IMG/VR virus record: IMGVR_UViG_2737471993_000002
Length of the DNA stretch: 64,000 nt
Direction: 5' to 3' (one strand)
Source: a virus
Taxonomy: Duplodnaviria > Heunggongvirae > Uroviricota > Caudoviricetes
In this document: piece by piece, positions 1 to 64,000 of the stretch
How the letters are laid out: every line of letters begins with the position of its first letter
How positions within the stretch are numbered: position 1 is the first letter of the stretch
Notes under the pieces: generated by a model
The model's input: the letters and a program-made list of their open reading frames with translations, nothing else
Databases searched by the model: none
Told to the model about the DNA's origin: nothing
Translations under genes and position numbers: made by a program

Positions 1-1
1 C

Positions 2-3000
2 TTTGATTTCGTTGAAACGCCTAAATCCGTCAATATCCAGTTAAAAAAAACACATTATGTAACGGTTTCAATCGATAACGATGAAGCTGATCGGGTTCGT
101 GTCATCATGAAGTTTCCTTCTTTGCGAAGCATAGATAAAAAAACTGGTGACACGAACGGTACAACCGTTGAGTACAAGTTCCAGATAGCAAATGGCGACT
201 CAACATTTGTAGATGTGGTCGCGGAAGGTGAAAAAAGCGTTGGCATTAAGCTAACAGCAAAGAAGACCGGCGTTTATTACCGTAGCTACGAGCTGAAGCT
301 GCCTAAGCCTGGACGCGCATACAAGGTTCGTGTAGTCCGTATTACCGATGATAACAGTAGCCAGTATCTCTATAACGATACATGGGTGGATTCAATCGGG
401 GAAATTGTCGATACACCGATGAACTATCCAAACTCTGTTTTGGTTGGATTGAAGGTAAACTCTGAGCAATTCGGCAGCACCATGCCATCTCGCTCTTATC
501 TGGTGCGTGGCCTAAAAATTCGAGTACCTTCAAACTATAACGAGTCCAGTAACACTTACGCTGGGGTATGGGATGGCACTTTTAAGCTGTTGTCTTCTTC
601 GAACCCCGCGTGGATTCTCTTTGATTTGCTGACCAATGCTCGATATGGCCTTGGTCAGTATGTGTCGGAATCTATGATTGACCTTGGCCAGTTGTACCAG
701 ATTGGTCGATATTGTGACGAAGAGGTCGATGATGGCTTTGGTGGCAAAGAGAAACGCTTTGCAATCAATACGCAGATCACCAGTCGACAGGACGCATACC
801 GACTAATTCAGGATATTGCTGGAGCATTCCGCGGCATGGTGTTTTGGGCTGGTGGGATGGTTAACATCATGCAGGATAGCCCATCAGATCCGGTAATGAT
901 GTTTACCAACTCTAACGTCAAAGATGGATTGTTTACCTATAAAGGTTCTGCGCGTAAAGATCGCCCATCCGTTGCGCTCGTAACCTACAACAACAAGGAG
1001 GACGGTTATAAGCAAAACATCGAGTACGTTGAAGATCAGGACGCAATGCGCCGTTATGGTGAGCGTAAGACAGAAGTCGTAGCATTTGGCTGTACAAGCC
1101 GAGGGCAGGCTCACCGAGTTGGTTTATGGCTTTTATATACCGCCAGAATGGAGTCGGATGTAATTACATTTACTGCCGGCTTAGACGCGTCATTTCTGAT
1201 GCCTGGTGAAACCGTTCTGATTCAGAACAAATATCGCGCAGGCAAACGTAACTCAGGTCGAATTGTGGCGTTTACCAAAAACAGCGTCACACTCGATGCG
1301 CCTGTGTCGTTAGCCAAAGGCGGCTGCTTTATTCGAATACTGAATCAGGAAGGCAAAATCGTTGAACGCGATGTTCTTGAAACTGGCGAAAATATAACAA
1401 AAGTTACGTTTTCAAAAGCCCTGTCTTCGGCTGAAACGCCTGTTTTGAACGGCGTCTGGACTATTACAGAACCAGACCTCGAACCTATGCGCGTTCGCAT
1501 CGTTAACATCGCGCAGGGGGAAACGCCGGGTAGCTTTGACATCACCGCTGTTGAGAACAATCCGTCTAAATATGAGGCGATCGACAATGGTGCAACGCTT
1601 ATCCCGCAAAATACGACGGTATTGGACCCGACTTACTCCAAGCCGTCTAATTTGCAAATCACCGAAGGGACTTATCTCTCAAGCCCTGGCAACCTGTCAG
1701 TAAAACTGACTGCAACATGGGAAGGGAAATCTCCAGAGTATTGGATCAGTTGGCGACGTTCTGATGAAAACAATGTATCGAACTGGCAATCGGCGCGTGT
1801 AACCGAAGAGCAATACGAAATCGTTAATGTTGCGGAGAATGGACGCTACGACTTCCAGCTGTATGCGGTTTCATTCAACGGTAAAAAAACAGAGATTATC
1901 AGTACCGTTTATCAGGTGCTGGGCACAATGACACCGCCAGATGCCCCAACGTCATTAACGGCCGTTGGAGACTATCGTAATGTGATACTGAATTGGGTTA
2001 ATCCAGATTCGGTAGACCTTGATCACATTAATGTTTACGCGTCCCAGACCAATAATCTGGATACGGCGAAACTGATCGCAGAGTCTGCAAGCACCACCTT
2101 TACACATGCTGGTCTTGGGGATAGCGAAACGTGGTATTACTGGGTTCGAGCATCGAACAAGCGAGGTATGTTAAGTCCTCCGAACTCAAACTTGGGTACA
2201 GAGGCGACAACTCGCGATGTACTGTCGTTCCTGACTGGCAAAATTACATCTTCCGAGCTTGGTCAGGCTCTGCTTGAGGACATCAACAGCAAAGCCTCTC
2301 AAGAAGCCGTTGACGAGTTAAATGAGCATATCAACCAGAGCGTCGAATCTTTGGAGGGGGCGGTAAACGACGTTAAGGAAGATATAGCTGAATTAGATAA
2401 GCAGTTCAGCGATAACCTCGCGGATTTTGAAATAAAATTCAACGAGCGTAGCGATGCTTTGGAGAACGCACAAACCGAGCTTAAAGGTGAGGTTTCGGCA
2501 ACGATCGACAAGGTCAATGAAGCGTTTGAAAAAATTGATGCTACTGATGCTGCAATTGTTGAAATCGAAAATACCGTATCTGAACACGATAAAGCTCTCG
2601 CTAATACAGTCGAGGCAATAAAGGCTGCAAGAGATGAAGCGGCGGCTCTTATTGCTAAGGAAAGCGAGGCTCGTGTTGAAGGCGATGCTGCAAACGCTAA
2701 ACAACTGGAAGTGTTGCAGTCAACGGTAGAGGAAAGCTCCGCTGCCGTTGAAGAAATGAAAAAGACGGTTGCAGAGGTCGATCGTGCAAGTGCAGAACTG
2801 ACTACGAACATTGAGGCGTTAGCCAAAACAAATATTGACCTGGCTCTTCGTCAAGATGAAGACCAGCACAAGCAGATGGTCAATAACGCGAAGATCGCAA
2901 CAACACAGAAAACCTTTGCTGATGATATGTCTGCAATGGCTACGAAGGTTGAAGAAATTCGCGTAGAAATTGGCGAAGACATTAAGGCCAGTATTCTGGA

Positions 3001-4435
3001 AGAGTCCACCGCGCGTGCCGATGGCGATGAAGCGTTAGCAAAGCGTGTCACTCAGCTGCAATCTAAGTTTGAAGGAGATATCAGCGCGGCGATTAGTACA
3101 GAACAGGAGGCTCGTACATCTGCCGATGAAGCTTTGACGAAACAAATAACTCAGCTTGAGTCGAAAGTAAGCAACGATATTGTCGCAGCCATTAAGGAAG
3201 AGCAAGAAGCCCGAGCAACGGAAGATTCGGCTCTGGCAAGCCAGATCACCCAACTTCAGGCAAAAGTTGATGATGATATTTCTGCTGCAATACGCAGTGA
3301 GCAGGAGGCTCGTGCGAGCGGAGACTCTGCGTTAGCTAAACAAATAAACCAGCTTCAAGCAAAGGTTGACGGTGATATATCCGCCGCCATCACTCAGGAG
3401 CAGGAGGCCAGAGCAAGTGCTGACGAGGCGCTCTCACGAGAAATTAACAGCCTGCGGGCGCAGACCGGAACTGACATTGCCGCAGCCGTTGCTGTAGAGA
3501 CAAAGGCAAGGACTGATGCCGATAGTGCATTGTCTACCCAGATTACGTCTCTTACAGCAAAAGCTAATGATCTCGAGGCGTCTCTTGCCAGAGAAACAAC
3601 GGCTCGTGCTGATGGTGATACCGCTTTAACAAAAGAGGTTTCAAGTTTAAAAGCACAGACAGCGAAAGATATTAGTGCGGCCGTTGCAGTTGAAACGCAG
3701 GCTCGAACTGATGCTGACTCGGCGTTGTCGTCTCAGATCACCAAGCTGACCTCTCAATACAAAGAGGATATTAAAGCGGCTGTAGCAACCGAAACGAAAA
3801 CGCGTACAGAGCAAGATGCTGCATTGGCGACTCAAATCACAAACTTAGAGTCTCAAACGGCAGCCAACATTTCCGCGGCGGTAACAACTGAAACGACAGC
3901 GAGAACGCAGGCAGATAATGCTCTGAGTGGGCGAATCGATACTCTGAAAGCAGAGGTGGATGGAAATACCGCGACAATTCAACAGCAGGCAACAGCTATT
4001 GCTGATACCAACAAAAAAGTGTCAACCGCGTGGACGTTGAAAATGGAAACTTCAACGAGCGGAGGGCAGAAGTATGTTGCTGGTATTGCGCTTGGTATCG
4101 ACACCACTGGCCTTTCTCAGTTTTTGGTGCAGGCTGACAGGTTTGGTTTGGTCAACTCTGTTAACGGGAAGATCACCACGCCATTTGTTATCGAAAACAG
4201 TATCGCCTATATGAATGGTGCGTATATCAAGGATGGCACAATCACCAATGCAAAAGTAGGCGATCTGCAATCTACCAATTTTGTTAGCGGTAGATCTGGA
4301 TGGCGGTTCGGCAAAAATGGAACGCTTGAGATCAACGGTAATAGCGGGGGTAATGGGCGACTGGTCATAAATGGTCAGCGGATTGACGTTTATGACGATA
4401 ACAACGTCCTACGAGTAAGAATTGGCCTTCTGTAA
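2..4435 (+). CDS. Host-specificity / central tail tip protein (lambda gpJ-like), 5'-partial at window edge
   Basis: Reading frame is open from nt 2 with no upstream stop (first Met at 107), so the gene starts outside the window. N-terminal region resembles J-type tail tip proteins; central part carries ~30-aa tandem coiled-coil repeats (..ISAAI..EQEAR..AD.AL..QITQL..) over nt ~3060-3960. Confidence 0.75.
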   Translation, partial: FDFVETPKSVNIQLKKTHYVTVSIDNDEADRVRVIMKFPSLRSIDKKTGDTNGTTVEYKFQIANGDSTFVDVVAEGEKSVGIKLTAKKTGVYYRSYELKLPKPGRAYKVRVVRITDDNSSQYLYNDTWVDSIGEIVDTPMNYPNSVLVGLKVNSEQFGSTMPSRSYLVRGLKIRVPSNYNESSNTYAGVWDGTFKLLSSSNPAWILFDLLTNARYGLGQYVSESMIDLGQLYQIGRYCDEEVDDGFGGKEKRFAINTQITSRQDAYRLIQDIAGAFRGMVFWAGGMVNIMQDSPSDPVMMFTNSNVKDGLFTYKGSARKDRPSVALVTYNNKEDGYKQNIEYVEDQDAMRRYGERKTEVVAFGCTSRGQAHRVGLWLLYTARMESDVITFTAGLDASFLMPGETVLIQNKYRAGKRNSGRIVAFTKNSVTLDAPVSLAKGGCFIRILNQEGKIVERDVLETGENITKVTFSKALSSAETPVLNGVWTITEPDLEPMRVRIVNIAQGETPGSFDITAVENNPSKYEAIDNGATLIPQNTTVLDPTYSKPSNLQITEGTYLSSPGNLSVKLTATWEGKSPEYWISWRRSDENNVSNWQSARVTEEQYEIVNVAENGRYDFQLYAVSFNGKKTEIISTVYQVLGTMTPPDAPTSLTAVGDYRNVILNWVNPDSVDLDHINVYASQTNNLDTAKLIAESASTTFTHAGLGDSETWYYWVRASNKRGMLSPPNSNLGTEATTRDVLSFLTGKITSSELGQALLEDINSKASQEAVDELNEHINQSVESLEGAVNDVKEDIAELDKQFSDNLADFEIKFNERSDALENAQTELKGEVSATIDKVNEAFEKIDATDAAIVEIENTVSEHDKALANTVEAIKAARDEAAALIAKESEARVEGDAANAKQLEVLQSTVEESSAAVEEMKKTVAEVDRASAELTTNIEALAKTNIDLALRQDEDQHKQMVNNAKIATTQKTFADDMSAMATKVEEIRVEIGEDIKASILEESTARADGDEALAKRVTQLQSKFEGDISAAISTEQEARTSADEALTKQITQLESKVSNDIVAAIKEEQEARATEDSALASQITQLQAKVDDDISAAIRSEQEARASGDSALAKQINQLQAKVDGDISAAITQEQEARASADEALSREINSLRAQTGTDIAAAVAVETKARTDADSALSTQITSLTAKANDLEASLARETTARADGDTALTKEVSSLKAQTAKDISAAVAVETQARTDADSALSSQITKLTSQYKEDIKAAVATETKTRTEQDAALATQITNLESQTAANISAAVTTETTARTQADNALSGRIDTLKAEVDGNTATIQQQATAIADTNKKVSTAWTLKMETSTSGGQKYVAGIALGIDTTGLSQFLVQADRFGLVNSVNGKITTPFVIENSIAYMNGAYIKDGTITNAKVGDLQSTNFVSGRSGWRFGKNGTLEINGNSGGNGRLVINGQRIDVYDDNNVLRVRIGLL

Positions 4436-4527
4436 TGTAGAAAAAAATATTTATATCGGTAAAAATAAGTAGGTACATACTTAATGGTGGGCAAGGATAG
4501 CCCACCAAATCAAGGAGCATATTCAAC

Positions 4528-7500
4528 ATGTGGTACAGGGAAGGTACTATCACATTTACACAGGGCAGCAATACTCTGGTTGGGGCAGGGACAGCCTGGA
4601 ACGTAACAGCTAATGGTGTGTTGCCGGGGATGATCGTCATTGGCCCCGACAATAAGCTGTATGAGATCAAGCGCGTAACCAGTGATACGAACATTGTTCT
4701 CTCAGAACCTTATACCGGCGAAACTCAGTCTGAAGTTCCGTGCCGAATCATTACGACCTATGAAGGCGACTTAACACAGTTTAGCGCGCGCTTTACAGCA
4801 CTAATGTCGCGTATGTCGGCTGATTCCAAGTCCATGCGCAGTTGGTTGACTGCTCTGGATGAGGTGACAATCGAGCGTGAAGACGGTACAGAAGTGACCG
4901 TTAAGCCGCTAATGCAGATCGTCAACGAGCACAACGAAAACGTTGAGTGGTATAAAAATAACACTGACGCGATTGATGCTGCTGGCGACAAAGCTCGTGA
5001 GGCGGCGGCCAGTGCTGCCGCAGCAGCAGAAAGCGCCAATACCGCTGGAGAAAAAGCCTCTCAAGCGTCTCAAAGTGCATCCGCTGCAGAGTCCTCAAAA
5101 AGCGCGGCGGCCACCAGTGCCGGTGCCGCGAAAACGTCTGAAACGAATGCTGCAGCGTCACAAAAATCTGCAGCCACTTCTGCATCCACCGCGACCACGA
5201 AGGCGTCAGAAGCTGCCACCTCAGCCCGGGATGCGGCGGCCTCAAAAGAGGCAGCGAAATCATCAGAAACGAGCGCAGCCTCGAGCGCCAGTAATGCCGC
5301 TTCCTCGGCAACGGCGGCAGGAAATTCCGCGAAGGCGGCAAAAACGTCCGAGACGAACGCCAGGTCTTCTGAAACGGCAGCGGGACAGAGCGCCTCGGCT
5401 GCGGCAGGCTCAAAAACAGCGGCTGCGTCGTCTGCCAGTGCCGCGTCAACAAGTGCCGGGCAGGCCTCAGCCAGTGCCACCGCCGCCGGAAAATCGGCAG
5501 AAAGTGCCGCATCGTCTGCTTCAACAGCCACAACGAAGGCTGGCGAAGCCACTGAACAGGCCAGCGCAGCAGCGAGGTCTGCTTCCGCAGCGAAGACATC
5601 CGAAACGAACGCGAAAGCGTCGGAAACCCGTGCAGAATCCTCAAAAACGGCAGCCGCATCGTCCGCCAGTTCGGCAGCGTCATCGGCATCATCTGCGTCT
5701 GCTTCAAAAGATGAGGCGACCAGACAGGCGTCAGCAGCGAAGGGCAGCGCCACGACGGCATCCACGAAAGCAACAGAGGCGGCAGGCAGTGCGACGGCAG
5801 CATCTCAGAGCAAAACTGCTGCTGAATCCGCTGCGACCCGTGCGGAAGCTGCTGCTGATCGTGCTGAAGAGATTGCCGGTGCAGTTGCGATGGAAGACGC
5901 AAGCCTTACAACTAAAGGTGTTGTGAAACTTAGCAGTGCTGTCGACAGCACCAGTGAATCGCTGGCCGCAACGCCAAAAGCAGTTAAAGTAGTCAATGAC
6001 AATGCGAACAGCAGGGTGCCATCTAACCGAAAAATTAACGGGAAAGCACTGACTGCGGATATCACATTAACGCCGAAAGATATTGGTACTTTAAATTCAA
6101 TAACGATGTCTTTCTCTGGCGGGGCCGGGTGGTTCAAACTGGCTACTGTTACAATGCCACAAGCGAGTTCCATCGTTTACATCGCATTGATTGGTGGCGC
6201 TGGTTACAACGTCGGCTCCCCACATCAGGCAGGCATTTCAGAACTGGTTCTACGAGCAGGCAATGGAAACCCCAAAGGGATTACAGGTGCTTTGTGGAAG
6301 CGTACAGCTGTCGGATTAACGAATTTCGCCTGGATCAACACATCCGGCGATACATATGATATTTACGTTGAGATTGGCAATTATGCGACTCGTGTAAATA
6401 TCCATTGGGATTGTACTGCAAATGCGACAGTTTCTATTTATACATCGCCAACATATTCAGCGAGTAAGCCTTCCAGCGTTACCGATGGTGTTGTTTATAC
6501 GATGTATAGCACACATCAGAAACCGACGCCGTTAGATATTGGAGCACTGCCAACAACCGGAGGAACAGTTTCAGGTCAGTTGTCTGTTACTGGTGGGATC
6601 ACCGGAACATTAAATGGTAATGCAAGTACAGCAACGAAATTGCAGACGGCAAGATCTATCGGTGGAGTTGGTTTCGACGGTTCTGCAAATATCAACCTTC
6701 CAGGTGTAAATACTACGGGTAATCAGAACACCACTGGTAATGCTGCAACTGCTACAAAACTTCAGACGGCAAGAACTATCGGCGGCGTGAGCTTTGATGG
6801 TACTGCGAATATTAATTTGCCAGGTGTTAATACGGCTGGTAATCAGAATACAACGGGCAACGCGGCTACTGCTACGAAGTTGCAGACTGCGCGTACTATC
6901 AATGGGGTGTCGTTTGACGGCTCGGCAAATATTTCCTTGTCGCCAGCAAATATAGGTTGCCCGGCATCTCCTACTGGTTGGTTAACTACAGGAAGTAATG
7001 GCGGAGCAATAACAACAGCACAGTTAGTGACGTTATTGCAAAATAATGGAGCATTTAACACAAAGTCATGGATTGCTCGATGTGCGTGGGCCTATGCCAA
7101 TAGTGCAACCATACCAAATAGTGAAACTGGTTGTGGCGTTATTCCATTGGCAGGAGCTGTTATAGAGGTATTTAATAACGGTAGTAGCTCAAACAATTAT
7201 ACGATCCGTATAACAACGGCCACAACGACGAGTGTCTCTGGTGCTCTCACTAATGCGGAGTTTATCTATGTATTTAATGGCACATATTATTCTCCGGGAT
7301 GGCGAAGAGTATATAACACGAAAAACAAACCAACAGCCTCTGATGTCGGTGCATTACCTCTTACCGGTGGTACATTATCTGGAGGTTTGACATCTTCTGG
7401 CGAGATCATTTCAAAATATGCAAATGGTTTCCGCATTGCTTACGGTAGCTTTGGGTTCTTTATCCGTAATGATGGATCGAACACATATTTCATGCTAACA

Positions 7501-8556
7501 GCATCAGGAGACACATTAGGTTCATGGAACGGTTTGCGACCAATTACAATTAATAATACCAGCGGTGCTGTATCAATTGGTAATGGACTAAATGTGACTG
7601 GTGGCGTAAATGGTAGTTTGAACGGTAATGCTTCAACAGCTACGAAGTTGCAAACAGCGAGAAACATCAATGGTGTTAAGTTTGATGGCTCAGGCGATAT
7701 CAACATTAATACATTGGTATCTCGTGGCCGAGTTACGGCGTTAAGCGGCTCTACTCAAGGCACTGCTGGCATTCAAATGTACGAGGCGTACAACAATAGC
7801 TACCCGACCACGTATGGCAACGTATTGCACATGAAAGGTGCGAGTGCTGCTGGTGAGGGCGAGTTGCTTATTGGCTGGAGTGGTACGAGCGGTGCACATG
7901 CGCCAGTTTTCATTCGCTCACGAAGAGATACCACAGATGCGGCATGGTCAGCGTGGGCGCAGGTATATACTGCTAAGGATTCAATCCCTGGTGTGAATAC
8001 AACCGGTAATCAGAATACTACTGGTAATGCCGCAACAGCCACAAAATTGCAGACAGCAAGGAAAATTGCTGGTGTGGCGTTTGATGGCTCTGCCGATATT
8101 ACTTTGACTGCGGCTAACCTTAATGCCTATACGAAAACAGAGGTAACAAACCTTCTAAGTTCCTATGTGAAGAGCAGTGCTCTTCCAAGTATGACTGTGC
8201 GAACTTCCTCTGTTTCAGGTGGGGATATGGGCATGAGTTTGTCCACATTCATTAGCCACCTAAAATCAAATGGGGCGTTTAGCAAAAGTTATTGGATTGG
8301 CTTTGGCGATGCTATGGGATTCAATGCTGGCAGTATCAACAATATAACGGGATTTGGTGCTGTAGAATTAGCAGAATCTATAATCGAAGTTTTTAATCTA
8401 CCTAACGGTGATTATACAATTCGTTTAACAACGTCACATAAAGCTGACTACGGTGGAGTTACAAACGCAATCCTCGTTTATCACTACCGTAGTAATAGAA
8501 GTCCGTCAGGTCAATGGCTGAAATTTGCAGGTACTGTTGGGGCAACAAGTAACTGA
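4528..8556 (+). CDS. Side tail fibre protein (Stf-like) with Ala/Ser-rich region and C-terminal fibre repeats
   Basis: ATG at 4528 preceded by AAGGAG. Long Ala/Ser/Thr low-complexity segment with KTSETNA-type motifs typical of lambdoid side tail fibres; five copies of GNASTATKLQTAR.I.GV.FDG.ANI..PGVNTTGNQNTTGNAATATKLQTAR. Confidence 0.7.
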   Translation: MWYREGTITFTQGSNTLVGAGTAWNVTANGVLPGMIVIGPDNKLYEIKRVTSDTNIVLSEPYTGETQSEVPCRIITTYEGDLTQFSARFTALMSRMSADSKSMRSWLTALDEVTIEREDGTEVTVKPLMQIVNEHNENVEWYKNNTDAIDAAGDKAREAAASAAAAAESANTAGEKASQASQSASAAESSKSAAATSAGAAKTSETNAAASQKSAATSASTATTKASEAATSARDAAASKEAAKSSETSAASSASNAASSATAAGNSAKAAKTSETNARSSETAAGQSASAAAGSKTAAASSASAASTSAGQASASATAAGKSAESAASSASTATTKAGEATEQASAAARSASAAKTSETNAKASETRAESSKTAAASSASSAASSASSASASKDEATRQASAAKGSATTASTKATEAAGSATAASQSKTAAESAATRAEAAADRAEEIAGAVAMEDASLTTKGVVKLSSAVDSTSESLAATPKAVKVVNDNANSRVPSNRKINGKALTADITLTPKDIGTLNSITMSFSGGAGWFKLATVTMPQASSIVYIALIGGAGYNVGSPHQAGISELVLRAGNGNPKGITGALWKRTAVGLTNFAWINTSGDTYDIYVEIGNYATRVNIHWDCTANATVSIYTSPTYSASKPSSVTDGVVYTMYSTHQKPTPLDIGALPTTGGTVSGQLSVTGGITGTLNGNASTATKLQTARSIGGVGFDGSANINLPGVNTTGNQNTTGNAATATKLQTARTIGGVSFDGTANINLPGVNTAGNQNTTGNAATATKLQTARTINGVSFDGSANISLSPANIGCPASPTGWLTTGSNGGAITTAQLVTLLQNNGAFNTKSWIARCAWAYANSATIPNSETGCGVIPLAGAVIEVFNNGSSSNNYTIRITTATTTSVSGALTNAEFIYVFNGTYYSPGWRRVYNTKNKPTASDVGALPLTGGTLSGGLTSSGEIISKYANGFRIAYGSFGFFIRNDGSNTYFMLTASGDTLGSWNGLRPITINNTSGAVSIGNGLNVTGGVNGSLNGNASTATKLQTARNINGVKFDGSGDININTLVSRGRVTALSGSTQGTAGIQMYEAYNNSYPTTYGNVLHMKGASAAGEGELLIGWSGTSGAHAPVFIRSRRDTTDAAWSAWAQVYTAKDSIPGVNTTGNQNTTGNAATATKLQTARKIAGVAFDGSADITLTAANLNAYTKTEVTNLLSSYVKSSALPSMTVRTSSVSGGDMGMSLSTFISHLKSNGAFSKSYWIGFGDAMGFNAGSINNITGFGAVELAESIIEVFNLPNGDYTIRLTTSHKADYGGVTNAILVYHYRSNRSPSGQWLKFAGTVGATSN

Positions 8557-8758
8557 TTTAGACATTATTTATATGGCTGTGAGGTTTAAAATGCGATCTC
8601 ACAGCCGCAATCATAGGGATATATTAGTGAGTTACTAGATACGAATTTGAACAGCCGTTAAACGGTATATGCATAGGTAGGTAAGTATATACCTATAATT
8701 GAAAGGAGAAGTGTGATATAAATCCGCCATCCCGATTTGACTTTTCATGGAGGAAAAC

Positions 8759-9082
8759 ATGTCGAACGAGATGGCGGGCGTTACAACAGAGCAAGTTGAG
8801 CGTATTGCCGCGATCGTTGCTCGGGAGGTTGTTGGCAAATTAGGTAAAGAGCTACGTGAAGAAATTGGCCAGGAGGTCAATGATCAGCTGAAAACCTACT
8901 TTGGTGATATGACCCCGGCGCAACATAGTATTCAACACTCCAATCTGGACAAACTCCTTAACCGGTTAGATTCCATCTCAAGTGGGTTCTTTGGCGGCAT
9001 TGTTTCTAAAATAACGTCGTTCATTATTACCGCACTGCTTTTGGGGTTAGCCGCGTATGGCGTAAAAAGTGGACTGCAATAA
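8759..9082 (+). CDS. Small tail-anchored membrane protein (possible holin/antiholin)
   Basis: Internal ATG at 8759 with GGAGGA 4 nt upstream (track start 8747 also possible). Single C-terminal hydrophobic helix ITSFIITALLLGLAAYGV; sits directly upstream of the putative lysis genes. Confidence 0.25.
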   Translation: MSNEMAGVTTEQVERIAAIVAREVVGKLGKELREEIGQEVNDQLKTYFGDMTPAQHSIQHSNLDKLLNRLDSISSGFFGGIVSKITSFIITALLLGLAAYGVKSGLQ

Positions 9083-9095
9083 CAGGAGATCAAGG

Positions 9096-9788
9096 ATGAA
9101 GACTCCGAGAGGCATTCGTAATAATAACCCCGGTAATCTTGATAAAGGATCACCGTGGCAAGGTCTGGTTGCGAATCCAGACGAACCGCGCTTTTGCACG
9201 TTTAAAGACCCTGTTTGGGGGATTCGTGCGCTGGCGGTGACTCTAATTACCTACCACGACAAACGTCGCGCAAAAGACGGCTCAAGTATCGATACCATTC
9301 GTGAAGTTATTGAACGTTGGGCACCGCCGAATGAAAACAACACTGACGCCTACATTAATGAGGTGTCTAAAGCCGTTGGTGTAACCGCAGACATGATCAT
9401 CGATCTGCATGATTACGACATCCTTCGACCTTTGGTTGAGGCAATCATTCGCCACGAGAATGGTCGAGGTCCACTAAAAACGCTGAACACCTGGTATGCG
9501 GCAGAAGTTATTGAGGAAGGTCTGCGTCGAGCTGGCGTCGTTAAGCCGGTGAAAACCGTGAAGGCTGTTCCTGTAACTAAAGAAACCGCTGGCGCAACTG
9601 TTACAGCAGGTATTGGTCTGGCGCAGCTGGCCGATGTTATGCCGCAGGTTTCCGCTGCTATGGATAAAGCACAAGGTCATATCTCTAGCGGGGATACAGT
9701 ACGCATCATCTTCGGTATTGCCACTATTGTTGTGGCTGGATTTATCGCCTGGTCGCAGGTAAGAAGACACCAGAAAGGGATGGTCTAA
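9096..9788 (+). CDS. Putative cell-wall hydrolase / endolysin-like protein (uncertain)
   Basis: ATG at 9096 with AGGAG upstream (track start 9069 is GTG). N-terminal GIRNNNPGNL motif recalled from muramidase-like phage proteins; position between membrane protein and spanin-like genes. C-terminal hydrophobic segment is atypical for an endolysin. Confidence 0.3.
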   Translation: MKTPRGIRNNNPGNLDKGSPWQGLVANPDEPRFCTFKDPVWGIRALAVTLITYHDKRRAKDGSSIDTIREVIERWAPPNENNTDAYINEVSKAVGVTADMIIDLHDYDILRPLVEAIIRHENGRGPLKTLNTWYAAEVIEEGLRRAGVVKPVKTVKAVPVTKETAGATVTAGIGLAQLADVMPQVSAAMDKAQGHISSGDTVRIIFGIATIVVAGFIAWSQVRRHQKGMV

Positions 9789-9789
9789 T

Positions 9790-10041
9790 ATGCTAGGCAG
9801 CCTGATGACAAAGCTAAAAGTTGCTTTGATTACGCTGGCTGCCGTTCTTTTCGTTCTTGTCGGCGCTTACACGATGGGCGGAAATGCGGCGCGACGAGCA
9901 ATGGAAGAGAAGGCAAAACAGGAAGACAGAAAACGACTTCAAAGCACAGTGGATGTCAAAAATGAAACGGTTAATGAAGTGCGGCAAAAAGATGCCTCTG
10001 GTGTTCATCGCGAGCTGCTTGATAAATGGGTGCGTGATTAA
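9790..10041 (+). CDS. i-spanin (Rz-like) candidate
   Basis: N-terminal transmembrane helix (KVALITLAAVLFVLVGAY) followed by charged coiled-coil periplasmic region; start overlaps preceding stop (TAATATG). Confidence 0.35.
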   Translation: MLGSLMTKLKVALITLAAVLFVLVGAYTMGGNAARRAMEEKAKQEDRKRLQSTVDVKNETVNEVRQKDASGVHRELLDKWVRD

Positions 10042-10189
10042 GACGCAGGCTCCAGGCGTGCTATTCTGCGATGCTGCAAATCCTATCTATGTGAGTAGAG
10101 AGGATTTTATGACTGAGGAAACGGAGCGACAGTTGCTTATCCACAATACGATAGGTGAAAGGCTGTGTGAGTGGGGGCACCTGAACTGA
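9953..10189 (+). CDS. o-spanin (Rz1-like) lipoprotein candidate, overlapping the i-spanin in the +1 frame
   Basis: Internal Met of track ORF 9857-10189 gives MSKMKRLMKCGKKMPLVFIAS-C with lipobox-like IASC; starts inside the Rz-like gene in another frame and extends beyond it. Confidence 0.3.
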   Translation: MSKMKRLMKCGKKMPLVFIASCLINGCVIKTQAPGVLFCDAANPIYVSREDFMTEETERQLLIHNTIGERLCEWGHLN

Positions 10190-10413
10190 GGCGATGATTG
10201 ATGAGTGGTCTCAGTTTACCTTTTATCCTAAAGATGGCATCTTCACTCATATACACGCCTGTTCACTCAAGCTCATGTTGAATCATTTAGTAATTTGATG
10301 TAGATTTATTAGGCATCCACGTAAGTGGGCACATACAGGCTACGCATCCTCGTAGCCTTCAACCCCGAGAGGGGTGCCGCAATGACACTTGTGTTAACGG
10401 CTAAGGTGGACAC

Positions 10414-10797
10414 ATGCTGAACGAGAAACGTTCTATACAAACTATTCGCGATTGCACGAGTATTATCGAGACTCATGTGCTGAATCAGCACAAGCTTGAA
10501 GTACGTAAGCTCAATAATGACGCTATTGAACCGGAAGACTCACGCTTCATCGTTACCTTCAAAGACGATGTTGAGCGCGCTGGTGCAAGCGTGAAGCCAT
10601 TAGCTGAAGCAATTTACCTGAATGGTCGTGTTCGTTTTGTAGTCAAGCCAGCTAAACAGTACCCTGAGCTGTCTCGTTTTATCGAGGCTTTTTCGGAGGT
10701 TATTGAACATTCTATTCGCCGCTTCTTACGCAATCATGGTAGCATTGTCAGCACGGTTAAGGCTGATGATTCTGCTACAAAATGGCTCCTACACTAG
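10414..10797 (+). CDS. Hypothetical protein
   Basis: ATG with AAGGTGGA Shine-Dalgarno; 127 aa; no recognisable motif. Confidence 0.5.
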   Translation: MLNEKRSIQTIRDCTSIIETHVLNQHKLEVRKLNNDAIEPEDSRFIVTFKDDVERAGASVKPLAEAIYLNGRVRFVVKPAKQYPELSRFIEAFSEVIEHSIRRFLRNHGSIVSTVKADDSATKWLLH

Positions 10798-11534
10798 ATA
10801 GCGCATATTCAAAAGATCTAAGCGAGTTTCCTCATAAAGGGGAGACTCGTGTTGTTCGTTTTGGCTTTCTTATCAATGAAGCCTCCCTCTATAAAATCTC
10901 AGAAATTGAAATCATTGAACCAGAAGATGACATTTGCCTGTATGTCTCTATGGAACGTGTAGGTGCGCGCAACCAAGGCGACCTGAGCGAATTCATCTTA
11001 GATCGAGCGGATGAAGATGCCCCTGAAGAAGAGATTATCAAAGAGGTGCTCCAGTCCGGGCTTCTGGACGAAAACAAAAATACGATCGCTGGTAGGATAG
11101 CTCTGCGTGAATATAGTTTTGTTGAAGACGGTAATGAGATCGAATGTTACCAGGTAGCTGGTGTCGAAACTGTCAGAGAGCGTCGTCAGCGAGGATTGTG
11201 TCACCGTACCTATCTCTTTCTTCTTCATTGGTATGAGCATTTAGTCTGCGACGATACACAAACCATTCCTGGTGCTAAGATCTGGGCAGGGCCTCTCATG
11301 CGAACCGGCGATGTGCGTATATACAATGCCAAAACAGAAACGTTCGAAGATGTGTTAGGTGAGTACGGGATGGGGAAAGAAACCGGATTTTTGCCGTGGA
11401 ACAGAGGATTGTTGCTTGATGCAGAGTTAAGCTCTTGGCTCCCAAACAAAGTGCAAGTTAACGTTCAGAAATTTATCGTACTTATCATCTCCCGCAAAAC
11501 AAGAACTCCAGTAGGTTTATACCTAAAAGATTAA
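10782..11534 (+). CDS. Hypothetical protein
   Basis: 250-aa ORF overlapping upstream gene end; followed by a clear terminator. Confidence 0.5.
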   Translation: MAPTLDSAYSKDLSEFPHKGETRVVRFGFLINEASLYKISEIEIIEPEDDICLYVSMERVGARNQGDLSEFILDRADEDAPEEEIIKEVLQSGLLDENKNTIAGRIALREYSFVEDGNEIECYQVAGVETVRERRQRGLCHRTYLFLLHWYEHLVCDDTQTIPGAKIWAGPLMRTGDVRIYNAKTETFEDVLGEYGMGKETGFLPWNRGLLLDAELSSWLPNKVQVNVQKFIVLIISRKTRTPVGLYLKD

Positions 11535-11538
11535 AAAT

Positions 11539-11563
11539 CAGGCGACTTTGGTCGCCTTTTTTG
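11539..11563 (+). terminator. Rho-independent terminator
   Basis: GGCGAC-TTTG-GTCGCC hairpin followed by TTTTTT immediately after stop at 11534. Confidence 0.7.
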
Positions 11564-11660
11564 TTAACAGCCATTAATTCTCGCCTAAAAATTCTAAGGC
11601 AGCACCTACCATTTAACCTTTACACCACAGCCGTAGGCATTTAGGCTATATCACATATAA

Positions 11661-11678
11661 GAAAACAAGTTGTTTCAG
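11661..11678. promoter_or_regulatory. AAACAAgtTGTTT palindrome upstream of parA-like gene
   Basis: Palindrome GAAAACAAGTTGTTTCAG; same half-site (AAACAAnTTGTTTAAA) recurs upstream of genes at 15447, 43155 and 54608. Confidence 0.4.
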
Positions 11679-11710
11679 ACGATAATTATATACGCAAAGG
11701 GAACTCTCCA

Positions 11711-12379
11711 ATGACCAAGATCTTTGTGGTTGGCGGCACAAAGGGCGGGCCTGGCAAATCCACCGTTGCCCAGCAAATTGCCGTTTGCCTGAAAGTCAAA
11801 AAGAAGAAGAAGGTTTATATTACCGATATAGATATTCAGCGCACGACAACGAGCTGGTGTGAAGACCGTCGACAGAACGAAGACCTTGAGCTGATTCCTT
11901 TTGCATACGTTCAGGATGACATCATTAAGCACCTAAAATCGCTTCAGGGTAGAGCTGAGTTTGTAGTGGTAGATGCTGGTGGCTTCGACTCCGAAATTCA
12001 GCGACAAGCGATGCTGATGGCTGACGTTATCATTATCCCGCTGCGTCCTAAGCGTCGTGATTTGAAATCTTTACGTGACATCGATCCTATTATCGACAAT
12101 GTTCGCAATGTAAACGATAAAGTGAAGGTCCGCGCGGTCATGAACCAGTGCCCGGCTTTGCCATCACAAGTGTCTCGCATTCTGGCGGCTAAAGAGATTG
12201 TTGAGACGTTTGGCATCGAGTCTGCGCCAGTCAATCTATATAACCGCAACGTCTATGATGATGCGGAAGAGTCTGGTCGTTCTATCTTTGAAATGACCGG
12301 TAGCGAGCGCGACAAAAAGGCGGAAGCCGAGTTTGAAGAATTTGTAGATTATCTGTTGAGTCTGGAGGAAGAAGAATAA
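11711..12379 (+). CDS. parA: ParA-like partition ATPase (small ParA/ParF type)
   Basis: Deviant Walker A GGTKGGPGKST near N-terminus; 222 aa; followed by overlapping small basic gene (TAATG). Confidence 0.7.
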   Translation: MTKIFVVGGTKGGPGKSTVAQQIAVCLKVKKKKKVYITDIDIQRTTTSWCEDRRQNEDLELIPFAYVQDDIIKHLKSLQGRAEFVVVDAGGFDSEIQRQAMLMADVIIIPLRPKRRDLKSLRDIDPIIDNVRNVNDKVKVRAVMNQCPALPSQVSRILAAKEIVETFGIESAPVNLYNRNVYDDAEESGRSIFEMTGSERDKKAEAEFEEFVDYLLSLEEEE

Positions 12380-12738
12380 TGTCCATGAAAATGGGTGACC
12401 TAGCAAAGCGCAAAGAGCCTGATGCACCGGCTAAGAACACAACTCCTTTGCGCCAACCAGTCAGACCACAGGGACGCCCGACTCGTGGCAAAGAGAAAAT
12501 TAAAAGCCGCACAATGTCACTGGAAGACGAATACTTCGAACTGCTGGAGATGATGAAGTTCATCCCTCGCTTCGAGAAGTTCACTCGTTCTGACGTGATT
12601 CGAGCAGCCATTTTCCATCTGGCAGAGAAGTCACCGCAGGAAATCGAGGACATCGTGAAGCTTAACGAGGCGATCACAGCTGCCGACGTTACGATGCGTA
12701 CCGATGAAATTAAACGAGAGTTGATGAAGAAAGGTTGA
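12379..12738 (+). CDS. Small basic DNA-binding partner of ParA (ParG/ParB-like, ribbon-helix-helix candidate)
   Basis: 119 aa, Lys/Arg-rich disordered N-terminus, C-terminal SDVIRAAIFHLAE-type RHH-like segment; translationally coupled to the ParA-like gene. Confidence 0.4.
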   Translation: MSMKMGDLAKRKEPDAPAKNTTPLRQPVRPQGRPTRGKEKIKSRTMSLEDEYFELLEMMKFIPRFEKFTRSDVIRAAIFHLAEKSPQEIEDIVKLNEAITAADVTMRTDEIKRELMKKG

Positions 12739-12789
12739 TTATATTGGGCGTTTGTTACGCCCAATATATGAATTAAAGGATTGATACTA

Positions 12790-14484
12790 ATGGAATCGAT
12801 AGAATCATTTCTAAAAAATTTTCTAGTTTCAGATCATCGGGTTGCCGTCATAAAAGGAGATTGGGGCGTTGGTAAAACTCATTATTGGAATAGTTTTTAT
12901 ACTAAGCATTCTGAAGGATTAGATTTTAATGCATATTCGTATGTTTCTTTGTTTGGGGTTAACTCTATTGGTGATATTAAAAAAGCTCTTTATCATTGTG
13001 CCACACCAATTAATGAAAAGAAATATAAAGAACTAATTTTATCTGAAACGGATCGAACTATGATTCGTTATAGAAATGGGTTTTTGGGATGGTTGAAATA
13101 CAACTCCTTGTCAAAATTTTTAATACATTTCGGAAAGAACGATTTTTTTGGGTTCAAAACAGATAACCTGCTGTCATCTCTTGAGTATAAATTTGTTAAT
13201 AATTATTTGGTTTGTATTGATGATGTTGAAAGAAAAGGTAATTCGCTAGAAGTTAAAGAAATTATGGGGGTAATTGATGAATTGGCAAGAAGAAAAGGCT
13301 GCAAAGTTGTTCTAATTTTAAATGAAGATAATTTACATGATGAAACTGCAAAAAAACAGTTTTTAGAGTACAGAGAAAAAGTAATTGATGTCGAAATAAA
13401 ATATGATCCTACGCCTGAGAAGAACTTACGTAAAGTTTTTTATGAAACTGATTCTGATTTTCTTTTGTTAAAAGTCTTAGCAAATGACTTAGGCATTAAA
13501 AATATCCGTATATTAAATAAAATAAAAACATCTCTGGTTAATCTTAGGAATGAGCTAAGCTTGGCAGAGGATAAGGTTAGAGAAAGTTTTATCAATAGAT
13601 TGGTTCTGTTTTCAGTGGTTTACTATTCTGGTGTTCCAGGTGTTGATTATGCCTTGTTTAAAGAATCAATTAAAAACATACATGTATTTGATTACATGTT
13701 AGATGATAAAAAGGATGATTCTGTATATTCATTTATTAATAGTCTTGATATTATTTATGAACGAGCGGAAATTGCTTTCGATGATGACATAGATTTTTAT
13801 CTCAAGAATGGTTATCTTTCTACTGAAAGCAATATTCGAGGTATAATAGAAGAAAAAAATAAACAATATAAAGAACACAAGGCTTTATGTGAGGTTAACA
13901 ATGTTTGGGATATTTTTAGTGACTCATTCAAGGACAATGAATCTGAGTTTATTTCTAAGATAAAATGTGTAATTAACGACAATCTTTCACACATACCTGT
14001 TGCTCACTTCATAGGCTTGATTGATATCTTAAATAGATTGGAGATTGATTGTGATAGTTATATAGAGGCATATGCAGATGCCTTTGTTAGCCAAGATGAT
14101 GCTTATACTGCTTTTCGGAATTTGTATGTAGAGATATTTGGTAACGAAAAGTTAGGTCTGCTAATTCAAAAAAAATTGATGGATAAGAAGCCTGAAGAGA
14201 CTAATTTAGAGAATGTTTTATACAAAATAATTGAAGGCAAATTTAATCATAGTGACATAGCATATCTTAACAGTTTCTCTGAAGATGATTATTTAAAGTG
14301 GATATTATCCCGCAATCAGGATGCTTTGGATTTAGTGAGAAAGGGGTTGCTCAGATTCAAAAGTATGCAAGAACTAACAGAAGAACAGCAAAAAATCACG
14401 AATAAAGCAATAGGTGCATTAACGAAACTGGCCTCTAGATCAAGTCTTAACAAACTACGTGTGAGCAGATTGCTTAATAATTAA
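12790..14484 (+). CDS. KAP-family P-loop NTPase (accessory gene, candidate defence function)
   Basis: ATG at 12790 with AAAGGA 9 nt upstream (track start 12781 is TTG). Walker A GDWGVGKTHYW (GxWGxGKT hallmark of KAP NTPases) at aa ~24-34, Walker B-like LVCIDDVE. Very AT-rich relative to neighbours. Confidence 0.55.
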   Translation: MESIESFLKNFLVSDHRVAVIKGDWGVGKTHYWNSFYTKHSEGLDFNAYSYVSLFGVNSIGDIKKALYHCATPINEKKYKELILSETDRTMIRYRNGFLGWLKYNSLSKFLIHFGKNDFFGFKTDNLLSSLEYKFVNNYLVCIDDVERKGNSLEVKEIMGVIDELARRKGCKVVLILNEDNLHDETAKKQFLEYREKVIDVEIKYDPTPEKNLRKVFYETDSDFLLLKVLANDLGIKNIRILNKIKTSLVNLRNELSLAEDKVRESFINRLVLFSVVYYSGVPGVDYALFKESIKNIHVFDYMLDDKKDDSVYSFINSLDIIYERAEIAFDDDIDFYLKNGYLSTESNIRGIIEEKNKQYKEHKALCEVNNVWDIFSDSFKDNESEFISKIKCVINDNLSHIPVAHFIGLIDILNRLEIDCDSYIEAYADAFVSQDDAYTAFRNLYVEIFGNEKLGLLIQKKLMDKKPEETNLENVLYKIIEGKFNHSDIAYLNSFSEDDYLKWILSRNQDALDLVRKGLLRFKSMQELTEEQQKITNKAIGALTKLASRSSLNKLRVSRLLNN

Positions 14485-14494
14485 GTATTCATGA

Positions 14495-14545
14495 CCTGTT
14501 TCTGTATATAAATAATAAGTAACTTATTAAATATACGGAAGCAGG
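14495..14545. repeat. Copy A of duplicated long hairpin module (CCTGYTTCTGTATAT...ATATACGGAAGCAGG)
   Basis: 15-bp inverted arms around an AT-rich loop, directly after stop of the KAP NTPase gene; near-identical element at 62321-62385; downstream ~40 nt later a shared CCA(C/-)NAGAAC..CTCCCTTCC block. Confidence 0.6.
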
Positions 14546-14662
14546 TCTTTCAAAAGATACCCACCAGAACAACTCCCTTCCGTTTCCACTTCCAAAAACT
14601 GCCACCAATCGCTATCATCAGCTCATTGTGATAAGTAAGTAACTACCTACCAGGTGAGCCAC

Positions 14663-15403
14663 ATGAGCCAAATCTTTTTCGACACCATCGACAACGACCA
14701 GTACGACTTCATGACAGAGTGGAATACCGCTGTTATGGATAAGTGGGTTGCTGAAAACATTGGTTTGTCGCGCTGCAAAGACGAGGCTGAACTCTTCGAT
14801 ACGAAGTGGTTTGATTACCGCGACATGCATCCTCTTATGGCCACCTGTCTGTTTACGGAGGCATACAAACGTCAGTACTCAAATATCATGCTGACGCACG
14901 GTCGCGAACACTTTGAAACAGCTCCGTTCACCACCGGGTTAAAACGCCTGCCTTATCAGGAGTTGTCGACTGCCAATAAAACGTCGCTATGGAAAGCACG
15001 CCAGTTTGCTGACCGCTATTGCTGCTCATACGACTACTTTATCTCCACCGTTCTTTCCGCAGCTGCACGACGTCTGTGGGACAAGCTGCCTCGCCCACAG
15101 CATTTGTGGCAGCCAGAACTGATTGAGATATTTGAAGAGAAATTAGCCAGACGCGCAACAACCCGTCTGGATGACTCTCTGGTTAGCTTTAAGCATATAG
15201 GAGACATGCAGTTCAACCCGATCCAGGAAAGCTATTTTGAGTGGATTCTGGAGCGTTTACGCACCATCCCCCGCAGCAAGCGCATACGCGCAATTTTCTC
15301 CGCTATCTGGCTAATGGAAATCGTTCCAGAGCGCCTTATTTCCGCCCACTTTCCAGAAGAACTGGAAGAAGCACGGCGGTTTATTGATCCCCTATCTAAT
15401 TAA
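14663..15403 (+). CDS. Hypothetical protein
   Basis: ATG at 14663 with AGGTGA upstream (track start 14654 is GTG); 246 aa; immediately upstream of helicase gene. Confidence 0.5.
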   Translation: MSQIFFDTIDNDQYDFMTEWNTAVMDKWVAENIGLSRCKDEAELFDTKWFDYRDMHPLMATCLFTEAYKRQYSNIMLTHGREHFETAPFTTGLKRLPYQELSTANKTSLWKARQFADRYCCSYDYFISTVLSAAARRLWDKLPRPQHLWQPELIEIFEEKLARRATTRLDDSLVSFKHIGDMQFNPIQESYFEWILERLRTIPRSKRIRAIFSAIWLMEIVPERLISAHFPEELEEARRFIDPLSN

Positions 15404-15411
15404 CTAATACT

Positions 15412-15432
15412 AGAAAACAATTTGTTTAAAAA
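15412..15432. promoter_or_regulatory. AAACAATTTGTTTAAA palindrome upstream of helicase gene
   Basis: AGAAAACAATTTGTTTAAAAAAC; member of the recurring AAACAAnTTGTTT motif family. Confidence 0.4.
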
Positions 15433-15446
15433 ACAAAGGAAAGCAC

Positions 15447-16787
15447 ATGACCGAACTTTGCCATACAGGACGCGGGCTGTCCGAAGAGTTTGATGAAGAT
15501 TTCCAGAACAGACTGACGGCATATTTTTGTCGTGATCACGAGTTTCTTACTCGTGCGGGAGATCTGGTTGTGCCTAGCCAATTTGCCAATGCGGCCAATG
15601 CCATATTGGTTAATATGGTTTCGGGCTATTACCGTATGTACAAGAGCGCGCCCTCTTCATCTGCAATTCTGGATATGCTTAAGCGTGCGAAACGCGATAA
15701 GACTATCCGTGAGGAACTATTCGCCGATGTTGTTGCTGCGTTTAAGCGCATCCTTGCAGAAAAATTGTCCGATACCTCGTACATGGTTGACCAGGTATCA
15801 ACCTTCGCAAAAAGCGTAGCGTTTGATGATGCTCTGATTAAGGCTGCTGAACTGAAAGAGAAAGGCGACTTTCAGGGGGCGATGGCAATCATGGCCAAGG
15901 TTCAGCAGATTGGATCGAACGAAGCGACCGGAATCTATGACTACTACACCTCCGCAAGTGAGCGATTGAAAGCGCGTGAATATGAGGCTTCAGAGGAGTA
16001 TGTACCAAACAGTATTACAACAGGACTCCCTCTTCTCGATAGGTTGCTGTACCAAAAAGGCTGGGCAAAGCGCGAAATGGTGCTTTTCATGGGGTTCGCT
16101 AAATCCGGTAAATCGACCGCAATGGGTGAGTTTTCCATAAACGCAACGCTTGCTGGCTACAATGTTCTGTATCTCTCGCTGGAGGTTCACACCAACATTT
16201 TGTCCGACCGCTTTGATGCAAGATTGTCGGAGACGGAAATGTCCAAGCTGGTGGAACGGCGCGATGAAGTTCATCGTAAGTTGGCAGAGTTGGGAGCCAC
16301 TAAGGGGATTGGTAGTTTGTGGGTTGTTGAGCGTCCGTCAGGAAGTATGTCACCGGCAGATCTGGACCGTATGCTTAACAGCATGAAAGCCAATGGCATG
16401 GTGCCTGACATGCTTGTTGTCGACTACGCAGATTTGATGCGTGCCAGTTATGACCTTCGTGATGATCGCGCCAACATTCGTAGTATCTACACCGATTTAC
16501 GTGCTCTTTATGACAAACACAACGTTGCTGGTATCACAGCATCGCAAACAAACCGTGAAGGTGGCGCGTCAGAAGTTGCCACAATGATGCACGCTGCCGA
16601 CAACATCGAAAAAGTACGTATTGCTGACCTGGTAATAACGATCAACAAAACCGAAGAAGAAGAAGCGAAAGGAGAGGCTCGTCTCTACTTTGCTGGTTCG
16701 CGTAACCAGCAGGGAGGGATCAGCATTCGCGTTAAACAAAACCTCGAACAAATGCGCTTCATTGAGCGAATCTTAGACGTTACCTAA
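15447..16787 (+). CDS. Replicative DNA helicase (DnaB-like)
   Basis: Walker A GFAKSGKST, DnaB-type C-terminal RecA-fold motifs (LYLSLEV, VVDYADLM, ITASQTNRE); 446 aa. Confidence 0.8.
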   Translation: MTELCHTGRGLSEEFDEDFQNRLTAYFCRDHEFLTRAGDLVVPSQFANAANAILVNMVSGYYRMYKSAPSSSAILDMLKRAKRDKTIREELFADVVAAFKRILAEKLSDTSYMVDQVSTFAKSVAFDDALIKAAELKEKGDFQGAMAIMAKVQQIGSNEATGIYDYYTSASERLKAREYEASEEYVPNSITTGLPLLDRLLYQKGWAKREMVLFMGFAKSGKSTAMGEFSINATLAGYNVLYLSLEVHTNILSDRFDARLSETEMSKLVERRDEVHRKLAELGATKGIGSLWVVERPSGSMSPADLDRMLNSMKANGMVPDMLVVDYADLMRASYDLRDDRANIRSIYTDLRALYDKHNVAGITASQTNREGGASEVATMMHAADNIEKVRIADLVITINKTEEEEAKGEARLYFAGSRNQQGGISIRVKQNLEQMRFIERILDVT

Positions 16788-16868
16788 AAAATAAGCGTGG
16801 AGAACACCTCCACGCTTGATTCATTGGTGAAACAACTTTTCTTTTGCCAAACCACAAAAGAAAAACAC

Positions 16869-18050
16869 ATGAGCCTTTATGTTATATCAACATTTAGGTT
16901 GGTCACAATATTGCCTGTTAAAAGTGGAATTATCGTGAGCGAGCTGAAAGAGCTAATTGCCGAATTAGATTTTGAACAATGGTTGGATACTGAAGGTATC
17001 GTTTATCGACGTGGAGGCGTGAGTGCTCGCGGTCGTGAAGTGAATATCAAAGAGTGTCCGGTATGCGGCAGCTCCAACTGGAAGGTATATTTCAATCTGA
17101 CCAGTGGCGTCGGTAAATGCTTCGCTGGTGATCATCCCGAAGAGATTCAGTTCAATAAGCTGGTCTTCCTCAAGCACTACAGCGGCAAATCACGACGACA
17201 GTTCGAGGAATATGTGCAGAACGCCCTTCTTTCCCAGGGGTGGGCACCAAAGAAAGAAGAGCTAGTGCTTGCAAGCACAGTCGAGTTAGAGGGGCCAGTT
17301 GCACTCCCTCGTCATTACGAGCTTCCTATAGATGGCCGTCTTCCAGACTATCTGGTTGAACGAAACATATCACCTGAAATGGCAAAGTATTTTGACCTAC
17401 GATACTGCGTCGAAGGCAAGCACGCTTATGTAGATCCGTATACAGATCAGGTAAAAGGGCAGATATTCGATATGCGAATACTGATACCGGTTTACGATCT
17501 GGATGGGGTAATGAAGACATTTCAGGGACGAGACATTACCGGTACAGCAGAACGCCGCTACCTCTTTCCTATGCAGCTTCCAGCTTCAGGTAAGTTTCTC
17601 TACAACGGCCATAATGCAGTCGGCAAACAGACTGTAGTTGTCTGTGAGGGGGCGTTCGATGTTATGGGGGTTAAACGAGCTATTTTTGACGAAGAAACAT
17701 TACGTGATTACGTGGAACCAATAGGAACGTTCGGGATGCATCTATCTGGTAACACCACTCAGGATGCAGAAGATCAGTTAGGCGCGTTCCTGACGCTCAA
17801 GGCGCGTGGGTTACGTAATGTGATCATGATGTGGGATAGTGAAAAGCAAGCTATACGCAACACTATGGCCGCAGCCAGGCGACTGAGCAGTATTGGTCTT
17901 AATGTGAAAATTGCATGTTTGGGCGAGGAAGGACTCGACCCCGGCGATGCGACCCCGGGGCAGATTATCAAAGCCTACTATTGCGCAAAACCTTACTCAC
18001 GACAGCTTGAACTCTTAAGCAAGGTGAAAGGCATTGCAGCACTAGTTTGA
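16869..18050 (+). CDS. DNA primase (zinc-binding + TOPRIM)
   Basis: ATG at 16869 in the conserved AAAGAAAAACACATG initiation context (track start 16797 lies inside an intergenic hairpin). CPVCGSS..C zinc motif and TOPRIM-like VVCEGAFDVM. Confidence 0.65.
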   Translation: MSLYVISTFRLVTILPVKSGIIVSELKELIAELDFEQWLDTEGIVYRRGGVSARGREVNIKECPVCGSSNWKVYFNLTSGVGKCFAGDHPEEIQFNKLVFLKHYSGKSRRQFEEYVQNALLSQGWAPKKEELVLASTVELEGPVALPRHYELPIDGRLPDYLVERNISPEMAKYFDLRYCVEGKHAYVDPYTDQVKGQIFDMRILIPVYDLDGVMKTFQGRDITGTAERRYLFPMQLPASGKFLYNGHNAVGKQTVVVCEGAFDVMGVKRAIFDEETLRDYVEPIGTFGMHLSGNTTQDAEDQLGAFLTLKARGLRNVIMMWDSEKQAIRNTMAAARRLSSIGLNVKIACLGEEGLDPGDATPGQIIKAYYCAKPYSRQLELLSKVKGIAALV

Positions 18051-19187
18051 ACCAGTATTAGTCACATACACATTGACCGAAAATGATTTAACTTCTGTAT
18101 TGAAGTTGTCAGTCATTACCGCGAGGTAGGCATTCTTGGTATCTCTGAATTGCTTCAGGATGATTTGAACGTTATCGGTGCAAACAAACGAGGTAGCCAG
18201 ATTGCCTCCTTTCTCTGAAAAATCCTTCAGGAAGGTGCAGTCAACTTTGCCATCATTAGCGGTGAAGGTAGCATCATCACCCTGCCAGGTAAATGTAGCG
18301 TTAACGCCCTTATCAATGGATTTAGCAATAAGTCGCTGGGTGGCGGATTTTGTTTTGGCTTTGGAAGCCGGCGCTCGATATTTGCCGCTTTCTTTCAGTT
18401 CTGCAATGTAATCGCAGCCTCTTTTTTCTCCTTTATCGCAAGCAGTCTGATAAAGGTCGGCTGCTTTTTTATAGTCCTTTTTTACACCTTCCCCATTCTC
18501 ATACATAATGCCAAGATTGGTTATGGCGTCGGCGTTTCCAAGTTCCGCTGCCTTTTTATACCACTTAACTGCTTCTGCATCATTGCGTTTAACGCCTAAC
18601 CCATCATCGTATAGTATTCCTAATCCTATCATAGCTTCTGAACTGCCTTGGTCTGCCGCCTTTTTGTAATAAGTAAAAGCCTTTTTATAATTCTTTTTAA
18701 CGCCTTTACCATATTGGTAATACGCCCCAAGAACTGAAGTTGCTTTAACATACCCGGCATCAGAGGCTAGTTTGAAGTATTTAATGGCGAGTGCATGATC
18801 TACTTTACCAAGCATCCCCTTTTGATAAATAGCACCAAGATTGTTGTAGGCTCTACCTTCACGAGCATCCCCCGCAAGTTTGTAGTACTCAACAGCTTTA
18901 TTTAGGTCTTTATCTACACCCTCGCCAAATGTGTACATAACTCCAAGTGCATAATATGCTACTTTATCTCCCTTTTCTGCAGCTAGATCAATCCACTTCT
19001 TGGCCTCAACTACATCCTTATCAAAACCATTGACACCATCAAAATAATTTGTACCTAACTCACTTTGTGCTGCGGTATCCCCTGCGGTAGCGGCTTCTAT
19101 CAGCGTTTGTTTATTGTCTGCGTTAACGAATCCAGAGTTAAAAAGCAAAGTTAATGCCAGCAACGATGAAGATTTTATGTATTTCAT
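18042..19187 (-). CDS. Secreted Sel1-repeat (SLR/TPR-like) protein
   Basis: Start at internal Met (MKYIKSSSLLALTLLFNSGFVNA signal peptide); at least 8 tandem ~36-aa Sel1-type repeats (A..YY.KAA..G...A...LG.MY..G.GV.KD); ~110-aa non-repeat C-terminal domain. Confidence 0.7.
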   Translation of the reverse strand: MKYIKSSSLLALTLLFNSGFVNADNKQTLIEAATAGDTAAQSELGTNYFDGVNGFDKDVVEAKKWIDLAAEKGDKVAYYALGVMYTFGEGVDKDLNKAVEYYKLAGDAREGRAYNNLGAIYQKGMLGKVDHALAIKYFKLASDAGYVKATSVLGAYYQYGKGVKKNYKKAFTYYKKAADQGSSEAMIGLGILYDDGLGVKRNDAEAVKWYKKAAELGNADAITNLGIMYENGEGVKKDYKKAADLYQTACDKGEKRGCDYIAELKESGKYRAPASKAKTKSATQRLIAKSIDKGVNATFTWQGDDATFTANDGKVDCTFLKDFSEKGGNLATSFVCTDNVQIILKQFRDTKNAYLAVMTDNFNTEVKSFSVNVYVTNTGSN

Positions 19188-19419
19188 GTTTTTTTTCTGT
19201 TGATATAGGATGAACAGTTTAGACGCGGCAAGCGTCAAGTGTGCGAAAAAGGGTACTTAAATTTAGTTAATATGTCAGCTTTGTTGATTTAGTTTATGGT
19301 CGGTAAAGTTACTGGGAAACTAATAACCATAAGAAATAGTACGCCATTTAATTATTGTGGCACTGCTCGTGTTTTGATTAACTAATACCTGCGATAAATA
19401 TAAATAAAGGGAAGCCAAC

Positions 19420-19833
19420 ATGAGCAAAAATAAGCTGATTTTAACAGGAGCTTTATTGTCTTTGTTTGCTTTAGTGGGGTGTAAGCCTACAGACGAGAAG
19501 GCTATTGCTCTGGGCCAACAAGCAATTGCGGATGATATGAAAGATCCCACGTCGGTGATGTTTAGGAAAGATAAGTTTGTCAGGACTGATCATGACGATG
19601 GGAGTGTGACAGGCTTTGTGTGTGGTGAATTAAACGCCAAAAATGGCTTTGGTGCATACGTGGGCTATCACTCATATGTTGTTGAACTCGAAATGAAGCC
19701 AAAGGGCATGTTTTCAAAAGGGGTGGTATACAAAATCCTATCGAAGTCGTTGGCACCTAATGATCCTCATGATTTACAGCGTTATAAGCAGGTCTACAGA
19801 AAGATGTGCAACAGTGAGGCTGTAGCTCATTAA
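19420..19833 (+). CDS. Lipoprotein
   Basis: Signal peptide with lipobox LVG-C (MSKNKLILTGALLSLFALVGC); 137 aa. Confidence 0.55.
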   Translation: MSKNKLILTGALLSLFALVGCKPTDEKAIALGQQAIADDMKDPTSVMFRKDKFVRTDHDDGSVTGFVCGELNAKNGFGAYVGYHSYVVELEMKPKGMFSKGVVYKILSKSLAPNDPHDLQRYKQVYRKMCNSEAVAH

Positions 19834-19896
19834 AGGTGAATGCTGGGCTGAGGATATGCCCGGCATCTTAGTATAAACAACTATTGCACCTAAAAT

Positions 19897-19918
19897 GATA
19901 AGTAGATACATACTTAAG
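19897..19918. promoter_or_regulatory. Palindromic operator-like motif (GATAAGTAGATACATACTTAAG)
   Basis: TAAGTA..TACTTA inverted half-sites ~40 nt upstream of start at 19959; member of a motif family seen upstream of at least 14 genes. Confidence 0.45.
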
Positions 19919-19958
19919 TTTTTGTAAGAATACTTTCATCCGTTAGCTAGGAGTTGGT

Positions 19959-20741
19959 ATGAAAGAAGAAATTAAGAGATTAGCCTGCAACATCATTGAT
20001 AAAACTGGTTTAGAAATCAGCGAGAGCAATCGGCTAGACATCATTGAAAAAGCCGTCAATACGGCAATGGATCATATCGCCACTCGTTTGGTCGAGATCC
20101 CTCTACCGGGGCTACCTTATCTGAAGGTTAAGTTGTGCGTATGGGGCGAACCTGCACATGCACGACGTTCTGCATTAGTTGTTTTTGTACGCAAAGAAAA
20201 CTTACGAACTCTAAAAGTGCAGGTTGGGGCGTGGTTTGATGGCAGAGTCATCTATACAGATACCATTATCTGTCCTCCAGGTGACGAACATATTGAAGCC
20301 GTTATTCGAGAATCAATTCGAGCTATGCGTAGTTTAGCTTTGCTGGAAGACAAGCAAAACTTTGAAGATTACTTGCTGTCGGTAAAAGCTGAACCAACAT
20401 TGTCTCTGAAAGCCGATTTCGTCACCCCGACAAATCTGTTGGAGGTTTTGATTAATAAAGGGGCTAATGATGCTGTAAACCTAATCAGGGAGAGCGAATA
20501 TTCGACTCTTTGGGACATGTGCAAAAGCCAGTTGGATCTTGTGCATATCATTGTTGATGCGGGTAAGGCGTGTGATGGCGTAATGGCGGAATTTGCTGGG
20601 AAGATGGTCAGGATTGCTAACGAATTACCGATGATAGAGCAAGAGGCCAAATCATACGCCACCAATCATGTCACAGAGCTTCTTGCCCCCTATCGCTTAG
20701 AAAGCGATCAGCGCAAGATGATTAGCTGGGGAAGTTGGTAA
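19959..20741 (+). CDS. Hypothetical protein
   Basis: 260-aa ORF, no recognisable motif. Confidence 0.5.
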   Translation: MKEEIKRLACNIIDKTGLEISESNRLDIIEKAVNTAMDHIATRLVEIPLPGLPYLKVKLCVWGEPAHARRSALVVFVRKENLRTLKVQVGAWFDGRVIYTDTIICPPGDEHIEAVIRESIRAMRSLALLEDKQNFEDYLLSVKAEPTLSLKADFVTPTNLLEVLINKGANDAVNLIRESEYSTLWDMCKSQLDLVHIIVDAGKACDGVMAEFAGKMVRIANELPMIEQEAKSYATNHVTELLAPYRLESDQRKMISWGSW

Positions 20742-20808
20742 GCTCTCTGTGTGTCGTTTTTTACGCAAATAATGATAGGTAAGCACAAGATTATTTCTGG
20801 CGGTAATT

Positions 20809-21279
20809 GTGAAAGCTGATTTGTCAAAAGTCCCTTCTATTTCAGGAAATAACGGTTATTCACTTCGTTGTGAGGAAGTAAAGATAAACGGTGAGTCGGC
20901 ATATTGCAGCTACTCCGTTTGCCAGCACACCATTCTTGCCTTCAAAGAAAACCGTCTTCCTCGAACGTCTTTCCAGTCGTGCGCAACCGCTATTAAAGCA
21001 GGCAAATGCAAGGCGTTAAAAATGATGGTTGAAGAGATTCGTAAAGGAGAATCTCTGTATTTCGAAGATATGACCGCACTCATTAAGGAGGTTGAAGAAC
21101 GGAATAAACAAGCCAGAACTATAAAACGAAAACGTGACAGTGTAACGATTAATAGCATGGTTAAGAAGAGCGCCACATCACAAACAGCGATCACTGACGT
21201 GTATGCGGCGTTGATTGAAGAAACAACAAAAGAAACACATGAGCAAATCGATCAACATATGGAGGCAAAACAACAATGA
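20809..21279 (+). CDS. Hypothetical Cys-containing protein (start uncertain)
   Basis: 156-aa ORF ending in overlap with ligase start; track start is probably a non-ATG codon. Confidence 0.4.
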   Translation: MKADLSKVPSISGNNGYSLRCEEVKINGESAYCSYSVCQHTILAFKENRLPRTSFQSCATAIKAGKCKALKMMVEEIRKGESLYFEDMTALIKEVEERNKQARTIKRKRDSVTINSMVKKSATSQTAITDVYAALIEETTKETHEQIDQHMEAKQQ

Positions 21280-22598
21280 AAAAGTTGATCGCACTTAAGC
21301 ATAAGCTGGACGAAATGAAAGCTATGGGAACCAATGCAAAAAAAGAGGCATTGGCCAACATGGATGACTTTGAACAAAGCATGGTTTCATTGATGCTCAA
21401 CCCTTTCATCCGTTTTGGGGTAAAGAAATACAAAGTGGCAGAGCCGCTTAGTGAGTCCGTCCCAAGTGACGAAAAAGCCATTGATGTACTGAATAAGCTG
21501 GCCTCTCGCGAGCTGACGGGGAACGCAGCAATAGCTGCTGTTGAGTCTATCGTGGCGTCAATGTGCGCCGATGGGCAGGACGTGTTCCGTCGTTTCCTCT
21601 TAAAAGACCCGAAAGCGGGTGTTGGGATTAGCCTATGCAACAAGGTTTTTGAAAATCCCATTCCGAAATTCGAGGTGCAGCTGGCGTCACCGTATAAAGA
21701 AAAAGGCGACAAATACCCCTTCAAGCCAAACCCTAAAGCAAAATGGCCGATGATTGGCAGTCTTAAGCTCGATGGTTTGCGAGTAATTTGCGAGGTTATT
21801 GTTGACGAGGAAGAGGTTAACTTCCTTTCTCGTACTGGTAATCCAATCACGTCTCTCGATCACCTAAAGCCAGCAATGCTCGAATTAGGCAAACTTTCAG
21901 GCCACAAACACATCTTCTTCGATGGTGAAGGAACAGCCGGTTCATTTAACCAGTCCGTATCTGCATTGCGCAAAAAGAACGTGCAGGCAATTGGCGCTAT
22001 TTATCATGTTTTCGACTTCTTCCTACCGGAATGGCGAGCACAGGCTAAATCCAAAGAGTATGCAAAGACATGTATGAAGCTGAAAGAGCGCCTGGCTATG
22101 CTCGTGGCGTTGTTCAAAAACGATCGCAGTGAAGGCTACGCACAAGACATTCACCTGCATCCGTTCTACATCATCCATAGCCACGAAGACTTCATCGAAC
22201 GCTTCATGAAACGCCTGGACGATAACGAAGAAGGGGAGATGGGCAAAGATCCGAACTCTGTTTACGAGTTTAAACGTACCCGCAGCTGGTGGAAGTTAAA
22301 AGACGAAGATTCAGAAGATGGTGAAATTATCGATTTTGAGCCGGGCGACCCGGACTCTGGTTTTGCCAACACGCTTGGAAAAATTGTTATTCGTCTTGAA
22401 AACGGCGTCATCGTTCGTGCGAGCGGCATTAAGCATAAATATCTGGACGAGATCTGGAACAACAAAGAGAAGTACCGTGGTCGTATTGTCGAGGTTCATT
22501 GTCACGAGAAAACACCGGACGGCAGCTTACGCCACCCACGACTGAAATGGCCGCGTTGCTTACGCGATACAGAAGATCGAATCGGAGATAAAGAATGA
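21276..22598 (+). CDS. ATP-dependent DNA ligase
   Basis: Adenylation motif I KLDGLR (K-x-DG), 440 aa, nucleotidyltransferase-type layout. Confidence 0.8.
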   Translation: MKKLIALKHKLDEMKAMGTNAKKEALANMDDFEQSMVSLMLNPFIRFGVKKYKVAEPLSESVPSDEKAIDVLNKLASRELTGNAAIAAVESIVASMCADGQDVFRRFLLKDPKAGVGISLCNKVFENPIPKFEVQLASPYKEKGDKYPFKPNPKAKWPMIGSLKLDGLRVICEVIVDEEEVNFLSRTGNPITSLDHLKPAMLELGKLSGHKHIFFDGEGTAGSFNQSVSALRKKNVQAIGAIYHVFDFFLPEWRAQAKSKEYAKTCMKLKERLAMLVALFKNDRSEGYAQDIHLHPFYIIHSHEDFIERFMKRLDDNEEGEMGKDPNSVYEFKRTRSWWKLKDEDSEDGEIIDFEPGDPDSGFANTLGKIVIRLENGVIVRASGIKHKYLDEIWNNKEKYRGRIVEVHCHEKTPDGSLRHPRLKWPRCLRDTEDRIGDKE

Positions 22599-22774
22599 TG
22601 CTCGGCTGGATGATTGCATTTTTAGCGGTTGGTTTTTTAATCGGTATTGTGGTGATGTCCAGTTGCATCAATGACTACATTAAAAGCGGTGTTATAGAAC
22701 GACGCGGTCGTATTTATCGCATTGTAGAAATAACCCACACAGTGAAGGAGATTAAGGATGATCGTATTAAGTAA
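22595..22774 (+). CDS. Small membrane peptide (59 aa), paralog 1
   Basis: Not in ORF track (below 60 aa). ATG overlaps ligase stop (ATGA). N-terminal TM helix then RRGRIYRIVE motif shared with the two following small proteins. Confidence 0.4.
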   Translation: MMLGWMIAFLAVGFLIGIVVMSSCINDYIKSGVIERRGRIYRIVEITHTVKEIKDDRIK

Positions 22775-22973
22775 GCGGGAGAAGGAAACGCTTCATGAAA
22801 TCAGTAAGTGGTCAGAGTTCCCTGAGTACTGGAAGCCTAAAACGCGGGCTAAGTTAGAGCGGTTAGGGTTGGTTGCAAACGTTTCTGAAACGAAGTGTTC
22901 GGCCAACTACCAGTTAACTGATAAAGGGAAAGTATTGCTACAGCAATTAGTAGAATCAGGAGTGTTAAAATGA
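22758..22973 (+). CDS. Small protein, possible winged-helix DNA-binding
   Basis: 71 aa; YQLTDKGKVLLQQL resembles wHTH recognition regions; embedded between the small membrane peptides. Confidence 0.4.
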   Translation: MIVLSKREKETLHEISKWSEFPEYWKPKTRAKLERLGLVANVSETKCSANYQLTDKGKVLLQQLVESGVLK

Positions 22974-23122
22974 TTCCATACATCTCATTAGCTTTTATGA
23001 GTGGCTTCCTTATCGGCTTCGGCATCTGTCGTGATTTAATTAAGCAGGAACTTAAAACCAAAACACTGTGCATCGGAAAGCGTGTGTATCGGGTAGTTCA
23101 TGAAACAAAGGTTAGAAAATGA
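22970..23122 (+). CDS. Small membrane peptide (50 aa), paralog 2
   Basis: Not in ORF track. ATGA overlaps on both ends; N-terminal TM helix (FMSGFLIGFGI) and GKRVYRVVHE motif. Confidence 0.4.
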   Translation: MIPYISLAFMSGFLIGFGICRDLIKQELKTKTLCIGKRVYRVVHETKVRK

Positions 23123-23409
23123 GCAATTTAACTTCTTGGGACTGGTGGTTGGCCACCTATTGCTTAGCGGCCGGAGTCGCATTCGCCTTTTACGTAGGTC
23201 AGTTAGTCGTAAAACTGTTGCTGATTAAATTTGCTAGTCATAAACGTATCGATGATGGTCTGTGGCGTCTTGGCACCCTGGTGGAAACTCGCTACGGGCA
23301 ACTTAAGGAGAACGAAACCATTACTATCCAAGCGAAACGATTCACTGCCACCATCACAAGAACACCTAGTCGTAGAGTGGCCTTGATCAAAAAAGTCACA
23401 ACCGAATAA
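23119..23409 (+). CDS. Small membrane protein (96 aa), paralog 3
   Basis: N-terminal TM helix and LWRLGTLVETRYG motif related to the two preceding peptides. Confidence 0.5.
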   Translation: MSNLTSWDWWLATYCLAAGVAFAFYVGQLVVKLLLIKFASHKRIDDGLWRLGTLVETRYGQLKENETITIQAKRFTATITRTPSRRVALIKKVTTE

Positions 23410-23420
23410 AAACACAATAA

Positions 23421-23439
23421 TAAGTATTTACTTACTTAT
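23421..23439. promoter_or_regulatory. Palindromic operator-like motif (TAAGTATTTACTTACTTAT)
   Basis: Same half-sites as the recurring motif family; lies just after the stop at 23409. Confidence 0.35.
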
Positions 23440-24187
23440 CTTTTATGTATAAGATGACTTTGTTTTCGTTGAGACGCGACTGTTTGAACTTAAATACAAG
23501 TGCAAACGAAGAAGTCTATCTGGCAGTAGCCTAATAAGCCAAACACCAGCGAGGTCAGTTTCCAGCCTCGTTACCGAAATGGGACACACTGAGCGAGTGT
23601 GATTGCAGAACGCAGGAGGGAACATGAGTGTTCCCTCCGATGAAGTAACAGAATGGGCGGTCGGTATATTTTCAACTCCATATGACTCCCGGATTCTTAG
23701 CCTCTGACCGCCCATCCTGTTACGTCATTTTGTTCAATTATGTCGTTTATACTGGGTTAAAAAGCGGCGACGTAGCCCGGCTGGTATGGTTAGCCAGCAC
23801 ACAACGTTGAGGCCATTACATTTTTATCAATTCTAAGGTTCTATTCACAGAGATACCGGCGAGCGTTGATATGTAACATGTTGGGCAAACATTCAATCGG
23901 AGTAGTGGCCTCAACGTTGTGAAGACAGGATTGTTGTGTAGGTTTAACCACTGTTGCCATTGGTGCCTGTTTTCACAACAAATGATTCCATACATCACAT
24001 TGTATAAATTACAAAGTAGGTGCTGTCCTCAGAAACATCATCTACTTAAAGATTTTGCCTTCTACTATTGAGCGAAGTCGAAAGCGTCTGGCACTAACGA
24101 AAAGTGCAAGTAGCGGTGCGTTTCCTGGCAGAAACTAAACCGTCGCGATTGGCACTGTTGAGTAATAAATACTGGCAGTGCCGAATT

Positions 24188-24262
24188 GATGGTGTAGCTC
24201 AGCGGTAGAGCAGTTGGCTGTTAACCAACTGGTCGGTGGTTCGAATCCACCCACCATCGCCA
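24188..24262 (+). tRNA. tRNA-Asn (anticodon GTT)
   Basis: Acceptor stem GATGGTG/CACCATC, anticodon loop CTGTTAA, T-arm GGTGG-TTCGAAT-CCACC, discriminator G and encoded CCA. Confidence 0.8.
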
Positions 24263-24267
24263 ATTTA

Positions 24268-24354
24268 GGGGAGTTAGTCCGTAGAGGTAGCGGTGTAGAC
24301 TGTAAATCTACTGTCATTGCGACTCGGGTGGTTCGACTCCATCACTCCCCACCA
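24268..24354 (+). tRNA. tRNA-Tyr (anticodon GTA), long variable arm
   Basis: Acceptor GGGGAGT/ACTCCCC, anticodon loop CTGTAAA, long variable arm, T-loop GGTTCGACTCC, encoded CCA. Confidence 0.75.
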
Positions 24355-24358
24355 AATT

Positions 24359-24434
24359 GCCGGTTTAGCTCAGTTGGTAGAGCGCCTGCCTTGTAAGCAG
24401 GATGTCAGCGGTTCGAGTCCGTTAACCGGCACCA
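24359..24434 (+). tRNA. tRNA-Thr (anticodon TGT)
   Basis: Acceptor GCCGGTT/AACCGGC, D-arm GCTCAGTTGGTAGAGC, anticodon loop CTTGTAA, T-loop GGTTCGAGTCC, encoded CCA. Confidence 0.8.
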
Positions 24435-24658
24435 ATACAACGATAAGATCATTACGGTTAATCGTCGTTCATGTGCACAATGACTGGTCGAAAGGTAGTG
24501 ATCTTACCGTTGTGGTGGATTCGCAGACTGATGCGATAGCTTTCTTGGATGTTAGGGAAATGCGGCCGCAAATCTTCCCTTTCGCGAGCGGTGATCGTCC
24601 GTAGTCCTAATTGGCTGCACCGTATGCCGGAGATTCAGTACCGGCCACCACAATGGCC

Positions 24659-24745
24659 GGAGAGTAGGGAGCATGGTGCTCAAGCGGTCTTGAAAACCGT
24701 CCCATTGCGCAAGCGATGATGGTTCGATTCCATTACTCTCCGCCA
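24659..24745 (+). tRNA. tRNA-Ser (anticodon TGA), long variable arm
   Basis: Acceptor GGAGAGT/ACTCTCC, anticodon loop CTTGAAA, long variable arm, T-loop GGTTCGATTCC, discriminator G plus CCA; D-arm is atypical. Confidence 0.6.
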
Positions 24746-24747
24746 GA

Positions 24748-24825
24748 CACAGCGTTGAGCGGTTTGGCCTTTTAATCAACCAGATTAAGACTCCGCTAAC
24801 ATAAACCAGACCGCTCAACGCTGTG
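24748..24825. repeat. Long inverted repeat immediately 3' of tRNA-Ser
   Basis: 20-bp arms CACAGCGTTGAGCGGTTTGG / CCAGACCGCTCAACGCTGTG around a ~38-nt loop; arm sequence is related to the inverted repeat at 23798-23921. Confidence 0.6.
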
Positions 24826-24900
24826 ATAGACAATTACGGCAGACGTACTTAACCATAGCTTGCTAACATCCTAGCAACACTTTTTTTCAGCGCAAAATTC

Positions 24901-24924
24901 AAAGGGGCTTCGGCCCCTTTTTTG
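24901..24924. terminator. Bidirectional rho-independent terminator
   Basis: GGGGC-TTCG-GCCCC hairpin flanked by A-run upstream and T-run downstream; between tRNA cluster and convergent minus-strand gene. Confidence 0.75.
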
Positions 24925-24940
24925 AAAGCAATGGGCAAGT

Positions 24941-26275
24941 TCATGCCAAATTATCCAGATTTCTTTTCTTTTTTTCAATTATATTTCTCGCGCCAGAAAA
25001 AATTTTACTCAAAATAATTGGTTTGCTTGCTCTATTATTAAGATGTAACAACGCGCTATAAAATACATAGTTATCTATTTTACTATTTAAGGTATTCCCA
25101 AGCTTCCCGTTATATGTGCTATTAATAGTATTAAAATATACATGTTCAGGACCTATATTACAAATACCCCTATCAACTCGCTTTAAATAATGTTTAACTA
25201 AAGAAATAGCATCTTCCTTATCATTAATAACATAAAGTCCTGAGCGTTTACCTAGCTTGCTGTCCGAGAATAATTTATAACCAATAAGTTCATTTAACGT
25301 ATTATCCACTTTTGTCAACTCTTTGTTGGCAATCTCCAGATAATACTCAATCTCTTTCTCCATATTACTTATTAAAGAGTTAAATTCTGCTCGTAACAAA
25401 TCACCACCAGGTGATTTATAACTCCATAAAATTGAATTGGTAATACGTACTACGTCAGATATTTCTGGTTTCTCTGAATAGTTTTTGTATCTAGTGCAAA
25501 TAATGCTGTGCTTTATATATTCTCTAACTAATGATCGATAATCCCTTTCGAAAAGGTTTTTGACATCTAGTCTTCCATTGCTTGTTGTTATTAGGGTGGT
25601 GTTTAAAACTGGGTCGCCTTCAAAAAAATTATATTTATTTAGTAATCGTTTTAGCTTGTGTGAATTATGTGATGTTTCGCCATAATAATTTATCCCAAAA
25701 ATAGCAATTATTAGCATAACATCAGGAGTGATGAAATGTCGTAATTGCTCGGCATAAACTTTTTTCTCTTCGATTTTCGAAGATGGAGAGTAAAAACCTT
25801 TGTCTATATATTCTAATATTGAAACAATATTACTAACATAACGTATAAAAACTTGATTCATTACAACGGAATCATAAACCTGATGCAAATAATCTACTCT
25901 CAAGTTGTTTTTTATTTTTTCCCCTGTACTAGATGATAACTCTTCTTTTACCTGCCCAAGTAGCTTTTCGTGGTGCTCCAGCAATGTTTTAAACCATTGT
26001 TCAAATGATGATTTTCTTGCCTCAGTTAATGAATCTGATGTTATCTGGACAGCTTTCATAGCTGCTTTCGCACTTTTCTTTGCTTCATAAGCGTTCCATG
26101 CTGTAGCACAAAAAGCTGCCGCCGTGATGCAACTGGTAAAAATAGAAATCCTATCTGCAACATTCAAGCTCCAGAACCAATCAGACGATGAAATCAAAAC
26201 CACAGATATTACGGGAACAATGAAAATCAAAACAGGCATGTATGTACTCGCTCTAATAGTTATTAGTCGAGGCAA
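24941..26275 (-). CDS. AT-rich membrane-anchored protein of unknown function (candidate accessory/defence gene)
   Basis: 444 aa (alternative start at Met13); two N-terminal TM helices then large soluble domain; AT content far above the flanks; next to tRNA cluster and recombinase. Confidence 0.5.
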   Translation of the reverse strand: MPRLITIRASTYMPVLIFIVPVISVVLISSSDWFWSLNVADRISIFTSCITAAAFCATAWNAYEAKKSAKAAMKAVQITSDSLTEARKSSFEQWFKTLLEHHEKLLGQVKEELSSSTGEKIKNNLRVDYLHQVYDSVVMNQVFIRYVSNIVSILEYIDKGFYSPSSKIEEKKVYAEQLRHFITPDVMLIIAIFGINYYGETSHNSHKLKRLLNKYNFFEGDPVLNTTLITTSNGRLDVKNLFERDYRSLVREYIKHSIICTRYKNYSEKPEISDVVRITNSILWSYKSPGGDLLRAEFNSLISNMEKEIEYYLEIANKELTKVDNTLNELIGYKLFSDSKLGKRSGLYVINDKEDAISLVKHYLKRVDRGICNIGPEHVYFNTINSTYNGKLGNTLNSKIDNYVFYSALLHLNNRASKPIILSKIFSGARNIIEKKKRNLDNLA

Positions 26276-26332
26276 ATATTATATAAATCTCGTTATGATT
26301 TACAGACATGTATACGTATTGCTAATTATCAC

Positions 26333-26370
26333 CAACAAATGATAGGTGTGTACATATCTATCATTTGTTG
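26333..26370. promoter_or_regulatory. Perfect 13-bp inverted repeat (operator-like) upstream of glutaredoxin gene
   Basis: CAACAAATGATAG-n12-CTATCATTTGTTG; half-site shares TGATAG/CTATCA with the motif at 38448. Confidence 0.5.
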
Positions 26371-26417
26371 TAAAATTAATGTATACGCTATGAATACACT
26401 AATAATATGAGGTAATC

Positions 26418-26663
26418 ATGACTATCGTTATCTACGGACGAGATAACTGCTCATACTGCAAACGTGCGGTCGAGCTGGCGAAGCAACTAAAGGGACATGG
26501 CTACGGTGATTATGAGTACATCGACATCACTACTGCCGGTATCGATAAGGAAAAACTTAGCGAAATTGTTGGTAAACCTGTAGAGACTATCCCCCAGGTA
26601 TTGATCGATGGCCAACCGATTGGCGGATACACAGAACTGGCTGCATACGTCAGCACCCTCTGA
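26418..26663 (+). CDS. Glutaredoxin (NrdC/NrdH-like redoxin)
   Basis: 81 aa with CSYC active-site motif near N-terminus and glutaredoxin-like fold signature (TIPQVLIDGQPIGGY). Confidence 0.8.
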   Translation: MTIVIYGRDNCSYCKRAVELAKQLKGHGYGDYEYIDITTAGIDKEKLSEIVGKPVETIPQVLIDGQPIGGYTELAAYVSTL

Positions 26664-26667
26664 TTTT

Positions 26668-26692
26668 AACGGCTCACAGGAGCCGTTTTTTA
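26668..26692 (+). terminator. Rho-independent terminator
   Basis: AACGGCTC-ACAG-GAGCCGTT hairpin followed by TTTTT directly after the glutaredoxin stop. Confidence 0.7.
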
Positions 26693-26874
26693 TTCCCACC
26701 AAACTCACTCCTGTTTCCCTTAAAATTCAAAAAACAACAGCTAAATGATTCCATACCTACTATGTATGGAATCATTGCTGAAAATGAGTTACTTTTACTC
26801 TTGATCCTATAAGAATCTATGCCTAATATACTGTTTACTTATACAGTGAATCGGCGTAACTCGGTGATTGTCAT

Positions 26875-27978
26875 ATGAAAAATAGCTTTGACAGAGCACG
26901 CGCTGCGGAGAACACCTCAAAAGAGGCGATTGAGTATCTCGAAAGAGCATCTCAAATGCAGGCCGTTATGATCTCGCAGGTTAGCAATGATATGAGATTC
27001 TCGGACGCATTCATGTTATTCACTCGCTTATCTCTGCTGATAACCAGACGTCGGCCAGAGATCGCTGTTCATTGTATTTTGATACATGTTTTGCCGCACA
27101 TTGCTGATGTAAAAGTAAGTGACATTAATAGGTTCATGGTGAACCAACTGGTCAACCCTCTAATATTGGATGGCAAAATTGTTATGGGCCGCCGCGTTTT
27201 CTCTCTGATGAAGCAGTTCCTTAGCTGGTGCGCCTTCCAGGGGATGATAGACGTGTCACCGCTAAACGATATGTCACTAAACAAAGTTGCCGGTGGCGCA
27301 AAGCCCACACCTCGCGAGCGGAAGCTGACCGACGCAGAGGTATGGGTGTTCTGGAATATATGGGACTACTTCAATGTGTGTGCTGGTACAAAATGGGCGG
27401 CCAGGCTATGTCTTGTATCCGCAAGACGACCTGACGAAGTACTGCGGGCTAAAAAAAGTGAGTTCAATCTTAAGCGTGGGGTTTGGAATCAAGGCAAGAG
27501 GAACAAATCTGCCCGTGAGCATTCTCTGCCTTTAAGCTCATTAATGCGCACTTGTATTGAAGAGTTGTTCGAATATGGTAAAGACAGCCAGTGGCTCGTG
27601 CCTTCGAATAAAAAAATCGGGAAAGACCTTCCTATGTCTAAAGTGGCAATAGCCCAGGCATTACGTCGTATTCTGGAACGACCAGAACTGATGGAGCTTG
27701 AGCCATTTACACCCCGAGATTTGCGCCGTACTGCGCGTAGTTACTTCCCAGCATTAGGCATAAGCCAGGAGGTATCACGTAAAATCATGAACCACAGTCT
27801 TGAGGGGATAGATCGGGTCTACGACCGGCACGATTATATGGACGAGATGCGAGACGCCTTAGAAAGTTTCTCGACGTACATCGCATCAATCGTAGAGCAA
27901 CCGGATTTAGACGAAATTGACCACAAATTTAAGGGAGATCGTCTATCAACAGAGCTTATTCGTGTAAATTTTTCATAG
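26875..27978 (+). CDS. Tyrosine recombinase / integrase
   Basis: Conserved boxes ARRPDEVLRA (R..E), RDLRRTARSYF (box II R), MNHSLEGIDRVYDRHDY (H...Y catalytic region); 367 aa. Confidence 0.7.
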   Translation: MKNSFDRARAAENTSKEAIEYLERASQMQAVMISQVSNDMRFSDAFMLFTRLSLLITRRRPEIAVHCILIHVLPHIADVKVSDINRFMVNQLVNPLILDGKIVMGRRVFSLMKQFLSWCAFQGMIDVSPLNDMSLNKVAGGAKPTPRERKLTDAEVWVFWNIWDYFNVCAGTKWAARLCLVSARRPDEVLRAKKSEFNLKRGVWNQGKRNKSAREHSLPLSSLMRTCIEELFEYGKDSQWLVPSNKKIGKDLPMSKVAIAQALRRILERPELMELEPFTPRDLRRTARSYFPALGISQEVSRKIMNHSLEGIDRVYDRHDYMDEMRDALESFSTYIASIVEQPDLDEIDHKFKGDRLSTELIRVNFS

Positions 27979-28359
27979 AGACTTTATGGCCTCAACAACC
28001 TTTTGTGATGCGCCTTTCTCTTTACCGAATCGCTCGTTATATGCAGCAAGAACCTGTTTTTCGTCCTCGTTAAGAGGAGCAGTGCCTTCTTTGTATAAAA
28101 ATGCTGCGAGTTCGGGTTGGCGTTCTTCCAGCACCATCATCATAAGACGACTTGGCTCAATGCCCAGTGCCAGCGCCAGCGGACGAACCTTATCGATAGG
28201 CAAAGGAATTTTGCCGCTTTTAATTAAAGAAAGGTTGTTGGCGTTTTTATACCCAATTGTTTTGGCTATCTGGGCCTGGCTCATAGGTGAGGATTCAATC
28301 AACCCTGCGATAAAAGCAGCGTAGCGACTTTCTATAAATTCAATCTTGTTATCAGACAT
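27973..28359 (-). CDS. HTH transcriptional regulator (Cro/CI-XRE type)
   Basis: MSQAQIAKTIGYKNANNLSLIKSGK helix-turn-helix; convergent with recombinase; divergent AT-rich promoter region at 28360-28610. Confidence 0.6.
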   Translation of the reverse strand: MSDNKIEFIESRYAAFIAGLIESSPMSQAQIAKTIGYKNANNLSLIKSGKIPLPIDKVRPLALALGIEPSRLMMMVLEERQPELAAFLYKEGTAPLNEDEKQVLAAYNERFGKEKGASQKVVEAIKSL

Positions 28360-28610
28360 GGTTACAACCTTTGCGCGTTCAATTCTCTCTGGTAAGTGCT
28401 TACCGATATTACATCAAAGGTTAGGGTTGTAAAGCTATTATCATTTTTTTCGATAGGCACTTAAAAGACCGGTTAAAGGCCATTGCACGGAGAAAAATTA
28501 GCCCAAAACAGGTAAGAAAATCAACTTGCATATGATATGAATGTATTCAGTATTGATACAAATTTTAGTAGTATTCCTTACCATAGTATAAGTTAGAATG
28601 GATTGATTGA

Positions 28611-28823
28611 ATGAACACCACTATTTCCAGCCTAATCGCTCTTGAGATCGGACACGTACAGAAATTAGCTGATGAGTGTGTAGCTGACATCCTCACCGAT
28701 CTACCGAATGAGCAGATTCAGGTTGGTGTGAATGACACAACTGGCTTTATATTCGAACTTAACAACAAACGCTTCACGCTTCTCAATACCGGCTCCTGGT
28801 CTTTAGCCGTCAGAATCTGTTAA
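28611..28823 (+). CDS. Hypothetical small protein
   Basis: 70-aa ORF in divergent region; weak support. Confidence 0.3.
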   Translation: MNTTISSLIALEIGHVQKLADECVADILTDLPNEQIQVGVNDTTGFIFELNNKRFTLLNTGSWSLAVRIC

Positions 28824-28921
28824 CCCCTCTTCTCCCTGCGCGAATGGCTTAGTTCCCTGTTCGCGCAGTGCTACATTAAACACACTAGTAAATAATTTGT
28901 TTTCATAACAAAGGATTAGCC

Positions 28922-31030
28922 ATGTCTAAAAAACGTTCCATCAAAGAGGTTCAGGACTTCCGTGACAGTGTAAAACGAGTAGTCGCTCTCCTTTCAGGTA
29001 AAAACATCCCTGTTGCAGAACGAGGGGACGACGCTTATGTACGCTATAACGATGATGGAGAGCCAATTCTCGTAAACATCCCATCAATCCCGGATAACGC
29101 AACACCGGCATTGATGAATGCTGTGCGCGGATTTCTCGATCATGAGGTTGCTCACATTTTGTTTACCGATATTCGTGTGTCCAACAAAATGAGAGAAAAA
29201 GGACGCGTTCCTTCCTGGTCGCTATGGAATGCCTTAGAAGACGTGTTCATCGAGCGAAAAATGGGTCAGGTCTTTAACGGAACAAGACGTAATCTGATGG
29301 CAACTCAGCGCCTTATAATCGAAAAAGTCTTTAAACCAAAGGCTTCAGAGGCTATTGCTTATTGTGGCAAAGATCAGCGCGCGCTTTTTCTAAACTTCTT
29401 TCTCTGTCCGGTTGTAAGAGCCTGGGATGGCCAAGCACCGTTCGTAGATTTCATGGATGAATATTGGCCTGTCATTGAGAAACCAATTTCATTATTAAAA
29501 GAACATGGTATCGATGTGGCCGTGCGTAACATGTCTTGCACCGAGGATTGTGTAAAGGTGGCTGCGACCATAGCTAAGATCCTCAAAGACACTGAAAGTG
29601 AAAGCAAAGGTAAGGAGTCAGCTCCGGGAAAAACTTCCGATCCTTCAGACGCTGACCAGACGGATGCCTCTGGAGAAAACAATGAAGACAACGAAGATCA
29701 TGAGACACCCTCAGCGTTAGATAATCACAAATCTATCAAATCAGAATCACACAGTAAGCACAAACATGATAATAACGACAGTGATGATTCAGATAATTCT
29801 GAATCATCAGAAACAATATTCGATGATACAGAAAATGATAAAGAGGTATCAGATTCTGGTGCTTCTGATAACGCGGCGTCAGAATCATTTACCACTGACC
29901 ACGAAAAAAGAAAATCGACAGAAGACGGCTCTTCAGACATTCCAACTCCGTCAAAAATGAGTCTGGAAGAGGCTTTAGAGGAGTTGGATAGCATGGAAGA
30001 TGAAGTCGGAGGCATGACAGAAGATGCGCTATCCGAAACGATTAAAAGCGAGTTAACAGAAAGCTCGAAAAGCGAATACAGGCCATACAATCGCTCATAC
30101 GACTTCATCGGCTCGATTGATCAGGCAGAAGCCCATATCAAACGGCTTATTAAAACATTCTCCGATATTGATTTAGGTGGATATCCAATCAGCCGTTATC
30201 GCATCGTTCCTGAAGGCAACCAACTCTTCGACAAATATATTGAAAAGCACCTTTCGTCAGGTGTTTCGTCGACGCTGGCAAAAGACCTGGAACGTGCAAT
30301 AGCAAGCAGAAACAGAGTTCAGTTTATACCTGGCCAGCGTCGGGGGCGCATTCATGGTTCAAGTATCTACAGATTAACAATGAATGATGATCGCGTGTTT
30401 CGTAAAAAAGAAGAATCTAAAGCCGTTAACGCCTGTGTTCAACAAGTGATTGATTTATCGGGTTCAATGAGTGGCGAAACGATAAAACTAGCTCTTGCAA
30501 GTGCATATACCATCGCCGATGCACTTGATCGAATAAATGTTCCCAACATTATCACCGGCTTCACTACATTTGGTAGTCATATGGCGGCAGGAGAACTTAA
30601 GGCTGTCAAGTATGAGTTCTCTCGCTTTGAATCTTTAATGCTACCTATCATCAAAAATTGGAATGAAAAGGTAAATTCTCGCGAAGTTCGCTCACGTATG
30701 GGGTGCGTAGGCTACACATTCCCACTTCTTAATAACGTGGATGGTGAAAGCATAGCCAGCCTTGCATCGTTATTTTCCGGTCGCATGGAGGACAGGAAGA
30801 TCATGCTTGTTCTGAGTGATGGCGCGCCGTGGGCTGTTGGGAGAGGTTTTGACGCTCATTTGCGTTCAGTTGCGAAGCAAATTGAAACGCAGACTGATAT
30901 TGATTTGATGGCAATTGGCATCATGACTGACGCACCGGAGAGATTTTACTCAAATCATGCCCTGGTAACGAGCGTTGATAGTCTTGGTTCATCTGTAGTT
31001 ACTGAACTATCTCGTATCATTTTAAAGTGA
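28922..31030 (+). CDS. vWA-domain protein (CobT-like) with acidic Ser/Asp-rich disordered insert
   Basis: C-terminal von Willebrand A MIDAS motif DLSGSMSG; central ~150-aa highly acidic S/D/E-rich region; paired with downstream AAA ATPase. Confidence 0.65.
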   Translation: MSKKRSIKEVQDFRDSVKRVVALLSGKNIPVAERGDDAYVRYNDDGEPILVNIPSIPDNATPALMNAVRGFLDHEVAHILFTDIRVSNKMREKGRVPSWSLWNALEDVFIERKMGQVFNGTRRNLMATQRLIIEKVFKPKASEAIAYCGKDQRALFLNFFLCPVVRAWDGQAPFVDFMDEYWPVIEKPISLLKEHGIDVAVRNMSCTEDCVKVAATIAKILKDTESESKGKESAPGKTSDPSDADQTDASGENNEDNEDHETPSALDNHKSIKSESHSKHKHDNNDSDDSDNSESSETIFDDTENDKEVSDSGASDNAASESFTTDHEKRKSTEDGSSDIPTPSKMSLEEALEELDSMEDEVGGMTEDALSETIKSELTESSKSEYRPYNRSYDFIGSIDQAEAHIKRLIKTFSDIDLGGYPISRYRIVPEGNQLFDKYIEKHLSSGVSSTLAKDLERAIASRNRVQFIPGQRRGRIHGSSIYRLTMNDDRVFRKKEESKAVNACVQQVIDLSGSMSGETIKLALASAYTIADALDRINVPNIITGFTTFGSHMAAGELKAVKYEFSRFESLMLPIIKNWNEKVNSREVRSRMGCVGYTFPLLNNVDGESIASLASLFSGRMEDRKIMLVLSDGAPWAVGRGFDAHLRSVAKQIETQTDIDLMAIGIMTDAPERFYSNHALVTSVDSLGSSVVTELSRIILK

Positions 31031-31045
31031 ACAAAACAGCCTTAA

Positions 31046-31068
31046 CGATAAGTAACCACTTACGATAG
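31046..31068. promoter_or_regulatory. Palindromic operator-like motif (CGATAAGTAACCACTTACGATAG)
   Basis: Motif-family member ~57 nt upstream of start at 31126. Confidence 0.4.
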
Positions 31069-31125
31069 ATAATGATATATTTATATAAGAAGTTGAACGC
31101 TCATTAGAAAACAAAGGAAAAACGC

Positions 31126-32361
31126 ATGACTACTACTGCACTGCAAAATGAAAAAAATCCTTCTGATTACCTTGTTTGCAAGTGGTGCGGAAAATCATTT
31201 CACTATTTTAAGTCCCATGTAGCCAATGGTAATTGCGAGGGCATTCCTGAGTCAGTAAAAGATGCCGATCCTGACACCGTACTGAAAATGTACACAACAC
31301 AGTTTCCAGATGAGCCAACGCTATCGAAAAAGGCACTTGATGCAATTCAAGCTAAACGTGCCGAGCAAAAAAGCGAAATGGCCAAATCATCTGGCGTGAC
31401 CAGTAGCCCAGGCTACACAGGCACAGTTGAGTACAAGACAGATCTGGTCGCAGCTCACGAACTGCTAAATGTAACGGTGAAAGAACTCGGAACAAAACGT
31501 GGGACGCCGCTCATGGTTAGCGTCAACGTCAATACGCCGTTTCCAGAGTTCGTTCCAGAAGTGAAGAAGGGATACGTATATGGCGACTTCGAACTGATCA
31601 AAGACATTTTCATGATGCTTGAACTTGGCATACCTGGCTATTTGTGGGGTCATGCAGGAACAGGCAAATCTTCATTGCCTACACAACTATGTGCTTTGCT
31701 CAATCGTCCGTTAATCCGTGCCCAACATACAGCATCAATGGAAGAGGCTCATGTTACGGGACAAATTCTGGCGCGTGATGGCTCTACGTATTTCGAGCCT
31801 GGCTTGCTTGCGCTCGCAATGAAGCATGGCTGGGTTTACCTCGCGGATGAATACGACTTTGCGTTTCCACAGATTCTTGGCGTGTATCAGCCAGTGCTGG
31901 AAGGTGAAGCGTTGGTCATCAAAGAGGCGACTCCAGAATGGCGTCGCATTACTCCGCATGAACGGTTTGCTTTCATTGGCACTGGCAACACGAACGGATC
32001 TGGTGATGAAACCGGCTTGTACCAGGGTACAAACATCCAGAACGCCGCGAACTTTTCGCGTTTTGGCATCGTTTCGAATGTGAAATACATGAGCAAAGAG
32101 GCAGAGATCAACATGTTGATAAATGCCGGTATCGTGGATGAATACGCAGAAAAGATGGTTAAGTTTGCCGGTATCGTTCGCGATGGATACGAAGAACACC
32201 TTATCAGTCAGCCAATTGGCCCTCGTGAACTTTTGTTGTCGGCCAAGATTGGAATGATGCGAGGCGACTTTGTGACAGGTATTGAGCGTTCTTTCATTAA
32301 CAAACTCCCTTCAGCTTCTGCACAAGCGGCTCGTGAAGTTGTTCAAAAAATATTTGGTTAA
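31126..32361 (+). CDS. AAA+ ATPase (CobS/MoxR-like) with N-terminal Cys-rich zinc-ribbon-like extension
   Basis: Walker A GHAGTGKSS, Walker B VYLADEYDF; N-terminal CKWCGKSFHYFKSHVANGNC. Confidence 0.65.
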   Translation: MTTTALQNEKNPSDYLVCKWCGKSFHYFKSHVANGNCEGIPESVKDADPDTVLKMYTTQFPDEPTLSKKALDAIQAKRAEQKSEMAKSSGVTSSPGYTGTVEYKTDLVAAHELLNVTVKELGTKRGTPLMVSVNVNTPFPEFVPEVKKGYVYGDFELIKDIFMMLELGIPGYLWGHAGTGKSSLPTQLCALLNRPLIRAQHTASMEEAHVTGQILARDGSTYFEPGLLALAMKHGWVYLADEYDFAFPQILGVYQPVLEGEALVIKEATPEWRRITPHERFAFIGTGNTNGSGDETGLYQGTNIQNAANFSRFGIVSNVKYMSKEAEINMLINAGIVDEYAEKMVKFAGIVRDGYEEHLISQPIGPRELLLSAKIGMMRGDFVTGIERSFINKLPSASAQAAREVVQKIFG

Positions 32362-32541
32362 TCGTGCGTAAAGGATGTTTCGGCTCTCTTATCGCTGCTT
32401 CTGAAACTGGTAAGGCTTGTCTGGTGTGTCCAGACAAGCCCGATTGTCACCAATCAGCAAAAGAAGTTGCGATTTCGATGCATGGGAAGTTCGTAGGCTT
32501 CCCCAATGACAAAATCAAAAAAACCAGAAAGGTAAAAACAC

Positions 32542-35500
32542 ATGAAGGCACTGATGGTTCGAACTGACTTCTCACTTGGGGAGTCGGCTCTAAAAGCAGA
32601 AAACGCGGTGAAGATTGCCAGAGAAGCTGGCTACACCGCTGTAATTTCAGCAGATAGCATGAATATTGCGAGCGTTATTCCACTACAACGTGCCGCTGGT
32701 GACGACATGGCGGTTATTTGTGGTGTGAAACTAAACATTGTTGATGATCCCACATACGAGCACCGGGCTAAACTTGCTAAAGAATCTATGAGATGTATGG
32801 AATCATTAGAGCGGGGACGTAACTACTCGTTTACCGCTCTAATTAAAAATGAGCAAGGATATCGCGACATCTGCGAACTAATGACGGCGGCCAACACACG
32901 AGAACAGTTCTACTTTGTACCGCGTCTCTCGCTCGAACAGTTGGTTTCTACATATGCCAAAGGCAACATCATCCTGCTTACTTCCGACATCGGTAGCGTG
33001 TTCCAACGCAACGATTTTGCAAAAATCATAAGCACACTGATTACAGCGGGTGGAAAAGACAACTTCTATAGTGTGGTTTATCCGCACCCTACCCCATTCT
33101 ACGACCAGATTAACGTCCGGGCGATGAAAGTCGCCAGCGCATTGAAAATAGAGCCAGTGGCGTTCTATCCCGCTTATTACGAATCGATCGACGATGCAGA
33201 CATTAAAGACATTGCGCACATGGTTACGAACAACATCAAAATCGACCAGCCGCATCGTCTGCGTATCCCCCACCAGCGAGATAACGCCGTCAATGGTCGC
33301 CGCCATCTCCTTGAGGCGCTTAAAGCCTTCTCCGTTCGCATGGATGTGCCGGTAACAGCTGCAATGGCCTCAACAACGCAGGATACCATTATCGATGCCT
33401 GCACATGGCGCTGGCATGAATTGCCGCCAGCACTGCCAAAGATGGCAGACGACGAGCCTGCAACGCTTATGAAACTGGCTGTTGCAGGGCTGCGTAAACG
33501 TCTTACCACAAAAGAGTTTGGCTACACACCACCTGCTTCTGAGAACAGGGTTTATGTTGAGCGGCTAAAGTACGAAATGGACACGCTGACTCGCCTGGGA
33601 TTTTGTGGTTACTTCCTGATGGTACGCGATCTGATGAATCATAGTCGTGAAACTGGCATTCCCGTTGGGCCTGGTCGTGGTTCCTCTGCCGGTTCTCTGG
33701 TGGCGTGGTGCATAGGCATAACCAACGTCGACCCAATCCGTCACGGTCTTCTGTTTGAGCGTTTCATCAACCCTGAGCGTCTCGACTTGCCGGATGCGGA
33801 CTTGGACTTCAGCCAGGCACGTCGCCATGAGGTGATCGAGTATCTGAATGAACGCTACGGCGAAGATTACGTTGCGGGTATTCCGAACTTCACCTACCTG
33901 GGCGCAGCCTCTGCACTACGTGATACCGCTCGTATTTATGGTGTGGAGTCCGCAGATATGGCGGTATCAAAAGAACTGAAGAACGTCGAGGATGATAGCC
34001 TTCCATTGGAAGAGCTGCGCGAACAACTGGCAAGTCTCGACAAATACGCAACAAAATATCCTGATGCATTCAATGCAGCCTGCAAGTTACAAAGCCTTAT
34101 GCGTGGCTTTGGTAGACATGCGGCAGGGATGATCGTAGCAGGTGTTCCTCTGACAGAACGTACACCGGTTGAGCGCCGTGGTGACGCGCGTTGTATCGCA
34201 TTTGACAAGCGTTACTGCGAGGCTATGGGCCTAATTAAGCTGGACGTGCTTGGCCTGGCAACTCTCGATTTGCTCGATAGTGCAAAACGCTACATAAAAG
34301 AGAACACAGGTGAAGATATCAATCTTGATGCCATTTCTCTTGAAGATCGCAAGGTGCTGGATGGTTTTGCTGCTGGGTACACTCAAGGTGTTTTCCAGCT
34401 TGAATCAGGCCCAATGCGCAAGCTGCTTAAAGATTTAGGTGGTGGAATTGAGCCAATGAGCTTTAAAACGGTCGTCGCTACAACTGCGCTCTTCCGGCCG
34501 GGGCCAATTCAATCAGGCATGTTGGATGACTATGTTTCTGTCGCCAAAGGCTTTATGACGCCGGAATCATTACACCCCGTTCTTGATGAACTTACCGCGG
34601 AAACAAATGGCGTGATTCTCTATCAGGAACAGACGATGAACGCGACTCGATTGCTTGCCGGCTTCACAATGGCTGAAGCTGACGCTGTGCGTTCCGCAAT
34701 CGGTAAGAAGAACATGGAAAAAATGAAGAGCATGGGCGAGAAGTTCATCGTTCAGGCTCAAGCTGGCTGGATAGACGTTGAGCTGGAAGATGGCACTACA
34801 CAGCGCATTCACCGTGCGGAACATTTTAAATGCGAAGACGGAACTCTGAAAACTGTCGAAGAGGCACTTGAGCACGGCGCAAAACTACCTATAAACGCAG
34901 TACGCGTTACAGCGTCACATCCAGGGCTATCAGAGATGAAAGCGAAGGAGATCTGGACCGCATTTGAGAAAAACGGAGCCTATCAGTTCAATAAATCACA
35001 CTCCGTTGCTTATTCTTTAATCAGTTATCAGTCTATGTGGCTAAAGACGCACTACCCTGCTGAGTTCTTCGCAGCTGCGCTCACCATTCTGGGCGAGGAT
35101 AAGCATCAGGGGCTGGTGAAGGATGCGCTGACCTATGGCATTCGCGTATTGCCACCAGACGTTAATGTGTCATCTAACCGAATTGAGATCCGCACACTCG
35201 AAGACGGCAGTCAGGCACTGTATGCGCCATTCTCTGCTGTGAAAGGCTGTTCTGAAAATGGTTGTCAGGCAATTATGCGTGCGCGTGAGAAAGTTGGTGG
35301 CAAATTCGAGTCAGTGGCACAATTCGATGAAGCGGTCGAGAAGCGTGCATGTAACAGTCGTGTACGCGAGTCGCTTCATAAAGTAGGGGCTTTTGCGTCA
35401 ATTGAGCCAGGCAGTCTGCCAGCAACTGATCCTGAACGACTGCGCGACCAGGCTGAGCTGATGGGCAATCTCATCATTGACGCTGTTAAAGCATCACGTC

Positions 35501-36060
35501 CGTTCGAAATGAATCCTAAGCGTTCTGCCGAAATCAACGTACTTATGACACGTATGGCGGCTGAAATGGGCTTGGGTGAGGAGTTGATACGCCCGACTAT
35601 TGGTATTAAACCCAAAATCATGATCATTCTGGACAATGCGAACGGCAATGACGCTCGTACCGGCTACTTCATGGAGAACGGATACGACGACTTTAAGGCA
35701 AAACTACTGACAGTTGGAGATCTGCGCATGGGCGATCTTTATGTCACGGGTGTTTGTAAGAAGGTTAAGGACAAAGAGAAAGACTATACCAAAGACGAGA
35801 TAGGCCAGTTCACAGACTTTATGCGGGAAGAAATTAATCTTGTACGACCAACCTACATTTTGACGTGTGGTAGTCGTTCAACCGCACTATTTAACAATAA
35901 GAGTAAACCATCAGATCTGATTGGTCGTAAGGAGTACTTCCCAGAGCTTGATGCAACCGTCTTCTACGGATTTAACCCGAATATCCTGTACTTCCGACCG
36001 GAAGAAGGAGAGCGACTGGAGGCCATTCTGGCTGATATCGCGGAGACAATAAATAAGTAA
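32542..36060 (+). CDS. dnaE: DNA polymerase III alpha-type replicative polymerase (DnaE-like, with PHP domain)
   Basis: 1172 aa; Pol-beta-like palm motifs GPGRGSSAGSLVAWCIGITNVDP and LPDADLDF; N-terminal PHP-like region. Confidence 0.85.
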   Translation: MKALMVRTDFSLGESALKAENAVKIAREAGYTAVISADSMNIASVIPLQRAAGDDMAVICGVKLNIVDDPTYEHRAKLAKESMRCMESLERGRNYSFTALIKNEQGYRDICELMTAANTREQFYFVPRLSLEQLVSTYAKGNIILLTSDIGSVFQRNDFAKIISTLITAGGKDNFYSVVYPHPTPFYDQINVRAMKVASALKIEPVAFYPAYYESIDDADIKDIAHMVTNNIKIDQPHRLRIPHQRDNAVNGRRHLLEALKAFSVRMDVPVTAAMASTTQDTIIDACTWRWHELPPALPKMADDEPATLMKLAVAGLRKRLTTKEFGYTPPASENRVYVERLKYEMDTLTRLGFCGYFLMVRDLMNHSRETGIPVGPGRGSSAGSLVAWCIGITNVDPIRHGLLFERFINPERLDLPDADLDFSQARRHEVIEYLNERYGEDYVAGIPNFTYLGAASALRDTARIYGVESADMAVSKELKNVEDDSLPLEELREQLASLDKYATKYPDAFNAACKLQSLMRGFGRHAAGMIVAGVPLTERTPVERRGDARCIAFDKRYCEAMGLIKLDVLGLATLDLLDSAKRYIKENTGEDINLDAISLEDRKVLDGFAAGYTQGVFQLESGPMRKLLKDLGGGIEPMSFKTVVATTALFRPGPIQSGMLDDYVSVAKGFMTPESLHPVLDELTAETNGVILYQEQTMNATRLLAGFTMAEADAVRSAIGKKNMEKMKSMGEKFIVQAQAGWIDVELEDGTTQRIHRAEHFKCEDGTLKTVEEALEHGAKLPINAVRVTASHPGLSEMKAKEIWTAFEKNGAYQFNKSHSVAYSLISYQSMWLKTHYPAEFFAAALTILGEDKHQGLVKDALTYGIRVLPPDVNVSSNRIEIRTLEDGSQALYAPFSAVKGCSENGCQAIMRAREKVGGKFESVAQFDEAVEKRACNSRVRESLHKVGAFASIEPGSLPATDPERLRDQAELMGNLIIDAVKASRPFEMNPKRSAEINVLMTRMAAEMGLGEELIRPTIGIKPKIMIILDNANGNDARTGYFMENGYDDFKAKLLTVGDLRMGDLYVTGVCKKVKDKEKDYTKDEIGQFTDFMREEINLVRPTYILTCGSRSTALFNNKSKPSDLIGRKEYFPELDATVFYGFNPNILYFRPEEGERLEAILADIAETINK

Positions 36061-36066
36061 TAAAGA

Positions 36067-36090
36067 AAACCCGCCTGTTGGCGGGTTTAT
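36067..36090 (+). terminator. Rho-independent terminator
   Basis: AAACCCGCC-TGTT-GGCGGGTTT immediately after the polymerase stop. Confidence 0.7.
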
Positions 36091-36363
36091 AAAGAATTAT
36101 GGCGCTTGTTGAGGAAGTCACTCCTCTTACGCACTTTGTTTTGCCATGCCGGCAGTTAGCTTCTGCCTTTGACTATTCATGCGGCAACCCCGCATTTCGC
36201 CACAATGGGCAATTCACTTTTATGGAATAAACTGGCCGTTGTGTCGATTTAATTAGCATGGCCTTACCATGCTAATTTATTCAACTTGTACAATCCTACA
36301 AATCTATCCACTCAGGCTTACACCGTCTTCGTTATTGTAGAAATGAGGATCATCAGCGTTGAA

Positions 36364-36579
36364 TCAGCTTAGAGCAACGACATTTGCTGCTGCTGGGCCT
36401 TTAGCCCCATTCTCGATAGAGAATTCGACCTGCTGGCCTTCTTCCAAAGTGCGGAAATTATTACTCTGAATTGCCGAAAAATGTACAAAAACATCTTTAC
36501 TGCCATCAGCAGGAGAAATAAAGCCAAAGCCTTTATCAGAGTTAAACCATTTTACTAAACCAGTCATTTTATTAGACAT
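36364..36579 (-). CDS. Cold-shock protein (CspA family)
   Basis: Start at internal Met ([23 protein letters not shown]..); RNP1/RNP2 motifs KGFGFI and VFVHF; 71 aa; ~270-bp upstream noncoding leader. Confidence 0.85.
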
Positions 36580-36908
36580 AGATATTACCTTCTTAATTTT
36601 GTGAGCCACATAGTGCGGCGAGAATTTGATCTGTATAGATTGGGACTTACTTAGGCACTTAAGGAGGAGACTCACGAAGAAGGGAAATCAGAAGATAACA
36701 CTGAACTGAGACTGCTTTACTAAAACTGCTTACATAAGGTCTGTCTTGCAAACCAACGATGCTATTAACGCATACCCCTTCTTTTCATGCAACCTTTATT
36801 TTTCAAAGATAACTAATTTTTGTCACCATTGGTTTAGTAAACGTTAACGAACCAGACGATGCCAGACACCTTTACAGAGAACAGATGCCCGCCAATTGGC
36901 GGGCATCA

Positions 36909-37472
36909 TTATGCGCATTTCGCAATATCTTTGCGGCGTTTAATCAGTTTCTCCGCAATTTGCTCTATTTCGTTGAAATCTTTCGAGACGCTGTTTCGAA
37001 GCGCCAGATTCCATTTACTCAAAGTTCGGGCATTTTGGACAATTTGATCGCCCTCTTTAAGTCGTCCGTTATTCATGAGCCATTCAGCCACATCAGCCCA
37101 ATCCCAGAGAGGAGACTGGCCTTTTATGCGTTGTACAGGGCAAGGGAAGTCGCCGCTTCCGCGCTTACCGTCTTTGAGCAACGCCACCGCCTGGCGAGAC
37201 AGGTCTGTCAGTTCCGCGATATCGCTTAAGCCCACAAGAGCCGAGTCGACGGATTCAACAATTGCACCGATACCGGCTGATTCAATATTGTCGACCGCAG
37301 ATGCGATAGCTGCATCAAGTGATTGTGCTTCGCGGTCAAATTCTACATAGACGGAGTTTCCATATGCGCAAATTAGCGCATCGTCACAGCCGTTTTGGTA
37401 CAGCGCGTCTTCCAGTCCTTCCGTCTCATACGATACGCCTGAGAGCGTCAGAGTGAAGTTATAAAGCGCCAT
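36909..37472 (-). CDS. Two-domain protein with C-terminal AlpA-like HTH (candidate antitoxin/regulator)
   Basis: C-terminal LTDLSRQAVALLKDGKRGSGDFPCPVQRIKGQSPLWDWADVAEWL resembles AlpA-type HTH; sits directly downstream of a small HicA-like ORF on the same strand. Confidence 0.4.
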   Translation of the reverse strand: MALYNFTLTLSGVSYETEGLEDALYQNGCDDALICAYGNSVYVEFDREAQSLDAAIASAVDNIESAGIGAIVESVDSALVGLSDIAELTDLSRQAVALLKDGKRGSGDFPCPVQRIKGQSPLWDWADVAEWLMNNGRLKEGDQIVQNARTLSKWNLALRNSVSKDFNEIEQIAEKLIKRRKDIAKCA

Positions 37473-37532
37473 AGTTTTCCTTTGAAGATAGTTGGACAGT
37501 TTCTGCAAAAGGCGGCTAATGCCGCCTTGAAA

Positions 37533-37757
37533 TCATTTACAACGATCAACCATTCGTTTGATCTGTTTGGCATGGTTTTCGGGATTACCCGGAGTCGACC
37601 ATACGCTCATTTGGTGAGTTTTGTGTTCACCTTCTGGATTACCGCATCGCAGTCTGCAAAAACAATGTGCAGCACCACCAGCTGCTACCCAGATCCAGCC
37701 TTTACTTAATGCATAGTCAATGGCTGCTTGAATATGCTTATTCGGATGTTGCTTCAT
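37533..37757 (-). CDS. Small HicA-like protein (candidate toxin)
   Basis: 74 aa; KGWIWVAAGGAAH and HKTHQMSVWSTP..ENHAKQIKRMV loosely match HicA/YcfA pattern (GW...GSHH ... vP.H). Weak. Confidence 0.3.
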   Translation of the reverse strand: MKQHPNKHIQAAIDYALSKGWIWVAAGGAAHCFCRLRCGNPEGEHKTHQMSVWSTPGNPENHAKQIKRMVDRCK

Positions 37758-37967
37758 TCGCCTCCGATAATAGTATTCTATTCACAGTGTTGACATCTGT
37801 CAACGGCGACTGAATTTCATCCGTTCATGCCACACCCCCATCCATCTCATGTATGTGACCTAAAGATGGTCAGCACAGCTTACCAAAATAAGACAACTAA
37901 TTATCTTCGGTGATCTCAATATTTTCCCCTGAACAAAGTTGACATGACGCCATAAACCCGTTCTCTG

Positions 37968-37980
37968 TTTGATATAATTG
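37968..37980 (+). promoter_or_regulatory. Extended -10 promoter element (TGaTATAAT)
   Basis: Perfect TGnTATAAT ~35 nt upstream of start at 38012; palindromic motif TATAAGTAGGAACCTATTA (37991-38009) lies between. Confidence 0.4.
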
Positions 37981-38011
37981 ATACAGATTTTATAAGTAGG
38001 AACCTATTAGA

Positions 38012-38443
38012 GTGAACACTGATATTTTTTCTAAAATCATGGCCGATCTGGAGTTCGACCGCGACAACCTTGAGGAAGTATGGCGTAAACAGCCACGGCT
38101 TTTAATGGAGTATGGGTCAAAACTAGCGCAGGCAGATCGAGATGTCGCAGAGGCAAAACTTAACCTTGAAGCTGTTGAAGCAAAGCTATACGACACAGAG
38201 CGTAAGAACTTGAGTATGAACGGCATTAAGTTCAACGAGTCTGTACTGGACGCTAAGGTTAAAACAAACCCACAGTATCTGTCTAAACGGCAGAAGTTGG
38301 ATGAAGCACGGCACATCGCAGACATATACAAACATGCTGTCGCCGCCTTTTCGCATCGCCGAGACATGATCGTTCAGGCGTCAAAGATGGCCATCGTTGA
38401 ATTAGAGCGATTAGGCTCTGAACGCTTTATTACTCCCCGTTGA
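38012..38443 (+). CDS. Hypothetical coiled-coil protein
   Basis: 143 aa (GTG start per track; ATG alternative at 38039). Confidence 0.45.
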   Translation: MNTDIFSKIMADLEFDRDNLEEVWRKQPRLLMEYGSKLAQADRDVAEAKLNLEAVEAKLYDTERKNLSMNGIKFNESVLDAKVKTNPQYLSKRQKLDEARHIADIYKHAVAAFSHRRDMIVQASKMAIVELERLGSERFITPR

Positions 38444-38447
38444 TTTT

Positions 38448-38478
38448 TGATAGATAATAAGTAAGTACTGATCTATCA
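38448..38478. promoter_or_regulatory. Palindromic operator-like motif (TGATAGATAATAAGTAAGTACTGATCTATCA)
   Basis: Outer arms TGATAGAT/ATCTATCA enclosing TAAGTA..TACT core; upstream of SSB gene. Confidence 0.45.
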
Positions 38479-38560
38479 TTTAACAGCTCGAAAGAGCCAC
38501 GAATGAACGAAAGCCCAACGCGCATAGCGCCATCGGCCAAATCACAACAAGGAGAAACAC

Positions 38561-39589
38561 ATGTCTAAGACATTACTTGATTTGCTTAACAAAACTCGTG
38601 AAGACATTGCCGCCAAACGTGGCAACAACGTTGATCTGACTCGCTTAAAAGACGGCGTCAACTATATCCGCATCTTCCCGAATAAAGACGACCCAAACGG
38701 TAAGTTCTTCCAGACTTTCGGTATGCACTACGTTAAGTATCAGAACGAGGAAGGTAAAGAAGCAACCAACGCTTATATTTGTGAGCAACATACTCACGGT
38801 CGCGCTTGTCAGCTATGCGAAATGGTTATGGAAGGTCGCGCTCGTCACAAGGGTAACAAAGCAATGGAAGAACGCATCGGTCAAATGCGTGCCACTCCTC
38901 GCTACCTGGTCAACGGCATTCTTTCTGCTCGTGAGGATTTCGCAGATGCTGAGAAATGCCAGTTAATCGAGCTGCCGTCTACTGTATTCGATGATATCTG
39001 CAAAGCAATCACCGAAGACATCGCTGATGATATCGGCAATCCACTGAGCAAAGAGGAAGGCTACGCATTCCTGATTAAACGTACTGGCTCTGGTCGCGAT
39101 ACCAAATATGACGTCTCGCCTAAGCGTAAAGTCTACAAAGGCGATATCGAAGATAAATTCTGGAACACCCAGCATGATCTGATCGCATACGCAAATCAGG
39201 CTGATGAAACTCGTCTTCTGTCGACAGTTCGCACTATGGGTCGTCTGATTGGCATCGCTGCACCAACTGCCGCAGCATCTGCACCAGCAATTTCCTCAAC
39301 CGCGAAAACATCGGCTGCGGCACTACCTGGATTTGGCTCTGTCACTGGTCATACAGAAGGAGCGACGGCTGTAGCAACCGCGCACACACCGGCTTCTGAA
39401 CCAACCAGTCTGGTTGATGAAGAAATCCTCCGTGCCGTTGAAACTGAATTTAAACCAGAGGCAAGTTCCGCTGCCGTTGCCGTATCAGTCAAAGAGTCTG
39501 AAGCAGTCGCAGCGACATCTGTAGCAACCGCATCTGCGACGGAAGATGAAGGTCTGGATGACCTACTGAGAGAGCTGGACTCTCTGTAA
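38561..39589 (+). CDS. Single-stranded DNA-binding protein (T4 gp32-like) with acidic C-terminal tail
   Basis: N-terminal basic region, IRIFPNKDDPNGKFF, zinc-ligand pattern C-x2-H-x4-C-x2-C (CEQHTHGRACQLC), Ala/Ser linker and acidic C-terminus EDEGLDDLLRELDSL. Confidence 0.6.
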   Translation: MSKTLLDLLNKTREDIAAKRGNNVDLTRLKDGVNYIRIFPNKDDPNGKFFQTFGMHYVKYQNEEGKEATNAYICEQHTHGRACQLCEMVMEGRARHKGNKAMEERIGQMRATPRYLVNGILSAREDFADAEKCQLIELPSTVFDDICKAITEDIADDIGNPLSKEEGYAFLIKRTGSGRDTKYDVSPKRKVYKGDIEDKFWNTQHDLIAYANQADETRLLSTVRTMGRLIGIAAPTAAASAPAISSTAKTSAAALPGFGSVTGHTEGATAVATAHTPASEPTSLVDEEILRAVETEFKPEASSAAVAVSVKESEAVAATSVATASATEDEGLDDLLRELDSL

Positions 39590-39605
39590 TCCCATTACGT
39601 GACCA

Positions 39606-39635
39606 GTAAGGCGTCTACGGACGCCTTACTTTTTG
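39606..39635 (+). terminator. Rho-independent terminator after SSB gene
   Basis: GTAAGGCGTC-TACG-GACGCCTTAC followed by TTTTT. Confidence 0.65.
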
Positions 39636-39649
39636 GAAGGAATGTACCG

Positions 39650-40594
39650 GTGAATTATCTCTTCGTAGATGGCAATAGCCTGGGTTATTACCATCAACAA
39701 TCTGACAAATTGCACAACGGCGAAATGGAAGTACAGGCTGCTTTCGGCTTTGTTAAGAACGTCCGTCGTTATGCCTCCATCCTCCATGCCCGACCTATGA
39801 TTCTTTGGGATGGATTTAGTGACAAGCGTCGCGACTTTTACCCGGACTACAAAGCAAATCGCGACGACGATCCTGATATGAAAAAGATGAAGGAAGGCTT
39901 TGCTATCCAGAAGCCATACATCCTCAAAATGATGACCGCGCTTGGAGTTACCCAACTCATTGCAAAAGATGCAGAAGCGGATGATCTGGCCGGGCTGCTG
40001 GTATCCCGCATGGCACCGCAGCCAACCGTTGAACACATCTATCTGTTAACAGGCGATAGCGACTGGCTTCAGTTAGTTCGTGAAAACGTAAGCTGGGTAA
40101 GCCTGCGTGAAGACGCCAAAAACAAGCAGGTTAATTTTGAGCAATTTGCGGAGCTGACAGGATTCGCCACGCCTCGCGCATTTTTGGAAGCAAAAGCATT
40201 ACAAGGCGATAACTCGGACAACATTAGCGGTGTTGGTGGCATTGGTGCTGGCGGTGCGAAAGAGCTGCTGCATGAATGGGGAAGTGTCGCAACGATGGTA
40301 CGCGGCATCAACGACGGCTCAATCGTGGTTAATAAAGGGCGTCATAAGACCGCCTTCAACAAACTAGCGAAGAATGCCTTCAACGAGAAAACAGGCTGTC
40401 GAATGCTCGAAGCGTTCAAGAGAAACATCACGCTAATGAACCTGATTGAGACGAAGTTTCCGCCTACCGAAATCGAAACAATCAAAGGCAATCGTGACGT
40501 GAAAGCATTCGAGCAACTGTGCTACGAGCTGAATTTCCGTTCGTTCCTTGAAGACCTTGAAGTGTTTGTTCTTCCATTCGAAAGGTATTTCTAA
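39650..40594 (+). CDS. 5'-3' exonuclease / flap endonuclease (FEN, RNase H-like)
   Basis: Start moved to in-frame GTG at 39650 because the track start lies inside the terminator hairpin. N-terminal LFVDGNSLGYY, acidic clusters, H3TH motif GDNSDNISGVGGIGAGGAKELL. Confidence 0.7.
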   Translation: MNYLFVDGNSLGYYHQQSDKLHNGEMEVQAAFGFVKNVRRYASILHARPMILWDGFSDKRRDFYPDYKANRDDDPDMKKMKEGFAIQKPYILKMMTALGVTQLIAKDAEADDLAGLLVSRMAPQPTVEHIYLLTGDSDWLQLVRENVSWVSLREDAKNKQVNFEQFAELTGFATPRAFLEAKALQGDNSDNISGVGGIGAGGAKELLHEWGSVATMVRGINDGSIVVNKGRHKTAFNKLAKNAFNEKTGCRMLEAFKRNITLMNLIETKFPPTEIETIKGNRDVKAFEQLCYELNFRSFLEDLEVFVLPFERYF

Positions 40595-40860
40595 TGCTTA
40601 AATCGATTATCAATGGCGCTACAACCACCCCTGCCCAACTGGCAAAAGAGATTGTCTTTTATCACGGTGAGTACGCTGTCATCGCACTGCCGTCAATTCT
40701 AGGCGCTGCCGGAATGAAAGCGACAGATCGCGAGTTTGGATTAGTCAGCGAGCAGGTCGTAAAAATCCTCGCTCGTGTATCCAGACTCCTTAACCACGAT
40801 GCGATTGTATTCGATGAATCCGCCGCTTTAAAACGAATCAACGAAACAAAAGGAGCCTGA
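40594..40860 (+). CDS. Hypothetical protein
   Basis: 88-aa ORF coupled to neighbours. Confidence 0.4.
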   Translation: MLKSIINGATTTPAQLAKEIVFYHGEYAVIALPSILGAAGMKATDREFGLVSEQVVKILARVSRLLNHDAIVFDESAALKRINETKGA

Positions 40861-40862
40861 TC

Positions 40863-41936
40863 ATGGCAAAAGGAAAATCCGCACTGGCACTTGCTCTGAA
40901 AAAGAAAATCGGTAGCAACGACGAAATTCAGAAAGTAACTCATTGGATTGATACAGGCTTTCCACCGTTAAACAAAGCTATTTCTGGTCGTTACGATGGC
41001 GGCTTCCCATGTGGTCGTATCGTCGAAGTATTCGGTCCTCCAAGTGCAGGGAAAACGTTCCTTGCAACAGCAGCGATGATCTCCGCTCAAAAACAAGATG
41101 GTCTGGCGGTATTCCTCGATCATGAAAACAGTTTTGACGTTGGCCTGGCTGTCGCCAATGGCCTGAACGCAGATGAGGATGACGGTCAGTGGGTATACAA
41201 GCAGCCAGATACCTTCGAAGACTCTGTAGAGTTGATCGGCACAATACTTAAATTGGTTCGTGATGAAGAGCTTATCCCCGAATCAGCACCAATCTGTATC
41301 GTGGCTGACTCTCTTGCGTCTATGGTTCCGAACTCCAAAGCCGAGAAGTTCGAAAAGATGGCTGAAGGCACTGCCAAAGACAAAGATCAGCTAAACATGA
41401 ACGACAATACGGCACTGGCTCGTGCGACGAGTGCGAACTTCCCTACTCTGGCTTTGTGGGCACGCAAATACAACGCCTGCATCATCTTCTTGAATCAGGT
41501 TCGCACAAAAATCGGTGTAATGTTTGGCGACCCTACTACGTCGCCAGGTGGAGATTCACCGAAGTTCTACGCTTCTGTACGTATCCGTCTTGGTGCATCG
41601 GTGATGAAGGATGGTAAAGAGAAGATCGGCCAGGACGTAGGCGCAGAATGCATCAAAAACAAAGTTGCACCACCGTATGGCAAATGCACCTGGAAATTCT
41701 ACTTCGATCCTACTCGTGGCCTCGACGTTATCGAATCGCTCGTCGAGTACATGCTGGAAGAAGGATACCTGCCAAAGAACGCCAGCGGGCGAGTTGAAAT
41801 TGGTGACAAGAAATACACCAAATCGCAGATCGTCGAGATGTATCGGGAGAAGCCACTGGCTGAAATCATTGCGGCTTTGCAGGCAATCGACGACCGAAGA
41901 GCAAAAGACAACCCCACCGAGTCAGTAGAAGAGTAA
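40863..41936 (+). CDS. RecA-like recombinase
   Basis: Walker A GPPSAGKT in RecA context (GRIVEVFGPPSAGKTFLATAAMISAQKQDGLAVFLDHENSFD), Walker B ICIVADSLASM; 357 aa. Confidence 0.8.
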   Translation: MAKGKSALALALKKKIGSNDEIQKVTHWIDTGFPPLNKAISGRYDGGFPCGRIVEVFGPPSAGKTFLATAAMISAQKQDGLAVFLDHENSFDVGLAVANGLNADEDDGQWVYKQPDTFEDSVELIGTILKLVRDEELIPESAPICIVADSLASMVPNSKAEKFEKMAEGTAKDKDQLNMNDNTALARATSANFPTLALWARKYNACIIFLNQVRTKIGVMFGDPTTSPGGDSPKFYASVRIRLGASVMKDGKEKIGQDVGAECIKNKVAPPYGKCTWKFYFDPTRGLDVIESLVEYMLEEGYLPKNASGRVEIGDKKYTKSQIVEMYREKPLAEIIAALQAIDDRRAKDNPTESVEE

Positions 41937-41941
41937 ACACA

Positions 41942-41966
41942 AGGCGTCCACAGGACGCCTTTTTTA
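41942..41966 (+). terminator. Rho-independent terminator
   Basis: AGGCGTCC-ACAG-GACGCCT followed by TTTTTT. Confidence 0.7.
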
Positions 41967-42028
41967 TCTCTTGAAAATATATAAGCACTTACTTATTATT
42001 TTCGCATAACAACCACATAGGAAAACAC

Positions 42029-42229
42029 ATGATCAAAATCTATCTATTGGCAGTAGCCACAGGCCTTTCAGTGGCTCTCATCTACGGTTTACTGGTTCCG
42101 TCGCTGATTTCTACCAAGAGTGATTTAGCCGTCATGTTTGGAGTTATCGTTGGTTTTGGTGCTCCTGTAATCGGTCTTATTGCTGGTCGTAAGTTTATCA
42201 ACTCATTAATCAAAGCAAAGGGGAAATAA
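42029..42229 (+). CDS. Small two-TM membrane protein
   Basis: 66 aa, two hydrophobic helices; directly upstream of SPFH lipoprotein gene. Confidence 0.5.
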   Translation: MIKIYLLAVATGLSVALIYGLLVPSLISTKSDLAVMFGVIVGFGAPVIGLIAGRKFINSLIKAKGK

Positions 42230-42232
42230 GTA

Positions 42233-43063
42233 ATGAAGAAAGGTTTACTTGCAGTTGCTCTGGCGGCTATTTGCACAATGGGTCTTACTGGCTGTGATCG
42301 CGTGGAGCCTGGATACGTTGGCATCAAAGTAAACAAATTAGGTGAAGACAAAGGGATTGGTGAAGTGGTTGGCGTTGGTCGCCAATGGACAGGTCTTAAC
42401 ACCGAACTTTACGTATTCCCGACCTTCAAACAAATGAAGACCTACGACGAGCCGTTCACATTCCAGATGAGTGACGGTACTGCTATTGGTCACAAAATTG
42501 GCGTTGCGTATCTGGTTAATCGTGACAAGGTAACGACGGTGTTCCAGACCTATCGCAAAGGCGTAGACGATATCACCGAATCAGATCTGCGTCAGAAAAT
42601 TGCCGACTCTCTAAACCGTTTGGCCAGCCGTATGACCACTGACTCATTTATCGACGGTGGTAAGGCACAATTGCTGGACAACGCACTGAAAGATATTCAG
42701 AAAGAGATGTCTCCGGTTGGTATTGAGGTACTGAGCCTGTCATGGGTTGGAAAGCCTGATTACCCAAAAACTGTCATTGAATCTATTAACGCCAAAGTAA
42801 CGGCTAACCAGCGTACTCTGCAACGTCAGCAGGAAGTTGAACAACGTAAAGCTGAGGCGAATATGCTACGTGAACAGGCTAATGGTGAAGCTGATGCTAT
42901 CCGTGCTCGTGCGCAAGCAGAAGCAGACGCCATTCGTCTGCGCGGTGAAGCTCTGCGTCAAAACCCGAACGTTATGGAACTGGAAGCCATCAATAAATGG
43001 AATGGCCAGTTACCGCAGTACATGACTCAAGGGGCTAACACTCCTTTCATTACAGTGAAATAA
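42233..43063 (+). CDS. SPFH/band-7 (prohibitin-like) lipoprotein
   Basis: Lipobox LTG-C signal; SPFH-like core followed by Ala/Glu/Arg-rich coiled coil (QRKAEANMLREQANGEADAIRARAQAEADAIRLRGEALRQ). Confidence 0.6.
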   Translation: MKKGLLAVALAAICTMGLTGCDRVEPGYVGIKVNKLGEDKGIGEVVGVGRQWTGLNTELYVFPTFKQMKTYDEPFTFQMSDGTAIGHKIGVAYLVNRDKVTTVFQTYRKGVDDITESDLRQKIADSLNRLASRMTTDSFIDGGKAQLLDNALKDIQKEMSPVGIEVLSLSWVGKPDYPKTVIESINAKVTANQRTLQRQQEVEQRKAEANMLREQANGEADAIRARAQAEADAIRLRGEALRQNPNVMELEAINKWNGQLPQYMTQGANTPFITVK

Positions 43064-43079
43064 CTCCCCTAAAAAGTTC

Positions 43080-43105
43080 AGGCGTCCAGTTGGACGCCTT
43101 TTTTA
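43080..43105 (+). terminator. Rho-independent terminator
   Basis: AGGCGTCC-AGTT-GGACGCCT followed by TTTTT. Confidence 0.7.
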
Positions 43106-43154
43106 TCGCAATTATCTTATTAAGAAAACAATTTGTTTAAAAGGATAAGAAAAC

Positions 43155-43580
43155 ATGACAGCTATTAAGAAACTCTACGATGCCGCAAACGTGGCTCTGG
43201 ATGTTATTGATGATGAAGCAGCAAAAGGCTTTCCTGAACCTGATTGGGCGCATCAGCTACGAAACGCTATCGCCGAAATGAATCCACCAGATCCGACCAC
43301 CGACGAGACAGACTGGCAGCGATTTATCCGTATGTACGCTCAGGAAATAGGTCCAACGCCAACGGCAGAGCAAGCAATGCTGCTGAAATACTTCAAAGAG
43401 GCGGGAGAGGATTTACCAATTGATGACTCAGCATATTGGTTCCACTGCGCATGGCGTAAGTATGACGTGATATTCACACAAGGCATGGGGAGCAAAGATA
43501 TGGTTGTGTGGCATCTACTCCATATAGACACAGCCGTTGACAGAGTTATTGAACAGTTTTTCCCTAAACAAGAAGATTGA
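43155..43580 (+). CDS. Hypothetical protein
   Basis: 141 aa; preceded by the AAACAATTTGTTTAAA palindrome (43122-43141). Confidence 0.5.
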   Translation: MTAIKKLYDAANVALDVIDDEAAKGFPEPDWAHQLRNAIAEMNPPDPTTDETDWQRFIRMYAQEIGPTPTAEQAMLLKYFKEAGEDLPIDDSAYWFHCAWRKYDVIFTQGMGSKDMVVWHLLHIDTAVDRVIEQFFPKQED

Positions 43581-43635
43581 TCGCCTATTCATAACTAACA
43601 AAATAAGTAAACACTAACCACAAAAGGAAAAACAC

Positions 43636-43911
43636 ATGAGAGTTTTAGTTCGAATCGTTACCAGCACTGTCTATGACGTGTTTCCGCTTTTTATGGTCAA
43701 AGCCGATGGCCTTAACGACGAAGAAACTGACGCGCTGATCCAGCGTATTCTCGTTGAATATACAGGTCATGACGCTGATTCAGTGATGGTTGATGATGAT
43801 GGTGTTTGTTGGCATAACGGCAACTGTTGGTACGTAGAAGAGACTCAACAAATCAGTGATGAAGATGCCGCACATCTTGAGCGTATTTTAAGCATCAGCA
43901 CTTTTGAGTGA
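43636..43911 (+). CDS. Hypothetical protein
   Basis: 91 aa; conserved AAAGGAAAAACACATG initiation context. Confidence 0.45.
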   Translation: MRVLVRIVTSTVYDVFPLFMVKADGLNDEETDALIQRILVEYTGHDADSVMVDDDGVCWHNGNCWYVEETQQISDEDAAHLERILSISTFE

Positions 43912-43950
43912 GTTTACAGTAAAATTTATATAAGTTAGTGTCTACCTATC

Positions 43951-44130
43951 ATGAAGATTTTTATTGAATACTTGTTACTCATCGTTTCAATAGCTTTTGT
44001 CATCGACTGCATTTTCACCGGTGTCATTCGTAAAGTCTTTTCCCCGGTGAACGACGTAGTCATAAACGCTTTGGCTATCGTGCTCGTATTTAATTCAGCA
44101 TTTGATGTAATCAAAGAGGTGGCAGCATGA
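43951..44130 (+). CDS. Small membrane protein (59 aa), not in ORF track
   Basis: ATG at 43951; two hydrophobic segments; stop overlaps next ATG (ATGA). Confidence 0.4.
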   Translation: MKIFIEYLLLIVSIAFVIDCIFTGVIRKVFSPVNDVVINALAIVLVFNSAFDVIKEVAA

Positions 44131-44462
44131 AGGCCATCCCATTCGCGCTGTTGTTCCTTTCTTCGATCGTTGTGGCCGACACCACTGTTTATCAGTGTGA
44201 AATGTCTGTAGCCGACGTTAAGAATGGCGCTCTTACCGACGTCATAAAAGCACCATATGGAGCGATGGTCGTAGACAGCGGCGACCAGTTCTATGTTGTG
44301 CGTGACGATCGAGTGTTGTCATCCCCATATCTCACAAATCGTAATGGCAAATTAACCGGCGTCGGAGAAGACCACTTCGTATACAACAAATACAAGGGCT
44401 TCTATGGTGTTCACGCTTCTCAGCAAAGCTACCTTTTCGATGACTGCAAGGAGGTTGGATAA
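44127..44462 (+). CDS. Secreted small protein
   Basis: Signal peptide MKAIPFALLFLSSIVVA; 111 aa. Confidence 0.5.
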   Translation: MKAIPFALLFLSSIVVADTTVYQCEMSVADVKNGALTDVIKAPYGAMVVDSGDQFYVVRDDRVLSSPYLTNRNGKLTGVGEDHFVYNKYKGFYGVHASQQSYLFDDCKEVG

Positions 44463-44674
44463 TGGCATTAACACTGGCAGGTCTGGAAATCGAGAAAACA
44501 AGCGGCTACTGGCGTGCTAAGGGTTTCAAGCAGCCTGGCATTCTTGAGCGTCTGGAACGTGAAGATGGGTATATCGTCCACCAGCGGCGTGAATGGCGTA
44601 TGTACGATCCAGAAACAGGAAAACTGACTACAAAAGCCGGAACACTTTGGGGTCTGTTAAAGAAAATACACTAA
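44462..44674 (+). CDS. Hypothetical small protein
   Basis: 70 aa, translationally coupled to upstream gene. Confidence 0.4.
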   Translation: MALTLAGLEIEKTSGYWRAKGFKQPGILERLEREDGYIVHQRREWRMYDPETGKLTTKAGTLWGLLKKIH

Positions 44675-44721
44675 ATGCAAACTGACTGCGGCACGTTCCG
44701 CAGTCATATTTCATAGTCGTC

Positions 44722-45254
44722 ACCGCTGACAGCATACACAATCAACTACCGCTGATAGCATATCGAGAGTCTATCTCACCGCTCACAGCATACTTTACTC
44801 GATTTTTTACCGCTGACAGCATACTTAAGACATTGCATGAATAATGTGTACCGGTATGGGTATAACCAGAACAAAATTACCGCTGGCAGCATACGAAGGT
44901 CTGACATATACCATTAATTACCGCTGATAGCATATCCAAACAAAAATTCCTCAATAAAACACCGCTGACAGCATACGTTCTATCAGGGAGCAGCAGGCAA
45001 TAAATGCCTTTCACTACAAGCAATCAGCGCAATAGCAATAGAATGTTAGTGAGCGCAAACCTATATGGAATGCACTCTTCGAGGTTAGTAACCACTGGGG
45101 AGGTATGACAGAGCATTGAGTGGTGATAGATGATTTACCGCCCACAGCATACGTTCATCTCACTATACCGCTGGTAGCATATATTTAACCGTTTACAGCA
45201 TACTTTTCAGAAAAATAGCCGCTGATAGCATACATTTCACCGCTGACAGCATAT
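44722..45254. repeat. Iteron array (12 copies of ~16-bp ACCGCTGACAGCATAC) downstream of repA
   Basis: Copies at ~44722, 44748, 44778, 44809, 44879, 44920, 44961, then 45137, 45167, 45188, 45218, 45239; minor variants (GATAGCATAT, CACAGCATAC). Two clusters separated by ~160 bp. Confidence 0.85.
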
Positions 45255-46348
45255 CAAAGCAGTTTGAGACTATTGGAAAGGATCTCAATCATCTTGATAT
45301 TTTCAGGCGTCAAATTCTGCGAAAGTTCGGTTATCTTGTTGATAATGTTCTGTTTGGCATCAATTTCCCCAGCTTTCTCATCTAGTTTTTTGGGTTCGAT
45401 GTCTTCAGGTTTTGGCGGTGCGACTTTGAGTTTTGGATTGCGGCTGTGAATCTGGATATAGATCGACCGCCCTCGCTTAATCTCGCTGTATTCGAGATAA
45501 CCCAAATCTTGGAGAGCTTTTAAGCCGTTGCGTATAGTCTGATTCTGCGAGCTGACATTCCTGCTACTCAAATTGAGTCGCGCACGCAATCGAGCAAGCG
45601 ATACCGGCGCAGGCTTGGTTGGAAGACTTTCGATGAAGGTGTACAGAGCCTGTGCTGTTTCTTTGCGTGGTAGCTTATTGATAACCTTTAACTGCAAAAG
45701 AACCTTATGGTCAAAGCGATATAGTTCGGCCAGCTTCGGTTCTGCATAGAACACCACCGTATCTTTCTGCTCGTTGTAGTCCACGCTATTGATGAGGTGC
45801 ACCATCAGAAGCGAGATCTTGTTAGAGCCGTCGACGTTCTTTTCTTCATACGTTCTCTGGAAAGACAGAGTTGTACGCATGATCTTCAAAAGACTGTTTG
45901 TAAGCCGGTCGCGGAGTGTTTTGCGGATCTGTGACGATGGATAGCCACAAAACTTCGCAAATTTCGTGATGCTTAACTCGACACGACCGTTAGGTTCGCC
46001 GTATTCTGCCAGCGAACGCACAACGCCCACCCACGTTTTGAAATCATGATCCATGTCGAGACGAGGACCGGTTATCTTGATATCGGAATAGCCTTCAGAA
46101 CGGGCTACTTCGAGCTGAACAAGCTCCTTTGAAGCATCGATCTCATTTGGCTTGTTACGCTTGCTGTATTTTGTCCCCTTGAGCGTGGGCACGAACAATC
46201 CCAGCCGCATCAACGCAATTGGTTGGACTGTATTGTTGCTATTAGGGACAAGTTCCCCTGTGTACAATTCAAGGGAACCTTCTTCAAAGTTGTCGAGATT
46301 ATCTTCTACTTCTTTGTTATTTTTACCTTTTTTATTTTTTGTGGACAT
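45254..46348 (-). CDS. repA: Plasmid replication initiator RepA (RepFIB / P1 RepA-like)
   Basis: Start at internal ATG 46348 with AAGGTG SD (the longer track ORF would run through the upstream iterons). Motifs NTVQPIALMRLGLFVPTLK, ITGPRLDMDHDFKTWVG, QALYTFIESLP, PVSLARLRARLNL recalled as RepFIB-type signatures. Confidence 0.85.
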   Translation of the reverse strand: MSTKNKKGKNNKEVEDNLDNFEEGSLELYTGELVPNSNNTVQPIALMRLGLFVPTLKGTKYSKRNKPNEIDASKELVQLEVARSEGYSDIKITGPRLDMDHDFKTWVGVVRSLAEYGEPNGRVELSITKFAKFCGYPSSQIRKTLRDRLTNSLLKIMRTTLSFQRTYEEKNVDGSNKISLLMVHLINSVDYNEQKDTVVFYAEPKLAELYRFDHKVLLQLKVINKLPRKETAQALYTFIESLPTKPAPVSLARLRARLNLSSRNVSSQNQTIRNGLKALQDLGYLEYSEIKRGRSIYIQIHSRNPKLKVAPPKPEDIEPKKLDEKAGEIDAKQNIINKITELSQNLTPENIKMIEILSNSLKLL

Positions 46349-46368
46349 GTGGACACCTTTGTCATTCA

Positions 46369-46470
46369 ACCGCTGACAGCATACTTGATTTGCCGCTGAC
46401 AGAATACCAAAAACAGTTGGCAGCATACGGTGAACCGCTGACAGACTATCAATTACCGCTGACAGCATAC
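46369..46470. repeat. Iteron array upstream of repA (origin-side, ~5 copies)
   Basis: ACCGCTGACAGCATAC-type repeats at ~46369, 46392, 46417 (partial), 46434, 46455. Confidence 0.8.
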
Positions 46471-46669
46471 ATGAACATGGCTTCAGACCAGTCGTGGCGC
46501 GGCTTACAGCGATCGGGGATCTTATTTGATCTATACAAGGATCTATCTATGGATCTCTTTATTAGGATCTATCCTGTGGATATGTGAATAATTAAAACAG
46601 GCATTTACTACCTTCGGCGCACCTGGTGGGTTATCGTTGCCTCGGCTAACAATCACAGAAAAATGACAT

Positions 46670-47314
46670 ATGGATCTAAAACGTACGCGCTGGGTTCGTC
46701 GTCTTGAAGACGGCTCCTACACTATCGAATCAAATTCCAACCTGAATAAGCAGAAGTTGCTTTGTGACATCTGCGGTATAGCGGCGAAGTGCCCGATCTA
46801 CGAAACCAGAATTAAACTTGATAAGGCTGGTGTGAATTTTCATTTAAACAGTTGCATCAGGTACGTTCCATTACTCGCATTTCGTAAACCGATCATCGGA
46901 TTGGATGCTCCCTACTTCAACACACTCCGTTCAGGTGTGACGTGGCGAGATCGTTTATCACCAGACAAGCTGATTTGCCTCGTATCCGCAGACACAGGGA
47001 AAATCATCCGTTTTGGGAAAGTAGACAAGGTTTACTCAGGCCCAGTAGACGAAATGTTGCGGAAACACAGCCGGTTTAATCATCTCTGTATGGGTGGTGA
47101 GAAAATCGAGAAAGTAGAAGAAGTGATCCGCAAATCCTACGGACACTTTCTGACCAAAGATAGCCTGCTCACCGCAATCTACATCAGACATGTAAAACGT
47201 GAGTTCGACCTCGAATACCACAGCGAAGAAGAGCTTAACCTTGTTGACCCACGTCCAAAAGCTGGCGTCATAAGCATAAACGCAGCGCGTAAAAAGCCCA
47301 CTGACGCGCTGTAA
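46670..47314 (+). CDS. Hypothetical protein
   Basis: 214-aa ORF. Confidence 0.5.
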   Translation: MDLKRTRWVRRLEDGSYTIESNSNLNKQKLLCDICGIAAKCPIYETRIKLDKAGVNFHLNSCIRYVPLLAFRKPIIGLDAPYFNTLRSGVTWRDRLSPDKLICLVSADTGKIIRFGKVDKVYSGPVDEMLRKHSRFNHLCMGGEKIEKVEEVIRKSYGHFLTKDSLLTAIYIRHVKREFDLEYHSEEELNLVDPRPKAGVISINAARKKPTDAL

Positions 47315-47432
47315 CCCTCCAGATCGTATATTGGCGTAGATAGAATCTACGCCCCCTCAAAATAGCTCTCATAGCGTTCTACAGTGATCCTGTCTTATTT
47401 TTAGTCATACAGACAAGCAAAGTTGCGCCACG

Positions 47433-47456
47433 ATAAATAGGTATATACTTACTTAT
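47433..47456. promoter_or_regulatory. Palindromic operator-like motif (ATAAATAGGTATATACTTACTTAT)
   Basis: Motif-family member upstream of the Mre11-like gene. Confidence 0.4.
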
Positions 47457-47568
47457 AAATTTTGTATATTAAGGCGCTCGTTTCATTCCTAACATACCGT
47501 TATGCATAGTTGTTTACCTCCTCATTGCTCTTAGAATTTGTATCAAAATAACCACAAAGGAAAAATAC

Positions 47569-48654
47569 ATGACTTTGCCATACGGCGTCATTTCTGACTG
47601 CCACTACCACAAATGGGATGCGTTCTCCACGACGAACGCTGAGGGGCTTAACTCCAGACTTGAAATACAGTTGGAAGCAACGAAAGAAGCAGCCATCGCC
47701 ATGAAGAAGGCCGGTTGTAAGTACATGTTGGTTGCCGGTGATACATTTCACGTCCGAGGAACTGTGTCCCCTTCTGTTTTGCATTACGTAACTGAAACGT
47801 ACAAGTGGATTATCAACGAGCTTGATCTGACAGTAGTAATGCTGGCCGGTAATCACGATCTTGAAACCAACGATTCAGTATATAGCGCCAACGCAGCAGC
47901 ATCGCTGAGTTCTATCGGCGTGGTAATCGTATGTGGCAAGCGCCCACACTCAATAAAAATTGGTGATGTGACTGTCCACCTGATTAGCTGGCGTAACAAT
48001 CATGCGGAGCTTATCAGCGATCTGAAAGCATTACGTAAGAGCGTAGAAGGTGATAATCATGACGTTGTTATCCATACATCCATTAACAAAGCCATTCCAA
48101 CAATGCCTGACGTCGGTATCGATGCGCAGGAGTTAAAGGATATCGGCTTTCGTCTCGTGCTTAGTGGGCATTACCACAACCACAAAGAGGTCATTCCTGG
48201 AGTTATCAGTGTCGGTGCACTGACTCATCAAAATTGGGGAGATGTTGGATCTCTGGCTGGCTACATGATCGTAAACCCGGACGGCAGTTTCAGTCACTAC
48301 GAAACCAGTGCGCCTAAATTCATTAACCTGGAAGATGATGTTGCTGATGACCAAATTCGCGGCAACTACGTGCGTTTCCGCGCCGTAATTGAGAACGATG
48401 AAGAAGGCATTAAGTACCAGAACATCCTCAAAACAATGGGTGCAAAAGGTGTCGTGTGCAACTTCATCCGTAAGTCATCAATGATGGAAGGGACAGCCAG
48501 CACAACTGAAACCAGCAAAATCGATAGCCTGGGAGAGTCGGTATCTGCTTATTGCAAGATTGTCCACGATACTGACGGCGGATTTGATCTGAGCAAATTG
48601 GATATTTTGTGTCAGGAAATCCTCACCGAAGCGGAGAGTTCGGAGGCTGTGTGA
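47569..48654 (+). CDS. Mre11/SbcD-like nuclease (calcineurin-like phosphoesterase)
   Basis: Metallophosphatase motifs VISDCHYH, VAGDTFH, LAGNHD, GHYH. Confidence 0.75.
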   Translation: MTLPYGVISDCHYHKWDAFSTTNAEGLNSRLEIQLEATKEAAIAMKKAGCKYMLVAGDTFHVRGTVSPSVLHYVTETYKWIINELDLTVVMLAGNHDLETNDSVYSANAAASLSSIGVVIVCGKRPHSIKIGDVTVHLISWRNNHAELISDLKALRKSVEGDNHDVVIHTSINKAIPTMPDVGIDAQELKDIGFRLVLSGHYHNHKEVIPGVISVGALTHQNWGDVGSLAGYMIVNPDGSFSHYETSAPKFINLEDDVADDQIRGNYVRFRAVIENDEEGIKYQNILKTMGAKGVVCNFIRKSSMMEGTASTTETSKIDSLGESVSAYCKIVHDTDGGFDLSKLDILCQEILTEAESSEAV

Positions 48655-48695
48655 AGCAAAGTCGTTATGGGAGCTTTCGAGACTTTGCCATCACG

Positions 48696-48887
48696 ATGAA
48701 AAGACTTGAACGAGGCCAGACGGTGATGTTTCACAAGCCCTACCCGCCACAAGGAAATCCCGTAGCGTTTTATCTTGGAAGGTTAACAAGAAAAGGCGTA
48801 TTGAGGCGCAGATCCTTCCCGGCGCATACGGAGTTCAGATTGAAAGAAGGCCAAAAGCTAACACACGGTATCAGAGGTGTTATATGA
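48696..48887 (+). CDS. Small basic protein between nuclease and ATPase genes (uncertain)
   Basis: Internal Met of track ORF 48609-48887; stop overlaps sbcC-like start (ATGA). Confidence 0.25.
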   Translation: MKRLERGQTVMFHKPYPPQGNPVAFYLGRLTRKGVLRRRSFPAHTEFRLKEGQKLTHGIRGVI

Positions 48888-50800
48888 AGTTTTTAAAGCT
48901 CCAGGTTGAGAATTTTATGGCTATCGCCAGCGCGGAGGTCGAGTTAGATCAGCGTGGTTTAGTGCTTATTCAGGGTGTTAATAGTGATGATAGTTCCGCA
49001 TCAAGTAATGGCTCTGGAAAGTCAACTCTAATGAATAGCCTGATGTGGTGTCTTTATGGCGAAACAGCTCATGGTGTGAAGGGTGACGATGTGTTGTCTA
49101 CCGACCATGAAAAGAACTGTCGTGTTGCAGTAACCATCGAGGATGAAGGCAAGAGATACGCAATCATTCGTCACCGTAAACACAAAGAGTTCAAAAATCG
49201 TCTTATCGTTCGTGGTGAAGATGGCGATATGACGAAAGGCAAAGATGCGCTGACGCAGGAGTTCGTCGAGCGTCTGATCGGTGCATCTAAAGAGGTTTTC
49301 ATGGCTTCCATCTATGCGAGCCAAGAAGCTATGCCAGATTTACCTGGAATGTCCGACAAAAACCTCAAAACCATCGTAGAAGAAGCCGCTGGCGTTGACA
49401 GACTGACACGCGCCTACGCTATTGCTCGTGAGCGAGCTAATGCAGCTGCCGCACGTATGGATGTGGTTAAAACCAAATTGGAGTCGACAATCTCGACCAT
49501 TGAGGCAACACAGTCAGAAATTGAGTCAGCGAAAGCCTCCTCTGAATCATGGGAGCAAGAGCGTTCTAAACGTTATGACGATGCCCTGGCTGGGCTGGCC
49601 AGTGCCGAAGTTGAGTTAACGGAAGTTGAACTTGAGATCCGCACTCTTCCCGAACAGATACGTGATACCGAGAAGGCAATCGAAAGTGAGCGCAAAAAGT
49701 TAGCCTCAAAAGAAGAACATGACGCCAAGTTGCTCAAAGTTCGTGGTGCGATAACTGATATTCGGGCAAGCATCAAAGCTACAGAAAATAGTCAGGCTGA
49801 TGCAATGAGCCGCGCGCGCAATTTTAAGACCAAAGCAGAAGAGGTTGGTACTAAAGTAGGATCACCATGCCCTACTTGTGGCAAAGCCTACTGCGAAGAA
49901 GATCTATCAACGGTGAAGGAGAATTTCATTGAACAAGCACGTCAGGAAATTGGTCAGGCGAAGACACTTGCAGAGGCAATGGCTAAACACAAAACGAATC
50001 TTGAGAAAGCGTTAAGCATTGAGTCTGCCCTTGTTAAAACGACACCTGATGTAACGGCTATCATTGCCCGGATTGAAGAGCTTACGAAACAACTCTCATC
50101 TTTGCGTCATCGTGAGAAGGAGGTTGTTGCTATTGAGTCTCTTGTGACTCGTGCTCGTACTGAGGTCGATCGTATATCAAAAGAGATTAATCCGTTTATT
50201 GCTCTTATCGCCAGACACGAAGATAACTTGGTATCCAGTAAGTCTACCTTCAAGTCCTTAAAAGATGAGTTGAAGGCTATTCAGGAACAAACGTTGCTAT
50301 TGGAAAAAGCTCGTCAGGTCTACTCTCCTGCCGGGGTGCGTTCTCATATTTTGACGTCTGTTACGCCTTTCCTGAATACACGCACTGCCGAGTATCTCAA
50401 TACGTTGTCTGACGGGAATATTACTGCTGAGTGGTCGACGATGGATGTCACTAAAAAAGGTGAGTATCGCGACAAATTCAACATTAGTGTGCAGAAGAAA
50501 GGTTCAAGTAAGTCGTTCCAGACCCTCTCTGGTGGTGAGAAGCGGAAGGTTCGCATTGCGTGTTCTTTGGCATTGCAGGATCTGGTTAGTAACCGGGCGA
50601 GTAAAAACATCGATTTGTTTATCGGCGACGAAATTGACGATGCACTCGATACAGCCGGTCTTGAACGCCTCATGGGTATTCTGGAGTCCAAAGCTCGCGA
50701 GCGAGGTACTGTGCTGATTATCTCCCATAAAGAGATGAAGTCATGGTTCCGGGAAACTATTACGCTGGAAGTTAAAGAGGGGCGCAGCTATGTCGTTTAA
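48884..50800 (+). CDS. Rad50/SbcC-like ATPase
   Basis: N-terminal Walker A GSGKSTLMNS, long coiled coil with zinc hook CPTCGK, C-terminal ABC signature LSGGEKRK and Walker B/D-loop LFIGDEIDDALD. Confidence 0.8.
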   Translation: MKFLKLQVENFMAIASAEVELDQRGLVLIQGVNSDDSSASSNGSGKSTLMNSLMWCLYGETAHGVKGDDVLSTDHEKNCRVAVTIEDEGKRYAIIRHRKHKEFKNRLIVRGEDGDMTKGKDALTQEFVERLIGASKEVFMASIYASQEAMPDLPGMSDKNLKTIVEEAAGVDRLTRAYAIARERANAAAARMDVVKTKLESTISTIEATQSEIESAKASSESWEQERSKRYDDALAGLASAEVELTEVELEIRTLPEQIRDTEKAIESERKKLASKEEHDAKLLKVRGAITDIRASIKATENSQADAMSRARNFKTKAEEVGTKVGSPCPTCGKAYCEEDLSTVKENFIEQARQEIGQAKTLAEAMAKHKTNLEKALSIESALVKTTPDVTAIIARIEELTKQLSSLRHREKEVVAIESLVTRARTEVDRISKEINPFIALIARHEDNLVSSKSTFKSLKDELKAIQEQTLLLEKARQVYSPAGVRSHILTSVTPFLNTRTAEYLNTLSDGNITAEWSTMDVTKKGEYRDKFNISVQKKGSSKSFQTLSGGEKRKVRIACSLALQDLVSNRASKNIDLFIGDEIDDALDTAGLERLMGILESKARERGTVLIISHKEMKSWFRETITLEVKEGRSYVV

Positions 50801-51533
50801 ATTAAGCCGCTCGCAGTTTTTGCAGGTATTTGCAGTGATGCAGTCGATAAAACTGATCAATGGGCATACTTCCAATGGTGCGGCTCCACGTATTCTGTGG
50901 GGCAGCAACAATATTGACGGAGTACAATTCGCCGCGTTGCTTGGTCTAATATCCGAGACGCCATTGATGCAAAGTTTGAAATCACTACCACCTGGATGTA
51001 TTGCGCCGATCCTGATTAATCCTTTTGTTGAGGGGGGATATCTTCCCAACGTCGGGCCTGGGTTTATTGCATCCCATGAAACTGAAGATCTTAACATTAA
51101 TAGCGAAGGGTTCTTTGGGGGAATGGGTGCGCATCACTGTATGGCTTTCACGAACCTTATTCGACTTGCCAATAAGCGGGTGGATAGTTTGGCATCGCCA
51201 GGTGATGCTTTTACTGGTTTCCTTATCCAAAGGAGGGATAAAAAGTACAGTGCGGACAAACTACAGTTTGTTGGTAAGTATGGAGAAATGGTAGAAATCG
51301 AACTTCAGCTCCCTCATGTTTTAGCAAACGATAGTGCAGACAGTCGGAGGCTATTGGGCATCATGCGTCATTTCATAGCAAGTGGTGTTAAACATGCCGC
51401 AGATAAACGTGTCACGCAGGAAAATGAGTATTCAGACTTTGCAAACTATCCCCAACCAACGTTGCAAACGGCAATAGTAGCCAATTCGTTGGAGGCGAGA
51501 TTATTGGAAAACCCTATATGGGGAACATGGTAA
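50790..51533 (+). CDS. Hypothetical protein
   Basis: 247-aa ORF. Confidence 0.45.
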   Translation: MSFKLSRSQFLQVFAVMQSIKLINGHTSNGAAPRILWGSNNIDGVQFAALLGLISETPLMQSLKSLPPGCIAPILINPFVEGGYLPNVGPGFIASHETEDLNINSEGFFGGMGAHHCMAFTNLIRLANKRVDSLASPGDAFTGFLIQRRDKKYSADKLQFVGKYGEMVEIELQLPHVLANDSADSRRLLGIMRHFIASGVKHAADKRVTQENEYSDFANYPQPTLQTAIVANSLEARLLENPIWGTW

Positions 51534-51542
51534 GGAGACTAT

Positions 51543-52112
51543 ATGAGTAAAAAAATCAGCGTAGTTGGTGTTGATCCCTCAATGAGCAACTTTGGGCTTG
51601 CTGTGGGCACTTTAGACCTTGAGACGGACGAACTTGAGATTCACGGCCTTACTATTGTTGAGACTAAAGCGGGGAGTAACAAAAAGACCGTTCGTGTGAA
51701 CAGTGACGATCTGCGCCGCGCCAGTGAAATATGGCGTGTTGCGAAGCCAATCATTGATAAGGCAAATATGGTTTTTTGTGAGCTACCGGTTGGGAGCCAA
51801 AACTCTCGTTCGCAGACGTCTTACGGTATTTGTATCGGTGTACTTGCGTGTGTGGATAAGCCATTGATCCAGGTTACTCCAAACGAAATCAAGCATTTTG
51901 TCGGCAATAAACTTACTACATCGAAAGAAGAGATTATCCAGTGGGCTACGAAAAAACACCCTAAAGCACCGTGGCTGCGTCGTAAGCAATCTGGACAGGA
52001 TGTTCTCGTGAACAAAAACGAACATTTGGCTGATGCGGTGGCTGCCATCCATACCGGTATGCAAACAGATCAGTTCCGCCAGGTGCGCGATGTTCTTAAG
52101 TCTCTCATTTGA
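51543..52112 (+). CDS. RuvC-like Holliday junction resolvase
   Basis: N-terminal VVGVDPSMSNFGLAV matches RuvC-fold first catalytic motif; 189 aa. Confidence 0.55.
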   Translation: MSKKISVVGVDPSMSNFGLAVGTLDLETDELEIHGLTIVETKAGSNKKTVRVNSDDLRRASEIWRVAKPIIDKANMVFCELPVGSQNSRSQTSYGICIGVLACVDKPLIQVTPNEIKHFVGNKLTTSKEEIIQWATKKHPKAPWLRRKQSGQDVLVNKNEHLADAVAAIHTGMQTDQFRQVRDVLKSLI

Positions 52113-52118
52113 TTTCAT

Positions 52119-52139
52119 TGATAGGTAAGTGCTTATCTA
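52119..52139. promoter_or_regulatory. Palindromic operator-like motif (TGATAGGTAAGTGCTTATCTA)
   Basis: Motif-family member ~45 nt upstream of nrdA; followed by hairpin/terminator. Confidence 0.45.
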
Positions 52140-52146
52140 TTAACAT

Positions 52147-52177
52147 GGGCCACTATATTTAGTGGCCCTCTTTATTT
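52147..52177 (+). terminator. Rho-independent terminator / attenuator upstream of nrdA
   Basis: GGGCCACT-ATATTT-AGTGGCCC followed by T-rich tract. Confidence 0.6.
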
Positions 52178-52185
52178 GGTGATAC

Positions 52186-54501
52186 ATGATAAGCATCGTA
52201 AAACGTAACGGCCAAACAGAGCCGTTATCCGAAGAAAAATACAACCGCGTCGTAATGTATGGCGTAGAAGGCATTCGTGGTGTAAGCGCATCCGCTGTAG
52301 CAATGGGAGCTGCGGCCAGCATTTTTGATGGGATTACCACCAGCCAGTTGCATGAGGCTTTGGTTAAATCTGCCGCTGATTTGATCTCACCAGAAGCACC
52401 AAATTACTCACAGGTGGCTGCCCGCCTGAACATTTTTAAAATCCGCAAAGATGCCTTCGGTCGTTACGACTATCCGAACTTCTACCAACACATTGTCAAG
52501 AACGTTAACAAGGGCGTTTATGACAAGGATTTGCTGACACATTATTCGTTTGAAGAGATCGAAGAACTCGGCAATTACATTAAGCCGAAACGTGACGATC
52601 TTTTTGGCTATGCAGCTACGGTGCAGTTGCAAAGCAAATACCTCGTTCAAAACCGTGTTACTGGTGAGATTCATGAGGGGCCGCAACATATCTATATGCT
52701 GGTAGGCATGTGTCTGTTCCAGAATTGGGAAGACGACTGCGCTGGCAAAACACGTATGGAGATGGTCAAAGGTTTCTATGACGTTACAAGTACGTTCAAA
52801 CTGTCTCTGCCCACACCAATCATGGCCGGCGTCCGTACTCCAACCCGTCAGTTCTCCAGTTGTGTGCTGATTGAGTCTGGCGATAGTCTGAAAGGGATTA
52901 GTGCAGCTTCAGCCGCAATTATCGACTACGTTTCACGTCGTGCTGGAATTGGTATTGGTTTTGGCCGTATCCGTGCGCTGGGCAGCGAGATCCGCAATGG
53001 TGAAGCCACCCATACCGGAGTTATTCCATTCCTGAAGCATTTCCAGACGGCTGTTAAATCTTGTTCGCAAGGTGGTGTTCGTGGTGGCGCAGCAACAGCG
53101 TTTTACCCGATCTGGCATCTTGAAGTTGAAAGTCTGCTGGTGGTGAAAAATAACCGTGGTATTGATGAAAACCGCGTTCGCCATCTTGATTACGGCGTCA
53201 TGAGTAACCGTCTAATGTACCGTCGACTCGTCAGAAGCGAGAACATCACTCTGTTCAGCCCGCATGATGTGCCTGATATGTACGAAGCCTTCTTCACAGA
53301 CCAGGAGCTGTTTGAAAAGCTGTACCATAAATACGAAGCCGATGATTCAATTCGCAAGAAGCCAGTACCTGCCATTGAGCTGTTCTCATCTCTGATGCAG
53401 GAACGAGCGTCCACGGGCCGAATTTATATTGCGAACGTAGATCATATTAACGAGCATGGCGCTTTCATTCCTGCTCTTGCACCTGTTCGCCAGTCAAACC
53501 TGTGCATGGAGATCACTCTACCCACTCGTCCACTGGCATTTACCGACGACCCGAACGGTGAGATCGCGCTATGCACTTTATCCGCTTTTAACCTCGGAGC
53601 CATCCGTTCACTGGAGTCTCTTAAAGAGGTGGCGTTCTATGCCGTTGCTGCACTGGATTCGTTACTGGATTATCAAGACTATCCGATGGAGGCAGCCGAA
53701 GTGCCTGCCAAAGCTCGTCGTAGCTTGGGAATTGGTGTAACCAACTTTGCTTATTACCTGGCAAAGAATGGCGTTCGTTATTCTGATACCGCTGGCAATA
53801 AACTGGTGCATGAAACGTTCGAAGCTATCCAGTATTACCTTCTTGATGCCAGCTGCCGACTTGCTGAAGCAAAAGGTGAGTGTGACTGGTTTGAGCAGAC
53901 CAAGTACGCAATTGGTCAGTTGCCGATCGACCATTACCGTTCTTCATTAGACGAAAGTGGCGAAACCAACTTTGAGTTAAAGATGCCGTGGGAAGAACTG
54001 CGTGAACGTATTGCAAAATACGGCCTTCGCAACTCCACACTGACGGCACAAATGCCATGCGAGACTTCCAGCCAGATCACTAATTCCACCAACGGCATCG
54101 AACCGCCTCGTGGCCCGGTGTCGGTGAAATCTTCTAAGGACGGCATCGTTAAGATGGTCGTGCCTGAGTTTGAAAAACTGAAGGAACAGTATGAATACCT
54201 GTGGGATATGCCGGACAACCGCGGCTATCTGACAAAGGTGGCGATCATCCAGAAGTTCTTTGACCAGGCTATTTCAGCCAATACCAACTATGACCCTTCT
54301 CGCTTTGAAGGCGATAAAGTCCCAATGATGACGCTACTGTCAGATTTGCTTCTCGCCTACAAGATGGGAGTTAAAACGCTTTACTACCACAACACCAGAG
54401 ATGGGGCAGGAAAGCGTGATGACGACGAACCGCAGAATCCACTGACGCAAGCTGTAGCCGTCGAGCCAGAAGATGAGTGCGACGGAGCCTGCAAAATCTG
54501 A
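52186..54501 (+). CDS. nrdA: Ribonucleotide reductase class Ia large subunit
   Basis: 771 aa, N-terminal ATP-cone, active-site region SNLCMEITLP, C-terminal Cys pair (CDGACKI). Confidence 0.9.
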   Translation: MISIVKRNGQTEPLSEEKYNRVVMYGVEGIRGVSASAVAMGAAASIFDGITTSQLHEALVKSAADLISPEAPNYSQVAARLNIFKIRKDAFGRYDYPNFYQHIVKNVNKGVYDKDLLTHYSFEEIEELGNYIKPKRDDLFGYAATVQLQSKYLVQNRVTGEIHEGPQHIYMLVGMCLFQNWEDDCAGKTRMEMVKGFYDVTSTFKLSLPTPIMAGVRTPTRQFSSCVLIESGDSLKGISAASAAIIDYVSRRAGIGIGFGRIRALGSEIRNGEATHTGVIPFLKHFQTAVKSCSQGGVRGGAATAFYPIWHLEVESLLVVKNNRGIDENRVRHLDYGVMSNRLMYRRLVRSENITLFSPHDVPDMYEAFFTDQELFEKLYHKYEADDSIRKKPVPAIELFSSLMQERASTGRIYIANVDHINEHGAFIPALAPVRQSNLCMEITLPTRPLAFTDDPNGEIALCTLSAFNLGAIRSLESLKEVAFYAVAALDSLLDYQDYPMEAAEVPAKARRSLGIGVTNFAYYLAKNGVRYSDTAGNKLVHETFEAIQYYLLDASCRLAEAKGECDWFEQTKYAIGQLPIDHYRSSLDESGETNFELKMPWEELRERIAKYGLRNSTLTAQMPCETSSQITNSTNGIEPPRGPVSVKSSKDGIVKMVVPEFEKLKEQYEYLWDMPDNRGYLTKVAIIQKFFDQAISANTNYDPSRFEGDKVPMMTLLSDLLLAYKMGVKTLYYHNTRDGAGKRDDDEPQNPLTQAVAVEPEDECDGACKI

Positions 54502-54607
54502 CATATGGTGGGGGATATCCCCACCTTCTCTTTGATTTGTAAGCCTTGTTTAAACACATAAGATAACAACTTGTTTAAACGCACCAAAAAAGAAAAAGGA
54601 AAAACAC

Positions 54608-55750
54608 ATGTCATATTCAACGTTCCGTTTGGGTGCTAATGATGCAACCAAAGAGCCTATGTTCCTCGGACAATCTGTCAACGTGGCACGTTACGATCAG
54701 CAAAAATACCGTGATTTTGAAAAGTTGATTGAACGTCAATTGTCTTTCTTCTGGCGGCCGGAAGAAGTTGATATTTCGAGCGATCGTATCGACTTCAACA
54801 CGAAGCTGCGGGACCACGAACGTCACATTTTTCTGAGCAATCTCCGTTATCAAACGTTACTCGATTCAGTTCAGGGACGTAGCCCAAATGCAACGCTGCT
54901 GCCGCTTATCTCTATTCCTGAACTGGAAACGTGGGTTGAAACATGGTCTTTCTCTGAGACTATCCATAGCCGCAGCTACACCCACATTATTCGTGGCATG
55001 GTGGACGATCCGAGCATTGTTTTTGACGGTATTGTTACGGATGAAGAAATCATCAACCGAGCGATCAGTATCTCTGCTGAATATGACAGGCTTTATGGGA
55101 TGACCTGCGAGCGCCAGTCGTTAGGTGAGAAAGAGTTTGAACGTCTGTACGTAAATGAATATGGCTGGGAGCCATACCCTTTGCATCGTCAGCTTTTCCG
55201 CACGTTGGTGTCCATTAATGCGCTTGAGGCGATCCGTTTCTATGTAAGTTTTGCATGTACGTTTGCCTTTGGCGAACGGAAGTTGCTTGAGGGTAACACC
55301 AAAATTATGCGCTTTATTGCCCGTGATGAAGCTCTGCATTGCGAAGGAACTGAACGCATGATCCGCTTCATGCGTACCGGTCGCGAAGGTTTATTGTGGA
55401 AAGAGATTGCTGCTGATGAAGAAAACGTCATTTACGACACCATGAAATCAGTCGCCGAACAAGAAATGAACTGGGCAGACTATCTCTTCAAAGACGGTTC
55501 GATGATTGGTTTAAACGCGGATATTCTGAAGACCTATGTAAAATACCGAACCAATCTGGCTATGAATCGTCTTGGCCTGAAGGCTTTATTTCCAGAAGTT
55601 ACCACTGATCCGCTGGTCTGGATGAACAAGTGGTTGTTAACCGACACACTGCAAATTGCACCACAAGAGGCAGAGCAAAGCACATATCTGGTAGGTCAGA
55701 TCGATTCTACCGTGGATAAGGCTTCTCTAAGCCAGTTTGCAGACCTGTAA
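54608..55750 (+). CDS. nrdB: Ribonucleotide reductase class Ia small subunit
   Basis: 380 aa; di-iron ligand motifs ([17 protein letters not shown]) and C-terminal tail typical of NrdB. Confidence 0.9.
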
Positions 55751-55827
55751 ACCGATACAAAGCATTATGTGGCCTGGCAACGCTGGGCCACAATGGATCA
55801 CAAGAATTAAGAAGGAACAAAACTAGC

Positions 55828-56697
55828 ATGAACTTTACCAAACTGACTGACCACCTGAAACTTGCCACCGATCGACTCATTGGATTTAAGCCAGAACCAT
55901 ATGAGTTGCATGAAGGCCATGGTGTAGCCACTGAAAGTATTTACAAGATGGTCGATCAGTTTCATGAACTCTTCCAGCATCCGAGACGCGTTATGCCGAC
56001 ACCAGAGCTGCTTCGTCTCCGTGCAAGCCTGATTCATGAAGAAGCTGTAGTGGAAGGTATTCCAGCTGCAATGAATGGGGATATTGAGCAACTGCTGGAT
56101 GCAATGGCCGACTTTTTATACGTTGGTGTTGGTACGATGGTCGCCATCAAAGGTGGTATTTCTACCGGCATGACCTATTACACGCAGGAACAGAGCATTG
56201 ATCGCTTTATGCAGACAATTTTTGTGCCCGGTAACACTGTTTTCGATGATATGGCAATGCCATTTCAGGAAGCTCGTGAGGCGTCATGTATGCTCGAAGA
56301 GCTGGCAGATAAACTTGAGAACAAGACTGTTAAGGATTCTGAGCTGATTCAGGAACTGCGCCGTGTCATGAACAAAATCTATGTGGCGTGCATGATGACC
56401 TATCGACTGGCTGATTTCCTCGGTATCAATGTAGTCGAGCTGGTTGGCGAAATTCATCGGTCTAACATGACAAAATTATGGCCTGCTGATGTAGAGGAAC
56501 GTCGCCAGGCTGTGGCCAACTGCAAATACGACTCTTCAGACCTGGGATTTCGCCATGCTGATGGTACCGATAAGATGATCGGTTTTCGAATTTCCGATGG
56601 AAAGATTCTGAAGTCTCCAACCTATAGTGATGTCGATTTATCCTCCTTTGTTGAGCAAGCTAAAGCCTCAGCAATGTACGGAATGATCAAAAAATAA
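55828..56697 (+). CDS. MazG-like / all-alpha NTP pyrophosphohydrolase-like protein (uncertain)
   Basis: EEAVVEGIPAAMNGDIEQLLDAMADFLYV resembles the EExxE...E..D MazG metal-binding helices; lies in nucleotide-metabolism block. Confidence 0.4.
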   Translation: MNFTKLTDHLKLATDRLIGFKPEPYELHEGHGVATESIYKMVDQFHELFQHPRRVMPTPELLRLRASLIHEEAVVEGIPAAMNGDIEQLLDAMADFLYVGVGTMVAIKGGISTGMTYYTQEQSIDRFMQTIFVPGNTVFDDMAMPFQEAREASCMLEELADKLENKTVKDSELIQELRRVMNKIYVACMMTYRLADFLGINVVELVGEIHRSNMTKLWPADVEERRQAVANCKYDSSDLGFRHADGTDKMIGFRISDGKILKSPTYSDVDLSSFVEQAKASAMYGMIKK

Positions 56698-56836
56698 TTG
56701 TAGGTAGTTATCTATCTATGTATATTGTGTTGGCGCGTTAAATTCCTGAAACAACTATTCGTTTTTGGTGGCCTATGGCCACCATTTTTTTATCTATCTG
56801 GCCTTGTTCTCTCAATAAATGTAAACTCACGTAATG

Positions 56837-56854
56837 AATAAGTGGTTACTTATC
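56837..56854. promoter_or_regulatory. Palindromic operator-like motif (AATAAGTGGTTACTTATC)
   Basis: Motif-family member immediately upstream of thyA; track's GTG start at 56842 falls inside it. Confidence 0.4.
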
Positions 56855-56868
56855 TTTGTGAGGTTTTT

Positions 56869-57972
56869 GTGTCACTCCTTTTGAATCGTGAGCATACGAA
56901 CGGTCAGGTAACAAACGCATCGTATGCAAAAGTTATTGAGACGGTGCTTAAAAGCGGCGTGCAGGCTGATGATCGCACAGGCACTGGTACTTTAAGCACC
57001 TGCTACGTTCCCTCTTACTACATGCTTACTGGTGGGACTGTGCCGCTTATTTCTGGAAAGGCGGTAAATCTTAAGCCACTGCTTGTCGAACTTGAGTGGT
57101 ATCTGAAAGGCACGGGCAACATCCAATTTCTCAAGGATAACGGCGTTAAGATTTGGGATGCATGGGCCGATGAGAATGGCGATTTGGGGCCGGTTTACGG
57201 TAAGCAGTGGCGTCGATGGGAAGATACCCGCATCGTGAGCCATAGTGAATATCTGAGCAAGATCGCTACTTTCCGTGAACGCGGGTACAAAGTCGAGGGA
57301 TACCTGGGTATCAGTGAAGATCGCGTAGTGCTGTCCCGTGAAATCGATCAGCTACAGCGTATTGTCGATACACTGCGCACGAACCCTACCGATCGTCGCA
57401 TCATGCTTAACGCATGGAACGTAGGCGAGCTTGAGGATATGAAACTGCCACCTTGCCACTTTGTCTTCTCTTTGTGGAGTCGTGAGCTGGATTTTGAAAC
57501 CCGTTTAACGATGGCAACTGACATTGGTCTTCAACACAGTCGCCTCGGTTACGAGTCTATCTACACCAAGATGCTATACGATCTGGAGATGGACGGCAGT
57601 GTTACTGAAGCTGAACTGGATGAACTTGGAATCCCCAAACGCATCCTCAACTCCTGCCTCGTACAGCGTAGCGTAGACACTTTTGTTGGTATGCCATTCA
57701 ATATTGCTGGCTATGGCATTCTCACTCATTTTCTCGCGAAGATTACGGGTCACATGGCCGGTGCATTTGTGCATTTTGGCTTTGACGTGCATTTGTACAA
57801 CAACCACATGGAAGGTGTGTGTGAGCTAATGAAACGACAGGCTCCAGAGCATTCAGATCCGGTCGTTATTTTCCCTCATGAATGGTCAGAGTTGGATGAT
57901 TTCAAATGGGACGAGGTTTTAATTCTTGGCTATGACCCTCTATCGTGGATCAAGGTTCCAGTGGCGGTGTGA
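56869..57972 (+). CDS. thyA: Thymidylate synthase (ThyA) with two in-frame insertions
   Basis: Start set at GTG 56869 (GAGG SD 5 nt upstream). Motifs DRTGTGT, GDLGPVYGKQWRRW, LPPCH, MPFNIA; insertions after QWRRW and after PPCH compared with E. coli ThyA as recalled. Confidence 0.85.
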   Translation: MSLLLNREHTNGQVTNASYAKVIETVLKSGVQADDRTGTGTLSTCYVPSYYMLTGGTVPLISGKAVNLKPLLVELEWYLKGTGNIQFLKDNGVKIWDAWADENGDLGPVYGKQWRRWEDTRIVSHSEYLSKIATFRERGYKVEGYLGISEDRVVLSREIDQLQRIVDTLRTNPTDRRIMLNAWNVGELEDMKLPPCHFVFSLWSRELDFETRLTMATDIGLQHSRLGYESIYTKMLYDLEMDGSVTEAELDELGIPKRILNSCLVQRSVDTFVGMPFNIAGYGILTHFLAKITGHMAGAFVHFGFDVHLYNNHMEGVCELMKRQAPEHSDPVVIFPHEWSELDDFKWDEVLILGYDPLSWIKVPVAV

Positions 57973-57973
57973 T

Positions 57974-58387
57974 ATGGCAAGAGGTATGTATGTCTTATGC
58001 GAAATTGAAGGTGTGCTGGCAAATGCCAGCCATCGTAAATCAGTATCTGACGCGGATGCAGGCCAGCTCATTGCCGGTGATGAACTCATTTTCCCCACCA
58101 GCCGTATGTTGCGTGGTTTTGCTCGCTCAGGGGCTGAAGTGGTGCTTATCAGTAGCCGCTCTGAAACTCTTGAAGCGCCAACTAAACGATGGCTGAAAGA
58201 TTTTGGCGTTGATTATGACTGGCTTCATCTCGTACCGAATGGCACCAGTTATGAGAAGCATATTAAGCGCACATTAGCGGAGCATAAAGGCGATCTGCTT
58301 ATCGCTGCGCTGGTGCACGATCCTCGACTCCGTGCCGCTTTAGCCGACTCTCACCATCGACCGGTCATCTATGAGGTGAGCAAATGA
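57974..58387 (+). CDS. Hypothetical protein, possible HAD-type 5'(3')-deoxyribonucleotidase-like
   Basis: ATG at 57974 immediately after thyA stop; N-terminal VLCEIEGVLAN loosely resembles the DMDGVL motif of NT5C-type nucleotidases with Asp replaced by Glu. Confidence 0.3.
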   Translation: MARGMYVLCEIEGVLANASHRKSVSDADAGQLIAGDELIFPTSRMLRGFARSGAEVVLISSRSETLEAPTKRWLKDFGVDYDWLHLVPNGTSYEKHIKRTLAEHKGDLLIAALVHDPRLRAALADSHHRPVIYEVSK

Positions 58388-58860
58388 AGATGATCGCTGC
58401 TGTTGGCCGTAACTATGAGATCGGCATAGCGAATGAACTCCCCTGGCGTTGTTCTACCGATCTGAAGCTATTTAAGAGACTCACCAAAAACGCCACTGTC
58501 GTTATGGGGCGTAAAACGATGGAAAGTCTCAAACGCCCTCTTCCAGAGCGTCATAACCTCGTTTTGACGCGCTCTCATGGCTTTGTACCAAATGGATTCT
58601 ACCCTGCTGGTGTGGATGATGTGTTGCGATTACCAGAGCCTGTGTGGGTGATTGGCGGGGAACAAATTTACTCGCTATTCATGCCGCATGTTGAAGAGAT
58701 TTGGCTCTCCCACATCGGCGTTGATGTGCCAAACGCCGATGCATTCTTCCCGGCAAGCATGATGCGTAATTTAGGCTTTGTGCCTGTTGAAACAGCTTAT
58801 ACCCAACGAGCCAGCGAGGAAGAGCCTGGCTTTTCGCAGATCGTATACAGAAGGTCGTAA
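58384..58860 (+). CDS. folA: Dihydrofolate reductase
   Basis: MIAAVGRNYEIGIANELPW...VVMGRKT..S...PLP.R.N.VLT matches DHFR N-terminal signature; 158 aa. Confidence 0.8.
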   Translation: MKMIAAVGRNYEIGIANELPWRCSTDLKLFKRLTKNATVVMGRKTMESLKRPLPERHNLVLTRSHGFVPNGFYPAGVDDVLRLPEPVWVIGGEQIYSLFMPHVEEIWLSHIGVDVPNADAFFPASMMRNLGFVPVETAYTQRASEEEPGFSQIVYRRS

Positions 58861-59504
58861 TGGATTACCGGATTGGGATCACTGGTGCTCAGGGCAGTGG
58901 GAAAACAACCCTGGCTAAATATATCGACAAACATTACGGAATCCCTTACGTGGATGCTGGTGTCGGAAGTTTGATGAGCCGCCTCGGTGTTCGAGTAGGT
59001 GATTCTATGCCTCTATATGAGCGGCTTCAGATTCAAATGGAAATAGCAAAGCATATAGAGCTACTTACGCGTGGTGTTGAAGGCTTTGTTATCGATCGCA
59101 CACCTGCTGATGTTATGGCCTACACGTTGGATTTGGTCGGCCATACAAATGAAGATCGGTGTATTGAGTTAGCCCTCGATATCGAAAAGTTTTGCCACAA
59201 AACTGCTATTTCAAACTTTAACGCCATTGCTGGCTTACGCCCGGGAGTCGCTCTCTCAGAGCGAGATTACTTGCGATCACAACGAGCATCATTAGACCGT
59301 CTGTATGTCGCTCGTATTGATGCGTTGATGTGCGGGGAACTGACAAAAATTCACCTGCATCCGCAAAGGGGAGATCTGCAAACCTTCGTCGTTTCCAACC
59401 GATATCGCACGGTTGAAGCAAGAGCCAGATCAGTGATGAGAATGCTAGATAACGCTGTAGAAAAGATAGAAAACCGGTTCTGTGGCCGAGTGACCGTTCA
59501 TTAG
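58860..59504 (+). CDS. P-loop nucleotide kinase (deoxynucleoside monophosphate kinase-like)
   Basis: Walker A GITGAQGSGKTT at N-terminus; 214 aa; in nucleotide-metabolism block. Confidence 0.45.
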   Translation: MDYRIGITGAQGSGKTTLAKYIDKHYGIPYVDAGVGSLMSRLGVRVGDSMPLYERLQIQMEIAKHIELLTRGVEGFVIDRTPADVMAYTLDLVGHTNEDRCIELALDIEKFCHKTAISNFNAIAGLRPGVALSERDYLRSQRASLDRLYVARIDALMCGELTKIHLHPQRGDLQTFVVSNRYRTVEARARSVMRMLDNAVEKIENRFCGRVTVH

Positions 59505-59565
59505 AAATTGTTCGCCTCTTCGACATTGCGACAATAAAACTCTCAAAATGGGTTAAGGATAAAAA

Positions 59566-59985
59566 ATGTTTAGTGAAATGTTGCTTGAAGATGAACTGGA
59601 TCGGAAAACAACAGAGGCTTTGATTCGTGTAGCGGACGAACATTCCCGGTCGCTTATGAGCGATCGAGAGGCTCGTCTGGCTATTCGTGCCATATTCGAA
59701 ACTGCGCAGGGGCTTGTTGGTACACAAGTGGGTGAAGCCATTAACATCGCCATGTCTCAGTTCAGTGAAGGCAGTAAAAAGCCTCTGTTTCCTATGCATT
59801 TGATGCTGGCTGGTGGCACGGTGCTTTATATCTCTGTTTGTCTGGATAGCAACCAAATCAATATTCTCAACACTGTGTCAGGTAAGTGGAAAGATCCGAT
59901 TGTCTGTGAAACCAGTGAAGAAACTTTGAAAAAAGCGGCTCAATTTGTACGTAGCGCACTACTTAAGGGCGCTAAGAAGTTGTAA
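59566..59985 (+). CDS. Hypothetical protein
   Basis: 139-aa ORF. Confidence 0.45.
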   Translation: MFSEMLLEDELDRKTTEALIRVADEHSRSLMSDREARLAIRAIFETAQGLVGTQVGEAINIAMSQFSEGSKKPLFPMHLMLAGGTVLYISVCLDSNQINILNTVSGKWKDPIVCETSEETLKKAAQFVRSALLKGAKKL

Positions 59986-59994
59986 GGAGTTCTG

Positions 59995-60552
59995 ATGACA
60001 ACGATTGTTGCAGGCATCGATATCGAGTCTACGGGACTGGATTTCCTTGCTGGTCATAAAATTATTGAAATCGCAATTACCCGCTATGAACTGGAGACAC
60101 AGAGACATATTGATAGTCTGGAGATGCGTTTTAACCCTCGCAGAAACATAGATCCGAAAGCTCAAGCCGTTCATGGCATTTCATTGGAACAGCTCGCAGC
60201 TGAACCTTTGTTGTCAAATCATGCCAGCGAAATTGGCGCTTATATGGGGGCATGTAGTGTGTGGGTTGCTCATAACGGCGAAGCATTTGATATACCATTT
60301 ATTCGACACGAGTTTTCAGGGTATGGAGTAAGACTGCCAGAAGTTCCTGTTATAGATACTATGTTATCGGGATTGTGGGCCACAGAAGACGGTAAACGTC
60401 CCCGCCTTGAAGAGTTGGCCTTCTCTCTTGGCTTTATATACGATCATGCCAAAGCACATAGTGCCTTATATGACACAAACTTAATGATGCAATGCTTCTT
60501 TAAGGCACGTAATAAGTACGGATTTTTTAAATTACCCTCTGAAATTGTGTAA
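59995..60552 (+). CDS. DnaQ-like 3'-5' exonuclease (DEDDh, epsilon-like)
   Basis: Exo I GIDIESTG, Exo II HNGEAFDIPF, Exo III HSALYDTNL; 185 aa. Confidence 0.75.
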   Translation: MTTIVAGIDIESTGLDFLAGHKIIEIAITRYELETQRHIDSLEMRFNPRRNIDPKAQAVHGISLEQLAAEPLLSNHASEIGAYMGACSVWVAHNGEAFDIPFIRHEFSGYGVRLPEVPVIDTMLSGLWATEDGKRPRLEELAFSLGFIYDHAKAHSALYDTNLMMQCFFKARNKYGFFKLPSEIV

Positions 60553-60556
60553 AACA

Positions 60557-60595
60557 AAAGCCTACTTTAAAAAGTTTAAAGTAGGCTTTCTTTTA
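60557..60595. terminator. Bidirectional hairpin terminator
   Basis: AGCCTACTTTA-n7-TAAAGTAGGCT with A-run before and T-run after. Confidence 0.65.
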
Positions 60596-60710
60596 AAGAA
60601 CAGTCGCCTTTCAATCATTTCCTGCCTGTATTTAATACTTTTCCGCCTGATAGGTTTAGTCAAAATGTAGCCATCGAAACGCAAATGTAACCAAACAGAA
60701 GGAGACTTAC

Positions 60711-61520
60711 ATGAGTTCGGTTGAAAATGTAATGACAAATGATGATCTGGACGAGCTGGCAGCCATGTTGCAATCACTTGATGAACCAGTAAAAAAAGCT
60801 GCACAGGTTGAAAATACTGATGATATTGACGATCTGCTGCTCGGCCTAGATGCTGGCGTAGCCATGAGTTCTGATGATGTTGCCGAAGAACTGTTCAATG
60901 AAGAAAAAGCAGGTGATTTCAGCTCAGCTTTAAATGAGTTGGAGTTAGCGCATGAGCCTATAAACGTAATTAACGCTGAAAGTGGTGAAGCTGCCGAAAA
61001 CGAACCAGAACAGTTGGGGATCATCGAGGTTGAAGGGTGTGTTGAGATTAATGATGAATTAAAAGTTCAACAGTCAAATGATAGCAACACAAATAAAAAA
61101 GCGCGTACTGCAAGAGGTCCTCGTTTTGCTCTAAGTGATAAAGATGATGCGTTTTTCAATAAAGCGGGTTTAGAGAAAGATATTTTTTTAGACGCTTACG
61201 ATAACGCGCCTGTCAAAGCAAAGGATAAGATATTAAACCTTCTTAATTGGTTTAGCGGAGGTCCAGATATTAGTGTTTACACGGTAATTTCCATGAGACA
61301 CCTTCTCACAGAAAAGAAGGCTACAAGTAATAGTATTAAGATTGCTTTAATGAGCAATCCAGAAAAACCGTATCCGCTTAACACTGCGTCAACTCAGGCT
61401 GGGCAAATGATGGCTGTATTTCCAGCGACAGGAATTGCCGTTAGAGACGGTGGAAATCTAACATTGAACGAAGAATCACCGATCGTTAAGAAGTTTGTCG
61501 CGGAGTACACTATTGGATGA
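60711..61520 (+). CDS. Acidic hypothetical protein
   Basis: 269 aa, Asp/Glu-rich N-terminal half; preceded by direct repeats AAATGTARCCA. Confidence 0.5.
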   Translation: MSSVENVMTNDDLDELAAMLQSLDEPVKKAAQVENTDDIDDLLLGLDAGVAMSSDDVAEELFNEEKAGDFSSALNELELAHEPINVINAESGEAAENEPEQLGIIEVEGCVEINDELKVQQSNDSNTNKKARTARGPRFALSDKDDAFFNKAGLEKDIFLDAYDNAPVKAKDKILNLLNWFSGGPDISVYTVISMRHLLTEKKATSNSIKIALMSNPEKPYPLNTASTQAGQMMAVFPATGIAVRDGGNLTLNEESPIVKKFVAEYTIG

Positions 61521-61560
61521 CGTTCCCCTACTGAAAATAAAGCCCATAGAGAGCTTTATA

Positions 61561-61645
61561 GTGCTGGGTAAGCCAATCACATACCCAGCACCACAAAAAC
61601 GCGCCAGAGAGCTTCTCGTTTGCATTTCTGGCGCGTTTTATTTGA
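61561..61645. terminator. Two consecutive hairpins after the 60711 gene
   Basis: GTGCTGGGTA...TACCCAGCAC (61561-61591) and AAAACGCGCCAGA-n19-TCTGGCGCGTTTT followed by T-rich tract (61598-61645). Confidence 0.55.
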
Positions 61646-61671
61646 TTGCCAGACATAAAATCAAATGCAAA

Positions 61672-61694
61672 AATAGGTATTTACTTACCTATCG
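61672..61694. promoter_or_regulatory. Palindromic operator-like motif (AATAGGTATTTACTTACCTATCG)
   Basis: ATAGGTA..TACCTAT arms, 10 nt upstream of methyltransferase start. Confidence 0.45.
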
Positions 61695-61703
61695 AGAAAG
61701 AAG

Positions 61704-62297
61704 ATGATTGCAGCCGAAAAAATCAAACAGCGAAAGCGCGACAACTCTCTTCGTGACCTCTGGAGAACACCTGACTGGCTGTTTTCTGCCATTCAACGTT
61801 ATCTTGGAGTGACATTTGATGTTGACGTTGCCTGCAACAAGGACAATGCAAAGCTGCCTAATTTCATAGGCGTTGAGCGTGATGCTTTGAAATCTGAATG
61901 GGGACAGCCAGGTACAATTGCCTTCCTCAATCCACCCTACTCCAAAATCTCCCCCTGGATTGATGCGGCTATACGTGAGCAGGCTCGCGGAGTTACAACA
62001 GTGATGCTAATTCCTCAATCCCTAGATACAAAGTGGTATGAGCGTGCAACAGAGTGTGCGAATGAGACGATTATTCTGTCTGGTGGCCGCGTAGCGTTTG
62101 TCGAGCCTGACGTCAATCTGGGTCAGGTAGAAGTAAACATCAACCCAGGTGGCAGTATGCTCGTTGTTTTTCGAGGATTCTGTCAGGACGCTGGGCACTC
62201 TATAAGCAAGATCCCTTTGGACGTCATGAAAAGTCTGGGAGGGTATGATCCTGCGAATGTGATCAGGAAAAAAAGACCATCAAAGAAGGCTGCTTAG
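61704..62297 (+). CDS. DNA N6-adenine methyltransferase (phage Dam-like)
   Basis: RTPDWLFSAIQRYLGVTFDVDVA and catalytic FLNPPYS motif; 197 aa. Confidence 0.75.
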   Translation: MIAAEKIKQRKRDNSLRDLWRTPDWLFSAIQRYLGVTFDVDVACNKDNAKLPNFIGVERDALKSEWGQPGTIAFLNPPYSKISPWIDAAIREQARGVTTVMLIPQSLDTKWYERATECANETIILSGGRVAFVEPDVNLGQVEVNINPGGSMLVVFRGFCQDAGHSISKIPLDVMKSLGGYDPANVIRKKRPSKKAA

Positions 62298-62320
62298 TTT
62301 GTTCTGGCGTCTGTAATTAG

Positions 62321-62385
62321 CCTGCTTCTGTATATATAAATAACTACATATTAATTATTAATATACGGAAGCAGGCTGTTTTGTA
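62321..62385. repeat. Copy B of duplicated long hairpin module
   Basis: CCTGCTTCTGTATAT...ATATACGGAAGCAGG directly after methyltransferase stop; 3' arm identical to copy A, 5' arm differs by one base that converts a G-U wobble into a Watson-Crick pair. Confidence 0.6.
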
Positions 62386-62482
62386 TCAGAGACTCCAGAC
62401 CTGAACATCACTACAGAATCCACTAGAACCCCTTCCCAGACGCTTTAAAATCGATTTTATGAACCACTTTAAGGAAACCAAC

Positions 62483-62713
62483 ATGTCATACCCGACTAAT
62501 GTCGTTGCGCTCGTAGAGAGCGATTTTCTGGCCCAGGCTCGTGAAATGATGAAAGATCGTGAGCAGGCTTTCAACTTGTACGAATGGGCAATTAAGTGCT
62601 TGCATCTTGGCGAGCATCGCGAACTTGTTGAACAGCTTTTAGGTGAGTTGATCAATGAGGTGTTTGCCTTGAATGTTCAACTACATGGTAGAGAAAATAA
62701 TCAATCACAATGA
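62483..62713 (+). CDS. Hypothetical small protein
   Basis: ATG at 62483 with AGGAA SD; 76 aa. Confidence 0.45.
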   Translation: MSYPTNVVALVESDFLAQAREMMKDREQAFNLYEWAIKCLHLGEHRELVEQLLGELINEVFALNVQLHGRENNQSQ

Positions 62714-63298
62714 TAGATAAGTACAAACTATTCATAAGGTGAATTGTAAGTGCTAAGATCTGATAGTTTCCAGTCGTAGACTGGAGACTCGACCTGATGG
62801 GTGGGGGTAAGCGTCACTGGCGTCAGGTTTAAAAAAGCTCACTACCAGCGTAGAACTGGTGCCGTTTAGGTGTCGGGGAAGGGGGAACCAAAGTGAGCGG
62901 AGACAAGGGTCACTTTATGATTGTCGAGTCTGGGGTGTTTCGAGAGGTTGAATCCAGTACTCCCCTTCATAAAGTGTGGGAAGATCTCGGTTCTGGGGTG
63001 CTGTCATCCATAACTTCCCAAGTCTAAGCTGGCAGTAGACTTAGACCATAACTTTTCAGGTTATGAAACGACCAGGTTGGTGAGGGATTTTTATACTCAC
63101 CTCCCTGGGAGAGTATTACCTGAAAAGACAACCTCTCACTTCGTTCGAGGTGAACTTCACTCACTTCGTTCGTTCAGTTCAGGTTTATAAAAACCTGTTC
63201 TGGGAAGTAATTTGTTTATTTTAATAATTATTAACACGCACGCGTGTGCGCACGCGCGAGGAAAAAAAATCGGCGCGGCGCTTGATTCAGGAGTTTAT

Positions 63299-63892
63299 AT
63301 GACGACGAAGACACCAGCCCGATCGCAAGAAAAAACTCGCAAAAAAGCCAAAAACAAAAATTCTCCCCGCACCAATTCCACAACGCCTGTCGTAGAGTTC
63401 AATCCCCAGCTTAAAACCGTGAAAATCTTCAGTGATGGCTCTTGCCTTAAAAATCCGGGTGGCCCGGGCGGTTACGGTATAGTTCTCCAGTATCGTGGTG
63501 AGGAACGCGAGTTCTCAGATGGTTTTCATAGCACCACCAATAACCGCATGGAGATGATGGGGGCACTTATCGGGCTGGAGCGTTTGAAATATCCATGCAA
63601 CGTTATTTTGCACTCTGATAGCCAGTATCTGAAAAACGGCATGACACAGTGGATGAAATGGTGGAAACGCAATGGATGGGTGACTTCTGACAAAAAACCG
63701 GTAAAGAATGTTGATCTGTGGAAGCGTCTGGATGAGGCTGCAAGTCGACATAATGTTCGCTGGAAGTGGGTTAAAGGTCACGCCGGGCATCGTGAAAATG
63801 AAATATGTGATCGACTCGCGAAGATCGCAGCTTTTTCCGCAGCAGATATGCCTCACAAGAAAGATATTGGTTTTGTTTACAACAAGCAGTAA
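63299..63892 (+). CDS. rnhA: Ribonuclease HI
   Basis: ATG at 63299 with CAGGAG SD (track start upstream is unlikely). Basic N-terminal extension then RNase H motifs [40 protein letters not shown]. Confidence 0.85.
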
Positions 63893-64000
63893 GTAAGTGT
63901 TTACCTATCATTTTAAATCATGTATCTTATCGGCGTCAGGATGACAATGTGTCGGTAAGACACAGTTCCAGGATGGAACGAGAAAGGCGGCTGGCAATCG

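Follow-up and report, generated by a model that had tools for sequence, protein, structure and literature searches.

A mobile-element form of the CobS/CobT motor encoded upstream of dnaE in an SSU5/Cyrano-like phage-plasmid

A CobS/CobT-type pair outside the cobaltochelatases

Among the closest known systems to the pair studied here is CobS/CobT, the motor of the aerobic cobaltochelatase CobSTN (9uka, 9ujv, 21vu; 10.64898/2026.07.21.739949). CobS has an AAA+ MoxR-class fold, while CobT consists of an M48C-like N-domain, a disordered acidic linker, a shaft, and a VWA domain with a DxSxS MIDAS motif; the shaft is the segment that enters the pore of the AAA+ ring in genuine CobST. A comparable finger- or shaft-in-pore mechanism is used by NorQ/NorD and CbbQ/CbbO, whose clients are metalloenzymes encoded nearby. 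Among viruses, T4-like cyanophages, jumbo phages, haloarchaeal viruses, and ICP2 carry members of these two families side by side, with the gene order unchanged. Such CobS/CobT-like pairs have been known and annotated for long, and in viral cobST clusters "peptidase" is a frequent annotation of the CobT homologue (PMC8651126). B12 synthesis and virion assembly have been proposed as their possible roles.

The stretch of DNA analysed (the window; 64,000 nucleotides, IMG/VR record IMGVR_UViG_2737471993_000002) is an SSU5/Cyrano-like E. coli phage-plasmid. Three ORFs on the + strand, 28922-31030, 31126-32361, and 32364-32567, encode a CobT-like protein (702 aa), a CobS-like protein (411 aa), and a Cys4 protein (67 aa), directly upstream of dnaE. 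The proposal of a vWA and AAA+ (CobT/CobS-like) pair, made in the sequence-only reading that first pointed to the locus, was borne out by domain, PHROG, and solved-structure matches. Judging from these sequence matches, the pair is a member of the CobS/CobT (MoxR-VWA) superfamily, and both proteins match genuine CobS and CobT significantly. However, its score is only 74.6 bits for TIGR01651 (cut-off 759) and 84.8 bits for TIGR01650 (cut-off 558), about 10-15% of the cut-offs, so that the profile searches leave it outside the housekeeping cobaltochelatase equivalogs. No CobN partner is present for the pair, and neither CobN nor any other cob gene was found in Cyrano, a closely related complete phage. 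Thus, the pair is not a cobaltochelatase but a mobile-element form of the CobS/CobT (MoxR AAA+/VWA) two-component motor.

It was proposed for viral cobST clusters (PMC8651126) that they are auxiliary metabolic genes; viral CobS and CobT would hijack a CobN (or ChlH-like) subunit of the host and raise cobalamin production. The sequence resemblance to CobS and CobT, which extends to the shaft and the MIDAS, agrees with this idea, and the database names "porphyrin/cobalamin biosynthesis protein" derive from it. Here it is most improbable and was already disfavoured, given the low equivalog scores, the lack of CobN, and the location of the pair in an early/replication operon. The ribonucleotide reductase of Cyrano is of class Ia and is B12-independent. 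Moreover, genuine CobT has no intact HExxH and genuine CobS no zinc finger. Nor are the hosts, E. coli, Salmonella, and Klebsiella, known to have the aerobic CobN route: CobNST is part of the aerobic pathway, and Salmonella uses CbiK instead. E. coli is not known to make corrins de novo, and CbiB is absent from it.

The adaptor and its zincin motif

The CobT-like adaptor (28922..31030, +) was matched by Pfam CobT (aa 9-294, 1.9e-27), Pfam CobT_C (aa 492-701, 1.7e-82), phrog_1576 (1e-300), and solved CobT 9uka_G (aa 440-697, 4e-17); the mean pLDDT of its AlphaFold model is 73.5. Its domain order, N-domain, disordered acidic linker, shaft, and VWA, is that of solved CobT. The N-domain (aa 1-230; 28922..29611, +) has one helix, three strands, and eight helices in the model. 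When this secondary structure was set against the published crystal-structure description of CobT_N, the predicted layout was the same as that of the M48C-peptidase-like CobT_N, and all of the 5 N-domains tested matched Pfam CobT (best 3.6e-24).

On the helix spanning residues 62-81 lies the sequence HEVAH (H74-E75-x-x-H78; 29141..29155, +), a zincin metal-binding/catalytic motif that is invariant among 41 diverse homologues. In contrast, solved genuine CobT has S81-M-A-L-R85 (SMALR) at the aligned position. A candidate third-ligand "glutamate helix", N103-x-x-E106-D107-x-x-x-E111 (29228..29254, +), follows and is aligned with DAVEQARVE of solved CobT; N103, E106, D107, and E111 are also invariant in the 41-homologue alignment. 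The HExxH and the downstream Glu motif occur together in 238 of 240 homologues, and a phrog_459 "peptidase" match spans aa 72-128. Since the HExxH…E site is intact, the protein may cleave its client as well, while an HExxH motif on its own is no proof of protease activity. This motif, the dnaE operon, and the homologous IncC/SXT pair had all been missed in the sequence-only reading.

A metallopeptidase-like domain recalls the group 2.2 jumbo phages, where MoxR accompanies a vWA protein fused to an N-terminal metallopeptidase. There the pair was assigned, by inference, the role of a chaperone/protease that helps to fold and process structural proteins of the virion; in an archaeal virus, such a role has been shown for the tail. 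In the window it is very unlikely. The pair lies in an early/replication module beside a repressor gene, with ~20 kb between it and the head, tail, and lysis genes, and homologues are also carried by conjugative plasmids and ICEs, elements that form no virions. A zinc finger of DNA-binding type is also hard to square with capsid or tail maturation.

The acidic Ser/Asp/Glu-rich linker (aa 231-338; 29612..29935, +) has a pLDDT below 50; its length is ~110 aa by this strict measure and ~120-150 aa by composition. It had been reported as a ~150-aa acidic Ser/Asp-rich disordered insert and counted among unusual accessory domains. The acidic stretch is real, but it is a canonical CobT feature, since genuine solved CobT likewise has an N-domain, a disordered acidic linker, and a VWA domain; residues 208-293 are its counterpart in the alignment, and a ~90-residue disordered linker has been described there. 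The predicted shaft (~aa 464-503; 30311..30430, +) was aligned to Q373-R413 of CobT, and G471, R473, G475, D489, R491, V492, and F493 in this region are invariant among the 41 homologues. The VWA domain (30431..31030, +) carries the MIDAS residues D511-x-S513-x-S515 (nt 30452-30466) and D633. The DLSGSMSG motif noted earlier was confirmed within VIDLSGSMSG (aa 509-518), with D511, S513, and S515 invariant in the same set. The VWA domain also has a strong match among the NorQ/NorD and CbbQ/CbbO chaperones, whose adaptors lack an M48-like N-domain.

The ATPase and its zinc finger

The CobS-like protein (31126..32361, +) is a MoxR-class AAA+ ATPase with an N-terminal zinc finger. It was matched by AAA_5 (2e-15), phrog_249 (2e-106), and solved CobS 9ujv (aa 141-411, 1.8e-25). 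For its AlphaFold model (pLDDT 87.4), the best Foldseek matches are NorQ and CbbQ, with TM-scores of ~0.85-0.87 on target. The AAA+ module (aa 141-411; 31546..32361, +) has a CbbQ_C-like lid, CbbQ_C being found in 24 of 34 homologues. With Walker A (GHAGTGKS, nt 31648-31671), Walker B (LADEYD, nt 31834-31851), and K181, D241, E242, N288, R312, and R367 invariant in the 34 homologues, motif conservation suggests that the ATPase is catalytically competent. Several shaft-contacting pore positions appear, from the alignment, to differ from those of solved CobS.

Compared with genuine CobS, the protein has an extra 140-aa N-terminus, which contains C18, C21, H26, H31, and C37 and a domain (aa 14-75; 31165..31350, +) with C18, C21, H31, and C37 as candidate ligands (nt 31177-31236). 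Across the 34 homologues (45-80% identity), C18 is invariant, and conservation is at least 90% for C21 and H31; among full-length homologues, 108 of 113 carry the motif in a loose form. Thus, the Cys-rich extension is conserved. It had been called zinc-ribbon-like; the matches point instead to a C2H2/C2HC finger of the Ros/MucR type. Pfam ROS_MUCR matched 10 of 34 homologues (best 3.2e-4), and the best PDB match of the N-terminal profile is Ros87 (2jsp, 3.4e-5), with C24/C27/H37/H42 aligned. The family consensus, C-x2-C-x9-H-x4-H, has the same ligand spacing as Ros87, whereas in the enterobacterial clade of the window Cys37 takes the place of the last His, and there are one extra residue and an insertion. 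AlphaFold predicts a confident fold for this region. In Ros/MucR the finger is joined to an oligomerisation domain, and in the window family to an AAA+ ATPase. By this resemblance the finger may bind DNA, though Ros/MucR-like folds that do not bind DNA exist.

NorQ/NorD and CbbQ/CbbO have no zinc finger. The CobS matches of cyanophages and of Staphylococcus and Listeria phages begin at ~aa 115-160, and so these proteins lack the finger, too. Because a protease-type motif and a zinc finger have been kept and no chelatase partner is present, a protein-remodelling machine is the more likely function of the pair.

The dnaE operon and the anti-restriction precedent

Divergent from the operon of the pair is a gene for a CI-like HTH repressor (27973..28359, -; a weak HTH_19 match), annotated in Cyrano as the "putative repressor" CYRAN_45. 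CYRAN_45 is listed among the expressed genes of the LF82 lysogen, and CYRAN_47-49 are absent from that list. The operon begins with a 70-aa ORF (28611..28823, +; phrog_2627, 1e-39), and an ORF of 62-64 aa occupies the same position in distant loci. The apparent transcription unit ends with the gene for a DnaE-type DNA polymerase III alpha (32542..36060, +), which has the Pfam domains PHP, DNA_pol3_alpha, finger, and HHH_6. On the + strand, no terminator-like site was found from 28.9 kb to ~35.4 kb; a weak 5-pair site lies inside dnaE (35373-35390) and a strong hairpin just past it (36067-36088).

The CobS-like stop, the 67-aa ORF, and the dnaE start are coupled at their sequence junctions. The 67-aa ORF (32364..32567, +; GTG start) begins 2 nt past the CobS-like stop, and its last 26 nt overlap the start of dnaE. 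It had been listed as a weak Cys-rich ORF, but it is a real gene under selection: it matches phrog_6337 (3e-45), its protein is 88% identical to SSU5_051 while the DNA is ~74% identical, and dN/dS is 0.15-0.25 (dS up to 0.88) with all 4 Cys (C5, C19, C22, C28) kept. It was aligned to the N-terminus (GCFGS…C..C….C) of phrog_3616 proteins (167-226 aa), whose genes immediately precede dnaE in distant relatives.

The order CobT-CobS-(sigma)-Cys-rich-DnaE-gp32 is kept in essentially all of ~80 diverse IMG/VR viral loci as well as in Rhizobium and Acinetobacter elements, whereas viral cobST or MoxR and metallopeptidase-vWA pairs elsewhere have no DnaE linkage. Does the pair serve the replisome? As a chaperone, it would mature, load, or remodel DnaE, the Cys-rich protein, gp32, or recombination proteins on DNA. 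Other MoxR-VWA pairs activate an enzyme encoded beside them, the clients of NorQD and CbbQO being operon neighbours, and strict adjacency and translational coupling to dnaE, the conserved module order, and the DNA-binding-type fold of the zinc finger are in line with the same habit. The IncC plasmid pair, moreover, flanks ssb-bet-exo. Given the strict dnaE adjacency and the MoxR-family habit of adjoining a client gene, a replication role fits equally well. On the other hand, T4-like cyanophages, ICP2, and IncC/SXT have homologous pairs but no DnaE, and synteny conserved inside one viral lineage may reflect common descent only. The metal motif of the PHP domain is HxH; the N-terminus of the window DnaE, MKALMVRTDFS, lacks it, which makes metal insertion at this domain unlikely. 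The only genetic data for the family indicate restriction evasion. On the whole, I regard the replisome role as possible but rather doubtful.

Those data come from the host-defence-evasion (hde) operon of IncC/SXT elements, a DNA-metabolism operon of mobile elements. In IncC R16a, the AAA+ protein (Vcrx089) is 30% identical to the window CobS-like protein (9e-28; phrog_249 for both), and the HExxH-VWA protein, encoded downstream, is colinear with the CobT-like protein (23% identity, 2e-22; phrog_1576 for both). The 30% identity of the CobS-like protein to Vcrx089 is no higher than that to genuine CobS. The zinc finger is missing from the IncC AAA+ protein, and the two genes, adjacent in the window, are split by ssb-bet-exo. 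In two published studies, protection against type I restriction came from the IncC AAA+ gene acting with vcrx090. Deletion of vcrx089-090 sensitised IncC plasmids 25-fold to type I restriction in V. cholerae, and 424- and 906-fold to EcoBI and EcoKI, respectively; the phenotype was mapped to these two genes only, jointly. No homologue of Vcrx090 or DUF3150 was found in the window. A phage MoxR ATPase is also required to overcome a defence system.

From what was observed, namely the domain homologies, the conserved motifs, the synteny, and the lack of CobN, I infer how the pair may work. If it behaves like its solved homologues CobST and NorQD, the CobS-like protein would form an ATP-driven hexameric ring with the conserved shaft of the CobT-like protein inserted in its pore. 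A client would be held between the VWA/MIDAS face and the M48C-like N-domain, with the acidic linker as a tether; ATP hydrolysis would twist or pull the adaptor and remodel the client, which the HExxH…E site might also cut. The zinc finger may tether the motor to DNA or to a DNA-bound partner. As the first large genes of a repressor-facing operon coupled to dnaE, the pair probably acts early after infection or induction. I therefore tentatively favor an early ATP-driven remodelling, possibly proteolytic, machine. Its most likely role, because of the IncC precedent, would be counter-defence or host takeover, exerted on DNA as it enters the cell or replicates; for example, it may disable DNA-bound restriction complexes.

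The CobT-like and CobS-like pair and its operon

The sequence-only reading placed a 702-aa vWA protein, an AAA ATPase, and a small Cys-rich ORF one after another, and all three were found where it had put them: the CobT-like adaptor gene (28922-31030, + strand, 702 aa), the CobS-like ATPase gene (31126-32361, + strand, 411 aa), and ORF67, encoding a 67-aa Cys4 protein (32364-32567, + strand). The CobT/CobS-like family assignment was correct, with Pfam matches to CobT, CobT_C/VWA, and AAA_5. This 3.6-kb region is 98.7% identical to that of Escherichia phage Cyrano (SSU5-like phage-plasmid pLF82), 99.9% identical to those of ~110-kb E. coli plasmids, and ~74% identical to that of Salmonella phage SSU5. 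It is present in 244 of 5,426 complete E. coli genomes and is plasmid-borne in all of them. Viral cobS/cobT genes are widespread: matches came from 799 phage records, and published work counts them among the core genes of T4-like cyanophages. The pair has long been annotated and the viral cobST cluster is already in the literature; it is no new kind of system. The current PGAP product names are 'cobaltochelatase CobT-related protein' for the first gene and 'AAA family ATPase' for the second, and ORF67 has no annotation in RefSeq. The Cyrano record (OV696614.1, locus L001, 6001-9440) names the pair 'dimethylbenzimidazole phosphoribosyltransferase' and 'cobalamin synthetase'. These names were transferred erroneously between the cob nomenclatures of Pseudomonas and Salmonella; the CobT and CobS of the Salmonella nomenclature are unrelated proteins.

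The operon diverges from a CI-like repressor gene and consists of a 70-aa ORF, the CobT-like gene, the CobS-like gene, ORF67, and dnaE. The first gene (28611-28823, + strand) matches phrog_2627 at 1e-39, and distant relatives have a 62-64-aa ORF in the same place before the CobT-like gene. No terminator-like site was found on the + strand before ~35.4 kb, where one weak site lies inside dnaE (32542-36060, + strand); a strong hairpin follows dnaE. The start codon of ORF67 lies 2 nt past the stop codon of the CobS-like gene, and its 3′ end overlaps with the start of dnaE by 26 nt. ORF67 had been called weak, but it is a real gene: the protein matches phrog_6337 at 3e-45 and is 88% identical to SSU5_051, where the DNA identity is ~74%; the dN/dS is 0.15-0.25, and the four Cys residues are conserved. 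An exhaustive representative search with the ORF67 protein gave only 7 short relatives. Synteny and alignment revealed its counterpart in the phrog_3616 protein, namely the N-terminal Cys4 module.

Is this gene order common among the distant relatives, which share 30-60% protein identity and comprise ~100-kb metagenomic viral contigs, Acinetobacter plasmids, and Rhizobium phage V1VFA-S? I counted synteny in 80 diverse IMG/VR loci under a strict best-HSP criterion, using a distant-only alignment, as the first scan gave close relatives only. The distant order is repressor, small ORF, CobT-like, CobS-like with the zinc finger described below, a sigma-70-like protein, a 167-226-aa Cys-rich protein (phrog_3616), and DnaE, followed by gp32, a 5′-3′ exonuclease, and RecA. 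The CobT-like gene lies directly upstream of the CobS-like gene in 67 of the 72 testable IMG/VR loci. DnaE is encoded just downstream in 66 of 71 loci, and in 66 of 71 a Cys-rich protein is encoded between it and the CobS-like gene; the exceptions on the list are spurious and stem from the single-HSP choice. The deep conservation of this CobT-CobS-(sigma)-Cys-DnaE module appears not to have been described before.

Several other features of these loci were observed. A sigma-70 region-2 protein is encoded directly after the CobS-like gene in 60 of 71 loci (for example at 9182-9856 in L083, 10325-10990 in L089, and 8257-8901 in L092, all distant loci), and this sigma factor has been lost in the enterobacterial clade of the window. 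The DnaE proteins of distant relatives (L083, 10387-13809; L085, 9739-13083) have a C-terminal uracil-DNA-glycosylase (UDG) domain, and Acinetobacter plasmids have separate dnaE, NUMOD4, and UDG genes. In the window DnaE, ~215 C-terminal residues have no Pfam match and the N-terminus (MKALMVRTDFS) lacks the PHP HxH motif. Since this motif is missing, metal insertion into the DnaE PHP domain by the pair is unlikely, and the idea of a PHP metallochaperone was rejected. Upstream of the lysogeny module, a tRNA cluster (24188-24745) encodes Asn-GTT, Tyr-GTA, Thr-TGT, and Ser-TGA; Cyrano is annotated with three, Asn, Thr, and Ser. Between this cluster and a glutaredoxin gene, a patch with a GC content of ~0.39 has a 444-aa ORF (24941-26275, - strand) with a predicted N-terminal membrane segment. 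It scores 21.4 bits against putAbiC, below the cut-off of 22, and is a candidate abortive-infection-like moron; in Cyrano, other small genes occupy this position.

Adaptor, motor, and the cobalamin label

The CobT-like protein matches Pfam CobT at aa 9-294 (1.9e-27) and CobT_C/VWA at aa 492-701 (1.7e-82), and it matches the solved CobT 9uka_G at 4e-17, or at 1e-55 with a family profile. In solved CobT, an M48C-peptidase-like N-domain (one helix, three strands, and eight helices) is followed by a disordered linker of ~90 residues, a shaft (Q373-R413) inserted into the CobS ring, and a VWA domain with the MIDAS residues D422/S424/S426; CobN is clamped between both CobT domains (preprint, 10.64898/2026.07.21.739949). 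The M48C-like N-domain, disordered linker, shaft, and VWA domain with MIDAS are all present in the CobT-like protein, and its AlphaFold model has the same order of elements. Thus, the acidic insert is a family hallmark. The sequence-only reading was right that it exists (aa 231-338 are predicted to be disordered) but not that it is unusual, since solved CobT has the same linker. The MIDAS motif was also recognised properly; DxSxS is invariant in 41 homologues of ~30% identity. The shaft region (~aa 464-503) aligns to CobT, with G471, R473, G475, D489, and RVF491-493 highly conserved. In structure, the VWA domain is closest to the midasin MIDAS domain and NorD. As expected of a MoxR/VWA partner, the protein adjoining the ATPase has an intact MIDAS and a predicted pore-entering shaft.

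In the N-domain, H74, E75, H78, N103, E106, D107, and E111 are invariant in the 41 diverse homologues, and HExxH with a downstream Glu motif was found in 238 of 240 full-length homologues. The segment R69-G-F-L-D73-H-E-V-A-H78 aligns with R76-G-L-G-D80-S-M-A-L-R85 of solved CobT. Since solved CobT has S-M-A-L-R at the aligned position, the alignment indicates that HExxH has been lost in the chelatase adaptor and kept in the mobile-element form. The AlphaFold model has strands at 31-53, HExxH on the helix 62-81, and the Glu residues on the helix 97-117. The predicted fold is thus that of an M48-like zincin, with a HExxH helix after a small beta-sheet and a downstream Glu as a candidate ligand. 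No Pfam peptidase model matched the N-domain, and the only related match was phrog_459 'peptidase' at 4e-6. In searches of the PDB, CobT_N was retrieved neither by a single sequence nor by a 5-sequence profile, and the full 41-sequence profile aligned the N-domain with only 4 bits. For the comparison with solved CobT_N, the sequence of the solved protein itself was used. Peptidase is a frequent annotation of viral 'CobT' (PMC8651126), and a pair of MoxR and metallopeptidase-vWA proteins was noted earlier in jumbo phages. Literature searches found no paper contrasting the viral HExxH with solved CobT.

The CobS-like protein is an AAA_5/MoxR-class ATPase of the AAA_5/CbbQ_C type. Every catalytic residue is invariant, and the Walker A and B motifs, sensors, and Arg finger are intact. 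Its structural neighbours are NorQ and CbbQ. It matches the solved CobS 9ujv at 1.8e-25, with genuine CobS aligning to aa 141-411 only. The N-terminus is Cys/His-rich and kept across homologues down to 45% identity; the sequence-only reading correctly noted this extension but took it for a zinc ribbon, while it is a Ros/MucR-type zinc finger (aa 14-75). The consensus is I-x-C-x2-C-G-x3-H-x4-H-L-x3-H…Y…P-D-A-P-x-L-S, and its ligand spacing, C-x2-C-x9-H-x4-H, is that of Ros. The best PDB match of the N-terminal profile is Ros87 (2jsp, 3.4e-5), in which C24, C27, H37, and H42 line up with the conserved ligands. Pfam ROS_MUCR matches 10 of 34 members (best 3.2e-4). In the enterobacterial clade of the window, a short insertion precedes the last ligand position, which is Cys37 instead of His, and the window protein is a C2HC variant (C18, C21, H31, and C37). 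The finger region is folded confidently in the AlphaFold model. In contrast, the finger is absent from the homologues of cyanophages, Staphylococcus and Listeria phages, and IncC plasmids. A literature search found no MucR-CobS fusion, and the fusion of a zinc finger to the motor appears to be undescribed.

Virome studies routinely class viral cobS/cobT genes as auxiliary metabolic genes for cobalamin, and it has been proposed that viral CobST hijacks the host CobN for cobalt chelation and cobalamin synthesis (PMC8651126). For this pair, such a role is very improbable. The CobS-like protein reaches 84.8 bits against the TIGR01650 equivalog cut-off of 558.55, and the CobT-like protein 74.6 bits against 759.05 for TIGR01651, so that profile searches do not place the pair in the cobaltochelatase housekeeping family. 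Neither CobN nor any other cob gene is encoded by Cyrano, a closely related complete genome, which has a class Ia ribonucleotide reductase. In the window, ORFs of >1000 aa encode only DnaE and two tail proteins. CobNST belongs to the aerobic route, and Salmonella uses CbiK instead; CbiB is reported to be absent from E. coli. The finger and the intact HExxH motif are foreign to the chelatase. E. coli is not known to make a corrin ring, and the hosts are not known to have a CobN. Given the lack of CobN, the intact zincin motif, the finger on the motor, and the early/replication operon, the cobalamin label is unsafe in this lineage.

IncC hde homologues and a possible counter-defence role

A tblastn search with the CobT-like protein revealed >800 conjugative plasmids with a 'VWA domain-containing protein' whose N-domain is homologous. 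The VWA protein of the IncC plasmid R16a has a HEAAH motif and is colinear with the CobT-like protein (2e-22), while the R16a AAA+ protein is 30% identical to the CobS-like protein over 285 aa (9e-28). Both share PHROGs with the window pair, the AAA+ protein belonging to phrog_249. The R16a operon is ordered as AAA+, hypothetical, ssb, bet, exo, DUF3150, and VWA; it is the host defence evasion (hde) operon of IncC/SXT elements, in which the AAA+ gene is named vcrx089. No earlier description of the homology between the pair and the IncC hde genes appears to exist.

It is known that IncC plasmids with vcrx089-090 deleted transfer 25-fold less into V. cholerae recipients with type I R-M, in an hsdR-dependent manner, and that in E. 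coli the deletion raises restriction 424-fold (EcoBI) and 906-fold (EcoKI). This anti-restriction effect was shown for vcrx089-090 only, on IncC plasmids, and the IncC VWA gene lies outside the deletion. A tblastn search for Vcrx090, the partner of Vcrx089, gave no homologue in the window (best E = 0.25), and no DUF3150 homologue was found in the window. In the R16a locus (L088), Vcrx090 (1783-2691) is a 302-aa protein with no Pfam or PHROG match, and the DUF3150 protein is encoded at 5639-6916. A preprint reported that a phage MoxR ATPase is needed to overcome a defence system. A PADLOC scan of the four operon proteins gave only a marginal match to DrmE (6.6e-4).

From these comparisons, a counter-defence role may tentatively be put first for the pair, at somewhat less than even chance. 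A replisome-associated chaperone comes second and is less likely; virion assembly is improbable, cobalt chelation ranks last, and the remainder goes to other roles. In NorQD and CobST, the VWA protein inserts a finger or shaft into the pore of the hexamer and, as the adaptor, relays ATP-driven motion to the client. The pair may work in the same way: the adaptor shaft would sit in the ring pore and pass the ATP-driven motion to a client held between the MIDAS and the zincin domain and possibly cleaved there, and the zinc finger would localise the motor. The pair may function at entry or induction, which fits its early operon position and its absence from the list of lysogen-expressed Cyrano genes.

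A broader and more doubtful proposal is that phage-plasmids, many phages, and IncC/SXT elements share an ATP-driven, DNA-tethered metalloprotease machine. It would consist of a MoxR ring and a VWA adaptor that has both a shaft and a live M48-like zincin site, plus the Ros/MucR finger in this lineage, and on entry might strip or cleave host defence enzymes bound to DNA, type I restriction complexes for example; CobST would be its protease-dead relative.

The finger fusion, the HExxH contrast, the conserved module, and the hde homology together make a testable hypothesis out of a mislabelled 'B12 gene'. The hde homology gives a concrete counter-defence alternative that can be tested in tractable E. 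coli K-12 and Salmonella phage-plasmids. If the counter-defence role is true, a phage gene pair that is among the commonest still lacking an explanation would gain a function, and a new mechanistic class of anti-restriction factor would come to light.

Follow-up and report, generated by a model that had tools for sequence, protein, structure and literature searches.

Replication module of an SSU5-type phage-plasmid: a phage-specific DnaE, a candidate trans-acting proofreading exonuclease and an embedded P1-type replicon

Overview

The 64,000-nucleotide stretch of DNA analyzed here (the window) is an SSU5-type phage-plasmid of Escherichia coli, a well-known kind of element, and the region under study is likely to be its lytic replication, recombination and nucleotide-supply module, into which a separate P1-type plasmid replicon has been inserted, with proofreading provided in trans and a switch of machinery between the plasmid and lytic modes. 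At the DNA level the window and phage Cyrano (pLF82) are 97.9% identical, many E. coli plasmids match it at 99% identity, and SSU5 shares around 80% DNA identity with it over the region. The replication gene set is not new: the public records of Cyrano and SSU5 already annotate it, and the Cyrano annotation yields the same gene list as the window. The combination is common to SSU5-like phage-plasmids and related phages of ~110 kb, and is thus a conserved replication module and not a peculiarity of this element. The original prediction described a mixed replisome, and all of its gene calls were recovered at their positions by Pfam or PHROG matches; homology searches kept every gene in its proposed family and reassigned none to unrelated ones. 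Genes and protein domains are on the forward strand of the window unless otherwise stated.

The DnaE polymerase

The polymerase (32542-36060; 1172 aa) is a DnaE-type enzyme of the C family, with Pfam matches to PHP, DNA_pol3_alpha (1.3e-73), finger and HHH_6. Its earlier description as 'bacterial-type' is correct at the superfamily level only: in NCBIfam the protein exceeds the cut-off of the superfamily model TIGR00594 alone and falls below all equivalog cut-offs, and it has no PHP metal site, no OB fold and no tau-binding domain but a UDG-fold domain instead. It belongs to a phage-specific clade; residues 4-956 align to E. coli alpha with 30% identity, and the alignment ends at residue 956. 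The polymerase center is intact, with the catalytic Asp positions invariant in all 48 clade members, while the PHP metal site is gone. Alignment of the degenerate PHP domain (aa 6-176; 32557-33069) to Mycobacterium tuberculosis DnaE1 reveals the loss of eight of the nine ligand positions and an Asp-to-Glu change at the other, and the eight positions tested by E. coli numbering are replaced across the 48 clade members.

An insertion of ~41 residues (aa 745-785; 34774-34896) has no counterpart in the aligned E. coli alpha and occurs in the enterobacterial subgroup alone, being absent from the non-enterobacterial clade members that were aligned. In the Klebsiella relatives L009 and L010, an HNH homing-endonuclease gene (NUMOD4/HNH_3 ORF) splits dnaE at the end of this insertion. 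The only peptide of DnaE resembling a clamp motif, QAELM (aa 970), was rejected as such; its counterpart in E. coli alpha is a structural helix instead of the QADMF clamp motif, and in the predicted structure the peptide is modeled as a confident helix. Directly upstream of dnaE in the window, as in Cyrano, nickie and RHEph10, lies a pair of CobT-like (28922-31030) and CobS/AAA_5-like (31126-32361) genes, recognized by matches of their Klebsiella orthologues to Pfam CobT and AAA_5.

A candidate proofreading exonuclease

Which exonuclease proofreads for DnaE, one of two reasonable questions raised by the original prediction, can be addressed through the stand-alone DEDDh (DnaQ-superfamily) 3'-5' exonuclease of 185 aa at 59995-60552 (Pfam RNase_T, 6e-22). 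Its best solved relative is E. coli epsilon (7.9e-11) and its best PHROG is family 192, 'DNA polymerase exonuclease subunit' (3.9e-51), with no other exonuclease family matched among PHROGs at E ≤ 1e-3. Residues D9, E11, H155 and D160 are invariant in 112 homologues, and D99, which lies outside that count, corresponds by alignment to E. coli epsilon to the Asp of the Exo II motif AFD. No other DEDDh exonuclease was found in the window or the rest of Cyrano, and the protein accompanies this type of DnaE in 31 of 31 phage records. Together, the single DEDDh exonuclease, its invariant catalytic residues and this co-occurrence suggest that the DnaQ-like protein is most likely the trans proofreader for DnaE. 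The PHP domain of the polymerase is probably incapable of proofreading, in which case the DnaQ-like protein would supply this activity in trans.

The earlier label 'epsilon-like' also stands at the superfamily level but goes no further, as the protein scores below every NCBIfam epsilon cut-off and has neither the alpha-binding C-terminal segment of E. coli epsilon nor its QTSMAF-type clamp motif. All 112 homologues are 172-204 aa long and without the epsilon tail. The exonuclease would therefore have to dock differently, and either a conserved C-terminal motif, G176-[FL]-F-x-[LI]-P181, or a 139-aa protein whose gene precedes that of the exonuclease by 9 nt (59566-59985; PHROG 5373), or both, may serve. 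Reciprocal similarity of the 139-aa protein to upstream ORFs in Stenotrophomonas ANB28, Pseudomonas nickie and a Halomonas contig is weak; a neighbor of this kind is detectable, weakly, in four of the seven lineages sampled, with no similarity in the other three.

The same features bear on a different assignment, in which the protein would be a nucleotide-salvage or DNA/RNA-end-processing exonuclease and DnaE would go unproofread or use host epsilon. The exonuclease gene lies 23.9 kb from dnaE, in keeping with the ~24 kb originally given, and ends a cluster of RNR, ThyX, DHFR and kinase genes both in the window and in the nickie, ANB28, Acinetobacter and Halomonas relatives; a role in salvage or repair would be compatible with this position as well as with the missing epsilon tail and the failure to reach any epsilon cut-off. 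Co-occurrence of the exonuclease and DnaE within one phage lineage can, in sequence comparisons such as these, reflect common descent alone. We nevertheless regard this assignment as unlikely: both the best PHROG and the closest solved structure are polymerase-associated exonucleases, no genome with this PHP-dead type of DnaE lacks the gene, and the E. coli PHP domain, to which host epsilon binds, shares only ~20% identity with that of the phage.

The UDG-fold domain of DnaE

Where OB and tau-binding domains would be expected, the C-terminus of DnaE (aa ~992-1172; 35515-36057) carries a family-4 UDG-fold domain. An active glycosylase that searches for uracil in the template before the polymerase reaches it, as in SP15-like PolA-UDG fusions, seems quite improbable here. 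Motif A reads LDNAN in the window, with loss of the Pro; the uracil-recognizing Asn is Gly (T, G, S or A across the clade); the motif B His is Asn; and the Fe-S cysteines are missing. The UDG domains of N4-like PolA enzymes are inactivated in a similar way. The domain of the window polymerase would most likely be a DNA-handling or processivity element and not a uracil glycosylase.

Other replication, recombination and nucleotide genes

The DnaB-like replicative helicase (15447-16787; Pfam DnaB_C, 8.7e-13; NCBIfam phage_DnaB, 8.3e-14, below cut-off; 'DNA Helicase' in Cyrano) and the ATP-dependent DNA ligase (21276-22598; DNA_ligase_A_M, 1.5e-12) both exceed their Pfam cut-offs, and the predicted DnaG/Toprim-type primase (16797-18050; 'DNA Primase' in Cyrano) matches Toprim_2 marginally, at 22.3 bits against a cut-off of 22.1, with a weak Pfam DNAG_N match and an NCBIfam dnaG match (7.2e-9), each below its cut-off. 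Pfam matches were also obtained for the T4 gp32-like ssDNA-binding protein (38561-39589; gp32, 1.7e-66), which has a Cys/His cluster (C74, H77/H79, C83, C86) and an acidic C-terminal tail, for the 5'-3' exonuclease/flap endonuclease (39599-40594; 5_3_exonuc_N, 2.2e-24; 5_3_exonuc, 6.9e-12), for the RecA-family recombinase (40863-41936; RecA, 2.2e-42; NCBIfam recA, 6.9e-45, below cut-off), and for the predicted pair of Mre11/SbcD-like nuclease (47569-48654; Metallophos, 8.4e-10) and Rad50/SbcC-like ATPase (48884-50800; AAA_23 and SMC_N, with weak SbcC_Walker_B). The window recA is uninterrupted (357 aa), while the Cyrano CDS is 2340 nt. The RuvC-like Holliday-junction resolvase (51543-52112) was identified through PHROG 159 (4e-57) and has no Pfam match. 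A UvsY-like recombination mediator (38012-38443) is weakly indicated by PHROG 231 (1.9e-4) and by the Cyrano annotation; its stronger match is PHROG 2058 (5.7e-69), labeled 'unknown function' in the database. An ASCH-domain protein of the conserved phage module (46670-47314; PHROG 2105) is annotated as ASCH in Cyrano and RHEph10. The nucleotide-metabolism cluster (52186-59504) comprises, by Cyrano annotation, RNR alpha and beta, MazG-like, ThyX, polynucleotide kinase, DHFR and an AAA_28 kinase-like protein (58860-59504; Pfam AAA_28).

The plasmid replicon and the two modes of replication

The predicted RepA/iteron origin was also found, in the form of a Rep3/RepFIB-P1-type initiator gene, repA, on the reverse strand (45254-46348; Rep3_N, 5e-9) flanked by 15 copies of the iteron core ACCGCTGACAGCATAC in a repeat search. 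The longest repA ORF extends to 46468 and crosses iterons, so that the ATG at 46348 is the likely start. Window RepA shares 43.5% identity with that of P1/P7 and 48% with that of Cyrano and SSU5, and the allele is 99% identical to those of CMS-2020a and PhiR41_1. An oriR-like origin (46364-46591, reverse strand) contains iterons at 46364-46471 (five by eye, four by repeat search), six GATC sites at 46511-46569, at a density ~25 times the window average, and tandem DnaA boxes, TTATTCACA and TATCCACA, at 46575-46591; eleven further iterons downstream of repA (44717-45255) are laid out like P1 incA. DnaA boxes, GATC cluster, five iterons, repA and eleven iterons constitute a P1-type module. It sits inside the phage replication module in enterobacterial members only: syntenic Pseudomonas and Rhizobium phages have the same module order without the repA, iterons, DnaA boxes and GATC sites, and no RepA homologue was detected in the nickie/RHEph10 group or other non-enterobacterial relatives.

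The second question raised by the original prediction was whether the plasmid and lytic modes use different machinery. In the LF82 lysogen transcriptome, which derives from a 98%-identical relative with a different RepA allele (48% identity), values are 133 for RepA and 96 for the repressor, compared with 10.1 for DnaE, 9.1 for gp32, 10.7 for the DnaQ-like protein and 10.2 for RecA, and with 7-8 for terminase and 7.4 for capsid (PMC9928086, table S1). RepA is thus expressed in the LF82 lysogen, with DnaE, gp32 and the DnaQ-like protein at the level of silent virion genes; given also the P1-type replicon, the two modes probably use different machinery. It is highly improbable that one phage-encoded DnaE replisome serves both modes and that RepA does no more than recruit it, even though one element encodes all the components and the helicase gene, at 21 in the lysogen, is slightly above the structural genes: the origin layout is that of P1 oriR, DnaA boxes and Dam sites included, P1 RepA replication needs DnaA and the replisome of the host, expression of DnaE, gp32 and the exonuclease is at silent-gene level in lysogens, which carry 5.5 copies per cell, and the replicon is exchangeable among otherwise near-identical elements and missing from relatives that retain the replisome. 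With separate machineries, the P1-type origin would drive replication in lysogeny by means of RepA together with the DnaA and replisome of the host; induction would bring a switch to the phage's own helicase, primase, DnaE, exonuclease, gp32, flap endonuclease and ligase, and T4-style recombination functions (RecA, UvsY-like, Mre11/Rad50 and RuvC) would then assist.

Comparison with known systems

Like the E. coli Pol III core (alpha-epsilon-theta), the window system pairs a C-family polymerase, whose domains include palm, fingers and HhH, with a separate DEDDh exonuclease. It differs in the UDG-fold domain that stands where alpha has its OB and tau-binding domains and in the lost PHP ligands; moreover, no theta homologue was found, and a clamp and clamp loader are not encoded in the phage, none being annotated in Cyrano and no DnaN homologue detected. 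UDG-fold modules are likewise joined to replicative polymerases in the phage PolA-UDG fusions (SPO1-, SP15- and N4-like) and in the vaccinia E9-A20-D4 holoenzyme, but the window polymerase is of the C family and its UDG fold is C-terminal; with non-canonical catalytic and uracil-recognition residues, it is closer to the inactive N4-like than to the SP15-like case.

The replicon shares with that of P1 (oriR/incC - repA - incA) its DnaA boxes, GATC cluster, five iterons, repA and downstream iteron array, whereas P1 has nine downstream iterons to the eleven of the window, the iteron sequences are not the same, and the window replicon lies within the genome of an SSU5-type siphophage. In both gene content and gene order the window is the same as SSU5, Cyrano (pLF82) and the pHCM2- and pMT1-type phage-plasmids. 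The nickie (Pseudomonas)/RHEph10 (Rhizobium) group retains the same order of ligase, CobT, CobS, DnaE(UDG), FEN, RecA, ASCH, Mre11, Rad50 and nucleotide genes with the DnaQ-like exonuclease, at 26-30% identity to the window in the DnaE C-terminal domain and 39-45% in the exonuclease.

Identity and gene content of the replication module

Over the 20 kb around the polymerase and recombination genes, identity is 97.9% with Escherichia phage Cyrano, which is the phage-plasmid pLF82 from E. coli LF82, and ~80% with Salmonella phage SSU5; the region has matches in more than 900 plasmid records, 21 of these at an identity of at least 99%. The Cyrano record annotates a helicase, primase, ligase, Pol III alpha, UvsY, gp32-like SSB, exonuclease and RecA, and also RepA, SbcD, SbcC, RuvC, nucleotide genes and an 'Exonuclease, PolIII subunit epsilon'. 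The original prediction of a mixed replisome, with a DnaE polymerase and a separate DnaQ-like exonuclease alongside T4-like components, is therefore correct but not new, and the region belongs to a phage-plasmid family that is very common and whose replication module has been annotated before. To this annotation, comparison with relatives adds three features that we infer: the disappearance of the PHP metal site from DnaE throughout its clade, the inheritance of DnaE strictly together with a tail-less exonuclease that bears a conserved peptide at its C-terminus, and a P1-type origin that is a swappable insertion.

The predicted gene set was confirmed, by Pfam for most genes and by PHROG alone for RuvC, and the interpretation placed on it is supported. 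The Pol III alpha-type polymerase (32542-36060, + strand) matches the Pfam PHP, DNA_pol3_alpha (1.3e-73), finger (8.5e-44) and HHH_6 domains, and the stand-alone epsilon-like exonuclease of 185 residues (59995-60552, + strand) matches RNase_T above the cut-off (6e-22). Pfam also identifies the RecA-like recombinase (RecA, 2.2e-42), the flap endonuclease (both 5'-3' exonuclease domains), the ligase (ATP-dependent ligase domain), the DnaB-like helicase (DnaB_C) and, marginally, the primase (Toprim_2, 22.3 bits with the cut-off at 22.1). Mre11 and Rad50 are encoded by adjacent genes with matches to Metallophos and to AAA_23 and SMC_N, respectively, together with a weak match of the latter to SbcC_Walker_B; the pair has the make-up of SbcCD and T4 gp46/47, a metallophosphatase nuclease next to an SMC-like ATPase with Walker A and B. 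The RuvC-like resolvase was recovered solely through PHROG 159 (4e-57), and PHROG matching points tentatively to a UvsY-like protein. The gp32-like protein (Pfam gp32, 1.7e-66) has the features of a gp32-type SSB, namely the DNA-binding core, a putative zinc-ligand cluster in which C74, H77/H79, C83 and C86 are the candidate ligands, and an acidic C-terminal tail (...EDEGLDDLLRELDSL), the last two read from its sequence.

A DnaE polymerase with a degenerate PHP site and a UDG-fold domain

Alignment of the 1172-residue DnaE with E. coli alpha by BLASTP gave 30% identity and stopped at residue 956 (E. coli 893), just past the HhH domain. D418, D420 and the aspartate of IKLDVLGL align with the E. 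coli catalytic aspartates D401, D403 and D555, and the palm catalytic aspartates are invariant in all 48 full-length members of the clade, the phage-specific DnaE group with a C-terminal UDG-fold domain. Pfam still recognizes the PHP fold, but without its metal ligands: the N-terminus has LMVRTDFSLGES in place of the HLRVHSDYSMIDG of E. coli; alignment with M. tuberculosis DnaE1 shows the loss of eight of the nine ligand positions and a change from Asp to Glu at the remaining one; and the eight ligand positions tested on E. coli numbering are replaced across the whole clade. Judged from the sequences, this clade-wide replacement excludes an intrinsic PHP exonuclease activity in DnaE. At the family level, the protein passes the NCBIfam superfamily model TIGR00594 alone (626 bits against a cut-off of 434) and fails every DnaE equivalog cut-off, including that of PRK05673 (674 bits against 1002).

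No OB fold was matched by Pfam in the C-terminus of DnaE, where the OB and tau-binding domains are absent and a UDG fold is found instead. In its final ~215 residues the protein matches the part of PHROG 17 (PolA) that lies ahead of the PolA exonuclease and, weakly, Pfam UDG. A HMMER scan of 1.84 billion representatives with this domain returned 140 homologous clusters, nearly all with the match at the C-terminus of ~1,100-residue proteins or in ~390-residue C-terminal pieces; a profile built from 30 diverse copies of the domain retrieved family-4 UDGs among solved structures at 3.6e-22, and the UDG alpha/beta fold was found in the domain. The canonical UDG residues are altered. Motif A (GE[AG]PG; GEAPG) has become D-x-P in the clade and LDNAN in the window DnaE, the uracil-recognizing Asn is replaced by T, G, S or A in the clade and by Gly in the window (VTGV), the His of motif B (HP[AS]) is an Asn in the window (FNPN), and the Fe-S CxxC that many clade members retain is missing from the window protein, which scores 29.5 bits with NCBIfam UDG_fam4 against a cut-off of 125. 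Because these residues are altered, we favor a role for the domain in DNA handling or processivity. In PolA-UDG fusions the UDG has been proposed as a built-in processivity factor (PMC3201878), and a scan for template uracil ahead of the polymerase has experimental support (bioRxiv 10.1101/2025.03.26.645540). The DnaE-UDG architecture is not new to the literature: it was reported for Yersinia and Salmonella plasmids (Timinskas et al., 2014), and the fusion is named in the note of the record for Rhizobium phage RHEph10.

A tail-less exonuclease co-inherited with DnaE

The original prediction asked which exonuclease proofreads for DnaE. The DEDDh residues of the DnaQ-like protein are D9, E11, D99, H155 and D160; the four residues counted for invariance (D9, E11, H155 and D160) are conserved in 112 of 112 homologues, and D99, outside that count, corresponds to the aspartate in the Exo II motif AFD by alignment to E. 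coli epsilon, the closest solved relative (7.9e-11). The protein ends at residue 185, its 112 homologues span 172-204 residues, and the C-terminal segment with which E. coli epsilon binds the alpha PHP domain (residues ~190-243) is absent from all of them. It misses the NCBIfam epsilon cut-offs of PRK05711 (71 bits against 196), dnaQ_proteo (67 against 223) and TIGR00573 (56 against 71.5). No Q-type clamp motif (QTSMAF in E. coli) lies past the exonuclease domain; a conserved C-terminal peptide, G176-[FL]-F-x-[LI]-P181, is at most ~2 residues from the position of the clamp motif in E. coli epsilon. Neither phmmer nor an HMM scan revealed a second DnaQ-like gene among all ORFs of 50 or more residues in the window and the remainder of Cyrano.

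In a tblastn survey of a phage collection, the closest homologues of the exonuclease were present in all 31 records with the DnaE-UDG domain, which come from Escherichia, Salmonella, Klebsiella, Pseudomonas, Rhizobium, Stenotrophomonas and Xanthomonas phages; identity in the non-enterobacterial records is 39-45%. In linear records with both matches on one strand, the exonuclease lies ~25-37 kb downstream of dnaE, and the 24-kb gap in the window therefore reflects an arrangement conserved within a single phage lineage, with genomes of roughly 84-122 kb. This co-inheritance is in keeping with a functional pair and is no proof of one. The rival explanation, in which the exonuclease would act as a salvage or repair enzyme, stays alive because its gene is always the last in a nucleotide-metabolism cluster.

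A 139-residue ORF (59566-59985, + strand; PHROG 5373) lies 9 nt upstream of the exonuclease gene and shows weak reciprocal similarity to upstream ORFs in Stenotrophomonas ANB28, Pseudomonas phage nickie and a Halomonas contig. Three other lineages (Acinetobacter, a JGI contig and RHEph10) showed none, which leaves the idea that the exonuclease universally partners this protein unsupported there. Its single-sequence AlphaFold2 model (pLDDT 47) is too low in confidence for use, and a profile search of solved structures matched designed helical proteins only.

The Cyrano annotation includes neither a clamp nor a clamp loader, and phmmer and an HMM scan detected no DnaN homologue among the ORFs of 50 or more residues in the window and the remainder of Cyrano, a search that very distant clamps would escape. 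The sole peptide in DnaE resembling a clamp motif is QAELM at residue 970, whose Q is present in 90 of 96 homologues. We make no claim for it as a clamp motif: it aligns to the E. coli helix RAALMNSL (895-903), not to the internal beta-clamp motif QADMF (920-924), and is modelled with high pLDDT as a confident helix.

One possible, if doubtful, reading of the SSU5/nickie/RHEph10 lineage is an uncharacterized Pol III-like core, comprising a PHP-dead DnaE, a catalytically altered UDG-fold module for template handling or processivity, and a tail-less exonuclease recruited through G[FL]FxLP, which would replace the tether between the epsilon tail and the PHP domain. The peptide might then be directed at the beta clamp of the host, at DnaE, or at the product of the small gene just upstream.

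A P1-type replicon as a probable insertion in an older phage module

Read along the repA strand, putative tandem DnaA boxes (46575-46591) come first, followed by six GATC sites in 59 bp (46511-46569), iterons at 46364-46471 (five by eye, four by repeat search), repA (45254-46348, - strand; probable start 46348) and eleven further iterons (44717-45255). This layout is that of P1 oriR/incC-repA-incA. The predicted RepA was verified by a Rep3_N match and is 43.5% identical to P1/P7 RepA; a Rep3 initiator, flanking iterons, putative DnaA boxes and a Dam-site cluster together point to a P1-type iteron replicon. Another two tandem TGTCCACA octamers resembling DnaA boxes (46341-46356, - strand) lie over the probable start codon of repA, with the iterons on one side and the CDS on the other. 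Replication by P1-type RepA depends on host DnaA and the host replisome.

RepA homologues are confined to enterobacterial elements. Phages nickie and RHEph10 share the order ligase, CobT, CobS, DnaE, FEN, RecA, ASCH, Mre11, Rad50 and have no RepA between RecA and ASCH; the replicon therefore entered a phage module older than itself. The window RepA is 99% identical to those of CMS-2020a and PhiR41_1, 87% identical to those of Klebsiella phage-plasmids and 48% identical to those of Cyrano and SSU5, and the flanks (32000-52000) are ~98% identical to Cyrano. As far as these comparisons reach, the replicon is exchangeable between elements by replicon swap.

In the LF82 lysogen, which holds 5.5 plasmid copies per cell, normalized read counts are 133 for RepA and 96 for the repressor, compared with 10.1 for DnaE, 9.1 for gp32, 6.6 for FEN, 10.2 for RecA, 10.7 for the DnaQ-like protein, 10.6 for the primase, 21 for the helicase, 7-8 for the terminase and 7.4 for the capsid (PMC9928086). 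The phage replisome genes are thus expressed at the level of silent virion genes during plasmid maintenance. The original prediction also raised whether plasmid and lytic modes use different machinery, and, taken with the known host dependence of P1-type RepA, the evidence supports this.

Insertions, fusions and neighboring genes

In many Klebsiella relatives (for example locus L009, 4001-8253) dnaE is split into ORFs of 787 and 389 residues by a NUMOD4/HNH_3 homing-endonuclease gene; the 787-residue piece represents 1105 member sequences, and C-terminal pieces of ~390 residues are also common in distant clade members. The split point is the end of a 41-residue insertion specific to the enterobacterial subgroup (window 34774-34896). 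A group I intron or intein was rejected, as the HNH ORF abuts both pieces (4-nt overlap, 22-nt gap) and the pieces add up to full length (787 + 389 residues); the arrangement looks like a free-standing homing-endonuclease insertion.

The window recA (40863-41936) is uninterrupted and encodes 357 residues. The Cyrano RecA CDS is 2340 nt long and a LAGLIDADG homing endonuclease is annotated at the RecA region in many plasmid relatives, which suggests an intein or endonuclease insertion in relatives. Three proteins from database relatives (P0243, P0247 and P0264) combine DnaE N-terminal domains and a RecA domain in one ORF, implying deletions that fused dnaE to recA with loss of gp32 and FEN.

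Immediately upstream of dnaE is a CobT-like/CobS-like pair (VWA and MoxR-type AAA_5; 28922-32361), which occupies this place in Cyrano, Klebsiella elements, nickie and RHEph10 as well. A HicA/HicB toxin-antitoxin pair (36897-37781, - strand) is encoded on the opposite strand, after dnaE and before the UvsY-like gene, and is strongly expressed in the lysogen, at 141 and 294 against ~10 for its neighbors. A 567-residue KAP-family P-loop NTPase (12781-14484) lies in the lowest-GC part of the window (36.5%); the matching Cyrano interval holds hypothetical proteins only, with no such product named, and the gene may be accessory or defense cargo. Four tRNA genes (Asn, Tyr, Thr and Ser) lie at 24188-24745, of which Cyrano annotates three (Asn, Thr and Ser).

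Discussion

SSU5-type phage-plasmids are very common in Enterobacteriaceae, with the more than 900 plasmid records that match this region, and also carry resistance genes. Their lysogenic maintenance probably depends on the swappable P1-type replicon and the host replisome, and the phage DnaE machinery appears to be reserved for lytic growth; such a division between maintenance and lytic machinery aids the reading of copy-number changes, incompatibility typing and induction behavior. The DnaE variant, whose architecture has been noted before, may serve as a natural experiment on a C-family polymerase that would work with neither a PHP metal site, an OB fold, a tau contact nor a tethered epsilon; E. 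coli alpha, by contrast, has the PHP metal ligands, the OB fold and the tau-binding domain that the window DnaE lacks.

Follow-up and report, generated by a model that had tools for sequence, protein, structure and literature searches.

A putative toxin-antitoxin-like module of SSU5-type phage-plasmids that couples a predicted HicA-type fold to a ferredoxin-like partner

Two adjacent minus-strand genes (hereafter A and B) of an SSU5/pHCM2-type phage-plasmid of E. coli probably make up a toxin-antitoxin (TA)-like module, with A as the putative toxin and B as the putative antitoxin and autorepressor. The pair was studied in a stretch of 64,000 nucleotides (the window), assigned to its element by nucleotide comparison. 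It displays traits generally associated with type II TA systems, namely small, adjacent and co-oriented genes with conserved synteny that behave as a mobile unit, and a putative toxin gene that decays while the antitoxin gene persists (13 cases). The original prediction envisaged a HicAB-like addiction module; synteny, mobility, a promoter palindrome and one-sided decay uphold the TA-like part of that description, but HicAB family membership is unsupported. The likely role of the pair is plasmid addiction, abortive phage defense, or both. It has been catalogued as PDC-M06 and is labeled HicAB in one database record.

A 74-amino-acid ORF followed by one of about 190 amino acids had been predicted on the minus strand, and both are present in the ORF listing. 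Gene A (37533..37757, minus strand) encodes 74 aa from an ATG start and is preceded by a ribosome-binding site, GGAGG, read off the sequence at 37761..37765 (minus strand) and kept as cGGAGGcgaATG in related enterobacterial loci. The longest B ORF comprises 199 aa and begins at a TTG (37508), 24 nt past the A stop codon, whereas initiation at the ATG at 37472 yields 187 aa and a spacer of 60 nt, values in agreement with the size and the spacing of roughly 25-60 nt that were originally described. The ATG is taken as the true start because all homologs begin with MALYNF and both public annotations use it, which places gene B at 36909..37472 (minus strand). Conservation rules out that A and B are chance ORFs.

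Upstream of A, a consensus scan matched 11 of 12 positions of a sigma-70 promoter, TTGACA-17 nt-TAGAAT (37775..37803, minus strand), and related loci have the same TTGACA-containing element some 45-55 nt ahead of the A start codon. The -35 element is overlapped by a perfect palindrome, GTTGAC-N4-GTCAAC (37789..37804), which is a candidate operator. Straight after the B stop codon, a terminator scan called a terminator-like hairpin, GATGCCCGCC-AATT-GGCGGGCATC (36884..36907, minus strand), with a 10-bp stem that includes 8 GC pairs. Judged from these signals, A and B form a single operon that extends from a near-consensus sigma-70 promoter through a terminator. RNA folding places a further, stable stem-loop, AAGGCGGC-ATTA-GCCGCCTT, in the A-B spacer (37509..37528, minus strand), immediately before the TTG; the terminator scan did not call it. 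GC-rich hairpins of differing sequence are found directly after the A stop codon in most loci with a spacer of at least 45 nt, and some of these run into T-runs; the structure is kept across many loci and the sequence is not. A role as an attenuator or as a stabilizer of the mRNA 3′ end is possible. In the study of strain LF82, A and B were listed as morons that are transcribed in the Cyrano lysogen, with transcript levels over the prophage background of 30x for A and 14x for B, and the spacer hairpin may lower transcription of B in line with these values. An Rfam scan of the operon returned no known RNA family, its sole match being the neighboring cspA thermoregulator.

Dozens of non-mobilizable E. 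coli plasmids (~110 kb) match the 1.5 kb around the pair at 99.9% identity, and positions 36600-38100 of the window share 99.7% identity with the phage-plasmid Cyrano of strain LF82. Among 5,426 complete E. coli genomes the locus is present in 110, in every case on a plasmid of ~106-115 kb and never on the chromosome, and these occurrences are confined to SSU5-like plasmids. The operon is flanked by a csp gene and a divergently transcribed uvsY-like gene, and the wider neighborhood holds dnaE/csp on one side and uvsY-, gp32-, exonuclease- and recA-like genes on the other. SSU5 itself carries the pair at the same place, with protein identities of 57% (A) and 68% (B). Public annotation of the pair is inconsistent between records. 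In the Cyrano record the proteins are named “HicA toxin protein” and “putative antitoxin HicB,” by annotation only, whereas GenBank/RefSeq plasmid records describe A as a “hypothetical protein” and B as a “DNA-binding protein,” “HTH regulator” or “AlpA family regulator,” and the SSU5 annotation has A as “hypothetical” and B as “AlpA-like regulator.” The Cyrano names claim more than the sequences support, and the RefSeq pairing of a hypothetical protein with an HTH regulator claims less.

The association of the two genes extends far beyond these plasmids. When A served as the seed for a scan that took a single genome from each species, 64 loci were recovered; in 63 of these, from Enterobacterales to Planctomycetota, the gene that directly follows A in the same orientation encodes a B homolog, and the predicted order of small protein first and DNA-binding partner second is thus borne out. 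Spacing varies from overlapping genes to ~150 nt, and the genes often overlap or stand a few nucleotides apart. B of Enterobacterales contains all three of the parts described below, whereas in Planctomycetota, Verrucomicrobiota, Nitrospinota, Rhodothermales and Achromatium it is reduced to a ferredoxin-like domain of 80-96 aa. Conservation between loci of these distant phyla is limited to A and the ~80-aa N-domain of B, and a third conserved gene, sought in loci with HTH-less B, was not found. As the HTH-less forms conserve nothing else with A, the B N-domain is its constant partner. These short forms lack a domain for binding DNA, so that part of the family does without autoregulation by B. 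The settings of the pair are diverse. In Pseudoalteromonas it shares an island with an integrase and an IS110 element; in Histophilus it occupies the variable region of a P2-like prophage, beside Phd/YoeB; in Prodigiosinella it is part of a P4-like island and neighbors a RelE-type TA system; and in Providencia the two genes are inserted by themselves into a housekeeping neighborhood. These contexts indicate that A and B travel together between a phage-plasmid, P2-like prophages, integrative islands and plain chromosomal sites.

The presence of the palindrome follows that of the HTH. A perfect 6-N4-6 palindrome over the -35 element, 43-55 nt upstream of the A start codon, is found in 43 of 52 loci with an HTH-bearing B but in none of 14 with an HTH-less B, and several other HTH-bearing loci have versions with one mismatch. 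The half-sites co-vary, being GTTGAC/GTCAAC in 39 loci, GTTTAC/GTAAAC in two (Pasteurellaceae) and GTAGAC/GTCTAC in one (an Alteromonadaceae MAG). In the window, GTTGAC-N4-GTCAAC occurs once, at the A-B promoter. On comparative grounds, the pattern argues strongly that the operon is repressed by its own product B through the palindrome, and we infer the binding itself from it.

If A were harmful without B, and B harmless alone, which gene would be expected to decay? Thirteen loci have a broken or absent A alongside an intact, full-length B. A is nonsense-mutated in two of these and frameshifted in six; two of the frameshifted loci are from MAGs, in which assembly errors are possible. In two more A has suffered deletions while B is kept, in one case leaving residues 1-35 of A fused to B, and in a further two A is cleanly deleted while the promoter, operator and B remain. 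The last case is the E. coli plasmid pYLMB53a, in which codons 14-66 of A have been replaced by a 58-bp palindrome and B is intact. Among the loci surveyed there was no clear case of an intact A with a broken B; one ambiguous locus has both genes altered, A being perhaps still functional and B deleted at its N-terminus. In six loci A and B have been lost together. The first 12 single-gene losses all fell on A, the smaller gene (12/12, binomial p = 2.9e-7), and this is significant because B is 2.5 times longer than A. Such one-sided decay is the pattern expected if A is harmful in the absence of B and B is harmless alone.

The AF2 model of A, built on the family alignment (pLDDT 88.4), has the order helix-strand-strand-strand-helix, and this is the dsRBD topology that defines HicA. 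A “weak HicA/YcfA-like pattern” had originally been read in the sequence of A, but this went undetected by every sequence method used, and the resemblance is confined to the predicted fold. None of 85 diverse A relatives matches PF07927 or the HicA NCBIfam models at E<=1, whereas the genuine HicA proteins examined all carry PF07927, and NCBIfam/Pfam scans of A as permissive as E<=10 gave no HicA match. No HicA was found in a PDB profile search with the A family, nor in a Foldseek search of the A model against the PDB, which returned nothing significant. Profile-profile comparison had been proposed as a check on HicA similarity; hhalign of the 85-sequence A alignment gave short local matches with probabilities of 17-33%, never above the latter, against small and narrow HicA alignments that were made from PDB and E. 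coli sequences and whose HicA profile could not even connect one HicA structure with another.

Although non-significant, the best of the partial hhalign matches aligned alpha1-beta1 and the G-x-x-H31 turn of A with alpha1-beta1-GSHH of HicA. H31 is located directly before beta2, within G-x-S/A-H, and is kept in 82 of the 85 relatives. In HicA the catalytic His lies in a GSH motif, at the beta1-beta2 turn or where beta2 begins (His24 in B. pseudomallei HicA). The Pro after beta3 is invariant in the A family, its HicA counterpart being “VTVP,” and the conserved residues of A comprise H4, K7, H31, T55, P56 and H62. A second group of residues, nearly invariant throughout, consists of C38, C73 and position 48, the last being occupied by Cys in 70 of 85 sequences and by His in 11. 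A fourth His or Cys is supplied either by the beta2-beta3 loop or within three residues past C73 in 111 of the 113 sequences that possess the first three ligands, with either location making up for the lack of the other (Fisher p = 5.7e-12). A zinc site is favored over a disulfide because one position alternates between Cys and His only and the fourth ligand is movable; the set is therefore probably a zinc site. H31 and the zinc ligands were placed on the structure by secondary-structure register and sequence patterns. The metal-ligand set is missing from five aligned HicA sequences, and to our knowledge canonical HicA proteins in general have no zinc site. The model gives A a HicA-type fold, and an active-site His like that of HicA is possible, but membership of the HicA family is not demonstrable. 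The narrower proposal that A is specifically a HicA-like RNase is a tentative one, and on balance we lean against it.

The AF2 model of B (pLDDT 91.9) is divided into three parts. Residues 1-76 (37245..37472, minus strand) are predicted to adopt a ferredoxin-like beta-alpha-beta-beta-alpha-beta fold, with the motifs GCDD and F-D/H-R and near-invariant D31 and R47. Residues 79-135 (37068..37238, minus strand) form a winged-helix/HTH region with helices at 82-89 and 93-100, a strand at 122-124 and a helix at 125-134. Residues 143-186 (36915..37046, minus strand) comprise two long helices in the model, a helical hairpin that possibly serves dimerization; B homologs of Pasteurellaceae and Neisseria, at 146-154 aa, end at about profile position 142 and do not have it. 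The AlpA-type HTH originally seen at the C-terminus of B therefore survives in part, in that weak AlpA-type matches are found, but the HTH is central and the helical hairpin follows it. This region matched PHROG excisionase families at 2e-4 and 1e-3 and the PDB AlpA structure 8c3t at E=0.71, and Pfam Phage_AlpA (PF05930) matched 8 of 29 B-family members below its gathering threshold (best E 0.025). These matches suggest an AlpA/excisionase relationship of the HTH, with family membership not established. B was considered as an excisionase and rejected, there being no integrase context and the palindrome being located at the pair's own promoter. Like a HicB-type antitoxin, B has both a DNA-binding domain and a palindrome in its own promoter, the binding of one to the other again being deduced. 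All HicB classes have a partial RNase H fold (beta-beta-beta-alpha-beta), however, and B is not a HicB because its N-domain is predicted to be ferredoxin-like and not of the partial RNase H type.

Pfam and NCBIfam scans with the single proteins and with family alignments assigned neither A nor B to a family, and PDB searches with the sequences and family profiles of both returned chance matches only (RuBisCO small subunit, plant lectins). In PHROGs, A belongs to phrog_5923, of unknown function, and B to phrog_2620, “excisionase and transcriptional regulator.” An exhaustive profile search (E<=0.001) recovered 669 relatives of A among 50%-identity cluster representatives, and B had 273 matches. 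In PADLOC, A matched PDC-M06A with six models (best 1.2e-19) and B matched PDC-M06B (1.3e-32). Since adjacent genes match both component models, the locus belongs to that catalogued pair. PDC systems are unpublished computational candidates (PADLOC-DB v2.0.0), some of which were validated on testing while others failed. The literature search yielded no publication mentioning PDC-M06 and nothing relevant on a zinc-containing HicA-like family.

How might such a module work? In the mechanism we propose, A is the harmful partner, a zinc-stabilized protein of dsRBD/HicA-type fold that would most likely bind or cleave RNA through H31 in the beta1-beta2 turn together with H4, K7 and H62; by secondary-structure register, these four residues would cluster at the end of the sheet where the catalytic His of HicA sits. 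The N-terminal ferredoxin-like domain of B would bind and neutralize A. The central HTH of B, probably dimeric through the C-terminal hairpin, would bind GTTGAC-N4-GTCAAC over the -35 element and repress the operon. Should B be depleted, through loss of the element or phage attack, free A would arrest growth. Expression of A from a strong promoter and a strong ribosome-binding site, at about twice the transcript level of B, is unusual and counts against a potent toxin. It is also odd for simple stoichiometric sequestration that A is transcribed above B, which leaves room for another mode of neutralization; the excess of A over B transcripts and the invariant Asp, Arg and Cys of the B N-domain possibly reflect a mode beyond sequestration.

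Other readings of the pair have to be weighed against this mechanism. That it is a bona fide HicAB system, with A a HicA mRNA interferase and B a HicB antitoxin as annotated in Cyrano, is very unlikely, given that PF07927 and the NCBIfam HicA models match neither A nor 85 diverse relatives, that neither the PDB profile search nor Foldseek found a HicA and hhalign gave 17-33%, that the Cys/His ligands of A are absent from five aligned HicA sequences, and that the N-domain of B is beta-alpha-beta-beta-alpha-beta against the beta-beta-beta-alpha-beta of HicB. Could the roles instead be reversed, with B or its ferredoxin-like domain as the toxin and A as the antitoxin? Most type II systems place the more-expressed antitoxin upstream, and here A is both upstream and more transcribed; moreover, nuclease activity occurs among ferredoxin-like proteins, with Cas2 and VapD as examples. 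However, loci with B only would be lethal if B needed A, and B is intact without a functional A in 13 loci, two of them clean A deletions; with a DNA-binding domain typical of antitoxins in B as well, reversal is extremely improbable.

A non-toxic regulatory pair, in which A is a zinc-binding co-regulator and B an AlpA/excisionase-like factor for replication, recombination or lysogeny genes, would suit the location between dnaE/csp and the uvsY-, gp32-, exonuclease- and recA-like genes, the unchanged position in SSU5 and the resemblance of B to AlpA/excisionase regulators. In its small size and its richness in Cys and His, A recalls certain phage zinc-finger regulators, and its high expression agrees with a non-toxic protein. 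We nevertheless regard this as unlikely, because within 64 kb the palindrome is present solely at the pair's own promoter, the pair travels alone to chromosomal sites, P2-like prophages and islands that do not have the SSU5 backbone, other phyla have HTH-less forms, and repeated loss of A with B and the operator kept is unexpected for co-regulators. Carriage as a moron that primarily provides abortive-infection anti-phage defense (PDC-M06) is another possibility, which differs from an addiction module in role alone. Both proteins match PADLOC candidate defense models, homologs sit beside Phd/YoeB in a P2-like prophage and beside a RelE-type TA system in a P4-like island, the pair is expressed as a moron in a lysogen, and some other PDC candidates have been validated. 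Yet PDC systems are unpublished candidates of which other members failed tests, PDC-M06 is not mentioned in the literature searched, and the confinement of E. coli copies to SSU5-like plasmids in 110 of 5,426 genomes fits addiction equally well; a primarily defensive role is thus somewhat unlikely. A TA-like module with A as the putative toxin remains the preferred reading.

If A is a toxin neutralized by B, the pair represents a TA family carried by SSU5-type phage-plasmids, elements often met with in clinical E. coli, Shigella, Salmonella and Yersinia. Further members occur in prophages and islands of many Proteobacteria, and Planctomycetota, Verrucomicrobiota and Nitrospinota have a minimal form. 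Such a module would be part of the explanation for the persistence of ~110-kb plasmid-prophages, and it may also act as a phage-defense moron. It would further mean that the HicA-type fold has two unrelated kinds of antitoxin partner and is able to accommodate zinc. A more ambitious proposal is that of a phylum-spanning TA/defense family, of about 670 clusters at 50% identity, in which a zinc-binding effector of dsRBD/HicA fold is governed by a ferredoxin-fold control domain unrelated to HicB; for this the arguments are nearly balanced, with doubt slightly ahead. The ferredoxin-like domain would be a new antitoxin fold for a toxin of HicA-type fold. The analysis defines concrete parts, namely a promoter, an operator, candidate catalytic and metal residues, and natural variants with B only.

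Among known systems, PDC-M06 is matched by both proteins at the level of its component models. The AlpA/excisionase-type HTH of the MerR superfamily (PF05930; 8c3t) is approached by residues ~79-135 of B, with weak matches below curated thresholds, and NCBI names some B homologs “AlpA family transcriptional regulator.” However, AlpA is a single-domain protein of ~70 aa, whereas the HTH of B is set between a ferredoxin-like domain and a helical hairpin, and the A-B locus has no integrase or excision context. Another lead is offered by GhoS of the type V system GhoST, an antitoxin built on a small ferredoxin-like fold that acts as an RNase on the toxin mRNA and has no DNA-binding domain. Its likeness to B would lie in the generic ferredoxin-like fold, and the full form of B differs from it in possessing a DNA-binding domain.

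The closest comparison is with HicAB (PF07927; 6hpb, 6g26, 4p78, 5yrz, 1whz). The two differ in that A has no detectable sequence or profile similarity to HicA and carries an additional Cys/His set that is probably a zinc site. They differ likewise in the partner, where the predicted b-a-b-b-a-b N-domain of B replaces the b-b-b-a-b partial RNase H domain of HicB, and an AlpA/excisionase-like DNA-binding domain with a helical hairpin replaces the Xre-HTH or RHH domain. In both systems, nonetheless, a small gene (50-100 aa in HicAB, where it encodes the toxin) comes first, and as far as the model of A indicates, the first protein has the same fold, with a near-invariant His ahead of beta2 and a conserved Pro behind beta3. 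Both also have a palindromic operator in the promoter (a candidate one in the A-B operon) and a partner that consists of a neutralizing N-domain (putatively so in B) with or without a DNA-binding domain. In the classes of Gerdes, Class 1 HicAB has a small HicB that lacks a DNA-binding domain and Class 3 has a HicB with an HTH, and the short and HTH-bearing forms of B parallel these two classes.

Between the putative toxin gene A and the putative antitoxin gene B, the 60-nt spacer of the window carries a stem-loop at 37509-37528 on the minus strand, and GC-rich counterparts unrelated to it in sequence occur in other loci. Most homologous loci with a spacer of at least 45 nt have a GC-rich stem-loop just 3' of the A stop codon (among them L003, L005, L011, L013, L016, L017, L019, L030, L032 and L033), and in some a T-run follows it; no spacer stem-loops were found in loci where A and B overlap. 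From sequence, this recurrence suggests that the element could act as a conserved attenuator, or could stabilize the transcript, between the two genes.

Two loci are notable natural variants with a damaged A gene. In the Escherichia coli plasmid pYLMB53a (L132; NZ_CP073940.1, 1975-2070), codons 14-66 of A are substituted by a perfect palindrome of ~58 bp, CTTAACTTCCAAAGGGTACTCCCGCC-GACATAA-GGCGGGAGTACCCTTTGGAAGTTAAG, for which a MITE-like element and a repair scar are candidate origins. The promoter, the operator, the spacer hairpin and B are all kept. In Pectobacterium versatile (L065, 6001-6675), a natural in-frame deletion has produced a single A'-B open reading frame, in which roughly the first 35 residues of A run straight into the beginning of B.

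In the window, the pair is enclosed by a replication/recombination block on the plus strand (32542-36060 and 38012-39589). A DnaE-type polymerase of 1172 aa, also on the plus strand, lies upstream, and on the opposite side are genes that the annotation of the phage-plasmid Cyrano names as a UvsY-like mediator, a gp32-like SSB, an exonuclease and a RecA-like protein. Immediately 3' of the B terminator, a full-length match to the cspA thermoregulator RNA (Rfam RF01766; 36339-36757, minus strand; 185.7 bits, E 8e-51) spans both the 5'UTR and the gene of a cold-shock protein, named cspG in public annotation. On the phage-plasmid, a CspA-type cold-shock gene is thus accompanied by its regulatory leader.

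What other toxin-antitoxin genes accompany these pairs? In a P2-like prophage of Histophilus somni (L004, 4641-6665) the pair lies no more than 1-2 kb from Phd/YoeB, and in a P4-like island of Prodigiosinella (L069, 5332-8863) it is equally close to a RelE/HTH_3 pair; this is the toxin-antitoxin clustering typical of defence hotspots. For Cyrano (OV696614) of E. coli LF82, the paper on that strain lists as morons (CYRAN_26, 27, 29) a KacT acetyltransferase toxin and its antitoxin, together with a RelE/ParE toxin. Given these further toxin-type morons, and judging from the Cyrano record, the same phage-plasmid element may hold several addiction or defence modules.
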